DNA from: Bugula neritina
Taxonomy: Eukaryota > Animalia > Bryozoa
Assembly: GCA_964035545.1 (NCBI GenBank)
Contig: OZ037772.1
Location: forward strand, 4,964,233-5,028,232
Direction of reading: 5' to 3'
DNA length: 64,000 nucleotides
Under the pieces are notes generated by a model. It ran no database searches and had not been told where the DNA came from. It worked only from the letters and a program-made list of their open reading frames with translations. The translations under genes and the position numbers were made by a program. Every line of letters begins with the position of its first letter. Positions within the stretch are counted from its first letter, which is position 1. This document shows, in pieces, positions 1 to 64,000 of this stretch.

Positions 1-134
1 GTTATTTGTTCAAAACCATTTGCTTTGACTGCTATCAACATGAATTGACAGCCTAATAATTATAACCCATTTGCGCGCGAAATATTTATGTAATGATAAT
101 CACTCAAATAGTGCGCGTCTTTGAAAGATGAATG

Positions 135-190
135 CGTGGTCCAGAGGTTAGAGGCGTCAGCGATAAGTTGGTTGGTCATGGTTCAACCCT
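135..190 (+). repeat. tRNA-derived (SINE-head-like) relic
   Basis: A-box-like TGGTCCAGAGG and B-box-like GGTTCAACCC at tRNA-like spacing; no convincing cloverleaf. Confidence 0.3.
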
Positions 191-2348
191 GTTTTGTTGC
201 AATTTTTTTTGTCAACTTATGCAAATCCTACCCATGTATAATAAATATGGCTATAATTGTAAAGTTTTTTTTTTAACTTTTGTTCAACAGTAAGACAACA
301 TACATGCATAATAATTAGATACTGAACACTAGACTAAACCTTAAATTGATCTTATAGAATACAATGTACTTAAAATAATCATATGTGAATTAGAGAAACT
401 GAAAGTATACACCTGCTGCGCTATAGACAGACCTTTACTGACAAGACTGCAAAGTGAAGTGATTTAGCTGAAATTAACTCTGCCAAACAAACAAAGAATT
501 ATGTTGTGCTGAGGCATTTTCAATATATTATTGTAACATAGTGAGATGATTCAGCTAAGTGCTAATGTAAAACAGGGAACATTATATTGGCAGAAATCCA
601 ATAGATTGCCAATTTGTGAGAGAGGGTACTATATGTTATTGTGATAGCGCAGAGCGGCAAACGTACTAGGAATGTTATAATTAGTCACAGGAGCGTAGCT
701 AGAACCACCATATGAAGAATTTAGAAAATTGCAGTGAAACTTGCAAAATGGTGTATGTTTTTACCAAATTGTGAAGAGCATAAACAGAATTTCAAAAAAC
801 AAAGAAAGTATATTAGAGAAAACATATCAAGGAATGTCAAGTTTAACTTTTAGACTTTATAAAATGAATCCCCTGTGCTACAGCAGTGGAACATGGAGGG
901 TGTAAAATTTTACTTATTATGCAACAACTTTCTCAGAAAATTTTTTATTGAAAAATTAAAAAAGTATATGAAAGAGGAATGCAAGAGCTATCTTTTCATG
1001 TAAAATTTGTTAACGTGAGACAAAAACTGTTCGAGCTATCCCCTGGAAACCGTTTATATATAACATAAAGCAGTGCTTGAATCTGGAAACTAATGACCTT
1101 AAACTAACTGTGGAATATAACATGTGTAACTTAAAGGCAATCCAAACACACAAAAAACTTACCTTTGTTTCTTTGTGATTGAATGAAGTTAGTCAGCCAA
1201 CAGACTAAAACAGCTAAGCTCAATCAATGCTTGATCTGTTTTCGTTTCTTGAATATTCTAACGTTTTCTTTCTGTTTCCTGCCGCTGATGATGTAATGAT
1301 GTACTGCAGCCTACCTCTTACTTAGTGCACTAACTCTAGGGAGCAAGTAGCAATTCTCAGCCAGCATCACCAGATTCAAACCTCTTCACTCAACGTCATT
1401 GATTGGCTCTATCCCAGAACTAACTCATTCTGATTGCATAGAGATTTTCTTAAAAACTTCTTCACATAGTAAAAGGTTCATGATTGGTCTACACCAACAT
1501 TGGCTCAATGTGATTGGTTGGAATTTATCTTGAGGCATGCTACATCAGTTATATACATATACTGAAGCATTTTCTTAATGCTATGCAGCTATTTCAACAC
1601 ATAGAAAAGCTTAGACTATCATGATATTAGACTACACAATTTTATGCTATAGATGTTGCATGACCTTATCAAAGAGAGATAATAAACAGTCTACAACTTT
1701 ATTAATAGCTATAAGCTCTGGGAAACTGAATGACTAAGTGTTAATTTATTGCTGGAAAATTTTAAATTTTGAAGGAATACAAAATGCTAACTTTATCGGC
1801 ATTGGCAGGGGTGTTTTTTAAACACGAAAACTAATCTACTTCATTATAGCAGCACAATGAATAATGACACTGAGAACTGCATATAGTATATATAAAAGAA
1901 TGCTTATATATAAAAAACTAATAATAACTTATTAAAGTTTGAAAAACAGTGATATCCTAGATCAGTAACACATGGCTCTATATATAGATTATTTTTGTCA
2001 AACTATATAGATTATTTTATTATATACTATATTATATTATTATATATTATTATTGTTGAACCAATTGTGTGTATTTCAAGTATAATAATGGGTACATTAC
2101 AAATATTTAATATAACTTAGCCAGAGATTTTGCTAGTCCTAAGAACGTCACCAGTTATTACAAGTTTAACATTATGTTGACATTTTCTGAATGCTTTTTG
2201 GTTGCAGCTGTAGGCTGAACACCAATTAAGTCTCTTCTTTATCAAATCATTAGAAACCAATTTTGCTTAGTAAGTTGGGGATTATAATATTAGAAAATTA
2301 TGAAAATAAAAGATAAGTGTAAAGATCACAGGCGATATAATATAATAT

Positions 2349-2652
2349 TGTGGTGGCTCGTGGAGCTACCAACAGCACAATACGCAGGGTCGCGTATTGA
2401 CCCGGAACAATATACTCAGCCAATTAGCGAGGCCGCTAGTTAGTAGCAGTAGTTAGCTTCGCGCTACTAGTCAGTGTGAATAGTGTAATAGATTAAATAG
2501 ATGTGTAGATTTCTGAATATTCTGTACCGTTTTTATTATGTATCTTATACTCAAAATATACTCTTATTAACTCGGCTTATCTTGGGGAAGTTCTCTCGCA
2601 CTAAATAGACTCTCTTGATTGCACATCAACCCAATTACTGGAAATTACAACA
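2349..2652. mobile_element. Solo LTR (304 bp)
   Basis: Begins TGTGGT and ends ACAACA (TG...CA, imperfect short terminal inverted repeat); flanked by 4-bp ATAT duplication (2345-2348, 2653-2656); GC-richer than flanks. Confidence 0.6.
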
Positions 2653-3559
2653 ATATAGTAAGTGTAAATAAATCTCAATAGCTAAATTAGGTTAGTATAT
2701 ACTAAATAGCTTATCTTTAAAAAATCTGGCAAGTATATGCTTTAAGCTAGATGTTATTTATTAGGCTGTTTTTTCTGTTTTAATAACACAGAGAAAATTA
2801 TTGAACATATATTAATTGTTTATAGAGCGCAAAATGTTTGCAAGCTACAACTGCTATAACTTAACTTTGCATAGCGACACCTTTAAGAAATTGTGAGTAA
2901 GTTTAAGAACTAAGAAATTTTAACAAAATGTTAATTTTTATATGTGCTTATTGCACGGAAATTTAAAAAAATCTTTAAAAAGACCAGATTTAAAAATTTA
3001 AATTGCAAAGACCATGTCCATAGTTTTCAAATTCAGACAACTATTTTGTAGCGCAGAGTTAGAATAATAAGTGTGGATAAAAATATATATTTATTAGTTA
3101 AATAGGATCAGTGGTTTTTCTCTCACTATATTATGTTGTCAGTGTTGCAATGCAAAATGTGATCTGGAGATCTCAGCCTCAGGAGCATCTTCTACAGAGT
3201 AGTCCAGTCACCGTTGTTAAACGCGTTAGTAACATCTAAGAATATTATGCCCAAAATATTACTTTATTCAATGTCTTTTTTGGCTGAGCTGTAGCAATGT
3301 TCCAGACTTTTTGGATGATGTCATGAAAAACTCATAAAAGCTTTGAGACTCTTCAATTAACCTTTAGGTGACCACCTTCAAAATTATATAATATTATATT
3401 GCTTGTTTGAGTTTATCATGAAATGTATTGTCAACTTTTGACATTTGCTTCATTTTAATTACTAACAAGTTACAAAAGTGTTGGGCCCTAAATGAACTAT
3501 AAGTTACGTTAATAGCAATTTTGGTGTATTTTCTATTTTAAAAATCCTTTTAAAATTTT

Positions 3560-4340
3560 AGCAGATTCTACAGTTGCATTTGTTATATTACTTTGCTCTC
3601 CTGACAGTTTTCTTATGAGGAAGAATGTTTTTTCTCTGCAGTTGCAGTTTTTGAGGAAGTTTTGTTCTTTTGCTTCTGTTTTTCTAATATCTTTTTACTG
3701 TGGGTGTTTATTGTCTGTTTGATGTTTGGCATACAACTGTAGTTACATTTTAAATTGATTTTGTTAATTATCTTATAATAAAGTAGATGTTACTTCAGAA
3801 ACTCCTCGTTCGTAATTTAAAAAAATATGTTTTGCAATTTTTGTGGCGTTGGCTGTATGGTGGATTGTACCAAACATAACTTTTCTTTTTCTGTTTTGGA
3901 ATCTTTGTTGTGCGTTATTAGTTTGCAGTTGTGAGAGAAAGTATATAGTTGGTATTTGTGGCCACTTTGGTTTAGGAGGTTCTGGTGTTGGAAGTAGATT
4001 GCTTGAAAACTGTTTCATTGGACAATATTGAAGATGGTTGTTTATTAGTGGAGGAGTGTAGATTAGAAATTATGCTTAGTGGGTGGTTGGATTTGCTATG
4101 AATAGTAAAACTGTTTGGTTTAGTTGTATGGTGTGTAAGTTTTGTTGCTTAGGTTGAGGGTGATGTCTAAGAAGTTTATAATTGTTTTACTTGCTTCGAC
4201 TGTTATTTTTAAGCAATTTGCACAGACAATTTTGCATATGAATTTTTTCTCGTTTTATGTTTCTTTTGGAGCTTTGTTGGAGATCTCTACGCCATCGTCA
4301 CTGTACAGGCCAGAGTTTTTTTTGTGTTTTGCATTATGAT
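3560..4340 (-). mobile_element. Degenerate Penelope-like retroelement fragment
   Basis: Minus-strand translation gives GLYSDDG, ITVEASKTIINFLDITLNL, NRKRKV..TKIAK and NCNC. These are collinear with the Penelope-like ORF at 38341-39771 (GLSRDDG, ITIEANKKVVNFLDVTFNL, NRNRN..TKIGK, CNC). Many stops and frameshifts. Confidence 0.75.
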
Positions 4341-4559
4341 ATTTATAATGTATGCTAGGACTGCGAAATAAACAGCCAATTTATAAAAACAAGGAATGCA
4401 CAGTGAACAGCCAAGTTGAGGGAAAACTAAATTAACGCGTACTTTAAACTTCAAAGTGAAGATTGAAGATAAGTTTATACTACTTCATCTCCGTACCATG
4501 AAGCTGTTATAAAGCATGAAGTTTAACATATACTGAGTGTATAATATAAGTGCATGTCT

Positions 4560-6420
4560 TGAGGGTATATGCCATCTGAGTGTGAATCTTGAGGATACAT
4601 TATATTCTACTATCTATGCGAGTGATACAGGGATCCAACTAATTATATGATGAGATATCAGCTCTCTATTAGTACTGCACAACTCTTTGCTATTTAATAA
4701 ACCGTAGATGGTATCTCCACGGGTGACACATGCATGTCATCTTGACCTAGGGGAATTATGACAACTTGGGTGTCACATGTGGTTAAGGAAAACCAGCTAT
4801 CTTTGTATGAATAGCAATCATGCATAGCTTGTTGAAAATATTAAAACAATTTATCAAGAGTTGTGCAATACAAGATTACAACTAATCTGCGTTCTTTGTT
4901 GTTTTGAACTGAAGAAAAGCCGGTCTTGGCCTTGTGGGACCCTCGGATCTATCTAGGCTCAGAAATCCACTACTATCTCCCTGCACAGAACTCCCAGACA
5001 TTGCGCAGCAGGAAACCCTGTAGGTACAGGCTAGAACTGCAGGCTATAGCAATGAAGGTGTTAATAAGAGTATTCATGTTATTGATTGGGGATTTCAGTG
5101 ATTGGGGGGTGTTTTGTAAGGTTGGAAACAAAGTATCATTACCAGTAATACAGCTCAACAAAGAAATTCTCCATGATTGCCTACGTTTTTTTGAGGTTTT
5201 TTGGTGTAGGTCAATTTTGGCATCTATTACTGATACTTATCTACCTTGATTAGTCCCAACACTCTGTATGCCTTTGATATTACATTTTAGATATGTTGAT
5301 TGCATTTCAAGTCTGCTGACAACAATATCCCAAGATATTTTACAATTCCAATTCTATTCAGGGGATCTTCTCCTAATTTATAAGTGAAGGTATCTTTATA
5401 TTTCCCGTTTTTACCAAAAGTGATGACATTACGTTTCCTTGACTTAAAATTCATATTGTTTTCTTTTGCCCACCTCTGCAGTCTAAAAAGATTTGCTTGT
5501 ATACTTTATGATGGTTGTTTGGATCAGTAAGGGGCAGATAGACCATAGACTGCCGTCAGCAAAAAGCCTGATAATGCTATTTGTAAAGCAGATAGCAATA
5601 TTAACAATATACAAAATGAAAAGTTTTGGACCCAACATTCTTTCTTGTGGAATTCCCCCCCCCCCCCGGAAGTCACTATAGGTGCTAAATCTAAAAATAC
5701 CCCATCACTGATCACCGGTTGTGAGCCTCCAGTCAAGAACGGTGAAACTCACGGAATAATACAGGGATATATTTTAGTAGTAGCCTATCAATTTATGTAT
5801 AAAAATGTGATGGTCAATTACATCAAAGGCTTTAGAAAAGTGTAACAAACTGCTTCTACTAAATATCCTCTATCTATATGCCTTAATATTTTGTGGCTGA
5901 CAGTAGCAAGCTGAGTAACACAAGAGAAGTGGCAGCAAAAGCCATGTTGTTTTTTACGTATCAAATCTTTCAGTTGTATATTTAAACGATACTGGACAAA
6001 ATTTGAAAGCTAAATTTTGGTTATCCTGTTTAAATACTTCTGTGAAATTTCCAGTCTTCCGGTGATCCGGCACTATTCTTGTATTGATCGAATTTTTGGA
6101 AATACCCACCAGTATTTCTGCTGTCCGATCTAAGTCTACTGTGAGATAGTTTTTCGTGAATCCATCTACTCCAGGAGCTTTACCTTGCACAAGTTGTCTC
6201 AGCAGGTTCACAACTCCTTCTTTAGTTACCACTATATTATCTTTCTCAGTTACTGATGGTAATTATTGTAGAGGTGATTGAGTGATAAATACACTGTTGA
6301 ATAAACCATTCAGAGTGCTGGATATCTTATTTTTCTCATGCACCAAGATACCAGCGTTGCTTTCTAAAGAAGTAATCTTATCATAATTCCTTTTTGGATC
6401 ATTGACTGATTTGTAAAATA
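4560..6420 (-). mobile_element. Degenerate non-LTR retrotransposon (CR1/L2-like) RT remnant
   Basis: Minus-strand fragments GKAPGVDG (cf. KAPGPDG), HGFCCHFSCVTQL (cf. HGFRxxRSCxTQL), a frameshifted AFDV and LQRWAKENNMNF occur in the order expected for LINE ORF2. Boundaries approximate. Confidence 0.6.
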
Positions 6421-7222
6421 GTTTTTAATAGCCGCTTGAAAGAGGTTGGTGTAGACAATTAGCCAATAAAAATGGTTTTAGTTTCCTAAATAAATTTTGA
6501 TTACAACGAATGATTAACAAAAGGGAAGGCGAAATAGCCTTTAGTCAGCTGCCTCAAGTTGAACAAACAGTTTGGAGCACATGAAGTTACTGAACTCAAC
6601 ACTACCATGGTGCGACCTGATCACGTGAAGCCCATTACTGGGCAACTACCAAAACATATTGACCACCTTCTGTCTTTAGTTGGACTGAGTACAGCACGAG
6701 TGAATGCTGCTAATAGATATTTATTTATAATAATCATTCATTGAAGTTGTAGCTCCCTGCATTATTGATTGCATTGTAAACATTGTCTCTACGTAGTTAT
6801 CTATGAAGTGAAGATTTCCCAAAGCCATATTTGACTTTCAAGAATATAACAAACAAACAACTTTAAAACTACTCTGTAGTAATTCTTCAGAAAAGTAGAG
6901 TTTCCTATTAGTTTTATGATTTAGTAAATAAACTTTCAGCCATTATTTAATCAGTCACAAGCATGGTTTTGATGTTTTCTATTTATATTTAAAAAACATG
7001 TTAAAGTGGGGGTAGGGGTTTAGCTTTAGCCTATCACAAAATCCATAGTGACAATTTATTAACTATGAAAAGATAAATTTTCAGAAAAGTAAGCTCACAA
7101 ACCAAAGCAACCAAATTTTTTTCTCTTTTATACTGTATATATGATGTACGCAACCAAATATGACACAATGTTCAGAAAAAAAGTCGGCTGTGTTGAAGTT
7201 GTTGTCACTTTACAACCTGAGC

Positions 7223-7523
7223 ATACACGCAACACACACATGCACGCACACGCACGCACACGCATGCATACACACAAAACACACAACACACACACGCACA
7301 TGCACACACAGGCAGAAGACACTCACGCACGCACACATGCATATGCACACACAAACACGAGCACAAACAGGCACAGGCACACACAAACAACATACATTCA
7401 CACACACAACACACACGCACACACAACACACACACGCACAAGCAAATGCGCATGCGCACGCACAACACACACGCACGTGCACACACACACGCAGATGCAC
7501 ACGCATGCTTGGAAACACACATA
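7223..7523. repeat. Degenerate (CA)n/(CACG)n microsatellite
   Basis: About 300 bp of CA-rich dinucleotide repeat; explains the HT- and CV-rich ORFs. Confidence 0.95.
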
Positions 7524-8254
7524 CAGTATAAAGAAAGTGATCTAGCTGTGTTAATACAAGGCATATGTTTCTCATATTCTGTGTGTATCATAAAAGTTGT
7601 GGAAAATGTTGAGTATTATAAAATGATAAGAACTTGAGTATTTACCAAGTAGATAGAGTCTACACAGTGACACAGGCACACAGTTTACTGAATACAGGAT
7701 ATTATAGAGTATGCAGTAGTAGGTAGGCGCGTAGCTAGGGTTGAATTCCTAAACATTATGTTATAATATAGTATATAATATATCATATTTTATGTTATGG
7801 TACAGCATTTAGGTTTGTCATACTTTTAGGTTCTTACACAAAAAAGATTGAATAAAATATGTACACAAAACTGTTTATTAAACAGAAAATAATTTTATTT
7901 AAGAAAACCACTATCTATATCTTTTATAAATTTACCAGAAGATTTAAAATAATGAGATGAATGGGCTTACATCACTACTATCTCGTATACCAGTCTATAA
8001 CCAAGTCTATAGACAAACAGACAAACTAGTTAATGTGGACGCACAGACAAAGTACTTACTGTTGACACACAGACAGACAACTTACTGTAGACACGGAGAC
8101 AGACAGTTTACTGTATCATTGATACCTAGAATATTTCATTTACCTTCTTTTGTAGATCATCTAATAATGGAGACACATAAATAGTTACAAAATAGAACAT
8201 CTTCAACTGCTACAGATAAAAATCAACATTCAATAAAGTGTAAAGAAACTAGAA

Positions 8255-8276
8255 ATGAGTCAATACCCATCTACAG
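8255..8276 (+). CDS. LRR gene, predicted first coding segment (MSQYPST+G) in exon 8156-8276
   Basis: Acceptor ccttcttttgtag before 8156 and donor CAG|GTATTC after 8276. ATG at 8255 has an in-frame upstream stop (8234-8236). The segment ends in phase 1, matching the phase-1 start of exon 8414. Confidence 0.5.
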
Positions 8277-8413
8277 GTATTCCACCATAACTATAGGTTT
8301 CTCTTTCGTTTATATTATATATTGCACATCTATGAAACGACTAAAACTATACTACCAACAAAACAGTTTGTCCAAAAATTCTTACACTGTTTACCTATAT
8401 CATATAATTTTAG

Positions 8414-8648
8414 ATACGTACAGTGTCTGGTTCAGACACTCTGGAGAAGATCTACTTGATACATCATTGGTATTGCGTCTAAACAACACAAGAAAATACA
8501 CCATAGATGATATAAAGGAAGAGGTTAAAGGTCACACAATCACCCACATGATAGTAGATGGAGCTCTACCAGATAATATTCATCTACTGGCTCCAGAGTT
8601 GATACACTTGAGTGTGAAGAATGTGAAATCTGTCTCTAACCTGTCTGA
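8414..8648 (+). CDS. LRR gene, N-terminal cap exon (DTYSVWFRH...LPDNIHLLAPELIHLSVKNVKSVSNLSD)
   Basis: Acceptor ttttag, open frame and perfect donor GA|GTAAGT in phase 2, which joins in frame to any cassette exon (GA+C = Asp, then MSNLKNL). The 3' end resembles a degenerate LRR. The following intron (9690-10350, 21030-21422) is homologous to inter-cassette introns. Confidence 0.75.
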
Positions 8649-11600
8649 GTAAGTATCAGGTTACTATTGAATATATATATATATAAGAATATTTCTAGTG
8701 GAGGTGATAACAAGCCCCAACGAGCTACCAATAGCCACTAAAAAACTAAGCTCCTAATAAAATTAACACGTAAGCTGAGTCTATATATAATAAAGTAATG
8801 TTTTTTGCCACATTTATATGATACTTTGTGTACAACTTTGTAATATATCAATCATCTGGGTCTGCTTTGGTGTGCCAGGCTTACATCTGGTCCGGGGTTT
8901 ATAAACTATATGAGAAATAGTAAATAATACAGCATATATAATTTTAGAGTCTAGACTCTTTATGTAGAATGTAGAATAACTCAATTTTAGACCAATTGTT
9001 GAGCTATCTTACAAAATTATTTTCAACTATTAGGTTACATAGCTTGATTATGCTATTCTAAAATATTTCTAAATATAAGCAGTTACAATATAGAGAATGC
9101 ATAAAATTTAACACAGTCATCTTTTCTGTTTTTATATTATTTATACTGTGCTGCAAACTTAATTCAAGTGTAATATATTTGTTTACCTTCATGTCTGAGA
9201 CTGTCAGAATACACCTAATTCATTATCAAACAACAAGTAGTTAATGCTGATCACTTATGCAGAAATAAGACATATTTAGGTTTGTGTGTTTGAAACAGTA
9301 GTTACTGCAATAATCTATCAAAGATAAGCTAGCAGCTAATATATGCAAGTTAAAACATGGTTCGGCTTAAAATAATGTTGACTCAACTGATAAAATGCAA
9401 AATTTTGGGTATGTAATACAAGAAAAATAATTGAGACTTTCAACCTTTTACTTGGAGGGGTTGTAAAAACTCTGTTAGTCAGAAAAATAGAAAGTTCCAG
9501 ATTTTTGAGATTATTCACTTATACCAGAACTTACCACTCTAATTCGAATGTAGAAGCAAAAAGTAACAAATAGCAATATATCATATGTGAGACTCCGCCC
9601 ACCTGTCAATTATAAATCAGAAGCTGTCTAAATGCACTGGAGTTGAAAATTAAAATAAATTAATAGTTAAACTGTGTATGAATATAAATAACATATGCTG
9701 GCTGGTTGTATAACAGTGTGAACAAACGCTGCGCAGGTGTCTAATATAACATGTTTACTTGAACATGTTTGATGTAAATTTTTGTTAAACTGTTAGATGA
9801 ACATTATTAAGTTTTTATTTTCTTTGCTTCAAGACAGTTATCAAATTATCATCACAACTCTTGATACCAATAATTTCATAAATTGTACCATAGAAAGCTG
9901 TATAGTATACCTATACTGTAATAGTTTTATGCTGCATGTGGAATGCAGAGTTGTAACATTACTGGGAGTTCATATTAAGTTGATGATACACATAAAACAT
10001 ACAATTACTCTTTGTAAAAATGAGAATGAGAAGATGAGTTTCCTAGTTAGATAATCTTAATTATAAATCTGCCTATTATAAAGTCTGTGCCTGTGCCCTC
10101 ACATCAGAACAATAACGAATACGATAATTATAATAGCAAATGTAATTAGAGAGTATTGTTACTGTGTATACAGCTCTGGTCGAACTCATCCTTCTGACCC
10201 TTTTTTGGACTGTAATATATTAGTGGAATGACTAGTCCTGAGTTTTGTTATAGGAAGCACGTTACATAAAATATAGATTATAACATAACATAATTTACTG
10301 AACAGTGAAAACATGCATGAGGGTCTGTCTAACAGGTCCACTGCCTACATATTGTAATAATTGTTATAAGTAGAAGCTCTCTGGTACGGAGTGCCAAATG
10401 GTCAAAAATTCGTTTATTATTACATTTCATATGCTTATAATAAAGTATCTAACCATATTCTCTCTCATATGCTCACAAAACGCTCTCATTGGTCTATAAT
10501 TTGCTCTTATACCTTTATTATTCATTATTCATTCCCATACCCATATTTCTCCTCCTTTTATGCTCATTATTCAGTCCCATACCTCCATTATGCACTCTCA
10601 TACCCTTATTATTTGCTCTGTTATAGACATTATTCACTCTCTTATGTTTATTATTCTTTCTCATACCCCTATTACTGTCTTGCTTTTACATCTGATTCTG
10701 ACTCACTAGTATTTGTGTACACGACACACTACTAAGCTCCATCCCATTTATCAAATCTGATTGGATAACTGCAATGACACCAAGAGTAATAATAAATGCT
10801 GGGTTTGTGTCTAGGTTTAGTTAGCCATTCTTCATTCATAAGTATCAGTCTAGGAGTGCACAACTTATACCAGCTAGATTCTCATCTAGATATTAACTTT
10901 TAAGCTAATAAATCACCGCTGGAAAATTTACGGATCGGTTGGGCTTGCGAGTTCCTATAATAACTATTCAAACAGAATAGTGTTCGCTTTAAACTTTTAG
11001 TTTGAGATAGAATTGCTCAAATTTTTATAAGTGGTTTACAGATAATTGTAGGTAAAAAATTTTATTAAATAAATACCTGACAAGCTAAATATTTGCTTTT
11101 TAATTCAATACCAAAATACTAAAATTTGCAGTTGGTTATTTTCACTAACTTCAAATGCAACAACCCATTATTAAGTTATGAGCTGCCAGTCGATTTTATC
11201 AGGTTCATAAGCGTAACTGCCTGCCTAGATTGACAAGAAGTTTTATACAAGTGTATTTTTTAGTGTAGTTAATTTTCCACCACACAGGGTAGTTAAGGGC
11301 ATCCTCACTAAGAATATCATAAATTTCTCTTAAAATGTAGTTTAGTTTCTTGAATAATATGGCTCTGTGGGTGGCATGCGAGTTGCCTACTTGCAATTGT
11401 TTAGCCTAAGATTGAACTACAACCAATAAGCAGCAACCTTCATTAGGGCTGCGTTATCTATCAACATTCTATTATGGGTGCTATATAAACAAAGTACAAA
11501 GCGAGCTATTCATTATAGCCTGCCAGCTAGCAAGCCTGTAATTAGTATGTACGCGCCAATATCTTCTCATCTCTACGTGCTCATTGAAGCGTGAAGTACT

Positions 11601-11827
11601 GCTCGCTGCTAGTTTTCTACTACAAAATATAGCATTTTCAGTGTATAAATCACCAATTTATTGGCAATCTAGAAGAGTTATTGGAAAAAGAAAAAAATTT
11701 GCACTAGAGAAATATCTCAGAATTCCAGCAGTGCAATTTTTATTCAGATGTCATGCTTTCCTGCTGAGATATTTTACTGGCACTGAAAAGTCAGCTTTTC
11801 AGGCGAAATTGGCCAAAATTGAGCAGC

Positions 11828-12232
11828 TGTAGTGAATTTTGCCAGTTCACTATTATTATGTGTGGGTCAACTTAAACAAAGCCACTGCACCAGGTTGTTT
11901 CCGCTAAGATAACTTTATTATTTACACAAATACAAGTTATTTACTGCCAGCATGAATAGAAAACGATTACATAATTAGTGAGCTTTAATACACAACTACT
12001 CTAAATGAAGTCCCAAGCTGCTCTGCCGGCTAGCTACTCAAAGCACTGCAACTACGAGTAGCTAGCTCCACCTGCTATCAATTAGTGTGACTGTCCTGAT
12101 TGGTGGTTACTAGTGGTGCCACTGCTGTCCATAGCTACAATCCGACAGGGTCGAACTCACAATATAATAAACAATATAGAGTGAACCTTTTCGATTAATA
12201 CAATAATAATTGCACCACTAAAATCCATCACA
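11828..12232 (-). repeat. Gypsy-1 3' LTR
   Basis: Direct repeat of 18123-18531; starts TGTAGTGAA, ends CCATCACA. Confidence 0.95.
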
Positions 12233-13689
12233 CTCGCCACACCTATCGAAAAGTACACTCTACGATTGATGCTTGTATGACAACATAATCTCAAAAAAAT
12301 TAAAGGAAATTAAAGTAAAATAAAATAAAAGATCAAAACAACACAGGAATGAGAGAACACAAAATATGTATTCCAAATGATGTCCATATTGTAACACGAT
12401 CGATCCGGGTCCGTCACAGGGTAGGGGGTCTCTCACCAAATAATGTAGGGTAGCATGAACTTAGTGAGAAGGAGAGGTACTGCTTCACACTCATCTAGTC
12501 GAAGCCAAGCGATGGGGGTCGAGGAGTCCCCAGAAGAATCAAGCGTGGCAAAAGAATCTCTCCAAAGAGGGAGAGAAGGAAAAGGGGGTTGGAGAGTACG
12601 AAGGAATCTCCCCAAAGGGGGGAGATGGAGGGGGGTTGACTGGTCTCTTCAATACCAACGTCTACCTCGCCGCCGTCGAATTCCCAAAAGGAGGAAAGGA
12701 AAGGCTTCTTCATCTTAACTTTTATTTTTACTTTTTACTTCATGCAGGAATCTTTAATATTACTTCTTCTTCTTATTATTATTTTATACGGTTTTATTAT
12801 TAGGATGTAGCCACAGGAGAGAAAAGAGAGGAGCTACTCTATCTATACCGGAACGTGATCACCAGGAGAGGAGAGGGAGGACTACTGTGTCAGTTGTCTC
12901 TGGCACTTCTTTTATGACGATCATCAGCACTGCTGTCATGTCGCTACAAGAATCTAGTCAAGCAGTCAGCATCTAGTCGAAAGTTGAGATGAATGATGTG
13001 ACTGCGCTATGCCAAAAGAAGGAATTTGGCCCCGCCATTCCAGTCTCACCTGCAGCAGAATGCCAGCAACTGTTGAAGGGGTTTGCACCTGTCAGTACGA
13101 CACCTCGACTGAGTCTCGCAATCACTAACCACTGATTAATAATTAAATCATGTAGTCGACCGCCCCACTCAAGTCGTCAGTGAATCACCTGACTTGGGAA
13201 ATCAACTTTATCGTTATGATAAAGCGAGACTGATTTAGGCTACCAGCTTGAATTCTATTTAAGTAATAGAATTATACTAGTAGACTTACCATAAGACAGC
13301 TCTGACTTTAGTCTGCTGCCCACTTAGGCTACGTAGTGCGCCAGCCTGCCAAGTACGTGTGTGCACGTTGGCAGTTGAATCAGAAAAGAACGCTTTTCGC
13401 AGTGAAAGTGATTGTATAATACCCCTTTCACTAGCGAGCTGACTTCGCTCTTTTCTTACCCCCGGTGGTGTTTTGTATTACACCACTGGGGTAGGCAACT
13501 CACAATTGCGTCTCCTTATATCTTGGAAATGCAACTCTCAATTGCTCGTCCCCCCAGATTTCTTTTATGATAGCTGATGGATTTTTTTCCACTGCATCAC
13601 ACAAGAAATCTTTTAAATAAGATGGAGGCGCCCTAGTGCGTTGCCTACGCTCCAACTGCACTGGGAATTTGCTACGACTGGTGACTCTT

Positions 13690-16600
13690 TCACCACGGGT
13701 GGTGTCGCCAGTACGGGGGGTCCACCAGTACGGGTGGTCCTCCCCCAGCTGCCTCTTCCTCATGATTTTGAGGAATTTCCATCTCATCCGGGACGATGGG
13801 CCTGTCGACCGGCTCCACAGGTGGTGGGGCCGGCTCTGACAGATCTTCAGGTGTGTCGACCTCCTCTTCCTGGGGTGGAGGAGGTTGGGGCTGGTCGGCT
13901 GACGCATCAGCCGCCCTGTCCTGGTCTGGCAGTATCTCCTCGATCTCTCGGTACGCCATGGGTCGCCCCCTCATAGGAGGGCGCCTAGCTGGCTCTAAGA
14001 GAGGAGGTGCTTGACCTGCCGCATCAGGACTTGCCCAGTGAGGTTTTAGCCGTGCCTCGTTCTGGATCGACACTTGTCCAGACCGTTCCACTTTGTATGT
14101 ATGGTTTGGCATTACCTCAATTACGCAGTAGGGACCTACGAACTTCGGCTGCAACTTGGCTGCCTGTCCGCGCCTGGGGCGATGACTGGTCATCCAGACC
14201 CAGTCCCCCACCTTGTATAAAGGTGGGTCGTCAGAGTCACCACTCCTGACCTGCCACTGCTGCTCACGTAGCACCTCGTGAGCCGTCCCCATGCGTTTTA
14301 CGAGCTTGTCCACGTAGTCGTGGACATTGCTCTCGGAAGTCGGAACATGATAGGTTACGTGCTCAGGAACCCTTGTTTCTCTCCCCAGCATGAGAAAATT
14401 AGGGGTCTCCAGTGTACTGGAGTGAGGGGTACTACGGTACGCTCGCATGATCTGCGGCAACACCAAGTCCTACTCTTCCTGGCTCCTACCGATAAGCAGG
14501 CTTCTCAGAGAGTCCCCTAGCATTCGGTTGTTCCGCTCCACAACCCCGTTCCTTTGCGGGTGATACAGGGTCGTCCGACTCTGGTTTACCCCCCACACTT
14601 TACAGAGATCGCTCATGAGTTGCGACTGAAACTGGGCACCTTGGTCAGAGTGTATCTGCTCCGGCAAGCCGAAATAGCAGAACACCTGCTGATCCAAGGC
14701 TCTGGCCACCGAGGGGGCCGACGCATCTGGAATAGCCAGTGCATCAGCCCACCGCGTGAAATGGTCAGTTAATACCAGTATCCAGTTATTACCTCTCGCT
14801 GTTGTGGGCATGGGGCCTACCAGATCGACAGCAACCACCTGCCACGGACGACCGGCATGGAGGCGACGCCTCCCTGCGGTCTCAGTGGGGCGGCCATGGT
14901 TGTACAGTAGTTCTTCTCAGGTGCCGACAGGGCCTTGCTATAGTAAGCCACCACCACCTCGCGACCATCTTGGACCTGCGATAGCACAGCCCCCACATTA
15001 TGGTTACTGGCATCAGTATCCAAAATGTACTCCTTCGCAGGGTCAGGATACGCCAAGATGGGTGCTTCCACCAGGCGATCCTTCAGGTGGTCAAATGCCT
15101 TCTGCTCAGCCTGCGTCCACTGCCATCGCACCCCTTTTGCGGTCAGCCGATTTAACGGCTGTGCAATTCCGGCGAAGTCTGGTATGTACTGACGATAGTA
15201 CCCTACCAGCCCCAGGAATGCCCGCAATTCAGAGAGGTCGACAGGGACGGCCCAGTCCCTCACAGCCCGTACCTTCTCGGGGTCGGCGGCGACCCCGTCT
15301 CGACTAACTACATGGCCCAGGTACTTAACCTCGCGTTGCAGTAATGCACACTTCGAGGGCTTTAGCTTCAGGCTCGCAGCTCGGAGTCTGTCGAACACCT
15401 CCCTGAGTCGACTGACATGTGTGTCGAAGTCGGGGGAGATGACGATGACATCATCGAGATAGATGGGCAGGGTCTTCCAGTGCAGTCCACTCAGGACCTG
15501 CTCCATGAGTCGCTGGAAGGTGGCTGGTGCGGACGTAAGTCCGAATGGCAACACCTTCCATTTTCAGAGCCCATCCCGCGTTATAAACGCGGCCTTGTCC
15601 TGTGCTTCAGGACTCAGGGGCACCTGCCAATACCCGCTTAGCAAGTCCAACGTGCTGAAGAACTTGCTACCAGCTAAGGCATCGAGCGACTCATCGATCC
15701 TCGGGAGAGGGTAAGCGTCCTGGATGGTCACGCTGTTCAGCCTGCGATAGTCAACGCAAAACCTCCAGCTACCATCCTTTTTCCGAACCAGGACGACTGG
15801 AGAACTCCAGGCCCCATGGCCTGGCTCAATCAGGTCCCGGTTCAGAAGGTCTTGCACCTGACGGCTCACTTCTCTCTCCTTCTCAGGACCTAACCGGCGG
15901 GTCGGCTGCCGAATTGGCGCAGTCCCCGCCGCCAGGGGTATCTCATGACAGACAGTCTTAGTCAGACCCATGTCATGGTCGCCGCAACTAAACACGTCCT
16001 TGTACTCAGAGAGTAGCCGCGCCATCACCAGGCGTTCTTGCTTGCTCTCACAGCCATCACAGGCATCCTCGTACAACTCTGCTACAAGTTCAGGCACCGG
16101 CCCCCTGCCGTCTCTGGTGGGTACTCCCCGGGCGTCGTCCGCTGTTTCCAGCGCGGGCCCTACATCCTCCTCTTGCACGGAGTGGAACTTTCCTACTAGA
16201 GACCCAGCCGGTAATTCTACCGGCTCCGTGAAAGGGCTTACGCACTGGACCAAGAACTCCCCCCGCTCATCCAGTCTATTCAGACTGTTAGCGAGCTGGA
16301 CGCCCCCCAGTGCACCTTCCACCACTCCGAGCTCGGAGATTTCCCTACAGTTCACTCTGCAGCGAACTGTAGCCCGGGAGCGCCCAGGTACAGTACAGCG
16401 CTGTACCACCTGCACTCCCCCCACCAAGGGTCGGCCAAATCGGTCGACAAAGGCCAGCTCACGCCCCGCCATCACTACTGCCGACTTGCTAAAGTCTATG
16501 TAGCACCTGTGTCGTTTCAGAAATGGCATGCCCAAGATGGCATCCTCCTTGAGTTGACTGACGATGAAGGTCTCACTGATCGTCTGATCACGAACTCTAC

Positions 16601-16997
16601 CAGTCAACTGGATTACCCCATAGAAAGGAATACACGACCCGTCCGCCAACGTGCCGTACTCTCCTTCATATGGTTCTAGGCTAGCCCTGTCCCTGGCACT
16701 GAGGGTGTCGAATAGACGTCGACTCAGTAGATTTGTGGCGCACCCAGTGTCCAACAGGAATGTGACAGCTTTGCCAGCAAGTTTGCCGGGGAGGAAATAG
16801 CTGCCTCCATATGGCTGAGCGCTCACTGAGCGATTTGTCTCTTGAGGCGACACCTCATGTGCATGGAGTTGGGGATGCACCTGTGCTTTCCGGTTGCGAG
16901 GGGGTCGTCGACGTTGCATGGGCGGGCAGGGTACGTCTCGGTCTCGCTCACACACGAGCGGCCGAGTGAATTCTCGGACTGATGCTCGTGTGGGCAA
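13690..16997 (-). pseudogene. pol: Gypsy-1 pol: protease, RT, partial RNase H, integrase
   Basis: LLDTG (protease); WRFCVDYRRLN, PFGL and YLDD (RT); LDTDAS (RNase H); VAVDLVGP, IHSDQG, VERNNR and a GPY motif (integrase). Nonsense codons at ~15564 and ~14470 and an internal deletion at ~14898. Confidence 0.93.
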
Positions 16998-17335
16998 CCG
17001 AGGAAAATCCCTGTTGTGCTCCCACTCCGTCGTTCACTCCCTCATCAAGCAAACCTTCAAAGCGGTTTTTGAGTGCCCAAGCCGGAGGTATTGGTGGGCC
17101 TTGCGGCCGACTCACTCTCCTTGGGGCTTGCCACTCTGGCGAAGGCGGCCTCCTCACCCGGTGGGGTGGGGGCCGTAGCCTCTGCCTTGGGGGGTTAAAC
17201 TGGGGCCTACGGTAGGCGGAAGTTATCGTGGGCCGTCGCTGTTTAACCGCCTCCCACTGCCGCGGTGGCATTTTCGTAGGAAGTGCCCACCACTACCACA
17301 GCCCCAGCATACGGTGCCGCGCCTGTCGTCGACAG

Positions 17336-18067
17336 CTACCAACGCTGGCGCAGTTGCCTGATCTCGGCTAGCAGTTCTCGAATAAAGCTCGTGGTCAAGC
17401 TAGTAGATTCGTCTGCTGCTGCCGCTGCGACCTGTACAGCTGTCTTCGCCGGCGACGTCGACACGTCGTCTGCCCCGACCTGCTGTACTGTCGCACCAGG
17501 TCGACTTGCACTGTCGGCTTGGAAATAGGCATTCTCAGGCCTTAGAGCTCTCTCCATAGTCTCAACTTCGGCCACCAGCAGATGCTGTTTCAGACCGAGG
17601 TTGTTAATAGACTGGAGGAATGCATCCAGTGCTAGGCTCTGTCGACTTTCGGCAGGCAAGTCGCTGTAAGCAACTTGTGCCAGTCGTTCGACTACGGTAG
17701 CATGCTCTCGCAGATTGGTCTTAGGATTTCTCTTAAGACTCTGCAGTTGCACGCGAGCATCTCGAGCAGTTAATCCAAACCGAGCTCGTAGTGCTTCAAA
17801 TATGTCACCGACATTCTGGCTTATGCCATAGGGTTTAGCCGGCCCTGTCAGACACAACCGCAGCTGGATCAGAGTAACCCTATTCGGCCATCCGCAGATG
17901 TCCGCCACATCACTAAACTCAGTGACGAATTGCTCCACATCCTCTTCCCCTGAGAAGATGGGAGCCCGCAAGTGGTACCTGTCCATAGGCAGCGCTGGGC
18001 CGCCTATGTGATCCTCTTCTATTGCTGCTGGCTCCTGTCTGGGCGCGTCGACGACTTCGTCGGCCAT
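17336..18067 (-). CDS. gag: Gypsy-1 gag-like ORF (243 aa)
   Basis: First ORF after the PBS; PIFSGEEDVEQF...W...LRLCLTGPAK capsid-like segment; homologous to decayed Gypsy-2 sequence at 26289-27030. Confidence 0.8.
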   Translation of the reverse strand: MADEVVDAPRQEPAAIEEDHIGGPALPMDRYHLRAPIFSGEEDVEQFVTEFSDVADICGWPNRVTLIQLRLCLTGPAKPYGISQNVGDIFEALRARFGLTARDARVQLQSLKRNPKTNLREHATVVERLAQVAYSDLPAESRQSLALDAFLQSINNLGLKQHLLVAEVETMERALRPENAYFQADSASRPGATVQQVGADDVSTSPAKTAVQVAAAAADESTSLTTSFIRELLAEIRQLRQRW

Positions 18068-18103
18068 CTTACTCTCTGGCTAGGGGTATTTGTATTAGGT
18101 GGA

Positions 18104-18121
18104 ATCCCACTGCTGCCACCA
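18104..18121 (-). promoter_or_regulatory. Gypsy-1 primer binding site, tRNA-Leu type
   Basis: Minus strand TGGTGGCAGCAGTGGGAT, 1 nt from the LTR end; complementary (1 mismatch) to the tRNA-Leu 3' end ATCCCACCGCTGCCA-CCA as recalled. Confidence 0.85.
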
Positions 18122-18122
18122 C

Positions 18123-18531
18123 TGTAGTGAATTTTGCCAGTTCACTGTTATTATGTGTGGGTCAACTTAAACAAAGCCACTGCACCAGGTTGTTTACGCT
18201 AAGATAACTTTATTATTTACACAAATACAAGAAGGTTATTTACTGCTAGCATGAATAGAAAACGTTTACATAATTAGTGAGCTTGAATAAACAACTACTT
18301 TAAATGAAGTCCCAAGCTGCTCTGCCGGCTAGCTACTCAACGCACTGCAACTACGAGTAGCTAGCTCCACCTGCTATCAATTAGTGTGACTGTCCTGATT
18401 GGTGGTTATTAGTGGTGCCACTGCTGTCCATAGCTACAATCCGACAGGGTCGAACTCACAATATAATAAACAATATAGAGTGAACCTTTTCGATTAATAC
18501 AATAATAATTGCACCACTAAAATCCATCGCA
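18123..18531 (-). repeat. Gypsy-1 5' LTR
   Basis: Adjacent to the PBS; followed by TSD CAGC. Confidence 0.95.
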
Positions 18532-21422
18532 CAGCTTTCTGTCTATAACTTTGCAAAAAAATTGAAAATTGAAATTTCCAAAAAAGTTGCTCTGGGGAAC
18601 AAATAGATCTACAACATAGTTTTTAAATTTTGACTCTACACAATTAGGTGAGATTATTTTACTAGTACTGAATTCTTATATGATTACAATGCAAACCTCA
18701 GCAAGGCAGTTGCAGCTACAAGGTTGCCCTTAACTATCCTGTGCAGGGTTGTTCAGACCATTTACACCATTTACAATGTAAAAAAATACTTGTAAATTTT
18801 GTTGCTTCAAACAAGTTGTAGGATAATGCAGCAATAACCTCTGAAGCGTAAAACTTTTAAGAATAACGTATTTAAATGTGAAGCAGTAGGCCTAACTTAT
18901 AACAGTAATTAGCTCAAGTAAAATAGGAATTGCTTTAAAATTATTCAGAGAGCTATTATTGAACAGAGTTTCTCTTTTAAATTTTCTTCCAAGATTATAC
19001 TATGCTTAAGTGCACGTACAATACTTTGACTGTCTAAGTCAGGCTGTAGAACATTTATATATAAAATTATTCTGCTCGGTACATAAATTGTAGAAGGAAA
19101 AAAACTTACTGTAATTAATGCTTGATACCTACATGTGCTATAAGACATGTGCAGTCTGTAATAGTTATTAGGACATCATTGTGTAATGATTAATAGGAGT
19201 TTGGCTTTAAGTAACTTAAAAAAACCTGATGCTGTAGCCACAAGCTCAAACTGAAATTGCCAATTTGTGACCTTCACATTGAAATATTCCACTTCTTTAG
19301 CCCTTGCTCTGAAAAGCTTGGACACTCCTGATCTAAGCCCTAAGGTACTTTATGACTTTCCAAGACTGACTTTGGCAAAAAATTGTTTAGCTTTACATAA
19401 TGGCCCTCTAGATATTCAAGTTAGTTAAAAGATAGTTGTCAACAAACTATTTTTGTTTAAATATAGTAAGCTTAACCTAAACTTTAAAGGCATTCTACTA
19501 CACATTTAAAAATTACGCAAACACTAAGTTTTGACGTTGAATGTTGCAATTGTTGTTTAATAGGGAAAAATTATTCAGGGATTACCCTAGTTTTATCAGA
19601 CTAACTACCATTATTTTGGTTTTCTATTTTTTTATTGCTATTATTAAATGTAGCTTATGTATTTAAAATTACTGATAATTTCTAGAATTGCTTCTCCTGT
19701 GATTATCTCGTGACAAAAACCAAATGCATATTGTTTTTCTCATATAACTGAGTTGTATAAGTTCTATATATATAGCTAGTTTTAAAAGTATGACTTATTC
19801 TTTTTATTAACTTTAAGAAATATCTTTTGTTACATTTTTAGAAGATTGAGATTAAGATAAGAATCCTATAGCAGCCACAATGTGAAGTAGGTGCAGTAAT
19901 GGAGATATTGAAAACCACATATAAGAATTTACTATACAACATAAACTATACAACCATCAAAGTCTAACAATTCTACAAAGCATTAGGAAATACTAACTGC
20001 TCTGTCTAACACTGTCCACCAATACAAAACACTAGTTAGTCCTTGTCTAACAGTTGTATCCTTAGCTTTCTACACTTCAAAATATGTTGGTACTCAGTAG
20101 GGCTCATCTAACAAAAGCTAAGAGCTTCTAACAAAATGATATTAATGAGGAATTCTTTGTCAAAATCTCCATTTCTGCACTTAACTGCACAACATTCTGG
20201 TATAACTTGTTTCACTCCTAGACTGATGCTTATGAATGAAGAATGGCTAACTAAAGCTAGACACACACCCAGCATTTGTTATTACTTTTGGTGTCATTGC
20301 AGTTATCGAATCAGATTTGATAAATGGGTGGAGCTTAGTAGTGTGACCCAAATAGACTAGCATATACTCAACTATTGTGATGTGTACACAAATACTAGTG
20401 AGTCAGAATCAGGCGCAAAAGCAAGACAGTAATAGGGGTATGAGAGAGAATAATAAGCATAAGAGAGTGAATAATGTCTATAACAGAGCAAATAATAGGG
20501 GTATGAGAGTGCATAATGGAGGTATGGTATTGAATAATGAGCATAAAAGGAGAAGAAATATGGGTATGGGAATGAATAATGACAGTGTGAGACCAAATAA
20601 TAGACCTAAGAGCACAAATAATAAGGGTATGAGAGCAAATGATAGCCCAATGAGAGCGTTTTGTGAGCGTATAAGAGAGAATAATGGTTAGGTTCTTTAT
20701 TATAAGCATATGAGATGCAATATTTAGCAGATTTTTGATCATTTGGCACTTCATACTTTGGACCCTCGATCACTAAACATTAGCCTATGTATTATATTAT
20801 AACTTGTTGGTCATAGCTTTTCTCCTAGTTTTCCTGTTTGGCATAGGAGAAGACAGCGTGACTGGTATAGACTGTGGAACTACTCTCCAATCAGCTTAAA
20901 TATAGACCTGACCCCATTCTCTCACATTTCTGACTACCCATTTGGTTGATTACATAATATCCATGTGATGCAGTAATTGCCAACATACAAAATAGACCCA
21001 CAAACTATAGTTCGAAAAACTATAATAATATTTGTGACCCTCAAAAGCATAACGGATGAACTTATTTTTGAACCTAAATATGAATTATAAGAATAAAAAA
21101 ATTACCATTTAAATGTTTCTTTTTACATACATATGTTTGAAAACATGAAGCCTGCAGTAGTTATGGAAACTATGCAATGATTCATAAGAATTTAGAATGA
21201 AGTAATTTGAAATAATTGGCGTTGGCCCCAAGCTCAAGCTGAAGTTTATAATATGTGACCCTCACCATGAAATACTCTGTTTCATAGGCCTCACTATGAA
21301 AAGGTAAGAAAGCCCTGGTCTAATACATGAGCTTTCTACTGGTGTAGCACAGTTGATGTGCACAGCCATAATCTACTACACTATTACTAAATGATGTCTT
21401 AACTAGTATATGTTTATTATAG

Positions 21423-21563
21423 CATGTCTAATCTGAAGAATCTAGAGACTCTTTTTATGTCGGGCAATAACTTCAGTGAAGGATTACCTGATGCAGTCAC
21501 ACTAATGACATCTCTAAGGGTGTTGCATATTAATCAGTTTAAACTGCCAACTCTACCTCAAAA
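21423..21563 (+). CDS. LRR cassette exon 1 (141 bp, phase 2-2): MSNLKNLETLFMSGNNFSEGLPDAVTLMTSLRVLHINQFKLPTLPQ
   Basis: tatag acceptor, gttagt donor, two LxxLxLxxNxL-type repeats. Confidence 0.9.
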
Positions 21564-21977
21564 GTTAGTAAACGATACTTTAAGTAAATTGGTCATAGAC
21601 CTTTTTCATCTATAGTAGACGGTGCCTATAGGATTTGCCTGTATTTTTCTATAACTAGATTTGTTAAAATTCCTCAAATTTATTGCATTGTTGCAAAATT
21701 TTATATAATATGCAAATAAATATATGCTAACAAAGACATGCTACATATATATAATTACCATGACATCTACTCATGAAAGGTAGAACCCATGCCATAATAT
21801 TTTAATTTCCTATGCTTGAAATGAGTAAAAGTTGGTAAATTCAGTTTATGAGCCTTTTTTCTGAAAGATATACAGCCTAAGCTTCATGATGTAATATATC
21901 CTACTTTACCTAGCATCACAAAAGTAGTTATTTTGTATTATATATTTTGTATTGATATATTTTACTGTCTGCTATAG

Positions 21978-22118
21978 CATGTCTAACTTGAAGAATCTGG
22001 AGACTCTTTTTATGCAAGAAAATAACTTCAGTGAAGGATTACCTGATGTAGTCACATCAATGACATCTCTAAGAGAGTTGAATATGAAGAACTGTAAACT
22101 ACCAACTCTACCTGAAAG
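21978..22118 (+). CDS. LRR cassette exon 2 (FMQE / NMKN)
   Basis: 141 bp, tatag / gtttgt, open frame. Confidence 0.9.
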
Positions 22119-22838
22119 GTTTGTAAAAACAACAACTATATAAAATACAAATGAAATGTTTCTATCTAGGATTTTGCATGTCTGCCCTTTTCTAGACTTG
22201 TCAAATACTTTGCGAAAATTTCTCAAATCTATTAAGTACAAAATCTTGCTTTAATCATCACATAAAATAAGCAAATGATTATACACTAAAAAAGACATGC
22301 TATGTATAATAATCATTATAACATATGAGGTTAATTGGAATATCTTATTTGTAAGAAACTTTACAATGTCTTGCTTTCCTATGCTTGAAACCAGTAAAAG
22401 GTAGTAAGTTGAGTTTATTAGCTTTTTCTTGAAAAATATACAGCGTACACTTTATTATAAAATATCCTGCAGACTAAAATCAGACTTTGATCTGCCAATA
22501 TAATGTATAATCGATATTTAAATAAGTCATACAGTCTTTTGTTATACGATAAGTAGCAATAAACTTTAAAGTTTTAGAAACAATTATTCTGCATTATGAA
22601 GTATGAAACGAAAATGAATTATTTTCAAAAAACTACCAGTAGTGATAGAAAATATTGTAGTAAATTTCTCAATTCACTATAATGTGTGGGTCTGCTTATG
22701 TAAAGCTATTTCACCAGGTTTACAATGATAAGAGTTTATTTGCTGCGAATTATACACAAGTAAAAGTTACTACCACTAAATTAAACGATTACATAACACA
22801 GAGTAATCAACACACTACTATTCAATAACAAGTCCCAA

Positions 22839-23593
22839 CGCAGGATAGTTAAGGGCAACCTTTTAGCTGCAACTGCCTTGCTGAGATTTGCATTTGTAAT
22901 CATATAAGAATTCAGTACCAGTAAAATAAAATCTCACCTAATTGTGCTAGAGTCAAAATTTAAAAACTATGTTGTAGATCTTTTTTTTCCCCAGTGCAAG
23001 TTTTTTGGAAATTTCAATTTTCATTTTTTTTGCAAAGTTATAGACAAAAAACTGTTCAATTTTGGCCAATTTTGCCTGAAAAGCTGACTTTTCAGTTCCA
23101 GTAAAATATCTCAGCAGCAAAAGATGATATCTGAATAAAAATTGCACTGCTAGAATCCAGAGATATTTCTCCAGTGCAAGTTTTTCTTTTCTAATAACTT
23201 TGCTAGATTGCTCATAAAGTGGTGATTTATACACTGAAAATGCCATGTTTTTTCATAAGAAACTAGCAGCGCGCAGCACTTCACGCTTTAATGAGCACGA
23301 AAGGGATGAGAAGATATTGGCGAGTACATAATAATTACAGGCTTGCTAGCTGGCAGGCTAATATGAATAGCTCGCTTTGTACTTTGTTTATGTAGCACCT
23401 GTAATAGAATGTTGATAGATAACGCAGCCCTAATGAAGGTTGCTGCTTATTGGTTGTAGGTTATTCTTAGGCTAAACAATTACAAGTAGGCAACACGCAC
23501 GCCACCCGCAGAGCAATATTATTCAAGAACCTGAACTACATTTTGAGAGAAATTTAAGATATTCTTAGTGAGGATGCCCTTAACTATCCTGTG
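22839..23593 (-). mobile_element. CAC-TIR element copy 2 (complete, 755 bp)
   Basis: CGCAGGATAGTTAAGGGCA ... TGCCCTTAACTATCCTGTG; reverse complement of copy 1; no TSD because LTR lies on one side and pol on the other. Confidence 0.85.
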
Positions 23594-26500
23594 CTGACCG
23601 AAGTTGTCCTTCCTCCCAGCTGTATACACCCGCTTTCCCAACTGTTCTTCAACGTCCGAGCGAGGGGGTCTACCATTCCTACGCTCTATATTTTGGCATT
23701 GCTTACACTCATCTGCCTGGTGGCGGCTGAGTCCATTGGCATCACCGTGCTTCTTACCAACTCGGTGTTCGATCCGATAAGAAAACTCTGCAAGGATTTC
23801 CAGCCAGCGCGCCACTTGGCTTGATGGTTCAGTCCGTCGACACAGCCATATCAGAGACGCATGATTCGTCCGTAGTCCGAACATTTGCCCATACAGATAT
23901 GGTCTGAAGTGTTTGACCGCCTTGAATACTGTCAGGAGATCTCTCCTGGTTGTACAGTAGTTCTTCTCAGGCACCGACAGCACTTTAATATAGTAAGCCA
24001 ACACCACCTCGCGACCATCTTGAACCTGAGACAGCACAGCCCCCACATTGTGGTTACTGGCATCAATATCCAAAATGTACTCCTTCGCTGGGTCAGGATA
24101 CACTGAGATGGGTGCTTCCACCAGGCGATCCTTCAGTTGGTCAAATGCCTTTTGCTCGGCCTGTGTCCACTGCCATCGCACCCCCTTTGCTGTCAACCGA
24201 TTTAACGGTTGTGCAATTCCTGCGAAGTCCGGTATGTACTGACGATAGTACCCTACCAGTCCCAGGAATGCCCGCAATTAAGGGAGGTCGACAGGAACAG
24301 CCCAGTCCCTCACGGCCTGTACCTTCTCGGGGTCGGTGGCGACCCCATCTCGACCAACAGCATGGCCCAGGTACCTAACCTCGCGTTGCAGTAACGCACA
24401 CTTAGAGGGCTTGAGCTTCAGACCAGCAGCTCGAAGTCTGTCAAACACCTCCCTTAGCCGACTGAGATGAGTGTCGAATTTGAGGGAGATGACCATGACA
24501 TCATCGAGATAGATGAGCAACGTCTTCCAGTGCAGCCCACTCAGGACCTGCTCCATGAGTCGCTGGAAGGTGGCCGGTGCGGACGTAAGTCCGAATGGCA
24601 GTACCTTCCATTTCCAGAGCCCATGCCGTGTAATAAAACGCGGCCTTGTCCTGTGCTTCAGGACTCAGGGGCACCTGCCAATACTTGCTTAACAAGTCCA
24701 ACGTACTGAAGAACTTGCTACCAGCTAAGGCATTGAGCGACTCGTCAATCCTAGGAAGAGGTTAAGCGTCCTGGATGGTCACGCTGTTCAGCCTGCGATA
24801 ATCATTGCAAAACTTCCAACTCCCATCCTTTTTCCAAACCAGGACGACTGGAGAACTCCAGGCCCCATGGCCTGGCTCAATCAGGTTCCGATTCAGAAGG
24901 TCTTGCACCTGTCGGCTCACTTCCCTTTCCTTCTCAGGACCTAACCGGCGGGTCGGCTGCCGGATAGGCACCAACCCTGCCGCCAGGGGTATTTCATGAC
25001 AGACAGCTTCAGTCAGACCCATGTCATGATCGCCGCAGCTGAACACGTCTTTGTACTCAGAAAGTAGTTGCGCCATCACCAGGCGTTCCCGCTTACTTTC
25101 ACAGCCATCACCGGCATTCCCGCACAACTCTGCTATGTGTTCAGGTACCGGCTCCCTGGCGTCCCTAGTGAGTATCCTACGGGCTTCGTCTGCCGTTTTC
25201 AGCGCGGGCACTACATCCTCTTCCTGCACGGAGTGGAACTTCCCCACTAGTGACCCAGCCGGCAATTCTACCGGCTCCTTGAAAGGATTCACGCACTGGA
25301 CCAGAAACCTGCCCCGCTCATCCAGTCTATTCAGACTGTTAGCGAGCTGGACGCCCCCAGTGCACCTTCCACCACTCCTAAGTCGGAGATTTTTCTACAG
25401 TCCATTCAGAAGCGAACTGTAGCCCGAGAGCGCCCAGGTACAGTACAACGCTGCACCACCTGCACTCCCCCCACCAAGGGTCGACCAGATCGGTCGACAC
25501 AGGCCAGCTCACGCCCGGCCATCATCACTGCCGACTTGTTGAAGTCGATGTGGCACCTGTGTCATTTCAGAAATTGTATGTCCAAGATGGCATCCTCCTT
25601 GAGTTGACTAACAATGAAGGTCTCGCTGATCACCTGATTACGAACTGTACCAGTAGACTCTATTACCCCATAGACAGGAATAAACGACCCGTCCGCCAAT
25701 GTGCCATGCTCCCCTTCATATGGTTCCAGGCTAGCCCTGTCCCTGGCACTGAGTGTGTCAAACAGACGCCGGCTCAGAATGTTTGTGGTACACCCAGTAT
25801 CCAACAGGAAGGTGACAGCTTTTCCGACAAGCTTGCCGGGGAGGAAATAGCTGCCTCCATATGGCTGGGCGCTCACTGAGCGGTTCGTCTCTTGAGGCGA
25901 CACCTCATGTGCATGGAGTTGGGAATGCACCTGCGTTTTTCGTTTGCGAGGGGGTCGTCGACGTTGCGTGGGCAAGCAGGTTACATCTCGGTCTTGCTCG
26001 CACACGGGCGACCGAGTGAATGCTCGGTGCGGCGCTCGTGTGGGCAACCGAGGGAAATCCCTGTCTTGCTCCCACTCGTCGTACACTCCCTCATCAGGCA
26101 AACCTTCAAAGCAGTTTTTGAGTACCCAAGCCGGAGGTTTTGGCGGGCCTTGCGGCCTAACTCTCCTTGGGGCTTATCACTCTGGCAAAAGGCGGCCTGT
26201 CACCTGGTGGGGTTTGGGCCTTGGCCTTTTCCTTGGAGGGGTAAATCAGGGCCCACAGTTGGCAGAATCTACCATTGACCGTTGCCATTTAACTGCCTCC
26301 CTCTACCATGGGGGCAGCTTTGTATGAAGTGCCCGCCACTACCACAGCTGTCGACAACCCTCGGGGTCTCTCGACTTTCGATTGCTGGCATAGCTGCTTG
26401 ATCTCGGCTAGCAGCTCTCGAACCAAGCTTGTGGTCAAGCTAGTTGGCTCTTCAGCTGCCGCCGTGGCGACATGTACAGCTGTCTTCGCCGGCGACGTCG

Positions 26501-27071
26501 ACACGTCGTCGTCTGCTCCGACCTGCTGTATTGTCGTACCAGGCCGGCATACACTGTCGGCTTGGAAATAGGCATTTTCAAGCTTTAGAGCTCTCTTCAT
26601 AGTCTCAGTTGTTAATAGACTGGAGGAATGCATCCAGTGCTAAGCTCTGTCGACTATCAGCAGGCAAGTCGCCATAACCGACTTGTGCCAGTCGTTCGAC
26701 TACGGTCGCATGCTCTTGCAGGTTAGTCTTAAGATTTCTCCTAAGTCCCTGGAGTTGCACGCGAGCATCGAGCTTTTAATGCCTCAAATATGTCACCGAC
26801 ATCCTGGCTTATCTCATAGGGTTTAGCAGGCCCAGTCAGACATAACCGTAGCTGGATCAGAGTAACCCGATTCGGCCATCTGCAAATGGCCGCCATATCA
26901 CTGAATTCAGTGATGAATTGCTCCACATCTTTTTTTTTCTGAGAAGATGGGAGCCCGCAAGTGGTACCTGTCTATAGGCAGCGCTGGGCCGCCTATGTTA
27001 TCCTCCTCCATCGCTACCATCGTCGGCCATCTTCTTTCTACTCCCTGGCTAGGAGCATTTGTATAAGCGTG

Positions 27072-27089
27072 ATCCCACCGCTGCCACCA
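27072..27089 (-). promoter_or_regulatory. Gypsy-2 primer binding site, tRNA-Leu type
   Basis: Plus strand ATCCCACCGCTGCCACCA matches the 3' 18 nt of tRNA-Leu + CCA as recalled; 1 nt from the LTR start at 27091. Confidence 0.88.
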
Positions 27090-27299
27090 CTGTAGTGAAT
27101 TTCTCAATTCACTATAATGTGTGGGTTTGCTTATGTAAAGCTACTTCACCAGGTTTTACAATGATATGAGTTGATTAGCTACGAATCATACAACAAGTAA
27201 AACTACTACACTAAATTAAACGATTACATAACACAGAGCAATCAACACACTACTACTCAATAACAAGTCCCAAGCTGCTCTCCTGGCTAACTACTCCAA

Positions 27300-28061
27300 C
27301 ACAGAATAGTTAAGGGCAACCTTTTAGCTGCAACTGCCTTGCTGAGGTTTGCATTGTAATCATATAAGAATTCAGTACCAGTAAAATAAAATCTCACCTA
27401 ATTGTGCTAGAGTCAAAATTTAAAAACTATGTTGTAGATCTTCTTTTTCCCCAGTGCAACTCTTTTGGAAATTTCAATTTTCATTTTTCTTGCAAAGTTA
27501 TAGACAAAAAACTGCCCAATTTTGCCAGAAAAGCTGACTTTTCAGTACCGGTAAAATATCTCAGCAGCAAAAGATGATATCTGAATAAAAATTGCACTGC
27601 TAGAATCCTGAGATATTTCTCCAGTGCAACTTTTTTTCATTTTCCAATAACTCTGCTAGATTGCCCATAAATTGGTGATTTATACACTGAAAATGCCATA
27701 TTTTTTCATAAGAAACTAGCAGCGCGCAGTGGTTCACGCTTCAATGAGCACTTAGGGATGAGAAGATATTGGCGCATACATGCTAATTATAGGCTTGCTA
27801 GCTGGCAGGCTATTATGAATAGCTCGCTTTGTACTTTGTTTATGTAGCGCCCATAATGGAATGTTGATAGATAACGCAGCCCTAATGAAGGTTGCTGCTC
27901 ATCACAAGATAGTTAAGGGCATCCTCACTAAAAATATCATAAATTTCTATCAAAATGTAGTTTAGGTTCTTGAATAATACTACTCTGCGGGTGGCATGCG
28001 TGTTGCCTACTTGCAATTGCTTAGCCTAAGATCAAACTACAGCCAATCACAGGATAGTTAA
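27300..28061 (-). mobile_element. CAC-TIR element copy 3 with inverted terminal segment (27903-28047) and extra TIR stub (28048-28061)
   Basis: Three TIR starts: CACAGAATAG 27300, CACAAGATAG 27903, CACAGGATAG 28048. Confidence 0.85.
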
Positions 28062-28806
28062 TCTAGGATTTTGCATGCCTGCCTTTTTCTAGACTTGCCG
28101 TATACTTTCTCAAAATGTCTCAAATCTATTATGGACAAAGTCTTGCTATAATTATTAGATAAAATAAGCAAATAAATATACACTAATGAAGACATGCTAT
28201 GTATAATATTCATTATAACATATGTTGTTAATTGAATATATTATTTATAAGAAATTTTACAATGTTTTGATTCCCTAATCTTGAAACCAGTAAAAGTTAG
28301 TAAGTTGAGTAGTTATTAGCTTTTTCTTGCAAAATATACAGCTTCTGCTTTATTATGTAGTATCCTGTGGACTAAAGTGAGACATTGATCTGCCAATGTA
28401 ATGTATAATTGATATTTAAATGAGTCATACAGTATTTTTTCATACTATAAGCAGCAATAAACTTTAAAGTTTTAGAAACAATTAATCTGTATTTTGAAGT
28501 AAGAAATAAAAATGGATTATCTTTAAAAACTACCAGTAACAGTAGAAAATATTGTTATATATACTAATAAAATGTAAATTTTATAACTTGTATTCAACTT
28601 AAGGTCGTGAAAAGAAGAACCCATACAGTATCTTTCACATACATATGTGAGATTTATATAATATAATAATGTCTTTTATTCAAACTTCATTTTCCATTCA
28701 ATGAGATTTATATATCAATAAAAAACTTTACAATAGAATTACATTTCCTTTACTTTAGATGATTGTATTACTATATGATGCCTCAACTGATATATGTTTA
28801 CTATAG

Positions 28807-28947
28807 CATGTCTAATCTGAAGAATCTAGAGACTCTTGATATGTCAAGGAATAAGTTCAGTGAAGGATTACCTGATGTGTTCACATCAATGACGTCTCTA
28901 AGAAAGTTGCATATGCAGAACTGTGAACTACCAACTCTACCTGAGAG
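28807..28947 (+). CDS. LRR cassette exon 3 (DMSR / HMQN)
   Basis: 141 bp, tatag / gtttgt. Confidence 0.9.
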
Positions 28948-29771
28948 GTTTGTAAAAGCAACAATTATATGAAATACAAATGAAATATTTCTATGTAAGA
29001 TTTTGCGTGCCCGCCTTTTTCTAGACTTGTCAAATATTTTGTGAAAATTTCTCAAATATTTTAGGTAGAAAATCTTCCTATAATTATTACATATAACAGG
29101 CAAATAAAAAATAAAGTCATCTTATATGTATAATGATTATTATAGCACATGTGGTTAATTAGAATTAATTGGAATATATTGTTTATAAGAAACTTTACAA
29201 TGTTTTGATTTCACATTTTTGAAACCAGTAAAAGTTAGTGAGTTGAGTTTATGAGCTTCTCCTTGAAAAATATACAGCCTACGCTTTATTATGTAATATC
29301 CTGCAGACTATAAAATGAAACTTTGATCTAGCAATATAATCTGCATATAATTCATATAACTTATAATTGATATTTAAGTAAGTCATACAGTCTTTTGTTA
29401 TACTATAAGCAGTAATAATAAACTTTAAAGCTTTAAAGACAATTATTCTGCAATTTAAAGTATGAAACAAAAATGAATTATTTTCAAAAACTACCAGTAA
29501 CTATAGAAAATTTTATTGTATATACAAATAAAACGCAAATTTTATAACTTGTATTCAACTTAAGGTCTTGAAAAGAAGAACTCATGCAGTATGGTTGACG
29601 CACATATGTGAGATTTATATCTAATAATGTCTTTTATTCCAACTTCATTTTCCATTGAATGAAATTTATGTATCAATAGCAAACTTTATGCTAAAATTAC
29701 ATTTCCTTTGCTTTAGATGTTAGTTGGTTGTATTACTATATGATGCTTCAACTGGTATATGTTTACTATAG

Positions 29772-29912
29772 CATGTCTAATCTGAAGAATCTGGAGACTT
29801 TTGATATGTCAGGGAATAACTTCAGTGAAGGATTACCTGATGTATTCACATCAATGACATCTCTTAGAGAGTTGCATATGCAGAACTGTGAACTACCAAA
29901 TCTACCTGGGAG
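29772..29912 (+). CDS. LRR cassette exon 4 (DMSG / HMQN)
   Basis: 141 bp, tatag / gttagt. Confidence 0.9.
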
Positions 29913-30685
29913 GTTAGTAAGAATGCATTAAATAAAATGTTCATTTGTGTGAAGGGTATAGTTCTGCAATAGAAGTACTTATTTTTTTATTAAAATTGTC
30001 TACAGGTTTTAAAGTTCTACAGTTTTACAAACTTTCAGCATTTCATAAGTGAAATATATTAGGTTCACAATAGAATCACAAGTATCAACTGTGTTACATA
30101 CTTCCCATTGAAAGTGAACCACCGGCTTGCCATGCAGCTGACGCACTAACCATTATACTACAAGGGTAACCCTAACACTCCATGCAACCAGTTATTCTAA
30201 ACTCTGCTGGTCCCCTTACTAGTCATTCAGTTTAGGTTTCCCGGGCCTCTCAACTCTCTTGGTGCACTACAAAAATGCTATACTAAACGTGAAAGAGCTT
30301 GCTAACAATTACACATGGGTCGTTAGGTGATCTCAACACCACACCAAGCTGTTCAAATGTGCATTCAGCTCCCTGCTACCATAAAGCTATTCACCTGCAC
30401 TAACCGTCATGATGTAAGAACTTCAATTACAGGAGGTTCTAATTTTACATGCCTCTCCTTTCAAACGGAAGGATATCACAATTACTAGACATCAAATTTT
30501 TATAAGCGCATTACAGAGATTACTTGATTAGCATGTGAATAAAATCCTAGTTGTATATATTATTTGCTTCACTTGGTCTAATACATGAGCTGCACACTTG
30601 TATGACACAGTAGATGTGCACAGCCATAATCTACTGCAATATTACTATAAATGATGTTTATATTACTATATTATGTTTACTATAG

Positions 30686-30826
30686 CATGTCTAATCTGGA
30701 GAATCTGGAGACTCTTGATATGTCAGAGAATAACTTCAGTGATGGATTACCTAATGTATTCACATCAATGACATATCTAAGAGAGTTGCATGTGAAGAAT
30801 TGTAAACTAGAAACTCTACCTGAGAG
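30686..30826 (+). CDS. LRR cassette exon 5 (DMSE / HVKN)
   Basis: 141 bp, tatag / gtttgt. Confidence 0.9.
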
Positions 30827-31470
30827 GTTTGTGAAAGCAACTCAATATGAAATACAAATAAACTATTTTATCTGTAGTATTATGACATATGATTCTAGAA
30901 TATATAAAAGATGTTACAATACTTTAATTTCCTATATTTCTTAACGCTTGAAGTTAGTAAAAGTTGATGAGTTAAGTTCAGTATAAAGTTTTCTTCAAAA
31001 AAAAGATGTACAGTTTAAACTCTATTATATAATATACCTGCAGACTAAAACTAGCCATTGATCTGACAACATAACATATAATTGATATCTAAATTATACA
31101 GCCTTCTATTAAACACAATAAAAATTGTTAATTTGACAATCTTTAAATCTTAAAGTATAACAAAAACAAATTATTTTAGCAAATCACCTGTATTTATCAA
31201 AAAGAAATTATTTTATATGTGGATGATCTTTTAGTTGTACATTTGATGCTTTACTCAGATTTTAACAAAAAACTCATGCTGCAGTACATGTTTCACATGC
31301 ATAATTATGTAATATCTACTGTTTATCTATTAATGTATTTTATTTGAACTTCATTTTTCATCAAATAAAATTTGTATGTCAATCGGCAATTTTATGCTAG
31401 CATTACATTGCTTTAGCGTAAGATGATTGTATTACTATATGATGCCTCAACTGGTATATGTTTACTATAG

Positions 31471-31611
31471 CATGTCTAATCTGAAGAATCTGGAGATTCT
31501 TTATATGCTAGGGAATAAGTTCAGTGAAGGATTACCTGATGTATTCACATCAATGACATCTCTAAGAAAGTTGGATATTGAGGACTGTGGACTACCAACT
31601 CTAGCTGAGAG
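31471..31611 (+). CDS. LRR cassette exon 6 (YMLG / DIED)
   Basis: 141 bp, tatag / gttagt. Confidence 0.9.
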
Positions 31612-32570
31612 GTTAGTAAAAGCAACTCAATATGAAACCCAAATAAAATGCTTTTATCTATTGTATACGACATCTAGGATTTGCCAGCAGTTCTTTAGAC
31701 TTAAATTTTTTGCTTGTAAATAATTTCTGAAATTTTTTCAAACCTGTTAAATTAGTCTTGCTTTATTCTATATAATATGCAAACAAATACTAGCCAATGA
31801 AAAGGTTCTATGTAATATCATGACATGTGGTTATAGATTATATAAGACATGTTACAACATTTTAGTTCCCTATATTCCTTAACGCTTGAATTACATAAAA
31901 GTTAATGAGTTTAGTTCAGTATATGATTTTTCTCTAAAAGATATACAGCTTACGCTCTATTATACAATATACAATATACATACCTGCAGACTAAAACTAG
32001 CCATTGATCTGACAACATACTGTATAATTGATATGTAAAGTATACAGTCTGTTATTAAATACCACAAAAATATTAAATTTGACAATCTTTAAATTTCTAA
32101 GTATAAAAAAAACCAATTATCTTAACGAATCTACTTTAATTATTGAAAATAAATTATTTTACTATGTGAATAAAATTTTAGTTGTAAATTTTATGCTTTA
32201 CATGGTTTTGAAAAAAAATCATGCTGCAGTACATGTTTCACATGCATATGTAATATATACTGTATATTAATACTAATGTATTTTCTTCCAACTTCGTTTT
32301 TCATGGGATAAAGTTTATATCTCAATCGGCAATTTTCTATTAGAATTACATTACATTACATGCCTGAAATAGTATATGTGCGTTCAGTTCCCTGCTACCA
32401 TAAAGCAATTCACGTGCGCTAACCGTCATGATGTCATAACTTCAATCACAGGAGGCTGTAATCCTACATGCCCCTCCCTTCAAATAGGAGCACATTGCAC
32501 TTAACAGACATCAAATGGAAGTTGTAATTCTACATGCCCCTCCTTTTAAATAGAAGGACATCACAATTAC

Positions 32571-33240
32571 TAGACATAACAAATTATTATAAGCGCATTA
32601 CAGGTAGCCTTCTATGAAATAAAATATTAGAATATATAATATCGTTATTTATGCAGTTATGTGTTACAAGAAAACCTAATCATCATGTTGTTTAGAGAAA
32701 AAACAGGTGTGACGGAGTTATCAACTTGCACTTCGTTCGTTTGTAACTCATAAACATTTATATAGTATATCAGCTGCACACAGTTGTAACTTTTTGACTG
32801 ATAAATTTGCAGAAAGTTGCTTTTTATAAGTCCTCAGATATTTCTGCAAATTAATAGATATCAGATGAAAGCATATCGCACGAAATAGACATCAAATTAT
32901 CATAAGCACATTACAGGTAGCCTTCTGTGAAATAAAATATTAAAATATATATTATCATTAATTATGCAGTTACAAGAAAGCCTAATATTCATGTTGTTCA
33001 AAGTGAAAACAGTTATGCCAGAGTTATCAAATTGAATTTCATTAAATTGTAACACATGAATATTCATATAGTATAATGGCTGTACACAGTTGTAATTTTT
33101 GACTGAGAAATTTAAAGAAAATTGCTTTTTTTGAGTTCGCAGATATTTCTGCAAATTAGACATCAAATGAATATGAACTAAGTATATGCAGCTTTTTATG
33201 AAATAAATTACAAAAAAAATATTATCGTTATTATCATGGT
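32571..33240. repeat. Local ~315-bp tandem duplication
   Basis: tagacat..aaattat.ataagc.cattacaggtagccttct starts at 32571 and again at 32886. Confidence 0.75.
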
Positions 33241-33244
33241 AGGT

Positions 33245-33570
33245 CAGGTCAGGTAGAATGCCTGCTACCGGATAACCATGAAAGTTGAAGTTGAAAAGGA
33301 TTTGGACAAAAATATAGAGTGTTGGGATGAAAATAATAATGACGTAGAGCAAATGTGGAAAATATGGAAGAAAACAGTGTTTCCAACTGCTAGTGAAGTG
33401 GTTGGGAAGCAAGGACGTAAACATCCGGATTGGTTGATTGAGAAGAGAAACAAGGCAAGACAAGCTTTCTTCTAGTGTATTACTAAATTGAGAAGAAAGA
33501 TTAGCTCAAAAGTGCAGAGCGGTTTTCAGAGATATACCGGAGAAATGAAAAAGAAACGGTGGAATAATTC
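33245..33570 (+). mobile_element. Short LINE (RTE-like) ORF2 fragment
   Basis: DVEQMWKIWKKTV...ASEVVGKQGRKHPDW resembles the linker between endonuclease and RT in RTE-type elements; A/G-rich island absent from paralogous introns. Confidence 0.55.
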
Positions 33571-34018
33571 TTGCTATATTGCGTATAATATGCAAATAAA
33601 TACAAGCCAATAAAAAGATTATATGTAGTATTATGACATATGATTCTAGAATATATAAAAAATGTTACAATACTTCAATTTCCTATATTCCTTAACGCTC
33701 GAATTAAGTAAAAGTTGATGAGTTAAGTTCAGTATATAGTTTTTCTTAGAGGATATACAGCTTTAGCTCTATCATATCATAATATACCTGCAGACTAAAA
33801 CTAGCCATTGATCTGACAACATAACGTATAATTGATAACTGAATTATACAGTTTTTTATTATATACAACTCAATACAGCTCGAGCTTCAATATGTAATAT
33901 CCTGCAGACTGAAATCAATTCTGTTGAGTTAGTGATATATAATGCTAAAGTAATTATTTTGTATTATGTATCTTAAGTATTATATATCTTGTATTATATA
34001 ATTTATGATCTGCTACAG

Positions 34019-34159
34019 TATGTCTAACCTGAAGAATCTGGAGACTCTTGATATGTCAAAAAATAACTTCAGTAAGGGTTTATCTGATGTATTCACATCA
34101 ATGACATCTCTAAGAGAGTTGAATATGTGGTACTGTACACTACAAACTTTACCTGCGAG
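34019..34159 (+). CDS. LRR cassette exon 7 (DMSK / NMWY)
   Basis: 141 bp, tacag acceptor, weak donor gttttt. Confidence 0.8.
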
Positions 34160-34903
34160 GTTTTTAAAAGCAACAATCATAGGGAATACATATAAAATGT
34201 TTTTATCTATAGTACACAACATCTAGAATTTGCCTGCAGTTCGTTATAATTAAATTATTTGCTGCCAAATAATTTCTGAAAATGTTTCAAATCTTTTCCA
34301 ACTAATTATTCTAAAATTATTAAGCTGCACCATCAACATTAATTACAAAAACCTTCAGGCTATTCAGTTGAAAACTGAAAGTTTAAAGTGAGCTCTTTTG
34401 TTTATACACTTAAAAGGCTGTATATGGTCCATTGCGATAGCGCAAGGGTTACTGATTTGTGGTTAAATGTGGTTAAATAATTATTATAACGTGTGGTTTA
34501 ATGGAAAATATATGTAAGAAGCTGTACAATATTTTAATTTAAAAAGCTTGGAATGAGTAAAAGTTAGCAAGTTGAGTTTCTTGGCTTTTTGAAAAATAAG
34601 AAGCTCAAGCTTCAATATGTAACATCCTGCAGACTAAAATGAGACTTTGATCTGGCAATATAATGTATAATTCATATTTAAGTAAGTCATACAGTATTTT
34701 GTTATACTATAAGCTGTAATAAACTTAAAAGTTTTAGAAACAATTAATCTGCATTTTGAAGTATGAAACAAAAATGAATAATTTTTAAAAAATACCAGTA
34801 ATGATAGAAAACATTATATACTAATGAAATGTAAACTTTATAGCTTGTATTCAGCTTAAGGTCTCTCAAAGAAGATGTCATGCAGCATATTTCACACACA
34901 TAT

Positions 34904-37400
34904 GGGTCATTCCACGCCAACTCAACAAGGTTTTTGAGGATTTTCACTGACACGTCTCAGATTTTTTCGAGACTTTAGTATGGTATTTCAAAATATGTCC
35001 ATTAAAAAAACATCAAATATTAGCCCTCAATTCCTAATAGTTTTGTAGTTATGGCACTTTTTGTGAGCAAAGATTGGTAAAAAATCGGTACTTTTTTATG
35101 GGTTTCGGTACCGAAGGTCAACTTCATGGGTTTATATCTCGGAGACGATTCAAGACAAGCTTTGGCAGTTTTTCAAAATTTTCAATTTTCAGGCACTTAA
35201 AACTCACCTTTTACAAATAGGTATGACCTTGATATTTCCAGCACCTAACAACTATATTATATATATTACAATAAAAAAGTTTCAGCTTTTTACTGGCATA
35301 GGTTTCATCAGAATTGTGTGTTGAAATCCAAAAATTTTTAGAATTATATGCTATTTCATCAGGAGAAAACTCAATGTGGGTATAAATGAATTTTTTTAAA
35401 AATGATTTCATTTTAAAGATGTTGGTATATATTATGTTATATTAAAAACTGAACGTTTGTATATCGTTCCTTCATAGGAAAATTTTGGATTAAATTGACG
35501 CATTATTTTCGATTTTCGCCTATGTTTAAAACTACACTCTATACAGTTACTAAACATGTAAAAAGTCATAAAAAATACCAAAATTGTTTACATATTACCT
35601 GCAATAATTTTCATAACATTTAAATTTAATTTGGATATCAGTAATCTTTATCCTTCATAAAATTGATTAAACTAGGTTCATTTTAGTTAAAACCGATAAG
35701 CTGTTAGAATTTAAAAGCACAATAGATTTAAATCTAATAAATGAGAAATTTTTTTTTTATAAATACCATTTATAATTGAATGGCATATTTATGAAAGTTT
35801 GCACAAATCTTTTACATAAAGCCTGAATAATATCCATGAGAGGAAGGTTGCATCGTATGCCTGTAGGTAGTGCTTCTTTCCATTGAATGTAATCGGTTTC
35901 TTAACATAACAGAGTACACATTGTTTTGGTGCCCAGCCTTTATCCTCCAGGGAAGGCCAGTGAAATGAGTGGGTAAGTCCATAGAAGTGCATACAATTAA
36001 TGAGCATTCATTTTCTTCCCAAAATTTGGTTAGGACACAACCTACTCACCAGTTATAATACGTGCATCTGTTGAAATATTCTACTTTTAGGCGAACAAAT
36101 TTTACCATGTTTGCATAAAGTTCACCTTAGGAGAAAACAGCAGTTTGTATTGTTGTATCATTTGCTGATATTTTCTTGGCAGTCAGTTCTTTGCTAACTG
36201 TAAGGGTAAAAAAATGATATTCACAGGTACCAGGCACGGCCTTTGCAAGTGAGAAGCGAGAATATTCTGAGATACGGGAATTATTAGTGATAGAGAAAAA
36301 AAGTCACATTTTTATATGTGGGATGAGCCCCACTGAAACAAGTCTTGGGAATTTAACAAATGTCTGGGAGTTGCTGCTTGCAAAAAATCTGCTAGCAGCT
36401 TTTCTTTTAATCGGTCCACCTACACCATCACAGGCATTTATGTCATGACTGGTTGAAAAAGAGTTCCACTAAGCATGAAATCTAAAATCATCTTCTTGAG
36501 ACACGAAATTCGCATTTTTTTTAAATTCTTATATTGGGCAGCTAGCTGCTCCGTCAGAGAAATAATAAATTTTCTTCAAGTGGGGGACATTTTCTTCACA
36601 AGATTCACGACTGTTTTCTAAAACATCCTGATAGGAACATATGTAATGTTGCAAACAGTCACCTATCATACACATGCAGTAATTAGGTTTAATCTCTCAA
36701 TCTTCGATAGGATATGTCACAAAGGGATTTACGGCAGGTTAGGAATTTTACCAAAGAAACCACTGCACCGCATTGTAACATTTAGTCCTTCGAAACAAAG
36801 AATTTTCAGGCTATAGCATTTGTGATGGCTGCTGTCATTTTTGGTCTCTTGGGGGTCATCCAAAATTTTTACTTTTTGATGTGGATGAATAGAGTAGGAC
36901 TTTGTGATCACATTGCACTTTAAATTTTTAAAATCAGTCAAATAGAACTAGAAATATGCCTGGTTATACACACAGCGGTCCACAACAAACGACTTTTATT
37001 ATTGCGAGTAACTAACAGTCAAAGTTCGGCGACTCATAATTGTACTAAATTCGTTGTTTATCTACCTAGCAACAGTGTCTTCAATCAGCTCCATCGGCCC
37101 AAAAGTTAGTTAACAGGGGTGGTTTTTTATGCTGATCATGAAAATATTAATTTAAAGTTCATATCTGCAATATCCTAATCAACATTTCAGAGTTGAGTTC
37201 AGTATAATGACAACATTTTGATGATTATCCTGAAAGATTAATACTATAATGCCACGTGGTTTCATAACAAAATCAAACTCTTTTGTATCACTGTTGTCAC
37301 TAAGTTCATCATTACTATTATCACCACTACTCTTCAGTCCTTGTCCTTAATTTTCAATGTAGAAACATTATTTTAAGTTGTCAATATCTGTTATCTATTA
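34904..37400 (-). mobile_element. Sola2-like DNA transposon remnant
   Basis: Terminus GGGTCATTCC after ATAT in the host intron module. Minus-strand transposase relics IYYFSDGAA(S)..QYKN, WNSFSTSHDINACDGVGGPIKR and HSFHWP..D.GW at 35790-36720. Right boundary not found; superfamily assigned from recalled motifs. Confidence 0.65.
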
Positions 37401-37966
37401 ACTTGCAGCGCGATCCAGTCGCCATGTTTATTATTAGTAACAATTCCCAGTCAAATTATACTTGACTACGTTGCACGCTACACTATGCCGCTATTTTAAC
37501 TGTTGTTAAAGGTCGCGCTATTATGCTCTAATCACGTGACCAGCTTGCCAACCATGGAATGGCTCATTAAAACACCAATCATTCCTAAACCATAGCAGAT
37601 ATCACAAAACCGATTGGACAGCTAGAAAGAGCACATGTTAATTGACTATTACACACTAAAAGCTAAAATTGACCTATTTATGAGAACTATAGATAAAACC
37701 CCTTATAACTAACAATAGCGAATAATGCCAAGAGACCAAAACTGACGGGAGCCATCACATTTTATATCTATAGACCTAAATATGTAAATAGCAATATTTA
37801 TGTAAGATTTTCTGTTTTATCAAGAAATTGAAGTTTTTTTTCTAATTTACTTTATACATAGTTAAAGAAACAATTGCTAAAGCCTGCATATCTCTTTCAC
37901 GCCACCCTTCACTCACTCACCCACACCCTCATCCACCCATCATCTCTTACCTTCTTTCTGTAAAAC

Positions 37967-38338
37967 ACCACACGCACACGCACACGCACACGCACACGCA
38001 CACGCACACACACACACACATACACACACACACCCACACTGTAAGAAACCTGCTCTCTCAGTTTAGCTGGCTTGCTAATGATAAAATACATTTTGTCAGT
38101 ATGCTTCATGAAGGTATCTCTACTTGATAAATTTACAGGTTGGAGCGGGTGGTGATTGTTTGGTAAAGGAATATATATACATATATATATACATATATAT
38201 GTATAAATATATATATAAATAAATATATACATATGATGTGATATATGATATGATATAACGTGGTATATGATATAATATGATATAATGTGATATATGGTAT
38301 GATATGATGTGTAAACTGGTATATATATATATATATAA
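37967..38338. repeat. (CA)/(CACACG)n and (TA)-rich microsatellites
   Basis: 37967-38038 CA-rich; 38170-38338 TA/TGATA-rich. Confidence 0.9.
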
Positions 38339-38340
38339 AT

Positions 38341-39771
38341 TGGTTTGAAAACATCAAGAACAAAAGCAGTAAGTCGTTTATTACTTTTGATATATGCAAT
38401 TTCTACCCATCAATAACCGAAGACCTCCTTTACAAAGCCCTTTCCTTTGCGTCACACTTTACCAACATACCAACTGAACACCAGGAAATAATTTTACACT
38501 CTAAAAAGTCCATCCTTATCTCCAATGGTGAACAATGGACAAAAAAACACGACAGTAATTTTGATGTCACTATGGGAAGCTATGACGGCGCCGAAACCTG
38601 CCAACTAATTGCAATATACTTGCTTAATCTATTAACTACTGAAATGAACATAGAATGTAATTTAGGCCTGTCTAGAGATGATGGATTCATAGTTTGTGAA
38701 GGAACACCTAGACATACAGAACAGAACAAAAAACAAATTTGCATTTTTTTTAGAAAATTTAATCTTTCAATCACAATAGAAGCCAATAAGAAAGTTGTAA
38801 ACTTCCTAGATGTAACATTTAACTTGACTAACCAATCCTATAAACCCCATACAAAACCTGGAAACACTATCCTCTATGTTCATAAACAAAGTGACCACCC
38901 ACCTGCAGTATTGAAAAACATACCAGAAAATATTAATAAAAGACTTAGCTCACTATCCTCCAATGAAGAAGAGCTTAACACCACCATACAACCGTACCAA
39001 GAAGCACTATCAAACAGCGGATATGACTATAAATTAAAATATAACCCGACACCCAAATCCAACAACAATAATAGAAATAGAAATAGAAACATTTTGTGGT
39101 ACAACCCACCTTTTAGTTCAACAGTAAAAACCAAAATAGGGAAGAAATTTCTTCAAATCATCATCAAATGCTTTCCACCATTCAACCAACTAAGTAAAAT
39201 TTTCAATAGGAAAACCATAAAAATTAGCTATTCATGCATGCCCAACATGAAAAATATTATTGATGGCTCGAACCATCACAAACTTAAAACCACACACACC
39301 CCCACTACCGCTACTAAACTAAATAACACACAATGTAACTGCAAACAACCTTCCCACTGTCCATTAAATGGTAAATGCTTATACAAAGGCGTAATATACC
39401 AAGCAACTGTAACAAGACATGACAATAATTCCAGCCATTCATACATAGGACTCTGTTCGACTACCTTCAAAACCAGATTCAATAACCACAAAGCCTCTTT
39501 TCTACATGCAGATAAAGCCAACAGCACGCAACTCAGCAGACACATCTGGAATTTAAAAAACAACAACACGAAATTCAGCTTAAAATGGAATATTTTAAAA
39601 AATTGCAAATCATACTCAAACCTAACCAACAGATGTAACTTATGCAACTATGAGAAGTATATGATTTCAAAACAACCGGAATTATCTTCCCTCAACAAAC
39701 GAAAAGAGCTTTCCACCACATGTAGACATAAACGCAAATTTTTACTTGCGCACTTAACAGACGCTAGTTAA
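38341..39771 (+). mobile_element. 5'-truncated Penelope-like element ORF: RT + GIY-YIG endonuclease
   Basis: Open frame from 38341: FDICNFYPSI, FDVTMGSYDGAE, GLSRDDG, NFLDVTF, WYNPPF, CNC..CPLNGKC, GVIYQ..YIG..FKTRFNNH. Flanked by (TA)n on both sides. Confidence 0.93.
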
Positions 39772-39840
39772 AACATTCCAGCGTAGTAATACACTAACAA
39801 TACTAATTTCAAAACAAAATCACTCAAGCGTACACACAAC

Positions 39841-39887
39841 GACCTGATGATCGTAGCTCGCACTACGTGAAACAATATTGTATAGTC
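39841..39887 (+). ncRNA. Minimal hammerhead ribozyme in the Penelope 3' repeat
   Basis: gac-CTGATGA-t-cgtag(ctcgca)ctacg-t-GAAA-caatattg (palindromic stem III)-TA-ta-gtc, followed immediately by AATAAA. Confidence 0.75.
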
Positions 39888-39939
39888 AATAAATGAAGAT
39901 CTAAATTTATTTTTATATCCAAAATTGTATTAGTACCAA

Positions 39940-40012
<73 letters not shown>
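39940..40012. repeat. (TA)n microsatellite
   Basis: Near-perfect TA run. Confidence 0.97.
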
Positions 40013-40014
<2 letters not shown>

Positions 40015-40877
40015 GTATGCTGATTGTCAATCTAGTTGGAGTTCCAGCAAAGTAAAGTGCTCGATATCACGGGTGACAGAGCTAATATAATGTAGTGTGT
40101 TCAGATTGTTAATGATACATATATATATTTTCATTTAAAAAATCTCACACGACTGTATAGTTTTGTACAGTAAACTGCACTCGTCAGGTGTTAGACTAAA
40201 AATAAATAAAATCTAGCTATATGAAGCATACAGATTATTCAAATTTTTACATAAAGAAAAGTATCATGCTAAACACAACGTAGCGAAGCCATACAACACA
40301 ACTACCAAAAGGTGTAATTTATGCCTATGGGAATGTTTCTTTATTTTATACAAACCTAACATGTGTACTTTAAACAAGCGAAATGAACTCTTATCAACCT
40401 GCCGACACTCAAAAAAATTCTTACTGTGCAACCACAAAACCTACAAACTCTGTAGCCTATTTATATTTTAAGTACTATAGTAAATAATATACAAATACCC
40501 ATAGAGAATAGTCACCCAACAAAAACTTCATGCATCTGCTATAAATTATGTTTTTACATTACATTATGGTTTTTTTTATATAATAATTTACACCTACAAA
40601 CCTATATAACAATACAGCCACTGTTATGTCTTCGTTACGTTTTACCTTGTGTTTAGCATTTTGATTTTCTTAATGTAAAAATTTAAATTCGTCAATATTG
40701 TGCCTGAGGAGTGCCAAAGAGGCATGAAACTATTAGTAGTACAATAAAACAACATCTATATAACTAAATTGCTCTTTTCCTCAATAATATAATTGCTCAT
40801 TATTATACACATAATAATTTGAGCACTTTTTTATCCGCTGTTTTTAAAAATCTCACGATACAATTATTATATATATA

Positions 40878-41583
40878 TAGTCTAGAAGTAACCTCCCAAA
40901 AAGTGCTCAAAAAACTGGCTTATTAAACTTTACTAGGTGGCCACTCAAAAAAAAGTTGTTTTTAGATCAAAATTTTGTGCTGATTCTGAATCTACAAACT
41001 CTAGAATTCTATCTTTACCCAAACTCAAGATATTGCAAAAAACAAATTGGCATTTGTGAATTGTGCAAAATAGTATCCAATTTTATCAAGCTATCTTGAA
41101 GAAAAAATATTTGTTGAAATACCAAAAATAATTGCCTCTTACTTAGAATTCTATGCTGATACTGAATTTAAAGACTGCAAGAGGCTATCTCAAATTATAA
41201 CCATGTTGTTTATATAAACATATAATATAGTCTAGAAGTAACCTCCCAAAAAGTGCTCAAAAAATTGGCTTATTACACTTTACTAAATGGCCACTCAAAA
41301 AAAGTTGTTTTAGGATCAGAATTCTGTGCTGATTCTGAATCTACAAACCTTAGAACACTATCTCTACCCAAAGTCAAGTTATTGCAAAAGACAAATCGAC
41401 ATTTTAGATGAGTGATAAAAAAAAATGTGGATTGTGCAAAATAGTATTCAATTTTATCAAGCTATCTTGAAAAAAAAATAGCAAAAATAATTGCCTCTTA
41501 CTTAGAATTCTATGCTGATATTGAATTTATAAAGACTGCAAGACGCTAACTCAAATTAAAACCAAGTTGTTTATATAAACATA
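40878..41583. repeat. 350-bp tandem duplication of a probable Academ terminus
   Basis: TAGTCTAGAAGTAACCTCCCAAAAAGTGCTC at 40878 and 41228. Confidence 0.8.
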
Positions 41584-42009
41584 TGTGTTTGTTATGAATC
41601 GACATATATTGCATGAGGCATAAGCATGCAGAATAATCATGTATGACCAAGCTATTTATACAAAAATAAAAACAAAGTCATGCCAATGTGTGAAAAAACT
41701 ATATTTATAAAATTATAGTACAAAATAAATGTTGAAATGAATAAATATTGAAATCTTTTGAGCTCAGTCCAAGTGAACCATTTGCTATATAGTCTGTGGG
41801 TAGCCGATAAACGTCTGCAAAAATCAACAAGATTTTGTAAAATTATTTAGAGGAACAGAAGCATGAGAGATTATCAGAAACAAATTGGTTGCAGTAAAAT
41901 ATATAACAAATGTCTAAAAATAGTGCTTTATTATGAAAAAGTATTCTCGCCATCATTGTCACTGCCATCAGTCTCATCAGCTTCTTCCCCAATATAGAGC
42001 TTCTTCTCA

Positions 42010-43330
42010 GGCAATCCTTACATTGACAAACATCAGTGTATGCACTGCATTTGAGATTTCTGACATCCACATCTTGATATGTTGCAGCTGGTCTTACAGG
42101 AGCAGTTTAAACTTTGCAATATACATGTTCAGGTACGGAAGCTTGAATCATCCACTTTATATTTATGTTGCCATGATTCTCAACAATCTTTTCATAATGT
42201 TCTGGGGTAGTGCATCAATATAGGCTGTTGTCACCCTTCTCTAAATGGCTGCCTGATAATTTGCTCTTTTTACATGCAAATTTAATTCATCTCTTGTTGG
42301 AGGCAGACTCTATTAAGTTATTTTAGACGGTGAACAAAATACAGTGTATCAGACATTATCTATATATGGATTTCTTGCTCCATAAAACTTATAGACAAAT
42401 TGTTCTACTTCACCCGCTGTAATGGCTTACAGCTTGAAATACTTCCCATGCAAGGTGTTCAAAGTTTCCCATACATTATGGATATTTTCTCAAAAAAGAG
42501 TAGGCTGTGCGCTATCCTTTTCCATAAAAAGCACTATAGTCGAATAAAAACCTGTTAAAGCATGAAATCATATAGTAAGTGCTGCACAAAACTGCAGTCT
42601 GGATTTATTTGCTGCAATGTTGACATCCAAATACTTAATATGATTATGGTTTCCTCCCAGCGAGACGCTGTTTTTATTTTGGTACCATATATATTAATAT
42701 TACCTATATAACTGATGAACTGATTGCTAATATGCTAATAGCTATATGTAGCTAATACATATACTAATACTAATACTAATACTAATATAGTAATACATTA
42801 ATAATAGACACTATCTTTAATGGATACTTATTAGCAAAATATATTTTCAAACAACAGGCAAGATGTATAAAATAATATACAAAATTAATAAGTTAATGCA
42901 AATCAAAAGAATTTATTTATGTGCTAAATAACAAGCAATTGATCCAAGTTTATTTAAATATACATATATTTCAATAATATTAAAATAAGTTGCACATGAA
43001 AATACATTTTACCAAAATAAATAACTAGCGTCTAAGTAGGAAATTTAGTCTAGCCTCTATTTGGCATGACACCATGGTTACCACATCAGTGAAAAAAAAT
43101 AATTGGTAAGAAGGTAATGTTTTGCAAATAGCGAGACTTAGGATGAAAGATTGAGATTTGATTATTACACGTGAGATTATGATGTTCATAAGATATTTTG
43201 CATGTAACAAAGTTTGTGTATCTGCTTCCTCATGATCTAATTGTAAATATTTGAGTTCTGCTTTCTTAAAAATGCCACCATGTTCAAAAAATTCTAGCTG
43301 AATACAATTTTTTTTGGTATGCAACAACTA
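42010..43330 (-). mobile_element. Academ-like transposase remnant
   Basis: Minus-strand DHEEADTQTLLHA, FHALTGF, LPPTRDELNLHVKRANYQAAI and a Cys-rich tail (TDVCQCKDC), in order; interrupted by stops. Confidence 0.75.
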
Positions 43331-46300
43331 TAATAATAATAATATTGTTCTCTAAAATATGTTTAGTCCATGTTTTACACAAAAATGCACCAGTCTCAAA
43401 CTCAACTTGTTTTATTTGCTGATAAGAAATTATTATTTTTGTAACAAATGGCACACATGAAAAAAATACATGCCTATGATCTTTGAATGAGGCAACCCAA
43501 GATCATTTTTCTAATGGGTGGTCTAAATATAACCATATATATTAAACATTATAGGAAAGCTTTAGAGTATTTCTTCTGTAACTATAACTGAGCTAAATTG
43601 GCTCTATAGTCATTATATCAAGATAGTATAAAAATATGCATTTTAACCAATAGCATTGTTTTAAAAACCAAATTGCTTATGTATATATATATAGTTCAGC
43701 CTAAATTTATTAGCAAAGCTCAATTGTACACATTTAAACAGTATATATTTTCCTAGAATGTTGTTTAGAGACATAAAAAAACTGCCTATGCACAACATAC
43801 TTTGCATCTGTTTAGTATCTCGTAATTAGACATAAAAAAATCAAAGCCAATTATAAGGCAAAAGACCATAATACTGTACTATCATTGGATAGTTCTTCAT
43901 CAATAAACAGGTAGTCGCCAGTGGTGGATATGAACCCCTCCTAGATGTTTCTCGTACTTCTTCCTCAAAAAACATTTTCATTAAGCCAAAAAGAAATAAC
44001 AATACACCTTTTTAGTTGACACTTTTTAATTTCTGACTGATATTTCACCTTATTTCCAATTATAATTAACTTTTAACCGGCACTTTTCTTTGTAGTAATT
44101 CCTACCCTTTAGACTGTGTACTTTGAAATGAGTCTGTTTTACTCGTTACATAAAGTATAGTTGCACTGGCTACAGGTTAACACAAAAGCAAGCCTATCTT
44201 GATAAAATCATGCGCAAATGTAGAAGCTACCGAGGGGTTTGTTCCTCATAATTAGAAATTGACAAATTATTTTTAATCCGTTTAAAAGCATCTGGTTAGG
44301 GAAGCATATGCCGTGTTCAATTTGTTATTCTAGCATTAACAATAACAGAATGCAATAATTATAAGTTTATGAAAGTAATTTGTTTTCTTTCTAATTACAA
44401 ATATAATATTTTAGTATATATTGTAAATTTATAAGGCTTGCATTAGGAATAACGCAGCTAAAACATCATTTTCCTTAAAGTCTTAAAAATATATAAGTAT
44501 AACATAATACACTATGCCAATAAACTTATTAAAGTACATGCAAGCAAGCTTAGCTAGTTTAAGAAAAATTACACTAGGTAAATTACCATTATTTATAGAA
44601 TGCTTGCTGATATTAGCTTTTGATGTAATTAAAGTAAATTATTATTTATCTTTCTAGCTAAAGATTTCTTGCCGTAAGTTTTGCTTTTATGCATGGAGAA
44701 ATGTCGTAACAAACGAGTTAAATTTTTATAGCACATAAAAATGTAATTTATAAGTCGAAGATATTTAAACTTAGCCATTAACTCATTTTAATTAGCAATG
44801 TAGCCTAAATCTAATACAATACAAAATATATACCAGTATATATAATATATTTTTACCATGCTGTTAATTACAGTATTTGTAAAACAAATTTTATGCTCAT
44901 TAATTAAATGCAACAAATATTTATAAAATACTAATAATGTTGAATAAATAAATTCAATAATTCCTTTTCTATTTAAATGGCTGCATAATTTCTTGCAAGG
45001 TTGTATAAAGGAGTTGTGGCCCACAACTTATTATGTGTTCAATTGCCACATATGTCTTAGGAAGAAGAAAACTCCCCAAAAATTCTTAGTTTGAAAATTC
45101 TAGTATAATTAAAATCACTTAATATATGTCTTTGAAATGCATTTTGCCACTCTGCAAAGTTGCAGGAACAAATATTGCATGAAGTAATAAATGATTTATG
45201 AAGTAATTAACAAACCAATGTAAAAACTGTTGTTGTATATAGAACACAACATATTGATTTTCTTCAATTTCCACATCAAATCTATATATTCAATTATATC
45301 TAACCAATGCTAATAAACTAAACATGCATGCATACAAATATTTGCATCATATGCAAGTAATATTAGCTAATTAGCAACTATAGCATTTTTTTCATTATCT
45401 TTATTGCTTGCATATGTCTAAGTATTATTAAAATAAGGTTTTTATTTGCAACTTTGCACCACAAATTACATAAAATCTAAAAACTTGAGTTGTGACATAG
45501 GGCTACCTATACACAAATAGACCTTCATAAAACTCTCAATGATTTTATTCAACTCATGTATGCAAAAGTTTTGCTTTAAAACAATTCTTCTAAATCACCC
45601 TAGAGCAGGAAATTATTACAAAAACAGCTTCTCATATATAATTTTTCCCCAGATTAATTTTTTTTCCTGTATTTAAACTAACTTAGCAAGTGAAGATAGT
45701 GATATCACTCAGGTAATCACATATATATTATTCATAGCTGTAATACTTTAGCAATGCATTGCTAAAGTATTACAGCTAAAGTATTACTATTCATGAATAG
45801 ATCATGTTTAATTTCCACTCTATACCTAGCAGTTTTTCAGAATTATAGAGTTATGTATATCGTGAAATTGGAATAGCCTAATAGTTTTACATGTGTTTAT
45901 AGCTAGACAAATTAACTTAACAAGCTTACAATAATTAGATGATATTTGCATTCTTTTGAAGGTTATGGTGAAGCTACTGCAAAACTGGCCATTAGTTTAG
46001 CATAATATGCAATGCCACGCAAAAGCATGCCAAACAAGCAATGTTTATTTACCTTACCAGTGCAATTTTATCACCTTAAACACAAAAGCAAGTATAAAAT
46101 ACACATCCATATTAGATTAACTGTCAAGTTAAAAAAAGACAACATATATTCATGAGCTGGTTCTGTTTGCACAAGTACAATTTAGACCAGCTTATTATTT
46201 AGATTGCCACAAAAATATGACATAAAATATGTCTTTAATCATTATTTTGATATTCACTGGTTGAAGATATTTTTTATATCCTAATATGTAAATATTGTAC

Positions 46301-49068
46301 ATAAATCTTAAAAATTAACTAGGTGAATAAGGAAAACTGCTAATTTTATGAAACTGTTATGTTAATAAAGACAATGGCTATCAACAAATCCTACCAGACC
46401 ACAAACTAATTGTAAATACTAAAGCAATTATATAGTGCTATGTGTTGATCTAGCCTAGTCAATACACCACAAATATGTATTATGACATACCACATTTTAG
46501 GTACTGGGTTACCATTTATTCTAATGGGTATTTGTTTAAACTGTTATATACAGCTTTTTGCACTACCAATATACAACCCAGTTGTTATTCTGTCACTTTT
46601 TATCTACATCTCTTTTTAATGCCAGTTACTTGTTAGCTTCAGTACAAACAGCTAAACATTCTACTCTACAGCCAATCTTACTGTTAACTCTTGTTTAATA
46701 ATATTACAATAATCTAAAAATTTGAGTGTGTTTTTAGTATAATATTCTATCATTATAACTTTTAAATGAAACAATAATATGATAAATGCATTATAACTTT
46801 CTGAAAAGTTTGTTTGCAAAGTATATGTTTTTGGAAAATAGTTTTACAACATTTGCTAGGAGCATTATATTTATTCCTATCTAAAATAATTTTGTTTGAA
46901 CTGCTATGTTTGTAATCATGTAATCAGAAGTAAAGCATCAGTAAAATGAGTATAAGTAGAAGCTTGACAGCTACATTAGGCATTGCTACATAGTACATAA
47001 ATATATGGCGGTATTAAATACTTAGCTGCATTCACAGATAAATGCATGGCTTGGAATTACAATACCATGAATACATTGTTTATTTAGCTGGGTAACTATA
47101 CAATTATGCCAAAGTGAAAAGCCTTTGGTTATTAATGCCTGAAATGTCTAACAATCTACTTGGGAGACCACCTTGTTGTTACAGAGTGAATGAGTTATTT
47201 GTTTGGCATTTGGATGATGGCACAAAGAAAGGCTATTTGGTTTGTTACTTGAGACTAGTAGCAAACTGCTACAGTCATAGCATCTTAGAAGATTTTGCAT
47301 CACTTGCTAGAATTGTACATTATTTTAATGTAGCTATTGAAATTAATATCTCACTGAAAACACAGTATATTGCAAAATCTTAAGCTGTACATAATTATAT
47401 TATGCATCAAAAAGTACTTCTGCTATTCGACTATCCCAGGTTTATTTTAAACTAGCACTGCCAAAGTGCCTTGACTCTATTACAGTGTTTACTAGCTAAT
47501 TTTGTTCTTCTCAATAGTGAAATAGATCTTTTGCAAGAAATTAATGACTAGATATAACAATAATGATTTTTAGGCAAGACTTTCGCATCTATATTGCTCA
47601 TCTGCTAGCTTGAAATACCCCTCTCCTTGGACTAATCTCAGGCTTTTCATTGTTGTTTAAACAGTTTTTAAACTCCTATTTCAATAAATCATTACCAACA
47701 CTGCCTGCATGTATTAATATTCATTAGTGCCATCAATGCACTGTGGAGACAGCACCTGATGTTCTGTATATTACATTATAGTACAGAGATACTAAATTCA
47801 AAACATCTAAAATAATTGATGCTTCTACCAGATTTTTAGCACACCTATAATATGTATTCCTGTAGTAAATATTAATAAGATGTTTTAACTGATAGTTTTT
47901 ATGCCATTATAATAGTTTGATACTATAACTACAACTTGAAACTCTTTAACCAGCACATTGGTTAGTAATATTGCTTCTTGATATTTAATTGCTGGTTCAC
48001 AAACTATCAATAATAGGGATGCATATCAAAACTTGACTGCATTCATAATATGATTTTAATGCTAGGTAATGACTAAGCATGTCTGGCTGATATGAGGTGA
48101 CTATTTTGTACACTGTTTAACAACATCAGCTTTTTGGGTTCATTTAAAGCATCTGCAAATCTGTATTATACATAATTACTGTTAGGGCCAATTAATTAAA
48201 TTGTTAACCCTGAAATGCTTTTTACACTGTAATACTAAGTAGTAAAAGACATGTATATATATATAAACTGATTGTAATTTATACATAACATTGTACATTT
48301 AAAAAAAATCACAAAGTACATAATTTATTAGCTAAATTTCAAGGCGTTTTGTAGGTAGTGGGTTAATGTCAATAAAGTAGAATCCGGGAAGTTGAGTAGC
48401 TTTATTCAAGAGGAAGGCTCTCCAACAGTTCTACCAAAGCCTAAATAACATGTATAAAATGAAGGTTATATGCACAATTTTTTTTCCAAAACAGCCTGCA
48501 ACTGTTTTGCTATTGCCCTTGAAGTTAAACTCCTAAAGTTTATCAAAGTACACACCTTCATCCTAGGTTCGAGAGGTAAGAGATGTTCTTCGCTCAATTT
48601 TATAATAATCCCATCGCCAGTTGGCACGTTCACTTTGCAGGTTGTAATTTAATATTGAATATTTTATTTACTGAGCTAGCTTTTACTAGTAACATATCAA
48701 TCTGGGCGAGATCAGTAACGCTTATAGCTACGTATTATATTACACAGAGCGGTTTATTTGAAGGCAGCGCACTGCAGCTGTGGAATGACTAGGGTAGCCT
48801 ATCCAGGAGTGGATGTAAATTATAAACGTTCTACGTGCTTTTTGAAAGCATTATAGTGATAGCATGCGATTTAGTCATTGATATAAAATTAAAGTTATTG
48901 TTTTAAAAATAATGATTTACTTAAAAAAACAGTTATTTATTTATTTTATTATTGATTTTTATAAAAAAAAAAATAATTGGTAAAGTTTTGAACACCCCTA
49001 ATAATACCACAACTATACTCCACTCTTTTAGTTGTAACTTAATTAGATTAGAAGTCGCATCTTCAATA

Positions 49069-49232
49069 CACTGCGTTTCCATTATCGCATTATGGGAATG
49101 GATTTTTTCATTCGGCTGATGGAAACAGTTACATCGGATGAAACCGCAACTATAAGGTAATGCAAACCACAAACCACAAATAATCCGTACGAAGCATTCA
49201 TCTGCATTATGCGCAGTCATGGAAACGCAGTG
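49069..49232. mobile_element. 164-bp MITE
   Basis: 14-bp perfect TIR CACTGCGTTTCCAT; AATA on both sides. Confidence 0.75.
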
Positions 49233-51106
49233 AATACTGCTGCATCAGCTTTAAAGTTTAAACTGTAGTGAAGCTCTTACTGAATTAGTAGACTGAAAGT
49301 GCAAAACCTAGTAAGCTACCAACACTATAAATTGTTATAAGCGAGTAAAGGAAATGAACAGTATATGTGTACATAAAATTGTACTCAAATACACAAACAC
49401 CATAGTTATGGTTATTTGAGATGCAGTTGTATTAAAAATTGTGAATTGAATACTCATTATAGACATTACATCATGCTGAATCGGGTTACATATTTGACTA
49501 TTTAAAGCTGTTTTTATAAAATAACTTAACTAAGTTACTTATCAGTGACAAGTAATATAGCATTTATATTCAAACCATGAGCTCATTTCGGCTAAAAATA
49601 GCAGCACCTTGTCACTGCATATGTATGGCTGGCCACTGTTTGAGCCATTAGCAAAATGTAATTTATCAATATCCTCATCACTACACATACCTCATACTTG
49701 GTATACTCATGCACCTGGTTATAGTAAGATTACTTTTAAAATAAAGTTATGCAATTACTACTCAATTGATTAAAAATTCCCTCCAACAATTTTTGTAGAT
49801 TCTGAATTTTTTTAATATTTTGCATTAACAATACAATAAGCTTGGTTACAAATAATATATTATTAATTTAATTTAGATTGCTGTACAGAACCACAAAATA
49901 ATGTGCTTTGAAATCACACACAAAAGCTATAAAACTCAGTGGCTATTACCTCTCATTAGCATTATAAGGTGTTTGGGCTCTCATGCAAGCTGTATAATTA
50001 CTATAAACTGTTTTGGACTAAAAATATATAGGATGTACACTATAGAGTATACACCTGAACGCCACTAGCTTGGAAGCTCTGCTTCCTAGTTAGACTTCAG
50101 AAATTGCTTCAGCATTTTAGTACAACTAATAAATCTAGGTTCAAAGTAGACTACACATTGTATAGGGTATCAGTTGTAGGCAGTACAACAACATTGCCAT
50201 CACCAAGATTCTAACTACTATAGCTACTATAATATAATAACTAGTCTCATACCACCTATTTATTTTACTGCAGAGATGAACTTTAACCCTTGGGTTTAGC
50301 GTGCACAACATGAATCATAGGCTGCGTGAGCTCCCTGTAATCATTATGATGGCTCTGATGCAGCGCAGCTCTACCGTGTTCAACCAAGCATGCAGACTAA
50401 GTGAGAAGCAAAATTTCTAATAAAACCAGTGTATAAATTACATGTTTACACTTATTCTATTGAAGCTATGCAGAAAATTTGAAAAGGTTCCAATAGACAA
50501 ATATCTTATCACTCCATAGGTCAATTTTCACAAAGATATATCAATTAGAGATTGAATTATTTTTTGGGCACTGAGACCATGTGTTTTTGAGCAAAAATGG
50601 GCAAAATATGGTAGTTTTTGGGGCATAAAAGTGCAACAGATGACATAAATAAAAGTTTTAAAAGAGGTTCCAATAGAGCAGCAAGAGATATACAACATAG
50701 TTTTTGAATTTTGTTTCTAGACTCAAAATTGATTGAGTTATGAGTTGGGCACTGTTTCATATATAATTATAATGGAGCAATGAAATTACTGATTCAGTAG
50801 AAGGATGACCTTAATCAAGCTGTGTAGTGGTAACAATAGAAAATATTGTTTATATACTAATAAAATCTAAATTTCATAACTGATATTCACCTTAAGATCT
50901 TGAAAAGAGAAACTCATGCAGTATATTTCACACACATATGTGATATTTATATGTAATAATGTATTTTATTCAAACTTCATTTTTCATTGGATGAAATTTT
51001 TATAATATCAATATACGACTTTATGCTAGAACTGCATCGCCTTTGCTTTAGATGGTTGTAATACTATAATTATAATGTTGCCTCAACTGGTATATGTTTA
51101 CTATAG

Positions 51107-51247
51107 CATGTCTAATCTGAAGAATCTGGAGACTCTTGATATATCATGGAATAACTTCAGCGAAGGATTACCTGATGTAGTCACATCAATGACATCTCTA
51201 AGAGAAATGAATATTAGTTTCTGTGAACTACTAACTCTACCTGAAAG
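51107..51247 (+). CDS. LRR cassette exon 8 (DISW / NISF)
   Basis: 141 bp, tatag / gttagt. Confidence 0.9.
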
Positions 51248-52517
51248 GTTAGTAAGAATGTATTAAATAAAATGTTCATTAGTGTGAAGGATATAATTCT
51301 GCATTAGATGTACCTATTTTTTAATAAAGTTATCTACATATTCTGAGGTTAGGCTTGGAAAGTTCTAGAAGCATTTTGACTAGCTTTCTAAAGTTTCTAA
51401 GTGCAACATGTTGGGTTCACAGTAGAATCACAAGTACCGACTGTGTTAAACATTTTCCACTAAAAGTTAACCACCGACTTTTCAGCCGACACCTTAACAT
51501 TTACACTACAATAACTACTGGGTAATCTTAACATCTCATTCAACCAATTCTTTTAAACTCCACTGGCCCCCTTTCTACTCAATAACTTTTAGGCTTCCCT
51601 GGCTTCTTAACTCGCTTTGCATACAAACATACTGCATGGCTGGCTATAGCAGTGTAAACAAACGCTGTACAGTTGTCTAATATAACATCTCATATCTCAT
51701 ATAACATGCTTACTTGAACATGTTTGATGTACATTTTTAGTAAACTATCACAAGAATTATAATAAATTTTTAATCTCTTCACTTAATGAACGTTGTTAAA
51801 TTGTTATAACAATTCTTGGTACAGTTATAAAGTCTGTGACTGTCTCCTCCCAGCAGAATAATAGCTAATACAATAATTATAATAGCAAATATAACTTGAG
51901 ATAGGAGTACGCTAATGTGTATACAGGTCTAGTTCAACTTCCCCTTCTGAGCCATCCCCCCTTATATATATGAGTGCATGGAGTAGGTAGTCCTGAGCTC
52001 ATTCAGGAAGCGCATTATACAAAATATAAATTATAACATAACATAATTCATAAACTAGCACGAAGAACAGTAAAAACATGCATGAGGGTCTGTCCAACAG
52101 GTCTCCTGCCTACATACTTGTGACCCTCAAATGCGTTACAGATAAACATATTTTTAAACATAAATATGAGTATAAAAAGAGAAAAATCATTTTTTAAATG
52201 TTGTTTTATATATAAATATATTACAAGACATGAAGCCTGCAACAATTATGAAAACTCCACTGTGTAATGATTCTTAAAAACCTAGAATAAAGTAGTTTGA
52301 AACAACTGATCTTGTGGCCCCCAGTTTAGCTGAAATTTATAATACGTGGCCCCCACCAAGAAATGCTCTGTTTCGAAAGCCCTCGCTATGAAAAGGTAGG
52401 AAAGCCCTGGTCCAATACATCAGCTGCATACTTGTGTGACACAGTAGATAAGCACAGCCATAATCTACTACAATATTACTATATGATGTTTTAATTAGTA
52501 TATTATGTTTGCTATAG

Positions 52518-52658
52518 CATGTCTAATCTGAAGAATCTGGAGACTCTCGCGGTATCACGGAATAACTTCAGTGAAGGGTTACCTGATGTAGTCACATCAA
52601 TGACATTACTAAGAGAGTTGAATATTAGTTCCTGTGAACTACAAACTCTACCTGAGTG
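52518..52658 (+). CDS. LRR cassette exon 9 (AVSR / NISS), missed by the ORF track
   Basis: 141 bp, tatag / gttagt; MSNLKNLETLAVSRNNFSEGLPDVVTSMTLLRELNISSCELQTLPE. Confidence 0.9.
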
Positions 52659-53331
52659 GTTAGTGAGAATGTATTAAATAAAATGTTCATTAGTGTGAAG
52701 GATACAATTCTGCATTAGATGCACCTGTTTTTTTAATAAAGTCATCTACATATACTGAAGATTAGCTTGGAAAGTTCTAAAAGCATTTTGACTAGCTTGC
52801 TAGAGTTTCTAAGTGCAATATGTTGGGTTCACAGTAGAATCACAAGTACCAACTGTGTTAAACATTTTCCACTGAGAGTTGACCACCGACTTTTTAGCTG
52901 ACACCTTAACAATTACACTACAATAACTACTGGGTAATCTTAACATCTCATTCAACCAATTCTTTTAAACTCCACTGGCCCCCTTTCTACTCAATAACTA
53001 TTAGGCTTCCCTGACTTCTCATCTCGCTTTGCATACAAACATACTGCATGGCTGGCTATAGCAGTGTGAACAAACGCTGTACAGTTGTCCAATATAACAT
53101 CTCATATCTAATATATAACATGCTAACTTGAACATGTTTGATGTACATTTTTATTAAGTCATCAGATGAATAATAATAAATTTTCATTTTCTTTACTTAA
53201 GGAAAGTTGTCAAATTGTTATAACAATTCTTGATACAGTTATAAAGTCTGTGATTGTCTCCTCTCACCAGAATAGTAGCTAATACAATAATTATAATAGC
53301 AAATGTAACTTGAGATAGGATTACGCTAATG

Positions 53332-55060
53332 CAGTGGTTCCCAACCTTTTTCGGACGATTCCCCCCTTTCATAAATGTTGACTATTAATTTCCCCCCTTT
53401 CGAAGAGCGAAGAGATTTTATGACTTACTCAATAAGAACATATGATCCAATGCAATATAATTATTTTGTTCTATTATATTTGCATATAATATATTTATCA
53501 TAATAGTAATAGTATCGTAACTTTTATGTTATAAAATACAGTGGAGTTCAATTATTAATGTTATGGCTTCATTTGATGCTTTTGTGCCAGCTAGCTTAAG
53601 CCTGGCTCTGTGTTTGACCAGGCCCATCTTAAGTAACTCTGCAGCTTAGGGCAGTTTCTCTTCTCTTTGAATTGATAAGAATCCTACCTCACAGGGATAG
53701 GTGGTGCTGGATGGCACCAAAACTCTGCTTTGTCAGTTATGTGTGGGAATAGTTTGGTTGTTGAAACCCACAATGATTTTAGATAAACTGGTGCATGTAA
53801 AAGTGGCACAGGTAATAATGGCACAAATGGATAAGCAAGTAAAATGGCACACTAATATTAAATTTTTCTAAATTCAAACCCCAAATCCTCCACCCCAAAC
53901 TCTCCACCCCAAGCCCCCAACCTTTGAACCCCAAACCCTCACTTCCTAACTCAAACCCCCAGCCCAAACTCCAGAACCCCAAGTACAAACCAAAGTCCTC
54001 ACCTCAAACCCCTCTTTCGAACTCCAAACCCCCCAATATTGAAAACATGTACCTTTTTTACTTAATTTTCCATTTGTACCATTATTACCTGTACCATTTC
54101 TACTGGACACTACTCACAATACACCAACTAGAGAAGATTTCAAATCACCCTTCATTGCTGAATTGTGAATTAACTCAATAAAATCCTCCTGTAACTTGTC
54201 TGAAAACTGTTCAACAAAGCATTGCAATGGGTCACATGTCAATTTAAAAATCTAGCTCTTTTCTTTGGAAGGTAGCTTAGAGAAATACCGTTAAAACTCC
54301 ATTGAAAGTTTAGAGAGATGCCTAGATTAAGCTTTTTGAAAAATGATCTGGAACAAAAGGTGTTTGATAAAAATGGCACAGGTGAAAATGGCAGAGGTAA
54401 TAATGGCACAAATGGAAAATTAAGTAAAAATAGCACATTTTCAATATTTGCATTTTAGATTTGAGTTGGGGGGTTAGGCGTTCAGAATGGGGGGTTCGAA
54501 GGTTTGGGAAATTTTAACACCAGTGTGCAATTTTTACCTGTGCCATCTTTACCTAAAATCAGAACAGGTTCTTCTCCGGGAAAAGTTCATTGAGTGTGGG
54601 GAAAAACACCATGTTTTTGATAGATGCCACCACTTTGGTGTAACTTTAAACACATTGCTGCTGCTATGACTATGACAAGCAATGATATGATGATTGCTCT
54701 CCTGCATTTTTAGGTTCAGATTGCTTAGCGTAGCAAATATATTTGTTAGGTATGTAGTAAACAGTTCATAGAGATTGACTTGCATGGCTGCTAAAAGTTG
54801 GCCTGTTGGTTTTTGCATATTTTTGACCTCCATTCGAAAAAGAACAGAAAGCACTTTGGGTATAGAGTAATTGATAAATACAAATAGAATTAAACTGAAA
54901 TTGTGGAATATGGTGTGGTTAAATAGATGAGCAAAGATGAAGGTTCATAGATATACATATAGTAATATACATAACTTGCAAGAGCTCAAAAACCGTCAAA
55001 AAATTGCATGAATTTGTCAAAATCCAAATTCCCCCCTAAAATGTCCAAATTCCCCCCCTA
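53332..55060 (-). mobile_element. hAT (Charlie/Buster-like) remnant, right TIR missing
   Basis: Left end CAGTGGTTCCCAACCTTTT; minus-strand TTYPCEVGF (cf. TTYLCExGFS); subterminal AATTCCCCCC repeats at both ends. Confidence 0.7.
53789..54112. mobile_element. Palindromic MITE-like insertion (TGGCACAGGTAATAATGGCACAAATGG arms, AAACCCC-type core); related opposite-orientation copy at ~54358-54560
   Basis: Imperfect inverted arms surround short C-rich heptamer repeats. Confidence 0.6.
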
Positions 55061-55699
55061 GCAAATGTAACTTGAGATATAGGAGTACGCTACTGTGTAT
55101 ACAGGTCTAGTTCAACTTCCCCTTCTGAGCCATCCCCCCTCATATATATGAGTGCATGGAGTAGCTAGTCCTGAGTTCATTCAGGAAGCACATTACATGA
55201 TATATAAATTTAAGCATAAAACAATTCGTAAACGAGCACGAAGAACAGTAAAAACATGCATGAGCATCTGTCCAACATGTCCCCTGCCTACATACTTGTG
55301 ACCCTTAAACCCGTTGTAGATAAACTTATTTTAAACATAAATATAAGTTATAAGAAGAAAAAAATCACTTTTTAAATGTTTTTTTATATAAATATATTAC
55401 AAAACATGGAGCCTGCAAAAATTATGGAAACTTCACTGTGTAATCATTTATAAGAACTTAGAACACAGTAATTTGAAATAACTGATATTGTTGCCCCTGG
55501 CCCAAGCTGAAGTTTAAAATATGTGGATCCCACCATGAAAGGCTCTGTTTTGAAAGCCTTAGCTATGTAGCTATGAAAAGGTAGAAAACCCGTCTAATAT
55601 ATGAGCTGGATACTTGTGTGACACAGTAGATGTGCACAGCCATAATCTACTACAATTTTACTAAATGATGTTTCAATTAGTATATTATGTTTACTATAG

Positions 55700-55840
55700 C
55701 ATTTCTAATCTGAAAAATCTGGAGACTCTTGATATAACAGGGAATAACTTCAGTAAAGGATTACCTGATGTATGGACATCAATGACATCTCTAAGGACGT
55801 TGGATATGAAAAACTGTGAACTACCAACTCTACCTGAGAG
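55700..55840 (+). CDS. LRR cassette exon 10 (DITG / DMKN)
   Basis: 141 bp, tatag / gttggt. Confidence 0.9.
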
Positions 55841-56451
55841 GTTGGTAAAAGCAACTGAATATGAAATACAAATAAACTGTTTCTTTTTATTTAGGATTTT
55901 GCATGGATGTATTCTTCTAGACTTATATTTTTTTATTGCTAAATATCTTGTGAAAATCTCTCAAGTCTGTTGCAATTTTTTGCAATATTATTACATAAAT
56001 ATGCAAATAAATATATGCTAATAAAGCAATGGTATGTATATGAAATTATAACATGTGGTTAAATGGAATATATTATATGTAGCAAACGTTACAACATTTT
56101 AATTTCATATGCTTGAAATGAGTAAATTAGGTAAATTATAAGTTGACTTTATTAGCCTTTTTTTAAAAAATGAAAAGCATAGGTTTCAAAATGTAATATC
56201 CTGTAAACTAAAATCAGACCTTGATTCGGCAATATAATGTATATAATTGATATTTAAATAGGTTATACTGTCTTTTGCTATGCTATAAGCAGTAAAAAAC
56301 TTTAATGAACGTGTTATAAACAAGTAATCTGTATTTTGAAGTATAAAACAAAAACGAATTATTTCAGCAAATTACCTGTAGCTATATATGTTAGATGTTA
56401 GATGGTTGTACTATACTATTTCATATCTCAACTAGTATATGTTTACTATAG

Positions 56452-56592
56452 CATGTCTAATCTTAAGAATCTGGAGACTCTTGATACGTCAGAGAACAAC
56501 TTTATTAGAGGATTACCTGATGTATTCACATCAATTACATCTTTAAGAAATTTGAATATGCGATACTGTGCGCTACCAACTTTACCTGAGAG
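56452..56592 (+). CDS. LRR cassette exon 11 (DTSE / NMRY)
   Basis: 141 bp, tatag / gttagt. Confidence 0.9.
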
Positions 56593-57312
56593 GTTAGTAA
56601 CAGCAACAATTATATATATGAAAGAAAAATAAATCAACTGAATATGAAATACAAATGAACTGTTTCTCTAGGATTTTGCACGCTTGCATTTTCTAGACTC
56701 ATATTTTTTGTTGCTAAATATTTTCTGAAAATTTCTCAAAACTGTTAAACATCTTGCTATTATAGTTAGTATATTACATAAAATACGCAAATAAGTGTAC
56801 AATATTTAAGAGATGGCTGTGTACAATATTATAAAATGTGGTCAACTGGATTTATAGTATATATTAGAAACTTTACAATAGTATAACTTCGTATCCTTGA
56901 AATGGGTAAAAGTTAGCAAGTTGAGTTTATTGGTTTTCTTTCATAGAAAATAATAAACTCACAATTCAATATGTAATATCCTGCAGACTAAAATCAGACT
57001 TTGATCTGGCAATATGATGTATATGATTGATATTTAATTGCCAAATACTTTGTCAAAATTTCTCAAATCTATTAGGTACAAAATCTTGCTATAATTATTA
57101 CATAAGATAATAAGTTATCTAAAATACAAATAAACTGTTTCTCTAGGATTTTGAATGCCTGCATTTTTCTAGGCTATGATATTTTTTGTTGCTAAATATT
57201 TTGTGAAAATTTCTCAAAACTGTTAAAAAATATTGCTATAGTTACTATATTATATAAAATGCGCAAATAAGTGTACAATAATAAGTATGCTGTGTATATA
57301 ATATTAGAAAAT

Positions 57313-57562
57313 GTGACCCAGGCAGTCAGAAAAGCACTTTGTGACAAAATTCACATTTTCAGTTAATGCTTGATTCTTATTTGCCTCTTTATACTGATTG
57401 ATTTGCTGTTTAAATTTTTGAAATCGGACTACTATTATAATAGTGGTCCGATTTCAAAAATTTAAAGTGCAAATCAATCAGTATAAAGAGGCAAATACGA
57501 ATCAAGCATTAACTGAAAATGTGAATTTTGTCACAAAGTGCTTTTCTGACTGCCTGGGTCAC
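57313..57562. mobile_element. 250-bp near-perfect palindromic MITE (Sola1-like target)
   Basis: GTGACCCAGGCAGTCAG...CTGACTGCCTGGGTCAC, ~125-bp arms with no spacer; 4-bp TSD AAAT (AWWT); absent from the paralogous module at ~56835. Confidence 0.85.
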
Positions 57563-58455
57563 AAATGTAGTTAACTGAATTTATATAATATTTTAAAAAC
57601 TTTACAATATTTTAATTCCGTATCCTTAAAATGGGAAAAAGTTAGTAAGCTAAGTTTATGAGCTTTTTCTTGAAAAATATGCAGCCCAAGCTTTATTATG
57701 TATTATCCTGCAGACTAAAATGAGACTTTGATCTGTCATTATAAATTCTTCAACTCTATTATATTGCTGCAAAATTGTATGTAATATACAAGTAAAGATA
57801 TCATGCTATAGAACATAGCCTGCAGTAATTATGGAAGTTCCACTATATGTGATGATTCATATAAGAACTTAGAATGAAGTAATTTGAAAAACTGATTTTC
57901 TGGCCCTTAGTCCAAGCTGAAGTTTATGAAATGAGTAAATTAGGTAAATTACAAGTTGACTTTACTAGCCTTTTCTTGAAAAATAAAAAGTGGAAGTTTT
58001 AAAATGTCATATCCTGCTGACTAAAATCAGACTTTAATCTGGCAATATAATGTATAATTGATATTTAAATAACTCATACAGTCTTTTGTTATACTATAAG
58101 CAGTAACACACTTTAAAGTTTTAGAAACAATTATTCTGTATTTTGAAGTACGACATAAAAGTGAATTATTTTCAAAAATAGCAGTAACGATAGAAAATAT
58201 TATTATATATATACACTAATAAAATTTAAGTTTTATAATTTGTATTCAACTTAAGGTCTTGAAAAAAAGAACTCATGCAGTGTATTTCACACACATATGT
58301 GATATTTATATCTAATAATGTCTTTTATTCAAACTTCATTTTTTATTGGATGAAATTTACAAATCAATAAACAACTTTATGCTAGAACTCCGTTTCCTTT
58401 GCTTTAGATGGTTGTAATACTATATGTTGTCTCAACTGGTATATGTTTACTATAG

Positions 58456-58573
58456 CATGTCTAATCTGAAAAATCTGAAAACTCATTGAAGGATTACCTG
58501 ATGTAGTCACATCAATGACATCTCTAAGAGAAATGAATATTAGTTCCTGTAAACTACTAACTCTACCTGAGAG
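58456..58573 (+). pseudogene. LRR cassette exon 12, defective (118 bp)
   Basis: Net 23 nt missing over the first variable patch; reads MSNLKNLKTH*; donor gttatt lacks +5G. Confidence 0.88.
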
Positions 58574-59828
58574 GTTATTAAATATGTATTAACTAAAATG
58601 TTCATTAGTGTGAAGGATATAATTATGCATTAGATGTACCTATTTTTTATTAAAGTTATCTACATATTCTGAAGTTAGGCTTGGAAATTTCTAGAAGCAT
58701 TTTGACTCGCTTTCTACAGTTTCTAAGTGCAATATGTTGGGTTCACAGCAGAATCACAAGTATTAACTGTGTTAAACATTTTCCACTGAGAGTTGACCAC
58801 CAACTTTTCAGCTGACACTCTAACAATTACACTACAATAACTACTGGGTAATCTTAACATTTCATTCAACCAATTCTTCTGAACTCCACTGGCCCCCTTT
58901 CTACTCAATAACTATTAGGCTTTCCTGGCTTCTCAACTCGATTTGTATACAAACATACTACATGGCTGGCTATAGCAGTGTAAACAAACGCTGTACAGTT
59001 GTCCAATATAACATATCATATATAATATAACATGCTTATTTGAACATGTTTGATGTAAATTTTTAGCAAACTATTAGATGAACAATAATAAGTTTTTTTT
59101 ATTTTCTTTATTTAAGGAAAGTTGTCAAATTGTAATAACAATTCTTGATACAGTTATAAAATCTGTGACGGTCTCCTCCCACCAAAAAAATAACAAATAC
59201 AATCATTATAATAGCAAATGTAACTTGAGATAGGAGTACGCTAGTGTGTATACAGGTCTAGTTCAACTCACCCTTCTGAGCCATCCCCCTTATATATATG
59301 AGTAGAATAGCTAGTCCTGAGTTTATTCAGGAAGCACATTACACTGAATATGGATTATAACATAACATAATTTATAAACGGGCACGAAGAACAGTAAAAA
59401 CATACACAAGCGTCTGTCCAGCAGGTCCCCTGCCTACATACTTGTGTCCCTCAAACACGTTACAGATAAACTTATTTTTAAACATAAATATAAGTTATAA
59501 GAGGAGAAAAATCTTCTCTTAAATGATTTTTTTACATAAATATATTACAAAACATGGAGCCTGCAATATTTATGGAAACTATACACACTGTGTAATAATT
59601 CTTAAGAACTTAGAATAAAGTAATTTGAAATAACTGATAATGTGGCCCATAGCCAATAAGCTGAAGTTCAAAATATGTGGCCCCCGCTATGAAATGCTCT
59701 GTTTTGAAAGCTCTCAGTATTAAAAGGTTGAAAACCTTTGGTCTAATACATGCAGTAGATTTTACCAGCCATAAGCTACTACAATATTACTAAATGATGT
59801 TTCAATTAGTATATTATGTTTACTATAG

Positions 59829-59969
59829 CATGTCTAATCTGGAGAATCTGGAGACTCTTAATATAGCAAGAAATAACTTCAGTGAAGGATTGCCTGATGT
59901 ATTCACATCAATGACATCTCTAAGAAAGTTGCATATGCGGTACTGTAAACTACCAACTCTACCTGAGAG
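59829..59969 (+). CDS. LRR cassette exon 13 (NIAR / HMRY)
   Basis: 141 bp, tatag / gttagt. Confidence 0.9.
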
Positions 59970-60445
59970 GTTAGTAAAAAAAGAAACTTTGTATAAAAGG
60001 CTCATATATAATTTTCATCTATAGCATATGACTCTTATAAGATTCGACTGCATGTATTTTATAACTGCCACTTCTGTTGCTAGATGTTTTGCAATAAAAT
60101 CCTAAACCTATTGAATTGTTTTAAAATTAGATACAGTTTGCAAATAAGTTTATGCTAACAAAGATATACATACATATAAATATCATGAGATGTTATAGTC
60201 ATGGAAAGCATAAGACATGTTACAATATTTTAATTTCTCCCGTTTGAAGTGAGCAAAAGTTAGAGAGTTAAGTTCATTATAAAGTTTTTACTTGGGAAAT
60301 AAACAGTTCAAGCTTCATTGTGTAATATCTTGCAGACTAAAATCAATTGAGTTGAGTTAGCAACATATAATACTAAATAAGTTTTTTGTTATATATATAT
60401 TTTGTATTATATAAGTTGTATTATATAATCTATTGTCTGCTATAG

Positions 60446-60586
60446 CATGTCTAACCTGAAGAATCTGGAGACTCTTGATTTGTCACATAATAACTTCAGT
60501 GTAAGACTACCTGCTGTAGTCACATCAATGACATTACTAAGAGAGTTGAATATTAGTTTCTGTAAACTACCAACTCTACCTGAGAG
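60446..60586 (+). CDS. LRR cassette exon 14 (DLSH / NISF), missed by the ORF track
   Basis: 141 bp, tatag / gttagt; MSNLKNLETLDLSHNNFSVRLPAVVTSMTLLRELNISFCKLPTLPE. Confidence 0.9.
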
Positions 60587-62352
60587 GTTAGTAAAAATCT
60601 ATCAACTAAAATGTTCATTAGTGTGAAGGATCCAATTCTGCATTAAATGCACCTATTTTTTTATTAAAGTTATCTACATACTCTGAAGGTAAGCTTGGAA
60701 CGTTCTAGAAGCATTTTGACTAGCTTTGTAGAGTTTCTAAGTGCAATATGTTGGGTTCACAGCAGAATCACAAGTACCAACTGTGTTAAACATCTTCCAC
60801 TGAGAGTTAACCACCAACTTTTCAGCTGACACTCTAACAATTACACTACAATAACTACTGGGTAATCTTAACATCTCATTCAACCAGCTCTTTTAAACTT
60901 CACTGGCCCCCTTTCTACTCAATAACTATTAGGGTTCCCTGGCTTCTCATCTCGCTTTGCATACAAACATGCTGCATGGCTGGCTATAGCAGTGTGAACA
61001 AACGCTGTACAGTTGTCCAATATAACATCTCATATTTAATTTAACATGCTTACTTGAACATGTTTGATGTAAATTTTTAGTAAACTGTCACATGAACAAT
61101 AATAAATTTTCATTTTCTTTATTTAAGGGAAAATGTCAAATTGTTATAACAATTCTTGATACAGTTATAAAATCTGTGATCGTCCCCTCTCACCAGAATA
61201 ATAGCTAATACAATGATTATAATAGCAAATATAACTTGAGATAAGAGTACGCTACTGTGTATACAGGTCTAGTTCAACTCACCCTTCTGAGCCATCCCCC
61301 TTATATATTTGTGTGGAGTAGCTAGTCCTGAGTTCATCCAGGAAGCGCATTACATGATATATAGATTTAAGCATAAAATAATTCGTAAACGAGCACGAAG
61401 AACAGTAAAAACATGCATGAGGGTCTGTCCAACATGTCCCCTGCCTACATACTTGTGACCCTCCAACGCATTACAGATAAACTTATTTTTAAACATAAAT
61501 TTGAGTTATGAAGAGAGAAAAATCACCTTTTAGATGTTTTTTTATATAAATATAATATTACAAAACATGGAGCCTGCAATAATTATTGAAACTCCACTGT
61601 GTAATGATTCTTAAGAACTTAGAATAAAGTAATTTGAAATAACTGATAATGTGGTCCCTAGCCCAAGGTGAAGTTTAAAATATGTGGCCCTCACCATGGA
61701 ATGCTCTGTTTCAAAAGCCTTAGCTATGAAAAGGTAGGAAACCCTTGGTCTAATACATGAGCTGCCTACTTGTATGACACAGCAGATGTGCACAGCCATA
61801 ATCTACTACAATATTACTAAAGGAGTAAAAACTTATTTATGATTTGACTTTTTTAGCTGTTTCTTGAAAAATAAGAAGCTCAAGCTTCAATATGTCATAT
61901 ACTGCAGACTAAAATCAGACTCTGATCCGGCAATATATAAATTATAATATATGATTCATATTTAATTAAGTCATACAGTATTTTGTTATATTATAAGCTG
62001 TGATAAACTTTACAAATTTAGAAACAACTATAAATCTGCATTTTGAAGTATAAAACAAAAATGGATTATTTTCAAAAACTACCAAAAATGATAGAAAATA
62101 TTGTCGCATATACTAATAAAATATAAATTATATAACTGGTATTCAGCTTAAAGTCTTGAAAAGAAGAACTTATGCAGTATATTTCACACACATATGTGAG
62201 ATTTATATCTAATAATGTCTTTTATTCCAACTTCATTTTTCATTAAATAAAATTTATATATCAATAAAAAACTTTACGCTAGAATTACATTGCTGTAGCT
62301 TAAGATGGTTGTATTACTATATGATGTCTCAACTGGTATATGTTTACTATAG

Positions 62353-62493
62353 CATGTCTAATCTGAAGAATCTGGAGACTCTTGATATGTCACATAATAA
62401 CTTCAGTGAAGGATTACCTGATGTATTCACATCAATGACATCTCTAAGAGAGTTGAATATTAGTTCCTGTGAACTACCAAATCTACCTGGGAG
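62353..62493 (+). CDS. LRR cassette exon 15 (DMSH / NISS)
   Basis: 141 bp, tatag / gttagt. Confidence 0.9.
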
Positions 62494-63258
62494 GTTAGTA
62501 AGAATGTATTAAATAAAATGTTCATTAGTGTGAAGGATATAATTCTTCAATAGAAGTACTTTTTTTTTTATTAAAATTATCTACAGGTTTTAAAGTTCTA
62601 TAGTTTTACAAATTTTCTGCGTTTCAAAAGTGCAATATATTAGGTATTATAGAATCACAAGTACCAACTGTGTTACATACTTCCCATTGAAAGTCAACCA
62701 CCGGCTTGCCAGCTGACGCACTAACTATTACACTACAAGGGTAATCCTAAAACTCCATGCAACCAGTTATTCTAAACTCTGCTGGTTCCCTTACTACTCA
62801 TTCAGTTTAGGCTTCCCGGGCCTCTCAACTCTCTTGGCGTACTACCAAAATGCTATACTAAATGTGAAAGAGTTTGCTAACAATTACACATGGGTCGTTA
62901 GGTAATCTCAACACCACACCAAGCTGTTCACATGTGCATTCAGCTCCCTGCTACCATAAAGCTATTCACGTGCACTAACCGTCATGATGTAAGAACTTCA
63001 ATTACAGAAGGTTCTAATTTTACATGCCCCTCCTTTCAAATGGAAGGATATCACAATTACTAGACATCAAATTTTTATAAGCGCATTACAGAGATTACTT
63101 GATTAGCATGTGAATAAAATCTTAGTTGTATATATTATATGCTTCACTTGGTCTAATACATGAGCTGCCTACTTGTATGACACAGCAGATGTGCACACCC
63201 AAAATCTACTACAATATTACTAAATGATGTTTCAATTACTATATTATGTTTACTATAG

Positions 63259-63399
63259 CATGTCTAATCTGGAGAATCTGGAGACTCTTGATATGTCAGG
63301 GAATAAGTTCAGTGAAGGATTACCTAATGTATTCACATCAATGACATCTCTAAGAACGTTGAATATGCAGATCTGTGAACTACCAACTCTACCTGAGAG
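63259..63399 (+). CDS. LRR cassette exon 16 (DMSG / NMQI)
   Basis: 141 bp, tatag / gttagt; the downstream module runs off the window, so the array probably continues. Confidence 0.9.
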
Positions 63400-64000
63400 G
63401 TTAGTGAAAGCAACTCAATATGAAATACAAATAATATGTTTTTATCTGTAGTACACGATACCCATTTCTTTATACTTAAATTTTTTGCTGTCAGGTAATT
63501 TCTGAAAATTTTTCAAACCAGTGAAATTATTCTTGCCATATTGTATATAATATGCAAATAAATACAAGCCAATAAAAATATTCTATGTAGTATTATGACA
63601 TATGGTTCTAGAATATATGAAAGATGTTACAATATTTTAATCTCCTATATTCCTTAATGCTTCAATTAAGTAAAAGGTAATGAGTTAAGTTCAGTATATA
63701 ATTTTTTTTCAGAAGATATACAGCTTAAGCTCTATTTTATAATATACCTGCAGACTAAAACTAGCCATTGATCTGACAACATAACGTATAATTGATATCT
63801 AAATTATACAGTCTTTTATTAGATACAATAAAAATTGTTAATTTGACAATCTTCAAATTTTAAAATATAACAAAAACAATTTATTTTAGCAAATCTTATG
63901 TAATTATCGAAAAGAAATTATTATTTATATGTGAATAAAATTTTAGTTGTACATCTGATGCTTCACTCAGTTTTGAAAAAAAGCTCATGCTGCAGTACAT

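Follow-up and report, generated by a model that had tools for sequence, protein, structure and literature searches.

An array of 141-bp leucine-rich repeat exons in the bryozoan Bugula neritina encodes the LRR arm of a single predicted LRR-Roc-COR-caspase gene

Is a tandem array of uniform leucine-rich repeat (LRR) exons in the genome of the bryozoan Bugula neritina a receptor locus that diversifies by the choice of cassettes, or does it belong to a conventional gene that varies in the germline? The window analysed here, 64,000 nucleotides of contig OZ037772.1 (assembly GCA_964035545.1, positions 4,964,233 to 5,028,232, forward strand), had been singled out by a first-pass annotation of the sequence as holding such a locus. 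We find that its 141-bp exons are genuine and that they encode the long LRR arm, presumably the sensor, of one LRR-Roc-COR-caspase gene of about 71 kb. The diversity demonstrated is that of the germline, with about 100 paralogues that differ in their numbers of cassettes.

An open-frame scan and tblastn with cassette peptides recovered exactly the 15 intact exons that had been claimed for the window (AG, 141 nt, GT), all on the + strand, at 21423-21563, 21978-22118, 28807-28947, 29772-29912, 30686-30826, 31471-31611, 34019-34159, 51107-51247, 52518-52658, 55700-55840, 56452-56592, 59829-59969, 60446-60586, 62353-62493 and 63259-63399, the last in the window. Each consists of 1 nt, 46 codons and 2 nt (phase 2-2) and encodes a 24+23-residue LRR pair with the pattern MSNLKNLETLDMSxNNFSEGLPDVFTSMTSLRELNMxxCxLPTLPE, found in all 15 (self E-values 1e-26 to 1e-28). 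The acceptors (intron ..tttactatag, exon CATGTC) and the donors (exon GAGAG, intron gttagt) are near-identical, and weak or regulated exons are not apparent in the tblastn alignment. The annotation had counted at least 16 copies; the sixteenth is a frameshifted cassette of 118 bp (58456-58573, + strand) with a 23-bp internal deletion and intact AG and GT. The array runs beyond the window, with five further intact cassettes (L006:181-321, 1085-1225, 3628-3768, 4532-4672 and 5464-5604) and one frameshifted copy of 142 bp (L006:2005-2146). The whole array therefore comprises 20 intact and two frameshifted cassettes.

Upstream, sequence reading identifies a putative first coding exon (8255-8276, + strand; ATG, 22 nt, phase-1 donor) and an N-cap exon of 235 nt (8414-8648, + strand), a family-specific head exon that ends in ..CTGTCTGA followed by gtaagt. 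This is the single upstream N-cap exon proposed earlier, and its phase-2 donor does fit the cassettes. Spliced together, the two exons give an open frame that starts with MSQYPSTD... The predicted N-terminus, MSQYPSTDTYSVWFRHSGEDLL..., is not hydrophobic, and the translated first two exons contain neither a signal-peptide-like hydrophobic start nor any cysteine.

The nature of the gene is revealed at the 3′ end of the array. There, the cassettes terminate in a phase-matched exon encoding LRRs, a Roc GTPase and a putative COR domain (L007:918-2892), followed by caspase p20/p10 exons (L007:3703-3903, 4005-4376, about 4873-5031 and 5268-5618), and it is this arrangement that makes the whole one gene of about 71 kb. 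The Roc exon opens with LRRs (Pfam LRR_8/LRR_4 matches), which lie N-terminal to Roc and in the same frame in the conceptual splice. The Roc domain was detected by Pfam PF08477 on L007:745-2892 (30.8 bits, cut-off 27), and its translation shows the motifs GNTMAGKTS, DMGGQ and THKD. For COR, Pfam returned nothing on the query at E<=0.01; beyond Roc, this exon codes for about 470 further residues. The Roc-COR exon aligns with the B. neritina Roc-COR-caspase protein KAF6039231 (38% identity over 616 aa), itself matched by COR-A at 30.5 bits, below its cut-off of 35.3, and by COR-B at 22.1 bits, and several homologues carry a precomputed PF16095. Finally, Peptidase_C14 (PF00656) matches each of two downstream exons at 40 bits. 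The caspase translations hold ..GSHG.. and ..VIQACS.., the His/Cys dyad, and later exons hold GSLFI and KLYLFPG. The C-terminal module thus reads as a caspase p20 with its dyad plus a p10. The gene reaches about 71 kb because its introns accommodate LINE-like ORFs, a MITE-like repeat and two Ty3/gypsy-like retroelements.

Conceptual splicing of the intact exons yields an open frame of 1684 aa without a stop; the N-cap exon, each of the 20 cassettes, the Roc-COR frame (716 aa) and the caspase exons, which have the SHG and QAC motifs, all read open. Since the cassettes, the N-cap donor and the Roc acceptor are all of phase 2, any subset of cassettes can be joined in frame, as had been proposed; even the N-cap exon spliced straight to the Roc exon leaves the frame open. 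Inclusion of the 118-bp copy, on the other hand, brings a premature stop at residue 613. Both frameshifted cassettes keep intact splice sites, so that some skipping, nonsense-mediated decay or a null allele must occur. In the 142-bp copy, the frame is shifted by a 1-bp insertion within a run of A, possibly introduced by the assembly.

The gene is not alone. The genome search for paralogous arrays that had been suggested returned 112 six-frame matches to the N-cap exon, each heading a cassette array, at least 877 candidate cassettes and, among 529 candidates, at least 62 exons scored as Roc-COR; most Roc-COR exons are followed by caspase exons after 1-3 kb. The family numbers roughly 100 genes. 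Among 18 paralogues sampled by tblastn, each has 1-11 cassettes, 141 bp long or, in other subfamilies, 144 bp, and many are compact, their introns measuring about 132 nt. Among named proteins, the best relatives come from the bryozoans Bugula and Watersipora; in the Watersipora RefSeq proteins, which NCBI names 'MFHAS1 homolog', the same 47-aa units follow one another without interruption, and the nearest ESM-Atlas clusters are likewise MFHAS1-like. A search of 5.8 billion proteins with the open frame around cassette 55700 gave 14 matches: the six inspected are genomic exon read-throughs from a JGI metagenome, the remaining eight likewise have about the length of a single exon, and no spliced protein fragment was recognised among them. 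An exon-exon junction pattern had no match in the B. neritina genome, which indicates that there are no processed retrocopies, and none in a collection of metagenome contigs, that is, no spliced contigs. NACHT gave a single weak match in the same genome. Our literature searches found no published description of a ROCO-caspase family in bryozoans.

How do the cassettes vary? Their pairwise identity averages 85.5% (range 72-100%), and that of the flanking 80 nt of intron is 67-73%. Entropy peaks at cassette positions 11-14, 33, 35-38 and 40. At the x-positions of LxxLxLxxN, defined a priori and predicted to line the concave face, dN is 0.42 and dN/dS 1.37, and at the remaining positions 0.095 and 0.60, values that come from pairwise, non-independent comparisons of short sequences. 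None of 5000 random codon sets matched the dN of the x-positions, and 581 of 5000 random 10-codon sets reached their dN/dS ratio. The scaffold positions (dN/dS 0.60), many of them invariant residues, are constrained, and the pairwise dN/dS above 1 suggests that diversifying selection acts on the predicted concave-face residues. Moreover, for many cassettes the exon and its two flanks, upstream and downstream, differ in their nearest neighbours, and such mosaic flanks imply that the units have been shuffled. The array also contains long near-identical direct repeats, with intron copies 91-98% identical; cassette 63259-63399 is 100% identical to L006:1085-1225 (65085), as are 250 of 250 nt upstream. 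The proposal of a candidate invertebrate recognition locus whose LRR surface varies cassette by cassette is supported by this dN/dS above 1 on the concave face and by the mosaic units.

We consider it probable that the cassettes arose by tandem duplication of internal exons within one gene (about 71 kb) and are spliced serially by default, and that their diversity is made in the germline. The gene runs from the ATG exon and the N-cap exon through the 20 intact cassettes, with the two frameshifted ones among them, to the LRR-Roc-COR exon and the caspase p20/p10 exons. Assuming serial joining, the intact cassettes would form a cytosolic solenoid of about 40 LRRs, presumably the sensor arm of a ROCO protein that uses its GTPase as a switch and has its own caspase as effector. 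Ligand binding may then lead to GTPase-controlled dimerisation or oligomerisation and to activation of the caspase by proximity, in the manner of an inflammasome. Germline diversity would arise from duplication of exons and blocks, from unequal crossing-over or gene conversion between near-identical units, from diversifying selection on concave-face residues and from the birth and death of about 100 paralogues. Phase symmetry makes gain, loss and skipping of a cassette frame-neutral, which explains why such arrays expand and why two frameshifted copies are tolerable, if they are skipped. A solenoid of 40 LRRs is however unusually long, the sampled paralogues having at most 11 cassettes, and this speaks against serial splicing by default, as do the two frameshifted cassettes that retain their splice sites.

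Alternatively, in line with the alternative splicing that the first-pass annotation had considered, exon skipping, regulated or stochastic, may let this single gene make many isoforms that stay in frame and differ in the cassettes they contain. The uniform phase 2 from the N-cap donor to the Roc acceptor would permit it, a functional product requires that the two frameshifted cassettes be omitted despite their intact splice sites, and there are precedents in Ectocarpus ROCO genes, which have up to nine LRR splice variants (PMC11378527), and, as a small-scale human case, in NLRP3, where the exonic modularity of the LRRs is the precondition for splicing (PMC6642158). RNA contigs from four runs of four studies were mapped to 55600-60700 (5.1 kb). 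Those of runs X1, X3 and X5 (three studies) cover the cassettes in this segment and X6 covers one cassette; the coverage includes 55700-55840, with its flanking introns empty, 56452-56592, also exon-only, 59829-59969 and 60446-60586, and the sole other covered segment is a dispersed repeat. This restriction of coverage to exons counts in favour of the gene model above. At 31-60 nt, most of the contigs have two possible positions, and they do not resolve cassette order, and most are 95-99%, not >=99%, identical to the locus and may derive from paralogues. Coverage over 58456-58573 in particular is not assignable to that copy, because over its 3′ 86 nt it shares 97% identity with cassette 51107 and 96% with a cassette of a sister gene.

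A single contig with a GT..AG junction maps from 55838 to 60444 and would pass over three cassettes, but its shorter side is only 28 nt. The last 28 nt of cassette 55700 match the end of 63259 at 27 of 28 positions, and cassettes 60446 and 64181 do not differ in their first 34 nt; owing to these near-identical ends, the junction fits a sequential 63259 to 64181 joint equally well. Several backward joints show cross-mapping from paralogues, one donor variant being found solely at C1:31742068. Furthermore, no docking/selector complementarity is conserved between 8649-9900 and the 300 nt on each side of the cassettes, the best reverse-complement 10-12-mers being AT-rich words common to at most 5 of 20 cassettes, and the splice sites are uniform. 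Lastly, what distinguishes the RefSeq isoforms X1, X2 and X3 of a Watersipora LRR-Roc-COR-caspase homologue is a linker segment of 28 aa and a truncation of the caspase; their LRR units show no difference. We regard skipping on this scale as unlikely.

The broader proposition that zooids or cells express different in-frame subsets of the 20 cassettes, whether by skipping or by recombination between intron repeats, appears decidedly unlikely to us. If true, this ROCO-caspase gene and its family of about 100 would constitute a combinatorial cytosolic receptor repertoire, directed at pathogens or serving allorecognition, and an animal counterpart, neither NLR nor Ig, of anticipatory receptor diversification.

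That this copy is decaying or null, in a family under birth-and-death evolution, with an array that is a relic homogenised by gene conversion and no functional product, is quite improbable. Frameshifts affect two of the 22 cassettes, mobile elements lie in the introns, the Roc-COR exon has stops in three of the five closest paralogues and one neighbouring N-cap copy has stops as well; the imperfect identity of the RNA contigs would also agree with transcription of paralogues rather than of this copy. Against this, the N-cap, the 20 cassettes, Roc-COR and the caspase are open over the full 1684 aa, the cassette scaffold is under constraint, and one of the two frameshifts is the insertion in an A-run that could be an assembly error. 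Somatic DNA rearrangement to cell-specific cassette sets, by VLR-like copy choice or by recombination between intron repeats, is highly improbable: the identity upstream of 63259 and 65085 and the intron copies offer good recombination substrates, and the idea has also been raised for Ectocarpus ROCO genes (PMC3341825), but the germline gene is already complete and open, its cassettes lie in a single orientation with canonical splice sites, unlike VLR donor cassettes, it has no signal peptide or cysteine-rich caps, and germline unequal crossing-over accounts for the mosaicism.

Serial splicing of a germline-diversified array remains the reading we favour. The first-pass annotation had named three parallels. 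That with the brown-algal LRR-ROCO genes of Ectocarpus and Saccharina (PMC3341825, PMC11378527) is exact in kind, since the gene proves to be a ROCO. The two share the LRR-Roc-COR order, tandem uniform symmetric phase-2 LRR exons, an expanded and clustered family with mosaic or shuffled units, positive selection on the concave face, and cytosolic products, proposed as immune receptors. They differ in that the algal exon holds one LRR (72 bp) and the Bugula exon two (141 bp, 144 bp in other subfamilies), and in that the Bugula host is an animal, with a caspase fused after COR and a larger family (about 100 head exons). LRR splice variants are reported for the algal genes, whereas the Bugula array is known from genomic exons and short RNA contigs.

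In the second parallel, lamprey and hagfish VLRs also have LRR cassettes that vary on the concave face, but their germline genes lack parts that are supplied somatically by flanking cassettes, which have no splice sites and lie in both orientations, and their products are secreted or membrane-anchored with Cys-rich caps. The comparison fails structurally because the Bugula gene is complete, its cassettes being normal exons that lie on one strand and have canonical splice sites, and because it has cysteine-free N-terminal exons and no signal peptide; the product is cytosolic with a C-terminal Roc-COR-caspase. Arthropod Dscam1 also has tandem arrays of duplicated same-phase exons, but there the choice is mutually exclusive and directed by docking/selector RNA pairing, for which we found no complementarity near the cassettes, and the Bugula solenoid repeats are additive.

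Two further systems bear comparison. Vertebrate NLR and ribonuclease-inhibitor-type LRRs (PMC6642158) also have an integral LRR unit per exon in constant phase, open to in-frame duplication and skipping, and NLRs are cytosolic sensors upstream of a caspase, a role that the Bugula protein may share. In Bugula, however, the switch is a Roc-COR GTPase and not a NACHT ATPase, and the caspase is in the same polypeptide instead of being recruited. Metazoan ROCO proteins of the MFHAS1/MASL1 type have N-terminal LRRs followed by Roc and COR as well, but no fused caspase has been described in them. Genes of this type occur in one or a few copies and are not known to have hypervariable cassette arrays.

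We conclude that this gene is an animal equivalent, fused to a caspase, of the exon-shuffled ROCO genes of brown algae. As far as we know, ROCO proteins with exon-shuffled LRRs have been proposed as immune receptors only in brown algae; in Bugula, an animal, the same genomic design appears independently, at a larger scale and with a direct link to a caspase. The locus is well suited to testing whether the use of symmetric LRR exon arrays is confined to evolutionary time or extends to the life of the individual. If the near-absence of NACHT holds, cytosolic surveillance or colony allorecognition in bryozoans may rest on Roc-COR switches instead of NLRs, with sensor, switch and executioner in one chain.

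The window is AT-rich (about 30% GC) and eukaryotic in character, with two GC-rich blocks within it. When the window was scanned mechanically for AG, 141 nt in an open frame and GT, 15 plus-strand exons with a common 46-residue peptide emerged, and tblastn with the cassette peptides found in the window the same 15 exons and one partial copy, nothing more. All 15 intact cassettes share one layout (1 nt, 46 codons, 2 nt), with acceptors ..tttactatag/CATGTC and donors GAGAG/gttagt (the slash marks the exon border), and their head-to-tail joining gives a 47-residue unit composed of a 24-residue and a 23-residue LRR. Upstream lie an ATG exon of 22 nt (8255-8276, plus strand) and, after it, an N-cap exon of 235 nt that ends with a phase-2 donor (8414-8648, plus strand). 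The 16th copy (58456-58573, plus strand, 118 bp) keeps both splice sites and is frameshifted, with a 23-bp internal deletion. The first-pass annotation, which had described 15 intact 141-bp exons and an N-cap exon with a phase-2 donor, is accurate on these points.

We also examined a further 30 kb downstream of the window (G000:C8:4964233-5028232, in the 216-Mb assembly). Five further intact cassettes are found there, together with a 142-bp copy that has a 1-bp insertion in an A-run. The last cassettes are followed by an intron of ~5.3 kb containing reverse-transcriptase-like ORFs, and by a 716-codon frame on the plus strand (L007:745-2892, in a segment fetched downstream), whose exon starts at L007:918 with an acceptor in the cassette phase. 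This frame encodes two or three more LRRs, a Roc GTPase (Pfam 30.8 bits for a cut-off of 27; P-loop, DxxGQ and THKD motifs visible) and then about 470 residues. The Roc-COR exon is 38% identical over 616 aa to a Bugula neritina protein carrying Roc, COR-A, COR-B and Peptidase_C14, and a caspase p20/p10, in which SHG and QAC motifs occur, is predicted from four additional exons. When the ATG and N-cap exons, 20 intact cassettes and the Roc-COR exon are spliced conceptually, the result is 1684 residues with no stop. The array is thus predicted to supply the LRR arm of a single ~71-kb LRR-Roc-COR-caspase gene. No signal peptide was found in the predicted protein, which is therefore presumably cytosolic.

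The introns of the array also harbour other elements. The two GC-rich blocks (12500-18200 and 23500-27300, minus strand; 55-57% GC against 30% in the host) are intronic, fragmented copies of Ty3/gypsy-like LTR retroelements, with aspartyl protease, RVT_1, RNase H and integrase SH3 matches and interrupted reading frames. A 399-aa ORF with no Pfam match (38572-39771, plus strand) lies in a 17-kb intron and has ..SYSCMPN.. motifs in common with a 417-aa ORF found ~29 kb past the window (L008, ~8700-10000); it is probably an uncharacterised repeat-element protein.

Named relatives of the gene are all bryozoan (Bugula neritina and Watersipora subatra, the latter labelled 'MFHAS1 homolog' or 'lrrA-like' by NCBI). 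The closest unnamed matches, at 85% identity, come from JGI metagenome contigs, and two of the listed runs bear the label 'symbiont metagenome'. Paralogous arrays, which the first-pass annotation had proposed looking for, were found in the genome: the N-cap exon has 112 matches, the Roc-COR exon at least 62 scored matches among 529 candidates, and the cassette at least 877 candidates, clustered on contigs C1, C3, C4, C5, C6 and C8. Five of the scored Roc-COR matches are close paralogues (77-89% identity), three of them with stops. Most Roc-COR exons have caspase exons 1-3 kb downstream (by eye, ~30 of the first 35), and many of the at least 177 Peptidase_C14 matches in the genome lie beside Roc-COR exons. 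Eighteen sampled paralogues have 1-11 cassettes each, counted within the fetched stretch, and with 20-22 the present gene stands at the upper extreme; other subfamilies have a cassette of 144 bp and introns of ~132 nt. Two paralogous neighbours are located 90-170 kb upstream (G000:C8:4798585-4886148): one combines an intact Roc-COR exon (89% identity) with an N-cap copy that carries stops, the other an intact N-cap (83%) with a Roc-COR exon that has three stops. Stops distributed in this way are a birth-and-death pattern.

Twelve of the 46 positions of the cassette peptide are invariant. Entropy is highest at positions 11-14 and 33, 35-38 and 40, which established LRR structure assigns to the x residues of the LxxLxLxxN/C motif and the neighbouring loop, lining the concave face. 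The a priori x-positions have a dN of 0.42 and a dS of 0.31 (dN/dS 1.37), compared with 0.095 and 0.159 (dN/dS 0.60) at the other cassette codons; among 5000 random 10-codon sets, none was as high as the x-position dN and 581 were as high as the dN/dS ratio. Cassette exons are 85.5% identical, as against 67-73% for the adjoining introns, and for many cassettes the best-matching partner changes from upstream flank to exon to downstream flank. The cassettes starting at 63259 and 65085 are identical, as are the 250 nt upstream of each (window 63009-63399 and L006:835-1225), which suggests that a ~1.8-kb block was duplicated very recently, or that the assembly collapsed or expanded in the array. 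Together, these features are the mark of duplication of exons and blocks in the germline, of unequal crossing-over or conversion, and of diversifying selection.

Contigs of four RNA runs from four studies were placed on window 55600-60700. For X1, X3 and X5, depth falls on cassette exons, and X6 gave one contig only, on cassette 60446. Non-cassette depth is appreciable only at 57310-57650, with X5 also reaching ~1-2.5 in three adjacent intron bins; 57310-57570 is a ~260-bp dispersed repeat (MITE-like) with both-strand matches and at least 25 genome copies at 94-99% identity. Such a profile is that of RNA, and it shows that cassettes are transcribed with borders as predicted, whether they belong to this gene or to near-identical paralogues.

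The first-pass annotation had proposed cassette choice through alternative splicing and/or DNA rearrangement; we consider the splicing version rather unlikely. The frame is likewise open when the N-cap is spliced straight to the Roc exon, and one GT..AG joint (55838 to 60444, shorter side 28 nt) seemingly leaps three cassettes. The RNA contigs are 31-60 nt long, with two placements possible for most, and this joint is ambiguous: because cassette ends are almost identical, the sequential junction 63259 to 64181 would account for it just as well. Backward joints are cross-mapping, the donor variant of one being present only in a paralogue at C1:31742068. Spliced fragments of the array were found neither as proteins in a large protein collection, nor as processed retrocopies in the genome, nor as spliced contigs among metagenome contigs. 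The proposed parallel with Dscam fails on docking/selector pairing, the only feature testable, no such complementarity being found at the locus; it also fails on logic, because solenoid repeats are additive and do not substitute for each other. In the Watersipora LRR-Roc-COR-caspase homologue (XP_067941711-13), three RefSeq isoforms have LRR units that are alike and differ in a 28-aa linker and the caspase end. In one isoform of this other cheilostome, the caspase is truncated just past the QAC motif, and it could be a regulatory, caspase-dead form.

Less probable still is that the gene is a decaying copy. Including the broken copies in the conceptual splice introduces a stop at residue 613 or 924, and RNA depth on the frameshifted copy cannot be attributed to that copy, given a 3' part with 96-97% identity to two other cassettes; the splice through intact cassettes is open. 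Somatic rearrangement of the array, for which lamprey VLR cassettes had been invoked, is very improbable, as the parallel fails on structure: here the germline gene is complete, with same-strand exons and canonical splice sites, and the product has neither signal peptide nor Cys caps.

The third suggested likeness, to brown-algal ROCO genes, holds in nearly all testable respects. In Ectocarpus and Saccharina, these genes have 72-bp phase-2 exons with one LRR per exon, and the duplication, exchange and diversifying-selection signature seen here matches that described there (PMC3341825, PMC11378527), whereas the cassette of this gene carries two LRRs per exon. In its exonic modularity the gene follows a principle known from human NLR genes (PMC6642158). 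Systems of this kind, with symmetric LRR exon arrays and with exon-shuffled ROCO candidate receptors, are already known. Literature searches found no description of an animal ROCO-caspase cassette family with these features and, as far as they show, novelty lies in the animal host, the two-LRR cassette, the scale and the caspase fusion.

Our default reading, which we consider probable, is a germline-diversified, in-order spliced LRR-Roc-COR-caspase sensor, with ~100 germline paralogues, and not somatic choice, supplying the breadth of the repertoire. The data themselves show the anatomy of the gene, the size of its family, the pattern of variable sites, the mosaicism and RNA coverage confined to exons; the working that follows is inferred. 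Intact cassettes would be joined in genomic order into a long LRR solenoid, whose concave face would bind a variable ligand; in a colonial animal, a pathogen or a conspecific could be its source. Binding would be passed on via the Roc-COR GTPase, a module that works by dimerisation in other ROCO proteins. The fused caspase would then be activated through proximity, leading to cell death or substrate processing, and sensor, switch and effector would be combined in a single chain. An exon-wise six-frame search, indicative only, gave a single weak match to the NACHT domain (PF05729) genome-wide (33 bits, C6:312551). NLRs may be nearly absent from the genome of Bugula neritina, with ROCO-caspase genes taking their place.

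Follow-up and report, generated by a model that had tools for sequence, protein, structure and literature searches.

Introns inherited as modules and linkage lost across exons in an LRR exon array of the bryozoan Bugula neritina

Introduction

The resistance genes of plants (of the Cf-4/9 and RPP5 type) encode clustered, recognition-type receptors whose LRR regions, mostly single large exons, undergo intragenic unequal crossing-over and gene conversion, which alter the number of repeats and make chimeric ones. In the ribonuclease inhibitor and the vertebrate NLR genes, one symmetric exon encodes one LRR pair of 28+29 residues, and the arrays, which are stable and old, have grown by exon duplication. 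Higher-order repeats, such as those of alpha satellite or the two-exon kringle IV-2 unit of LPA, are amplified in register as units of several monomers, and out-of-register exchange between them yields hybrid monomers. Finally, LRR genes of Tetrahymena carry arrays of exactly 90-bp exons, for which unequal crossing-over between different exons, within a single gene or between sister genes, has been proposed (Xiong et al. 2019, PLoS Biol, PMC6564038). Our literature search on bryozoan ROCO-caspase genes and on exon-array higher-order repeats returned nothing relevant.

Here, we describe an array of LRR exons in a stretch of 64,000 nucleotides of the genome of Bugula neritina (hereafter, the window). 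In our reading, to which we give as a whole a probability of roughly 0.72, this array is the germline LRR arm of a single very large LRR-Roc-caspase gene, the intron types that recur along it would be old, diverged paralogous introns, and the array would have been rearranged through ordinary homology-dependent exchange, that is, unequal crossing-over and short-tract gene conversion.

The LRR Array and Its Gene

The window holds exactly 16 exon copies as found by BLAST and nhmmer (Table 1), and six more lie beyond its end, which makes an LRR arm of 22 symmetric exons with two LRRs each (23+24 residues) and with Pfam LRR matches. Exactly 141 bp are found in 20 of the 22 exons, and in 15 of the 16 in the window, where exon 12 has lost 23 bp to a deletion and measures 118 bp. 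All 22 are in phase 1-1, with GT..AG borders and a single orientation. Variation among them clusters at positions 32-43 and 96-126, which correspond to the exposed x positions of LxxLxLxxN.

Domains were searched for in one exon at a time. Downstream of the array, a 716-codon exon (L011:745-2892) contains a match to the Roc GTPase domain (Pfam Roc, 30.8 bits for a cut-off of 27, E=3.8e-7); about 480 residues follow Roc within this exon, and a search for the COR domain gave no Pfam match at E<=0.01. Two more downstream exons match the caspase family Peptidase_C14 (PF00656, about 40 bits each), and SHG and QAC motifs, with the catalytic His and Cys, are readable in their translations. A search for a true 5' exon, made ahead of exon 1 and ahead of the paralog arrays, found transposon sequence only; the motif ATGAAAAG followed by gt at 21296 was rejected as evidence of a first exon, its surroundings being homologous to ordinary introns of the X1A type. 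Two exons of the array break the frame, so this copy of the gene may be decaying.

Table 1. Exons, introns and largest recent tract in window coordinates, with flanks given as 5'-3' type for exons and as first..last type for introns
Feature	Start	End	Strand	Flanks or class	Remarks
Exon 1	21423	21563	+	A-Z	LRR pair
Intron 1	21564	21977	+	Z..C	core distantly related to YB introns
Exon 2	21978	22118	+	C-Y	
Intron 2	22119	28806	+	Y..B	enlarged by degenerate Gypsy-like element at 23519-26633, minus strand
Exon 3	28807	28947	+	B-Y	off two-exon register
Intron 3	28948	29771	+	Y..B	
Exon 4	29772	29912	+	B-X	canonical beta type
Intron 4	29913	30685	+	X..A	
Exon 5	30686	30826	+	A-Y	canonical alpha type
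Intron 5	30827	31470	+	Y..B	
Exon 6	31471	31611	+	B-Y	
Intron 6	31612	34018	+	Y..C	exception; composite: YB 1-717, XA fragments, YB 122-429, C flank
Exon 7	34019	34159	+	C-Y	
Intron 7	34160	51106	+	Y..B	~16 kb insert between 34911 and 50850
Exon 8	51107	51247	+	B-X	subtypes B1, X1
Intron 8	51248	52517	+	X..A	long X1 subtype, 1270 bp
Exon 9	52518	52658	+	A-X	off register
Intron 9	52659	55699	+	X..A	X1; 1.7-kb insert
Exon 10	55700	55840	+	A-Y	
Intron 10	55841	56451	+	Y..B	
Exon 11	56452	56592	+	B-Y	
Intron 11	56593	58455	+	Y..B	internal partial duplications of YB sequence
Exon 12	58456	58573	+	B-X	internal deletion; frame broken unless exon skipped
Intron 12	58574	59828	+	X..A	X1
Exon 13	59829	59969	+	A-Z	
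Intron 13	59970	60445	+	Z..C	
Exon 14	60446	60586	+	C-X	
Intron 14	60587	62352	+	X..B	exception; X1A to 36 nt before X1A end, then YB from ~+350
Exon 15	62353	62493	+	B-X	painted as mosaic of several donors
Intron 15	62494	63258	+	X..A	canonical, 765 bp
Recent tract	62562	63517	+		956 bp, 99.6% identical to next two-exon unit (extended coordinates 64388-65343)
Exon 16	63259	63399	+	A-Y	equal to exon 18; 4 differences from exon 22
Intron 16	63400	64000	+	Y..B	781 bp, continues beyond window end

Intron Classes and the Two-Exon Repeat

A preliminary description of this DNA had sorted the sequences next to the exons into three 5' types (A, B and C) and three 3' types (X, Y and Z), and its assignments of all 16 exons (Table 1) were reproduced without exception by reading the flanks and by clustering 100-110 bp of each. 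At the clustering threshold of 30% (at 0.40 all flanks merge), four flanks stand alone, namely the C of exon 2, the Y of exon 11 and both Z, which still carry the motifs noted earlier or join by BLAST homology. The same types are also present in paralogous arrays that precede this one by 110-180 kb on its contig. Within introns, where the pairing of types had been called nearly fixed, 13 of 15 introns agree (X-A 5/6, Y-B 6/7, Z-C 2/2), with a mutual information of 0.97 bit (permutation p=3e-4). Beyond the flanks alone, homology spans whole introns within each of the classes XA, YB and ZC. Introns of the YB kind occur in distant paralogs as well, those of class XA are restricted to this subfamily, and a C flank is the mark of an array head; the last 341 bp of intron 13 are 85.6% identical to the DNA that immediately precedes exon 1 in a paralog array.

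The two exceptions to the pairing, introns 6 and 14, are a composite of fragments and an exon-removing deletion, respectively, rather than intronic crossovers. No exon remains between the pieces of intron 6. Intron 14, with its junction at 61819/61820, is the product of a deletion of ~530 bp that took out an A-Y exon, and the paralog has the same structure (1765 bp, for 1766 bp here).

Across exons, pairing had been regarded as nearly free. This holds for the window by itself (0.26 bit, p=0.44, not significant), but not for the 47 units that result from including the six further exons and the paralogous locus (p=0.0045). The reason is a two-exon higher-order repeat that underlies the array and that the words 'nearly free' hide. 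In this repeat, an alpha exon between A and Y flanks is followed by a beta exon between B and X flanks, and then by A again. Together, A-Y and B-X account for 28 of the 47 units (A-Y 11/15, B-X 17/27); their alternation is regular in exons 15-22 and in paralog exons 3-9, and over 2.1-2.5 kb the two-exon units share 93-95% identity. Off-register hybrid exons, B-Y and A-X, are also present. Copy number differs among paralogs, with 22 exons here, 11 and about 14 in the paralog arrays and 5-9 in the C1 arrays.

Linkage and Junctions

The introns of the array are passed on as linked modules, and this linkage is lost across the exon. The correlation of distance matrices is 0.53-0.71 within introns, with 0.53-0.60 across whole introns, versus 0.14 across an exon, and bootstrapping gives a linkage of 0.57 (0.34-0.74) for introns versus 0.13 (-0.01-0.33) for exons (P=0.007). 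When compared at the same spacing (~455 bp), Spearman coefficients within classes are 0.79 and 0.63 for introns versus 0.34 and 0.40 for exons; linkage across exons is still the lower when only B-X units are compared, and a homology limit alone does not wholly account for this. Site by site, most exon positions are uncoupled from both flanks, and only positions 10 and 14 track the 5' class, while 112-114 weakly track the 3' class.

The proposal that exchanges occur preferentially inside the exons stands in part. Conflict between separate flank trees is greater over an exon (delta lnL 85-393) than over an intron (42-231), but trees within introns conflict too (AU p<0.001), and exchange is thus not confined to exons. 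In a copying model where well-supported switches were counted (loose settings gave noisy paths for old, diverged units), and where switches are not independent events, 46-48% of the junctions fall in a 196-bp block common to all units, which covers 23% of the length; this is an enrichment of about 2-fold, which homoplasy at the hypervariable exon positions may inflate. The other junctions, more than half of the total, are intronic: the first 340 bp of the intron downstream take 44-45%, and the last 305 bp of the intron upstream take 8-11%. Within the 141-bp exons the PHI test is weak (p=0.035-0.92), so breakpoints in the exon interior are carried by examples rather than by statistics.

Such chimeras can be read directly. 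Exon 22 has a B flank and its own first 22 nt, continues with a body equal to that of the A-Y exons 16 and 18, and ends at an X flank, and a second chimera, exon 19, differs from it in the 3' flank only. Between exon 16 and paralog exon 6 there are 13 differences, the exon bodies having diverged or been replaced while the flanks are only 1-6% apart. The tract of 956 bp is the largest recent near-identical one, and both its ends are intronic (+69 and +118).

Probable Homology-Dependent Exchange and Its Alternatives

Ordinary exchange could lead to this architecture as follows. The block common to all units (~196 bp) comprises the exon together with ~45 nt of the intron before it and ~10 nt of the intron after it. 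An exchange out of register would resolve only in this block, because the intron classes of neighbouring units differ and are not alignable, and its outcome would be introns left whole but reordered, hybrid exons and exon bodies moved between intron contexts. Exchange in register, between like units, would start and end in introns too, whereas chimeric and oversized introns would come from non-homologous deletions and transposon insertions. We infer from the sequence that the events were meiotic and took place in the germline, and likewise their timing and direction.

The longest exact match of an XA with a YB intron measures just 9-13 bp, whereas adjacent exon blocks match over 18-73 bp (median 27) and XA introns match each other over 56-635 bp; the missing homology between intron classes would be the simplest cause of the enrichment in the exon block, instead of a hotspot or selection specific to exons. 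The overall pattern is tidy but to be anticipated, exchange being about twice as frequent as expected in or beside exons.

Exons could also be true recombination hotspots, or selection could keep the recombinants, so that exchange is aimed at coding DNA and supplies chimeric LRR pairs for a recognition receptor. The 2-fold enrichment, the lower linkage of exons at equal spacing even in one class pair, the change of exon bodies between little-changed flanks and the clustering of variants at exposed positions would all fit, but most junctions are intronic, the largest recent tract ends in introns, PHI is weak inside exons, and the enrichment is already expected from the absent homology between intron classes, which leaves this alternative unlikely. 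A related idea, which we consider more doubtful still, is that the alternating, non-alignable intron classes act as a recombination insulator that blocks one-step misaligned exchange outside the coding block. If so, exchange would be channelled into new combinations of LRR pairs in this large LRR-Roc-caspase receptor-like family, and the arrangement would be maintained because it speeds up the germline diversification of the binding face.

It is very improbable that there are no exon junctions at all and that the order of a multi-exon ancestral block has been inherited by copying whole blocks. The clear two-exon repeat and the blocks common to the paralog, including the deletion-bearing intron 14, agree with such copying, yet it is contradicted by off-register exons, by the conflict of flank trees and by exon 22, whose body equals that of A-Y exons but sits between B and X flanks, and from which exon 19 differs in the 3' flank only.

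Equally slight is the chance that the intron modules are functional signals, either a Dscam-like splicing code for combinatorial or mutually exclusive cassettes, or guides for a VLR-like somatic assembly. Since all exons are symmetric, any subset keeps the frame, and the two frame-breaking exons must be skipped for a working gene; against this, every exon has ordinary GT..AG sites in one co-oriented gene, and intron conservation, at 88-99% over whole introns, matches recent duplication. A coarse test for docking and selector complementarity of the Dscam kind gave no signal, the duplex energies at intron ends or across exons being no better than those of shuffles (z from -2.1 to 0.04). As for cassettes without splice sites outside an incomplete gene, as in VLR, all copies here are spliceable in-frame exons inside the gene.

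An assembly artefact, conceivable for units of ~0.9 kb with up to 99.6-100% identity over 956 bp, is hardly credible when differences of 5-30% separate most copies, their order is anchored by unique transposon inserts, the paralogous locus shows these structures again, and the contig measures 13.3 Mb.

With homology-dependent exchange as the preferred reading, the array becomes a record, unusually easy to read, of the evolution of a receptor arm made of repeats: since adjacent introns belong to unrelated classes, every exchange stays visible as a scar. A single locus thus allows crossovers to be distinguished from short conversions of exon bodies, from deletions that remove an exon and from conversions in register, and it offers a concrete model for the variation of sensor surfaces among the many LRR-Roc-caspase genes of this genome, with the prediction that junctions follow the available homology.

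Comparison with Known Systems

Unlike in plant resistance genes, each repeat pair is here its own exon, and the introns therefore record its history. With respect to the ribonuclease inhibitor and NLR arrays, the repeats differ in length (23+24 residues), and exchange is both recent and still under way. In contrast to alpha satellite and LPA, the monomers are exon-plus-intron units of a coding gene, of which only the exon part is common to all. The VLR genes of lampreys resemble this array in that LRR modules are joined via short homology within LRR-coding sequence, but they do so somatically and from non-spliceable flanking cassettes, whereas the exons described here are ordinary, spliced and germline, with nothing that points to somatic change.

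No new mechanism is revealed by this locus. Unequal crossing-over between LRR exons has a published precedent in Tetrahymena (PMC6564038), with which the array shares long tandems of LRR exons of equal length and phase, related introns, variation of exon number among paralogs and transposons beside the repeat units. It differs in its 141-bp exons with two LRRs each, its phase 1 introns, its animal host and the Roc and caspase domains encoded downstream, but also in its higher-order repeat of two exons, whose intron classes are not alignable with each other, so that junctions can be localised.

Gene structure

The window lies on contig 8 of the 216-Mb assembly (4,964,233-5,028,232) and is AT-rich (~30% GC), with GC-rich transposon islands. 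From position 21423 to its end it carries 16 copies of one exon, and the array extends past it by six more, to a total of 22. Fifteen of the 16 window exons measure exactly 141 bp, exon 12 being 23 bp shorter, and every copy is preceded by ag and followed by gt. All exons are in phase 1-1, with a serine codon (AG/C or AG/T) split to leave one base at the start and two at the end, so that each contributes 47 residues, that is, two leucine-rich repeats (LRRs) of 23 and 24 residues matching Pfam LRR_1, LRR_4 and LRR_8. Beyond the array, a transposon-filled gap leads to an exon of 716 codons that encodes LRRs and a Roc GTPase domain, and then to two caspase exons whose translations show the SHG and QAC motifs. 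Domain searches were run exon by exon, and in these Pfam detected no COR domain; upstream of exon 1, no 5′ coding exon was found. Given the defects of exons 12 and 19, this gene copy may be in decay, or it may depend on exon skipping.

Defective exons and inserted elements (positions in the window, except L009, a sequence outside it)
Feature	Position	Strand	Remarks
Exon 12	58456-58573		23 bp missing; frame broken unless skipped
Exon 19	L009:2005-2146		one extra base; frame broken unless skipped
LTR retrotransposon	11936-18528	-	LTRs 11936-12229 and 18235-18528, 97.6% identical
Degenerate Gypsy-like element, intron 2	23519-26633	-	protease, RT and RNase H fragments
Intron 7 insert (~16 kb)	34911-50850		AT and AC microsatellites

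The LTR retrotransposon shows Pfam matches to protease, RT, RNase H and integrase-type domains in several broken frames, and is nested in another repeat, the halves of which lie at 11286-11815 and 18536-18743. The Gypsy-like element is flanked by direct repeats of ~615 bp (22835-23447 and 27296-27899, 92% identical). A 399-codon ORF in the intron 7 insert (38572-39771, + strand) had no Pfam match.

A two-exon repeat

The preliminary description had sorted the exon flanks into three 5′ types (A, B, C) and three 3′ types (X, Y, Z), and all of its assignments were recovered, both by eye and by clustering. The likeness goes beyond the flanks, introns of the same class being homologous end to end. 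Equally well founded was the near-fixed pairing within introns, where X goes with A, Y with B and Z with C in 13 of the 15 introns (0.97 bit, p=3e-4). The pairing across exons, described as nearly free, is indeed non-significant in the window alone (0.26 bit, p=0.44), but becomes significant (p=0.0045) in an enlarged set of 47 units, each an exon with its flanks, which adds the six downstream exons and a paralogous locus 110-180 kb upstream that uses the same letters. Among these units, Y comes after A in 11 of 15 and X after B in 17 of 27. The alternation A-exon-Y..B-exon-X..A is clean in exons 15-22 and in paralog exons 3-9. It makes a higher-order repeat of two exons and ~1.83 kb, with 93-95% identity between copies over 2.1-2.5 kb. 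What looked like free combinations are breaks in this register: B-Y in exons 3, 6, 11 and 19, A-X in exon 9, and the letters C and Z of array heads.

All units thus have a block of ~196 bp in common, since the A and B flanks can be aligned with each other over their last ~45 nt, and the X and Y flanks over their first ~10 nt. ZC and YB introns have an old core in common. The C flank heads both paralog arrays (G000:C8:4806302 and 4848357, on the same contig) and occurs three times inside this gene (window 21978, 34019 and 60446), so that the 22-exon array resembles three array heads strung together. Distant paralogs on contig 1 also carry YB-like introns and B flanks, and otherwise have alphabets of their own with the same grammar. 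In the contig 1 arrays (L021-L028, G000:C1:35.22-35.49 Mb), short intron classes of ~200-260 bp alternate with long ones of ~870-1190 bp, one array being monomeric.

Chimeric exons and odd introns

Exons 16 and 18 are identical, and exons 19 and 22 open with a common B flank and a first 22 nt of their own before continuing as the body of exons 16 and 18, behind which exon 19 has a Y intron and exon 22 an X intron. The converse is seen between exon 16 and paralog exon 6, with flanks 1-2% apart and 13 exon differences.

Introns 14 and 6, the two exceptions to the pairing noted earlier, were considered as intronic crossovers and rejected as such, being a deletion junction and a patchwork, respectively. 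Intron 14 follows an X1A intron (the long XA subtype) to 36 nt short of its end, and from there on a YB intron, entered at about +350; this is a ~530-bp deletion that took out an exon, and the same structure is present in the paralog (1766 vs 1765 bp). Intron 6 is composed of YB, XA and C pieces.

Where the junctions fall

The preliminary description proposed that unequal exchanges occur preferentially inside exons, an interpretation that is partly supported, the underlying observation being real and cleanly quantified. The correlation of distance matrices over 140-bp segments is 0.61-0.71 for adjacent flank segments and 0.53-0.60 over a whole intron, versus only 0.14 for the flanks on either side of an exon, at a distance of 171 bp; exon halves correlate at 0.17-0.26 with their own flank and at 0.23 with each other. 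Bootstrapping gave 0.57 (0.34-0.74) for intron linkage vs 0.13 (-0.01-0.33) for exons (P=0.007), and for segments spaced equally at ~455 bp centre to centre, compared inside one class pair at a time, Spearman coefficients were 0.79 and 0.63 for introns vs 0.34 and 0.40 for exons. In maximum-likelihood trees of the separate flanks, each side rejects the other in all comparisons, with delta lnL values of 85-393 across exons and 42-231 across introns.

In a copying model, where each unit was painted on the other 46 and only well-supported donor switches were counted, 46-48% of the switches, which are not independent events, fell in the 196-bp block (23% of the length). The downstream intron took 44-45% within its first 340 bp, and the final 305 bp of the upstream intron only 8-11%. 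The painting was strongly asymmetric across the array: the 305 bp at the end of an intron were almost never parted from the following exon start, and switches were frequent in the first ~130 bp of introns. The lower linkage across exons, the excess of switches in the block and the exon cases described above favour the proposed preference; however, more than half of the junctions in the model are intronic, the largest recent tract, of 956 bp at 99.6% identity, starts at +69 of one intron and stops at +118 of the next, and the PHI test within exons is weak. Tract ends at ≥97% identity lie in exons in 8 of 32 cases, versus 15% expected by length. Exon variation is concentrated at positions 32-43 and 96-126, which are exposed, and homoplasy there could pass for donor switches.

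Exchange probably limited by homology

Exact matches between XA and YB introns reach only 9-13 bp, which is chance level; those between neighbouring exon blocks measure 18-73 bp (median 27; mean identity 85.5%) and those between like introns 15-635 bp. On a two-exon repeat, any one-step misalignment would set unlike introns opposite each other, so that a misaligned homologous exchange could be resolved only within the shared block, and an in-register exchange anywhere. Such exchange would yield intact introns in shuffled order, hybrid exons and in-register tracts with intronic ends, with no need for a hotspot of any special kind. Conversion of exon bodies over short tracts would be required as well, for exons 16, 18, 19 and 22 and for paralog exon 6. 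Overall, exchange limited by homology and acting on a repeat of two exons is the best reading of the pattern. Some excess across exons persists within one class pair, which allows some scope for a genuine preference or for recombinants having been selected. A test for complementarity between intron ends and across exons gave no evidence of a splicing code, nor did the sequence offer any for somatic assembly.

Related cases include LRR exchange in plant R genes, the two-LRR exons of ribonuclease inhibitor and NLR genes, and higher-order repeats in general. For LRR genes of Tetrahymena that carry arrays of 90-bp exons, unequal crossing-over from one exon to another has been given as the explanation (PMC6564038).

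Follow-up and report, generated by a model that had tools for sequence, protein, structure and literature searches.

Hypervariable concave residues in the leucine-rich-repeat cassettes of a putative LRR-Roc-COR-caspase gene of the bryozoan Bugula neritina

Between positions 21423 and 63399 of a 64,000-nucleotide stretch of the Bugula neritina genome (contig OZ037772.1, positions 4,964,233 to 5,028,232 of the forward strand; hereafter the window), leucine-rich repeats (LRRs) are encoded by an array of short exons of equal length, whose products differ mostly at a few residues. An earlier note on this DNA placed these residues on the concave, ligand-contacting face of the repeats and suggested diversifying selection by pathogens or allorecognition. 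The question is whether the pattern is real, whether selection is needed to explain it and in what kind of protein it occurs.

A six-frame motif scan together with nhmmer found 15 intact cassettes and 1 degenerate cassette in the window, the first starting at 21423/21424 and the last ending at 63399. Each cassette exon is 141 nt long, has phase-2 introns on both sides, an AG acceptor and a GT donor, and lies in one orientation; its product is an LRR pair of 24+23 residues. The true exon consists of C, 46 codons and AG, and the Met used for numbering is internal; residue 47 of the unit is Ser, read from the codon AG-C that is split across the junction. The intact exons, all on the + strand, are exon 1 (21423..21563, 141 nt, whose last bases are AA, giving the junction codon AAC), exon 2 (21978..22118), exon 3 (28807..28947), exon 4 (29772..29912), exon 5 (30686..30826), exon 6 (31471..31611), exon 7 (34019..34159, with T as its first base and ctacAG as acceptor), exon 8 (51107..51247), exon 9 (52518..52658, last bases TG), exon 10 (55700..55840, Ile at position 1), exon 11 (56452..56592), exon 12 (59829..59969), exon 13 (60446..60586), exon 14 (62353..62493) and exon 15 (63259..63399), the last being identical to a copy 1.8 kb downstream, outside the window. 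A 17-kb intron precedes exon 8, and neither a second gene start nor a Roc exon was found in this gap. Three retroelement insertions lie in introns, and an Rfam scan of the window gave no match. The whole gene is ~70 kb long and runs past the window end. It has 22 cassettes from 21.4 kb to ~69.6 kb in window coordinates (16 of them within the window), 20 intact and 2 frame-broken; in these 20 the frame is open, both splice sites are kept and no framework residue is lost. The broken cassette in the window (58456..58573, +) has a 23-nt deletion by which the first LRR strand was lost and the frame shifted, with the splice-site dinucleotides retained. The two frame-broken cassettes may be skipped, or one may be an assembly error, or this gene copy may be decaying.

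The cassettes are part of a single gene, which comprises an N-terminal exon (8.4 kb), the cassettes, one large exon (terminal LRRs, Roc and a putative COR) and caspase exons, in that order. The N-terminal coding exon (8414..8648, +) ends with GA followed by gtaagt (phase 2), and a 30-mer that RNA contigs join straight to the first bases of a cassette agrees with 8619-8648 at all but 1 base. A homologous exon also lies upstream of the cassette arrays in paralogous genes. The large exon, downstream of the cassettes on the same strand, begins with LRRs (Pfam LRR_8/LRR_4) and carries Roc and a putative COR in a 716-aa open frame. Roc was recognised by Pfam in the large ORF (L002:745-2892; 30.8 bits, cutoff 27), and its G motifs are intact (P-loop GNTMAGKTS, DMGGQ as DxxGQ, and THKD). 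For COR, Pfam gave no COR-A or COR-B match at E<=0.01; the ORF aligns over 84-91% of its length to PF16095 COR-A relatives (P0029, P0032-P0034), its neighbours in the atlas, clusters of MFHAS1 and of bacterial Roco proteins, contain COR, and the nearest language-model clusters are MFHAS1-like. Neither NACHT nor NB-ARC was found in the ORF by Pfam, and the only GTPase signatures were Roc, MMR_HSR1 and Arf-type. The caspase domain (Pfam Peptidase_C14, 4e-10) has its catalytic His (SHG) and Cys (QACSIGE) at L002:4005-4376. No hydrophobic signal-like start was seen in the N-terminal exon. The protein appears cytosolic, which makes direct cell-surface allorecognition less likely.

RNA contigs demonstrated transcription of the cassettes and their splicing to one another as well as to the N-terminal and Roc exons. 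This holds at the level of the family, as the contigs are 31-60-nt unitigs common to paralogues and too short to assign cassette pairs, inclusion pattern or skipping. Contig depth was confined to exon bins, exons 12 and 13 among them, and loose contig ends gave the cassette-cassette junction ...CTACCTGAG-AG joined to CATGTC.... Further joints ran from the N-terminal exon to a cassette and from a cassette end, in frame, to the start of a paralogue's Roc exon. Since cassette is joined to cassette, at least two are included together, which does not agree with mutual exclusion of the Dscam type.

The gene belongs to a large family. At least 62 Roc-COR exons were scored in the genome (below 1e-180) among 529 candidates. 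The order of N-terminal exon, array, Roc-COR and caspase was conserved in 4 of 5 paralogous loci examined, and close paralogues had from 6 to 22 cassettes. A HMMER search of one cassette against 1.84 billion representatives returned generic LRR proteins only (<=47% identity), the sole closer match being a protein of Watersipora; this predicted relative has six 47-aa units in a row. In a literature search, mostly without subscription journals, no animal ROCO-caspase expansion was found to be reported.

The residue lists of the earlier note were all correct on the translations: position 14 is G/E/R/K/W/H, 33 is V/E/K/T/N, 37 is N/K/Q/E/W/S/R, 38 is Q/N/D/Y/F/S/I, 40 is K/E/G/T/A and 11 is F/D/Y/A/N; S2, N3, L4, N6, L7, E8, N15, F17, L21, T26, T29, L31, R32, L41 and L44 are indeed invariant across the 15 window exons. 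Position 35 is also highly variable (N/D/H/Y), and positions 25, 42, 19, 13, 12 and 36 are moderately so. The LRR consensus residues L7, L10, N15, F17 and L21 of the first repeat and L31, L34, C39, L41 and L44 of the second are conserved. Overall, the framework (L, N, C, F, LP) is constant and ~7-9 residues vary freely, at 11, 13, 14 and 16 in the first LRR and 33, 35, 37, 38 and 40 in the second; many replacements are radical, involve 2-3 nucleotides and include W, Y, F and H. Twelve concave positions had been fixed in advance on the basis of the LxxLxLxxN/CxL motif, and they include all of the seven most variable positions (37, 38, 14, 40, 33, 11, 35). When codons were permuted 20,000 times, 12 random codons equalled the nonsynonymous diversity of these 12 once in the gene set and never in the family set (p <= 5e-5). 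The concentration on concave residues therefore stood. However, the equation of the variable sites with the x positions of the motif was only partly right: in each strand the variation is confined to the C-terminal half, from which it extends into the loop that follows, and E8, T9 and R32 are conserved.

The structural comparison is consistent with this picture. The cassette is in register with solved plant and animal LRRs, its first LRR with the 24-residue plant LRRs. A model of the 283-aa array from Watersipora, a bryozoan homologue with 47-aa repeats, alternated strand and helix with a pLDDT of 89; its strands correspond to residues 9-13 and 33-37 of the cassette. The variable sites, mapped onto it, lay in the beta-strands of the concave side and in the loop that directly follows them, so this model supports the assignment of the variable positions to the concave, ligand face. 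The fold of a single 46-aa cassette from a 19-exon alignment came out as helix with a pLDDT of 52 and was discarded as meaningless for an isolated LRR pair. Focused hypervariability on the LRR binding face is a classic sign of receptors that track changing ligands.

The earlier note had proposed that its inference would fall if dN/dS at these sites were not above 1, or if the variation were no greater than neutral intron divergence. Neither was the case. Without the use of a tree, dN of the 12 concave codons over dS of all codons was 2.13 for the gene (bootstrap 1.33-3.17) and 2.83 for the family (bootstrap 1.71-4.33), both intervals lying above 1; framework dN/dS was 0.5-0.75. Concave-codon variation was 2.2-2.6x the divergence of homologous introns, with exon third positions matching the introns. 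Within the gene, five independent pairs gave 0.258 at concave positions vs 0.120 in introns (p=5.5e-5), a comparison which is confounded by exon swapping. It was therefore repeated on 20 independent between-gene pairs picked solely by intron homology, in which exon third positions served as internal control. Here concave positions 1+2 differed by 0.265 vs 0.102 in introns (OR 3.2, p=2e-22), framework codons by 0.071 and third positions by 0.098. Concave codons thus diverge about 2-3x faster than synonymous sites and homologous introns, and framework codons more slowly. Site models, in our own implementation, also preferred a positive class (2dlnL of 30.2 for M7/M8, 22.4 for M8a/M8, and 27.7 for the gene and 148.9 for the family for M1a/M2a, with omega of 4.9 and 4.5, respectively, and ~3-5 over all runs), but these likelihood ratios and omegas are unreliable in size, and the omegas inflated, because the cassettes are mosaic: the four-gamete test fails for 43% of the informative pairs of sites in an exon. 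In the family set, P>0.99 was reached at sites 11, 14, 25, 33, 37, 38 and 40. The tree-free tests hold despite the mosaicism, and together these analyses support diversity-enhancing selection on the predicted ligand face. This support extends to the selection itself, pathogens and allorecognition being candidate agents. Among singletons, which represent recent changes, N:S was 18:3 at concave codons against an expected ratio of 3.1, a mild and underpowered excess, and 41:13 elsewhere, which is near neutral. Every comparison was between paralogous exons, data by which ongoing and ancient diversification are not separable.

The cassettes show duplication and exchange at two levels, that of whole exons, which were placed into different intron contexts, and that of patches inside exons. 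The same exon core is present in different intron contexts; silent divergence of exons was 0.105 within and 0.111 between intron lineages, and such introns are unalignable beyond ~50 nt. Near-identical variable patches recur: w64181 and c8a_66558 have 1 difference, a DMSGK/TNMQIE core occurs three times, and exon 14 is a mosaic of the exon 4 frame and the NISS patch known from exon 9.

We think it probable that the locus is one ~70-kb gene of interchangeable cassettes, the concave surface of which is kept diverse by selection, and that it encodes a putative sensor-switch-executioner protein. The cassettes are ordinary exons, interchangeable in frame; variants would arise through duplication of exons, unequal crossing-over and conversion of short tracts, and selection would keep the concave surface diverse while the remainder of the exon stays homogeneous. 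The long LRR solenoid would be the ligand-sensing arm of a cytosolic single chain, with the LRRs as sensor, Roc-COR as switch and the caspase as executioner. Such a system, in a family that has at least 62 copies and may have several hundred, would be functionally analogous to NLRs.

That the array serves chiefly for combinatorial alternative splicing, in which any subset of symmetric exons stays in frame and one gene gives a somatic repertoire of isoforms, seems unlikely to us. The uniform length of 141 nt with phase-2 introns on both sides is favorable to it, the two frame-broken cassettes among intact ones would need skipping, and alternative LRR-exon usage was described in brown-alga ROCO genes (PMC11378527). 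However, RNA joins cassette to cassette, so that use is not mutually exclusive (the contigs being too short for skipping), the predicted Watersipora relative has its six units consecutively, and such splicing would complement germline diversifying selection and be no replacement for it. We give a rather low probability to the reading without positive selection, in which the variable residues are unconstrained and neutral whereas conversion or splicing constraint depresses the rest, silent sites included, so that dN/dS merely seems to exceed 1. Exons do look homogenised or constrained by their silent divergence within and between intron lineages, mosaicism is pervasive, and singleton N/S is not significantly raised. 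Yet in the intron-homologous pairs third positions equal introns (0.098 vs 0.102), i.e., silent sites are not depressed, and concave positions are still at 2.6x; moreover, conversion should homogenise the variable codons as well unless opposed by selection, and many replacements are radical changes of 2-3 nucleotides (W, Y, F, H).

It is improbable that the cassettes touch different parts of one conserved endogenous partner and that their differences are old and under purifying selection. Identical variable patches in some cassettes between paralogues or positions (w64181 and c8a_66558; the DMSGK/TNMQIE core) would suit this idea, as would the housekeeping signalling roles of ROCO proteins, e.g., LRRK2 and MFHAS1 (PMC4104024). 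However, paralogue cassettes with homologous introns differ by 26.5% at concave positions 1+2 vs a neutral 10%, close paralogues carry anywhere between 6 and 22 cassettes, and the family has grown to dozens or hundreds of copies, all of which is usual for receptor repertoires rather than for one conserved interaction. Still harder to credit is the reading as a decaying pseudogene array in which the cassettes differ because they degenerate: two cassettes are frameshifted, three retroelements sit in introns and framework dN/dS is fairly high, but 20 of 22 cassettes keep frame, splice sites and framework residues, the Roc-COR frame has intact G motifs, the caspase retains His and Cys, and the variation is not random, being focused on 7-9 structurally coherent positions.

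If selection does keep the concave surface diverse, a concrete function as sensors would be established for ROCO proteins in an animal; what they respond to physiologically is to our knowledge largely unknown, even for LRRK2 and MFHAS1. Bryozoans are colonial, and we know of essentially no immune or allorecognition genes in this phylum; the family would then be a candidate repertoire for innate immunity or for the recognition of non-self. The system is testable, with exons short and modular, variable positions defined and the caspase as a built-in read-out. More tentatively, bryozoans, here represented by a cheilostome, may possess a class of intracellular receptors for immunity or non-self that would be the third in animals after TLRs and NLRs: at least 62, possibly several hundred, single-chain LRR-Roc-COR-caspase proteins with interchangeable double-LRR exons diversified in the germline (duplication, short-tract conversion and positive selection), possibly also in the soma (cassette splicing), convergent with brown-alga LRR-ROCO and plant NLR genes but with a death protease attached directly. 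We would not yet lean toward this wider view.

The closest precedent is the LRR-ROCO genes of brown algae. In Ectocarpus and Saccharina, tandem LRR exons of equal length and symmetric frame are duplicated and shuffled (Zambounis et al., 2012, PMC3341825; Teng et al., 2024, PMC11378527), with phase-2 boundaries (PMC11378527) and positively selected concave sites under M2/M8, and the genes were proposed as candidate immune receptors (PMC3341825, PMC11378527). Like the Bugula gene, in which COR is putative, they combine LRR-Roc-COR, shuffled frame-symmetric exons and omega >1 on the concave face. However, each Bugula exon has two LRRs (141 nt, 24+23 aa) rather than one (~72 nt), and the gene is from a bryozoan animal rather than a stramenopile, with a caspase output and a seemingly much larger family (at least 62 scored, 529 candidates); an independent origin seems likely. 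In the LRRs of plant NLRs and receptor-like proteins, too, variation and omega >1 concentrate on the solvent-exposed x residues of the strand (xxLxLxx), and in their clustered families the repeat number likewise shifts via unequal crossing-over and gene conversion; their NB-ARC STAND ATPase differs from the Ras-like Roc GTPase with putative COR, the fused caspase and the LRR pair per exon found here. MFHAS1/MASL1, LRRK1/2 and DAPK1 have LRRs ahead of a Roc-COR core like the one predicted here, but vertebrate ROCO genes are single-copy without caspase or hypervariable cassettes, whereas here a large expansion and a C-terminal caspase fusion are seen. VLRs share the concave LRR diversity, aromatics included, and the many similar LRR modules, and the analogy drawn to them earlier applies to the location of the variation. 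It does not extend to the modules, since VLR donor modules are unspliced and copied somatically into an incomplete gene, whereas the Bugula cassettes are ordinary exons with AG/GT sites, one orientation and RNA splicing. Finally, the proposed path from LRR sensor through a nucleotide-dependent switch to caspase activation, with lineage-specific expansion, resembles that of animal NLRs, the inflammasome and the apoptosome; those use NACHT/NB-ARC and recruit the caspase via CARD/PYD adaptors, whereas the Bugula protein has neither domain and would carry its caspase in the same polypeptide.

The DNA of the window, which belongs to contig C8 of a 216-Mb assembly, is AT-rich and eukaryotic (~30% GC) and contains islands of 55% GC. 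When the window was scanned for the motif in six frames and searched with an nhmmer profile, a 141-nt unit appeared 15 times intact and once degenerate, always on the + strand, at 21423-63399. Upstream of each unit lies a pyrimidine-rich tract with ctatAG at its end, and downstream GTTAGT or GTTTGT. The exon consists of the single base C, 46 codons and the two bases AG, and thus the flanking introns are in phase 2 on either side. The split codon AG/C contributes Ser, so that each cassette supplies 47 residues, and the units can be joined in frame in any number. Counted from the internal Met, the cassette encodes a first LRR of 24 residues (L7xxL10xM12xxN15xF17xxxL21P) and a second of 23 (L31xxL34xM36xxC39xL41xxL44P). 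Past the window end there are six further copies, giving 22 cassettes in total, 20 of them intact. The frame is broken at 58456-58573 (+) by a 23-nt deletion that takes out the first LRR strand, and at L001:2005-2146 (L001 being a stretch beyond the window end; window coordinate 66005) by a single surplus A within a run of A, perhaps an assembly error in a homopolymer. Recent duplications of ~1.8 kb, with two exons apiece, make up the 3' end of the array.

The residue lists and invariant positions recorded in the earlier note were all correct across the 15 window exons. Among 68 intact cassettes from six arrays, entropy was 3.0 bits at positions 37 and 38, 2.75 bits at 14, 2.25 bits at 40 and 2.2 bits at 33, 11 and 35; L7, N15, L31 and L41 were constant in all 68. 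A candidate ligand-face set (8, 9, 11, 13, 14, 16, 32, 33, 35, 37, 38 and 40) was fixed beforehand from the motif, and its nonsynonymous diversity was matched by 12 random codons in at most 1 of 20,000 permutations. Variability does not extend to every x position of the LRR, E8, T9 and R32 being conserved. For the structure we used a single-sequence AlphaFold model of six units of the Watersipora subatra lrrA-like protein (P0045), which was confident (pLDDT 89, pTM 0.87); in it, cassette positions 9-13 and 33-37 are strands, and 23-27 and 46-3 are helical. From general LRR geometry, we take 11, 13, 33, 35 and 37 to be those strand residues of the concave sheet that face outward, and 14, 16, 38 and 40 to form the loop immediately past the strand. 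The variable sites are therefore predicted, from this homologue and the secondary structure, to lie on the concave strands and the following loop.

Selection was examined by comparisons that were all made between paralogous exons. By tree-free Nei-Gojobori counting, dN of the a-priori ligand-face set was 0.39-0.41, exon-wide dS was 0.14-0.18 and framework dN was 0.08; the ratio of ligand-face dN to dS was above 1 both in the gene (2.13, codon bootstrap interval 1.33-3.17) and in the family of its paralogues (2.83, 1.71-4.33). Furthermore, the variation exceeded intron divergence, the comparison that the earlier note had asked for. In 20 phylogenetically independent between-gene cassette pairs, selected on the sole criterion that both flanking introns were homologous, positions 1+2 of concave codons differed at 26.5%, introns at 10.2% (OR 3.2, p=2e-22 vs concave codons), positions 1+2 of framework codons at 7.1% and third positions at 9.8%. 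Within the gene, five independent pairs gave 25.8% for concave codons vs 12.0% for introns (p=5.5e-5). Singletons, which are recent changes, showed a weak nonsynonymous excess at concave codons (N:S 18:3 vs an expected ratio of 3.1) and were near-neutral outside them (41:13).

Site models were fitted with our own Goldman-Yang implementation, in which topology and relative branch lengths were kept constant and the site posteriors came from naive empirical Bayes. In the 19 unique cassettes of the gene, M8 was preferred over M7 (2dlnL 30.2) and over M8a (22.4), and M2a over M1a (27.7, omega 4.9); in the 67 unique cassettes of the family, M2a was preferred over M1a with 2dlnL 148.9 and omega 4.5 at 15% of sites, although the omega values and likelihood-ratio sizes of these tree-based fits are not to be taken at face value because the cassettes are shuffled. 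The six sites singled out in the earlier note (11, 14, 33, 37, 38 and 40) all had P>0.99 in the family set, as did position 25.

The cassettes are indeed mosaics. Four gametes were seen in 43% of informative site pairs inside the 141 nt, and the exon core DMSGK / TNMQIE occurs in three identical or near-identical copies (window 63259-63399, L001:1085-1225 and L001:5464-5604) in two intron contexts that are unrelated to each other. Exon 62353 corresponds to exon 29772 with the NISS patch from exon 52518. Introns of different lineages cannot be aligned past ~50 nt, and silent exon divergence is independent of intron lineage (0.105 vs 0.111). Together, the mosaic cores and patches and this lineage-independent silent divergence indicate that duplication, unequal crossing-over and short-tract conversion shuffle cassettes and patches, and some of the 'substitution' at variable codons is the swapping of older variants. 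On the other hand, third positions diverge as much as the introns do, which argues that the exons and their flanks have a common history, so that the excess at concave codons is not merely wholesale exon swapping. For a comparison of paralogous exons, the safest wording is that selection enhances the diversity of the concave surface over a background that is being homogenised. This may reflect an arms race that is still going on, or older variants that have been kept and reshuffled over the long term.

Upstream of the cassettes, an N-terminal exon ends at 8648 with a phase 2 donor (GA/gtaagt), and we could not find a signal-peptide-like start in it. Downstream, at window coordinates ~74.7-76.9 kb, a 716-aa open exon after ttacag starts with further LRRs and encodes a Roc GTPase (Pfam 30.8 bits; P-loop, DMGGQ and THKD present), and part of it aligns with COR-bearing relatives; caspase exons encoding SHG and QAC lie ~1 kb past it. 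A tblastn search of the window found no second N-terminal exon and no second Roc exon, and the locus was therefore read as one gene of ~70 kb. Its introns are enlarged by two Ty3/gypsy-type LTR retroelement remnants, both in GC-rich islands (~55%) on the - strand, opposite to the gene (13690-18067 and 23519-26101), with interrupted ORFs for protease, RT, RNase H and integrase-like SH3, and by a Penelope-like ORF of 399 aa (38572-39771, +) in the intron of 17 kb that separates cassettes 7 and 8. The latter had no Pfam match; its language-model neighbours were HTH_animal, GIY-YIG and RT clusters, pointing to Penelope-like retroelements. Minisatellites and microsatellites rich in AC, together with an (AT)36 tract, are present at 7270-7505, 8010-8115, 37965-38039 and 39940-40012, the AC-rich repeats sitting immediately upstream of the first coding exons.

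The order of N-terminal exon, 6-13 cassettes, Roc-COR and caspase was found in four of the five paralogous loci fetched. Searched against the genome, the Roc-COR exon gave 62 scored matches <1e-180 among 529 first-look candidates, and judged from such matches the ROCO expansion is very large for a 216-Mb genome. The matches fall on contigs C1 (32-35.5 Mb), C6 (2.6-15.6 Mb), C5, C3, C2, C4 and C8, many being densely clustered on C1 and C6. Only two relatives were named: a hypothetical protein of Bugula neritina that has Roc, COR-A and Peptidase_C14, and P0045, an LRR-Roc protein of a cheilostome bryozoan, in which residues 69-350 have the 47-aa double-LRR period of the cassettes. The P0045 repeats vary at positions equivalent to cassette 13, 14, 33 and 40. 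A host-derived contig of 4594 nt from JGI metagenome 3300002729 carries an 85%-identical Roc-COR exon and then caspase exons, and thus the gene family is present in an independent sample.

RNA data showed transcription of the ROCO-caspase family and splicing in line with the prediction. In two runs (X3 and X5, one of them recorded as RNA-Seq of 'symbiont metagenome'), coverage was confined to the five bins of 58001-64000 that contain exons and was zero on introns. Some contigs linked the start of a cassette to the N-terminal exon, which they matched at 8619-8648 with 1 mismatch, and another linked a cassette end in frame to the Roc-exon start of a paralogue. The loose ends read ...CTCTACCTGAG and then AG/CATGTCT..., a cassette-to-cassette junction exactly as predicted, showing that cassettes are used in tandem and are not mutually exclusive. 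The RNA unitigs are 31-60 nt and common to paralogues, so this evidence applies at the level of the family.

We propose that ~40 LRRs would form a long solenoid, whose concave surface, different between repeats and between genes, would serve a cytosolic protein for recognition. An intracellular sensor is favoured because a signal peptide is absent. In other ROCO proteins, Roc-COR mediates nucleotide-dependent dimerisation. Ligand binding could here switch Roc-COR, by which the fused caspase domains would be brought together and activated, a logic like that of an NLR inflammasome within a single chain. The selecting agent may be pathogens or allorecognition, as the earlier note suggested. In a colonial animal, such a protein could conceivably recognise non-self in the cytoplasm after fusion, in the manner of fungal NLRs.

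Plant R genes and VLRs already exemplify the principle of a diversified concave face. In the literature searched, of which coverage was incomplete, we found no description of an animal ROCO-caspase expansion. The closest match is the LRR-ROCO genes of brown algae, in which symmetric LRR exons stand in tandem and are shuffled, omega exceeds 1 on the concave face and splicing is alternative (PMC3341825, PMC11378527). However, the present case differs from them in belonging to an animal lineage, in having two LRRs per exon, in the fusion of Roc-COR to caspase and in the apparently much larger size of the family.
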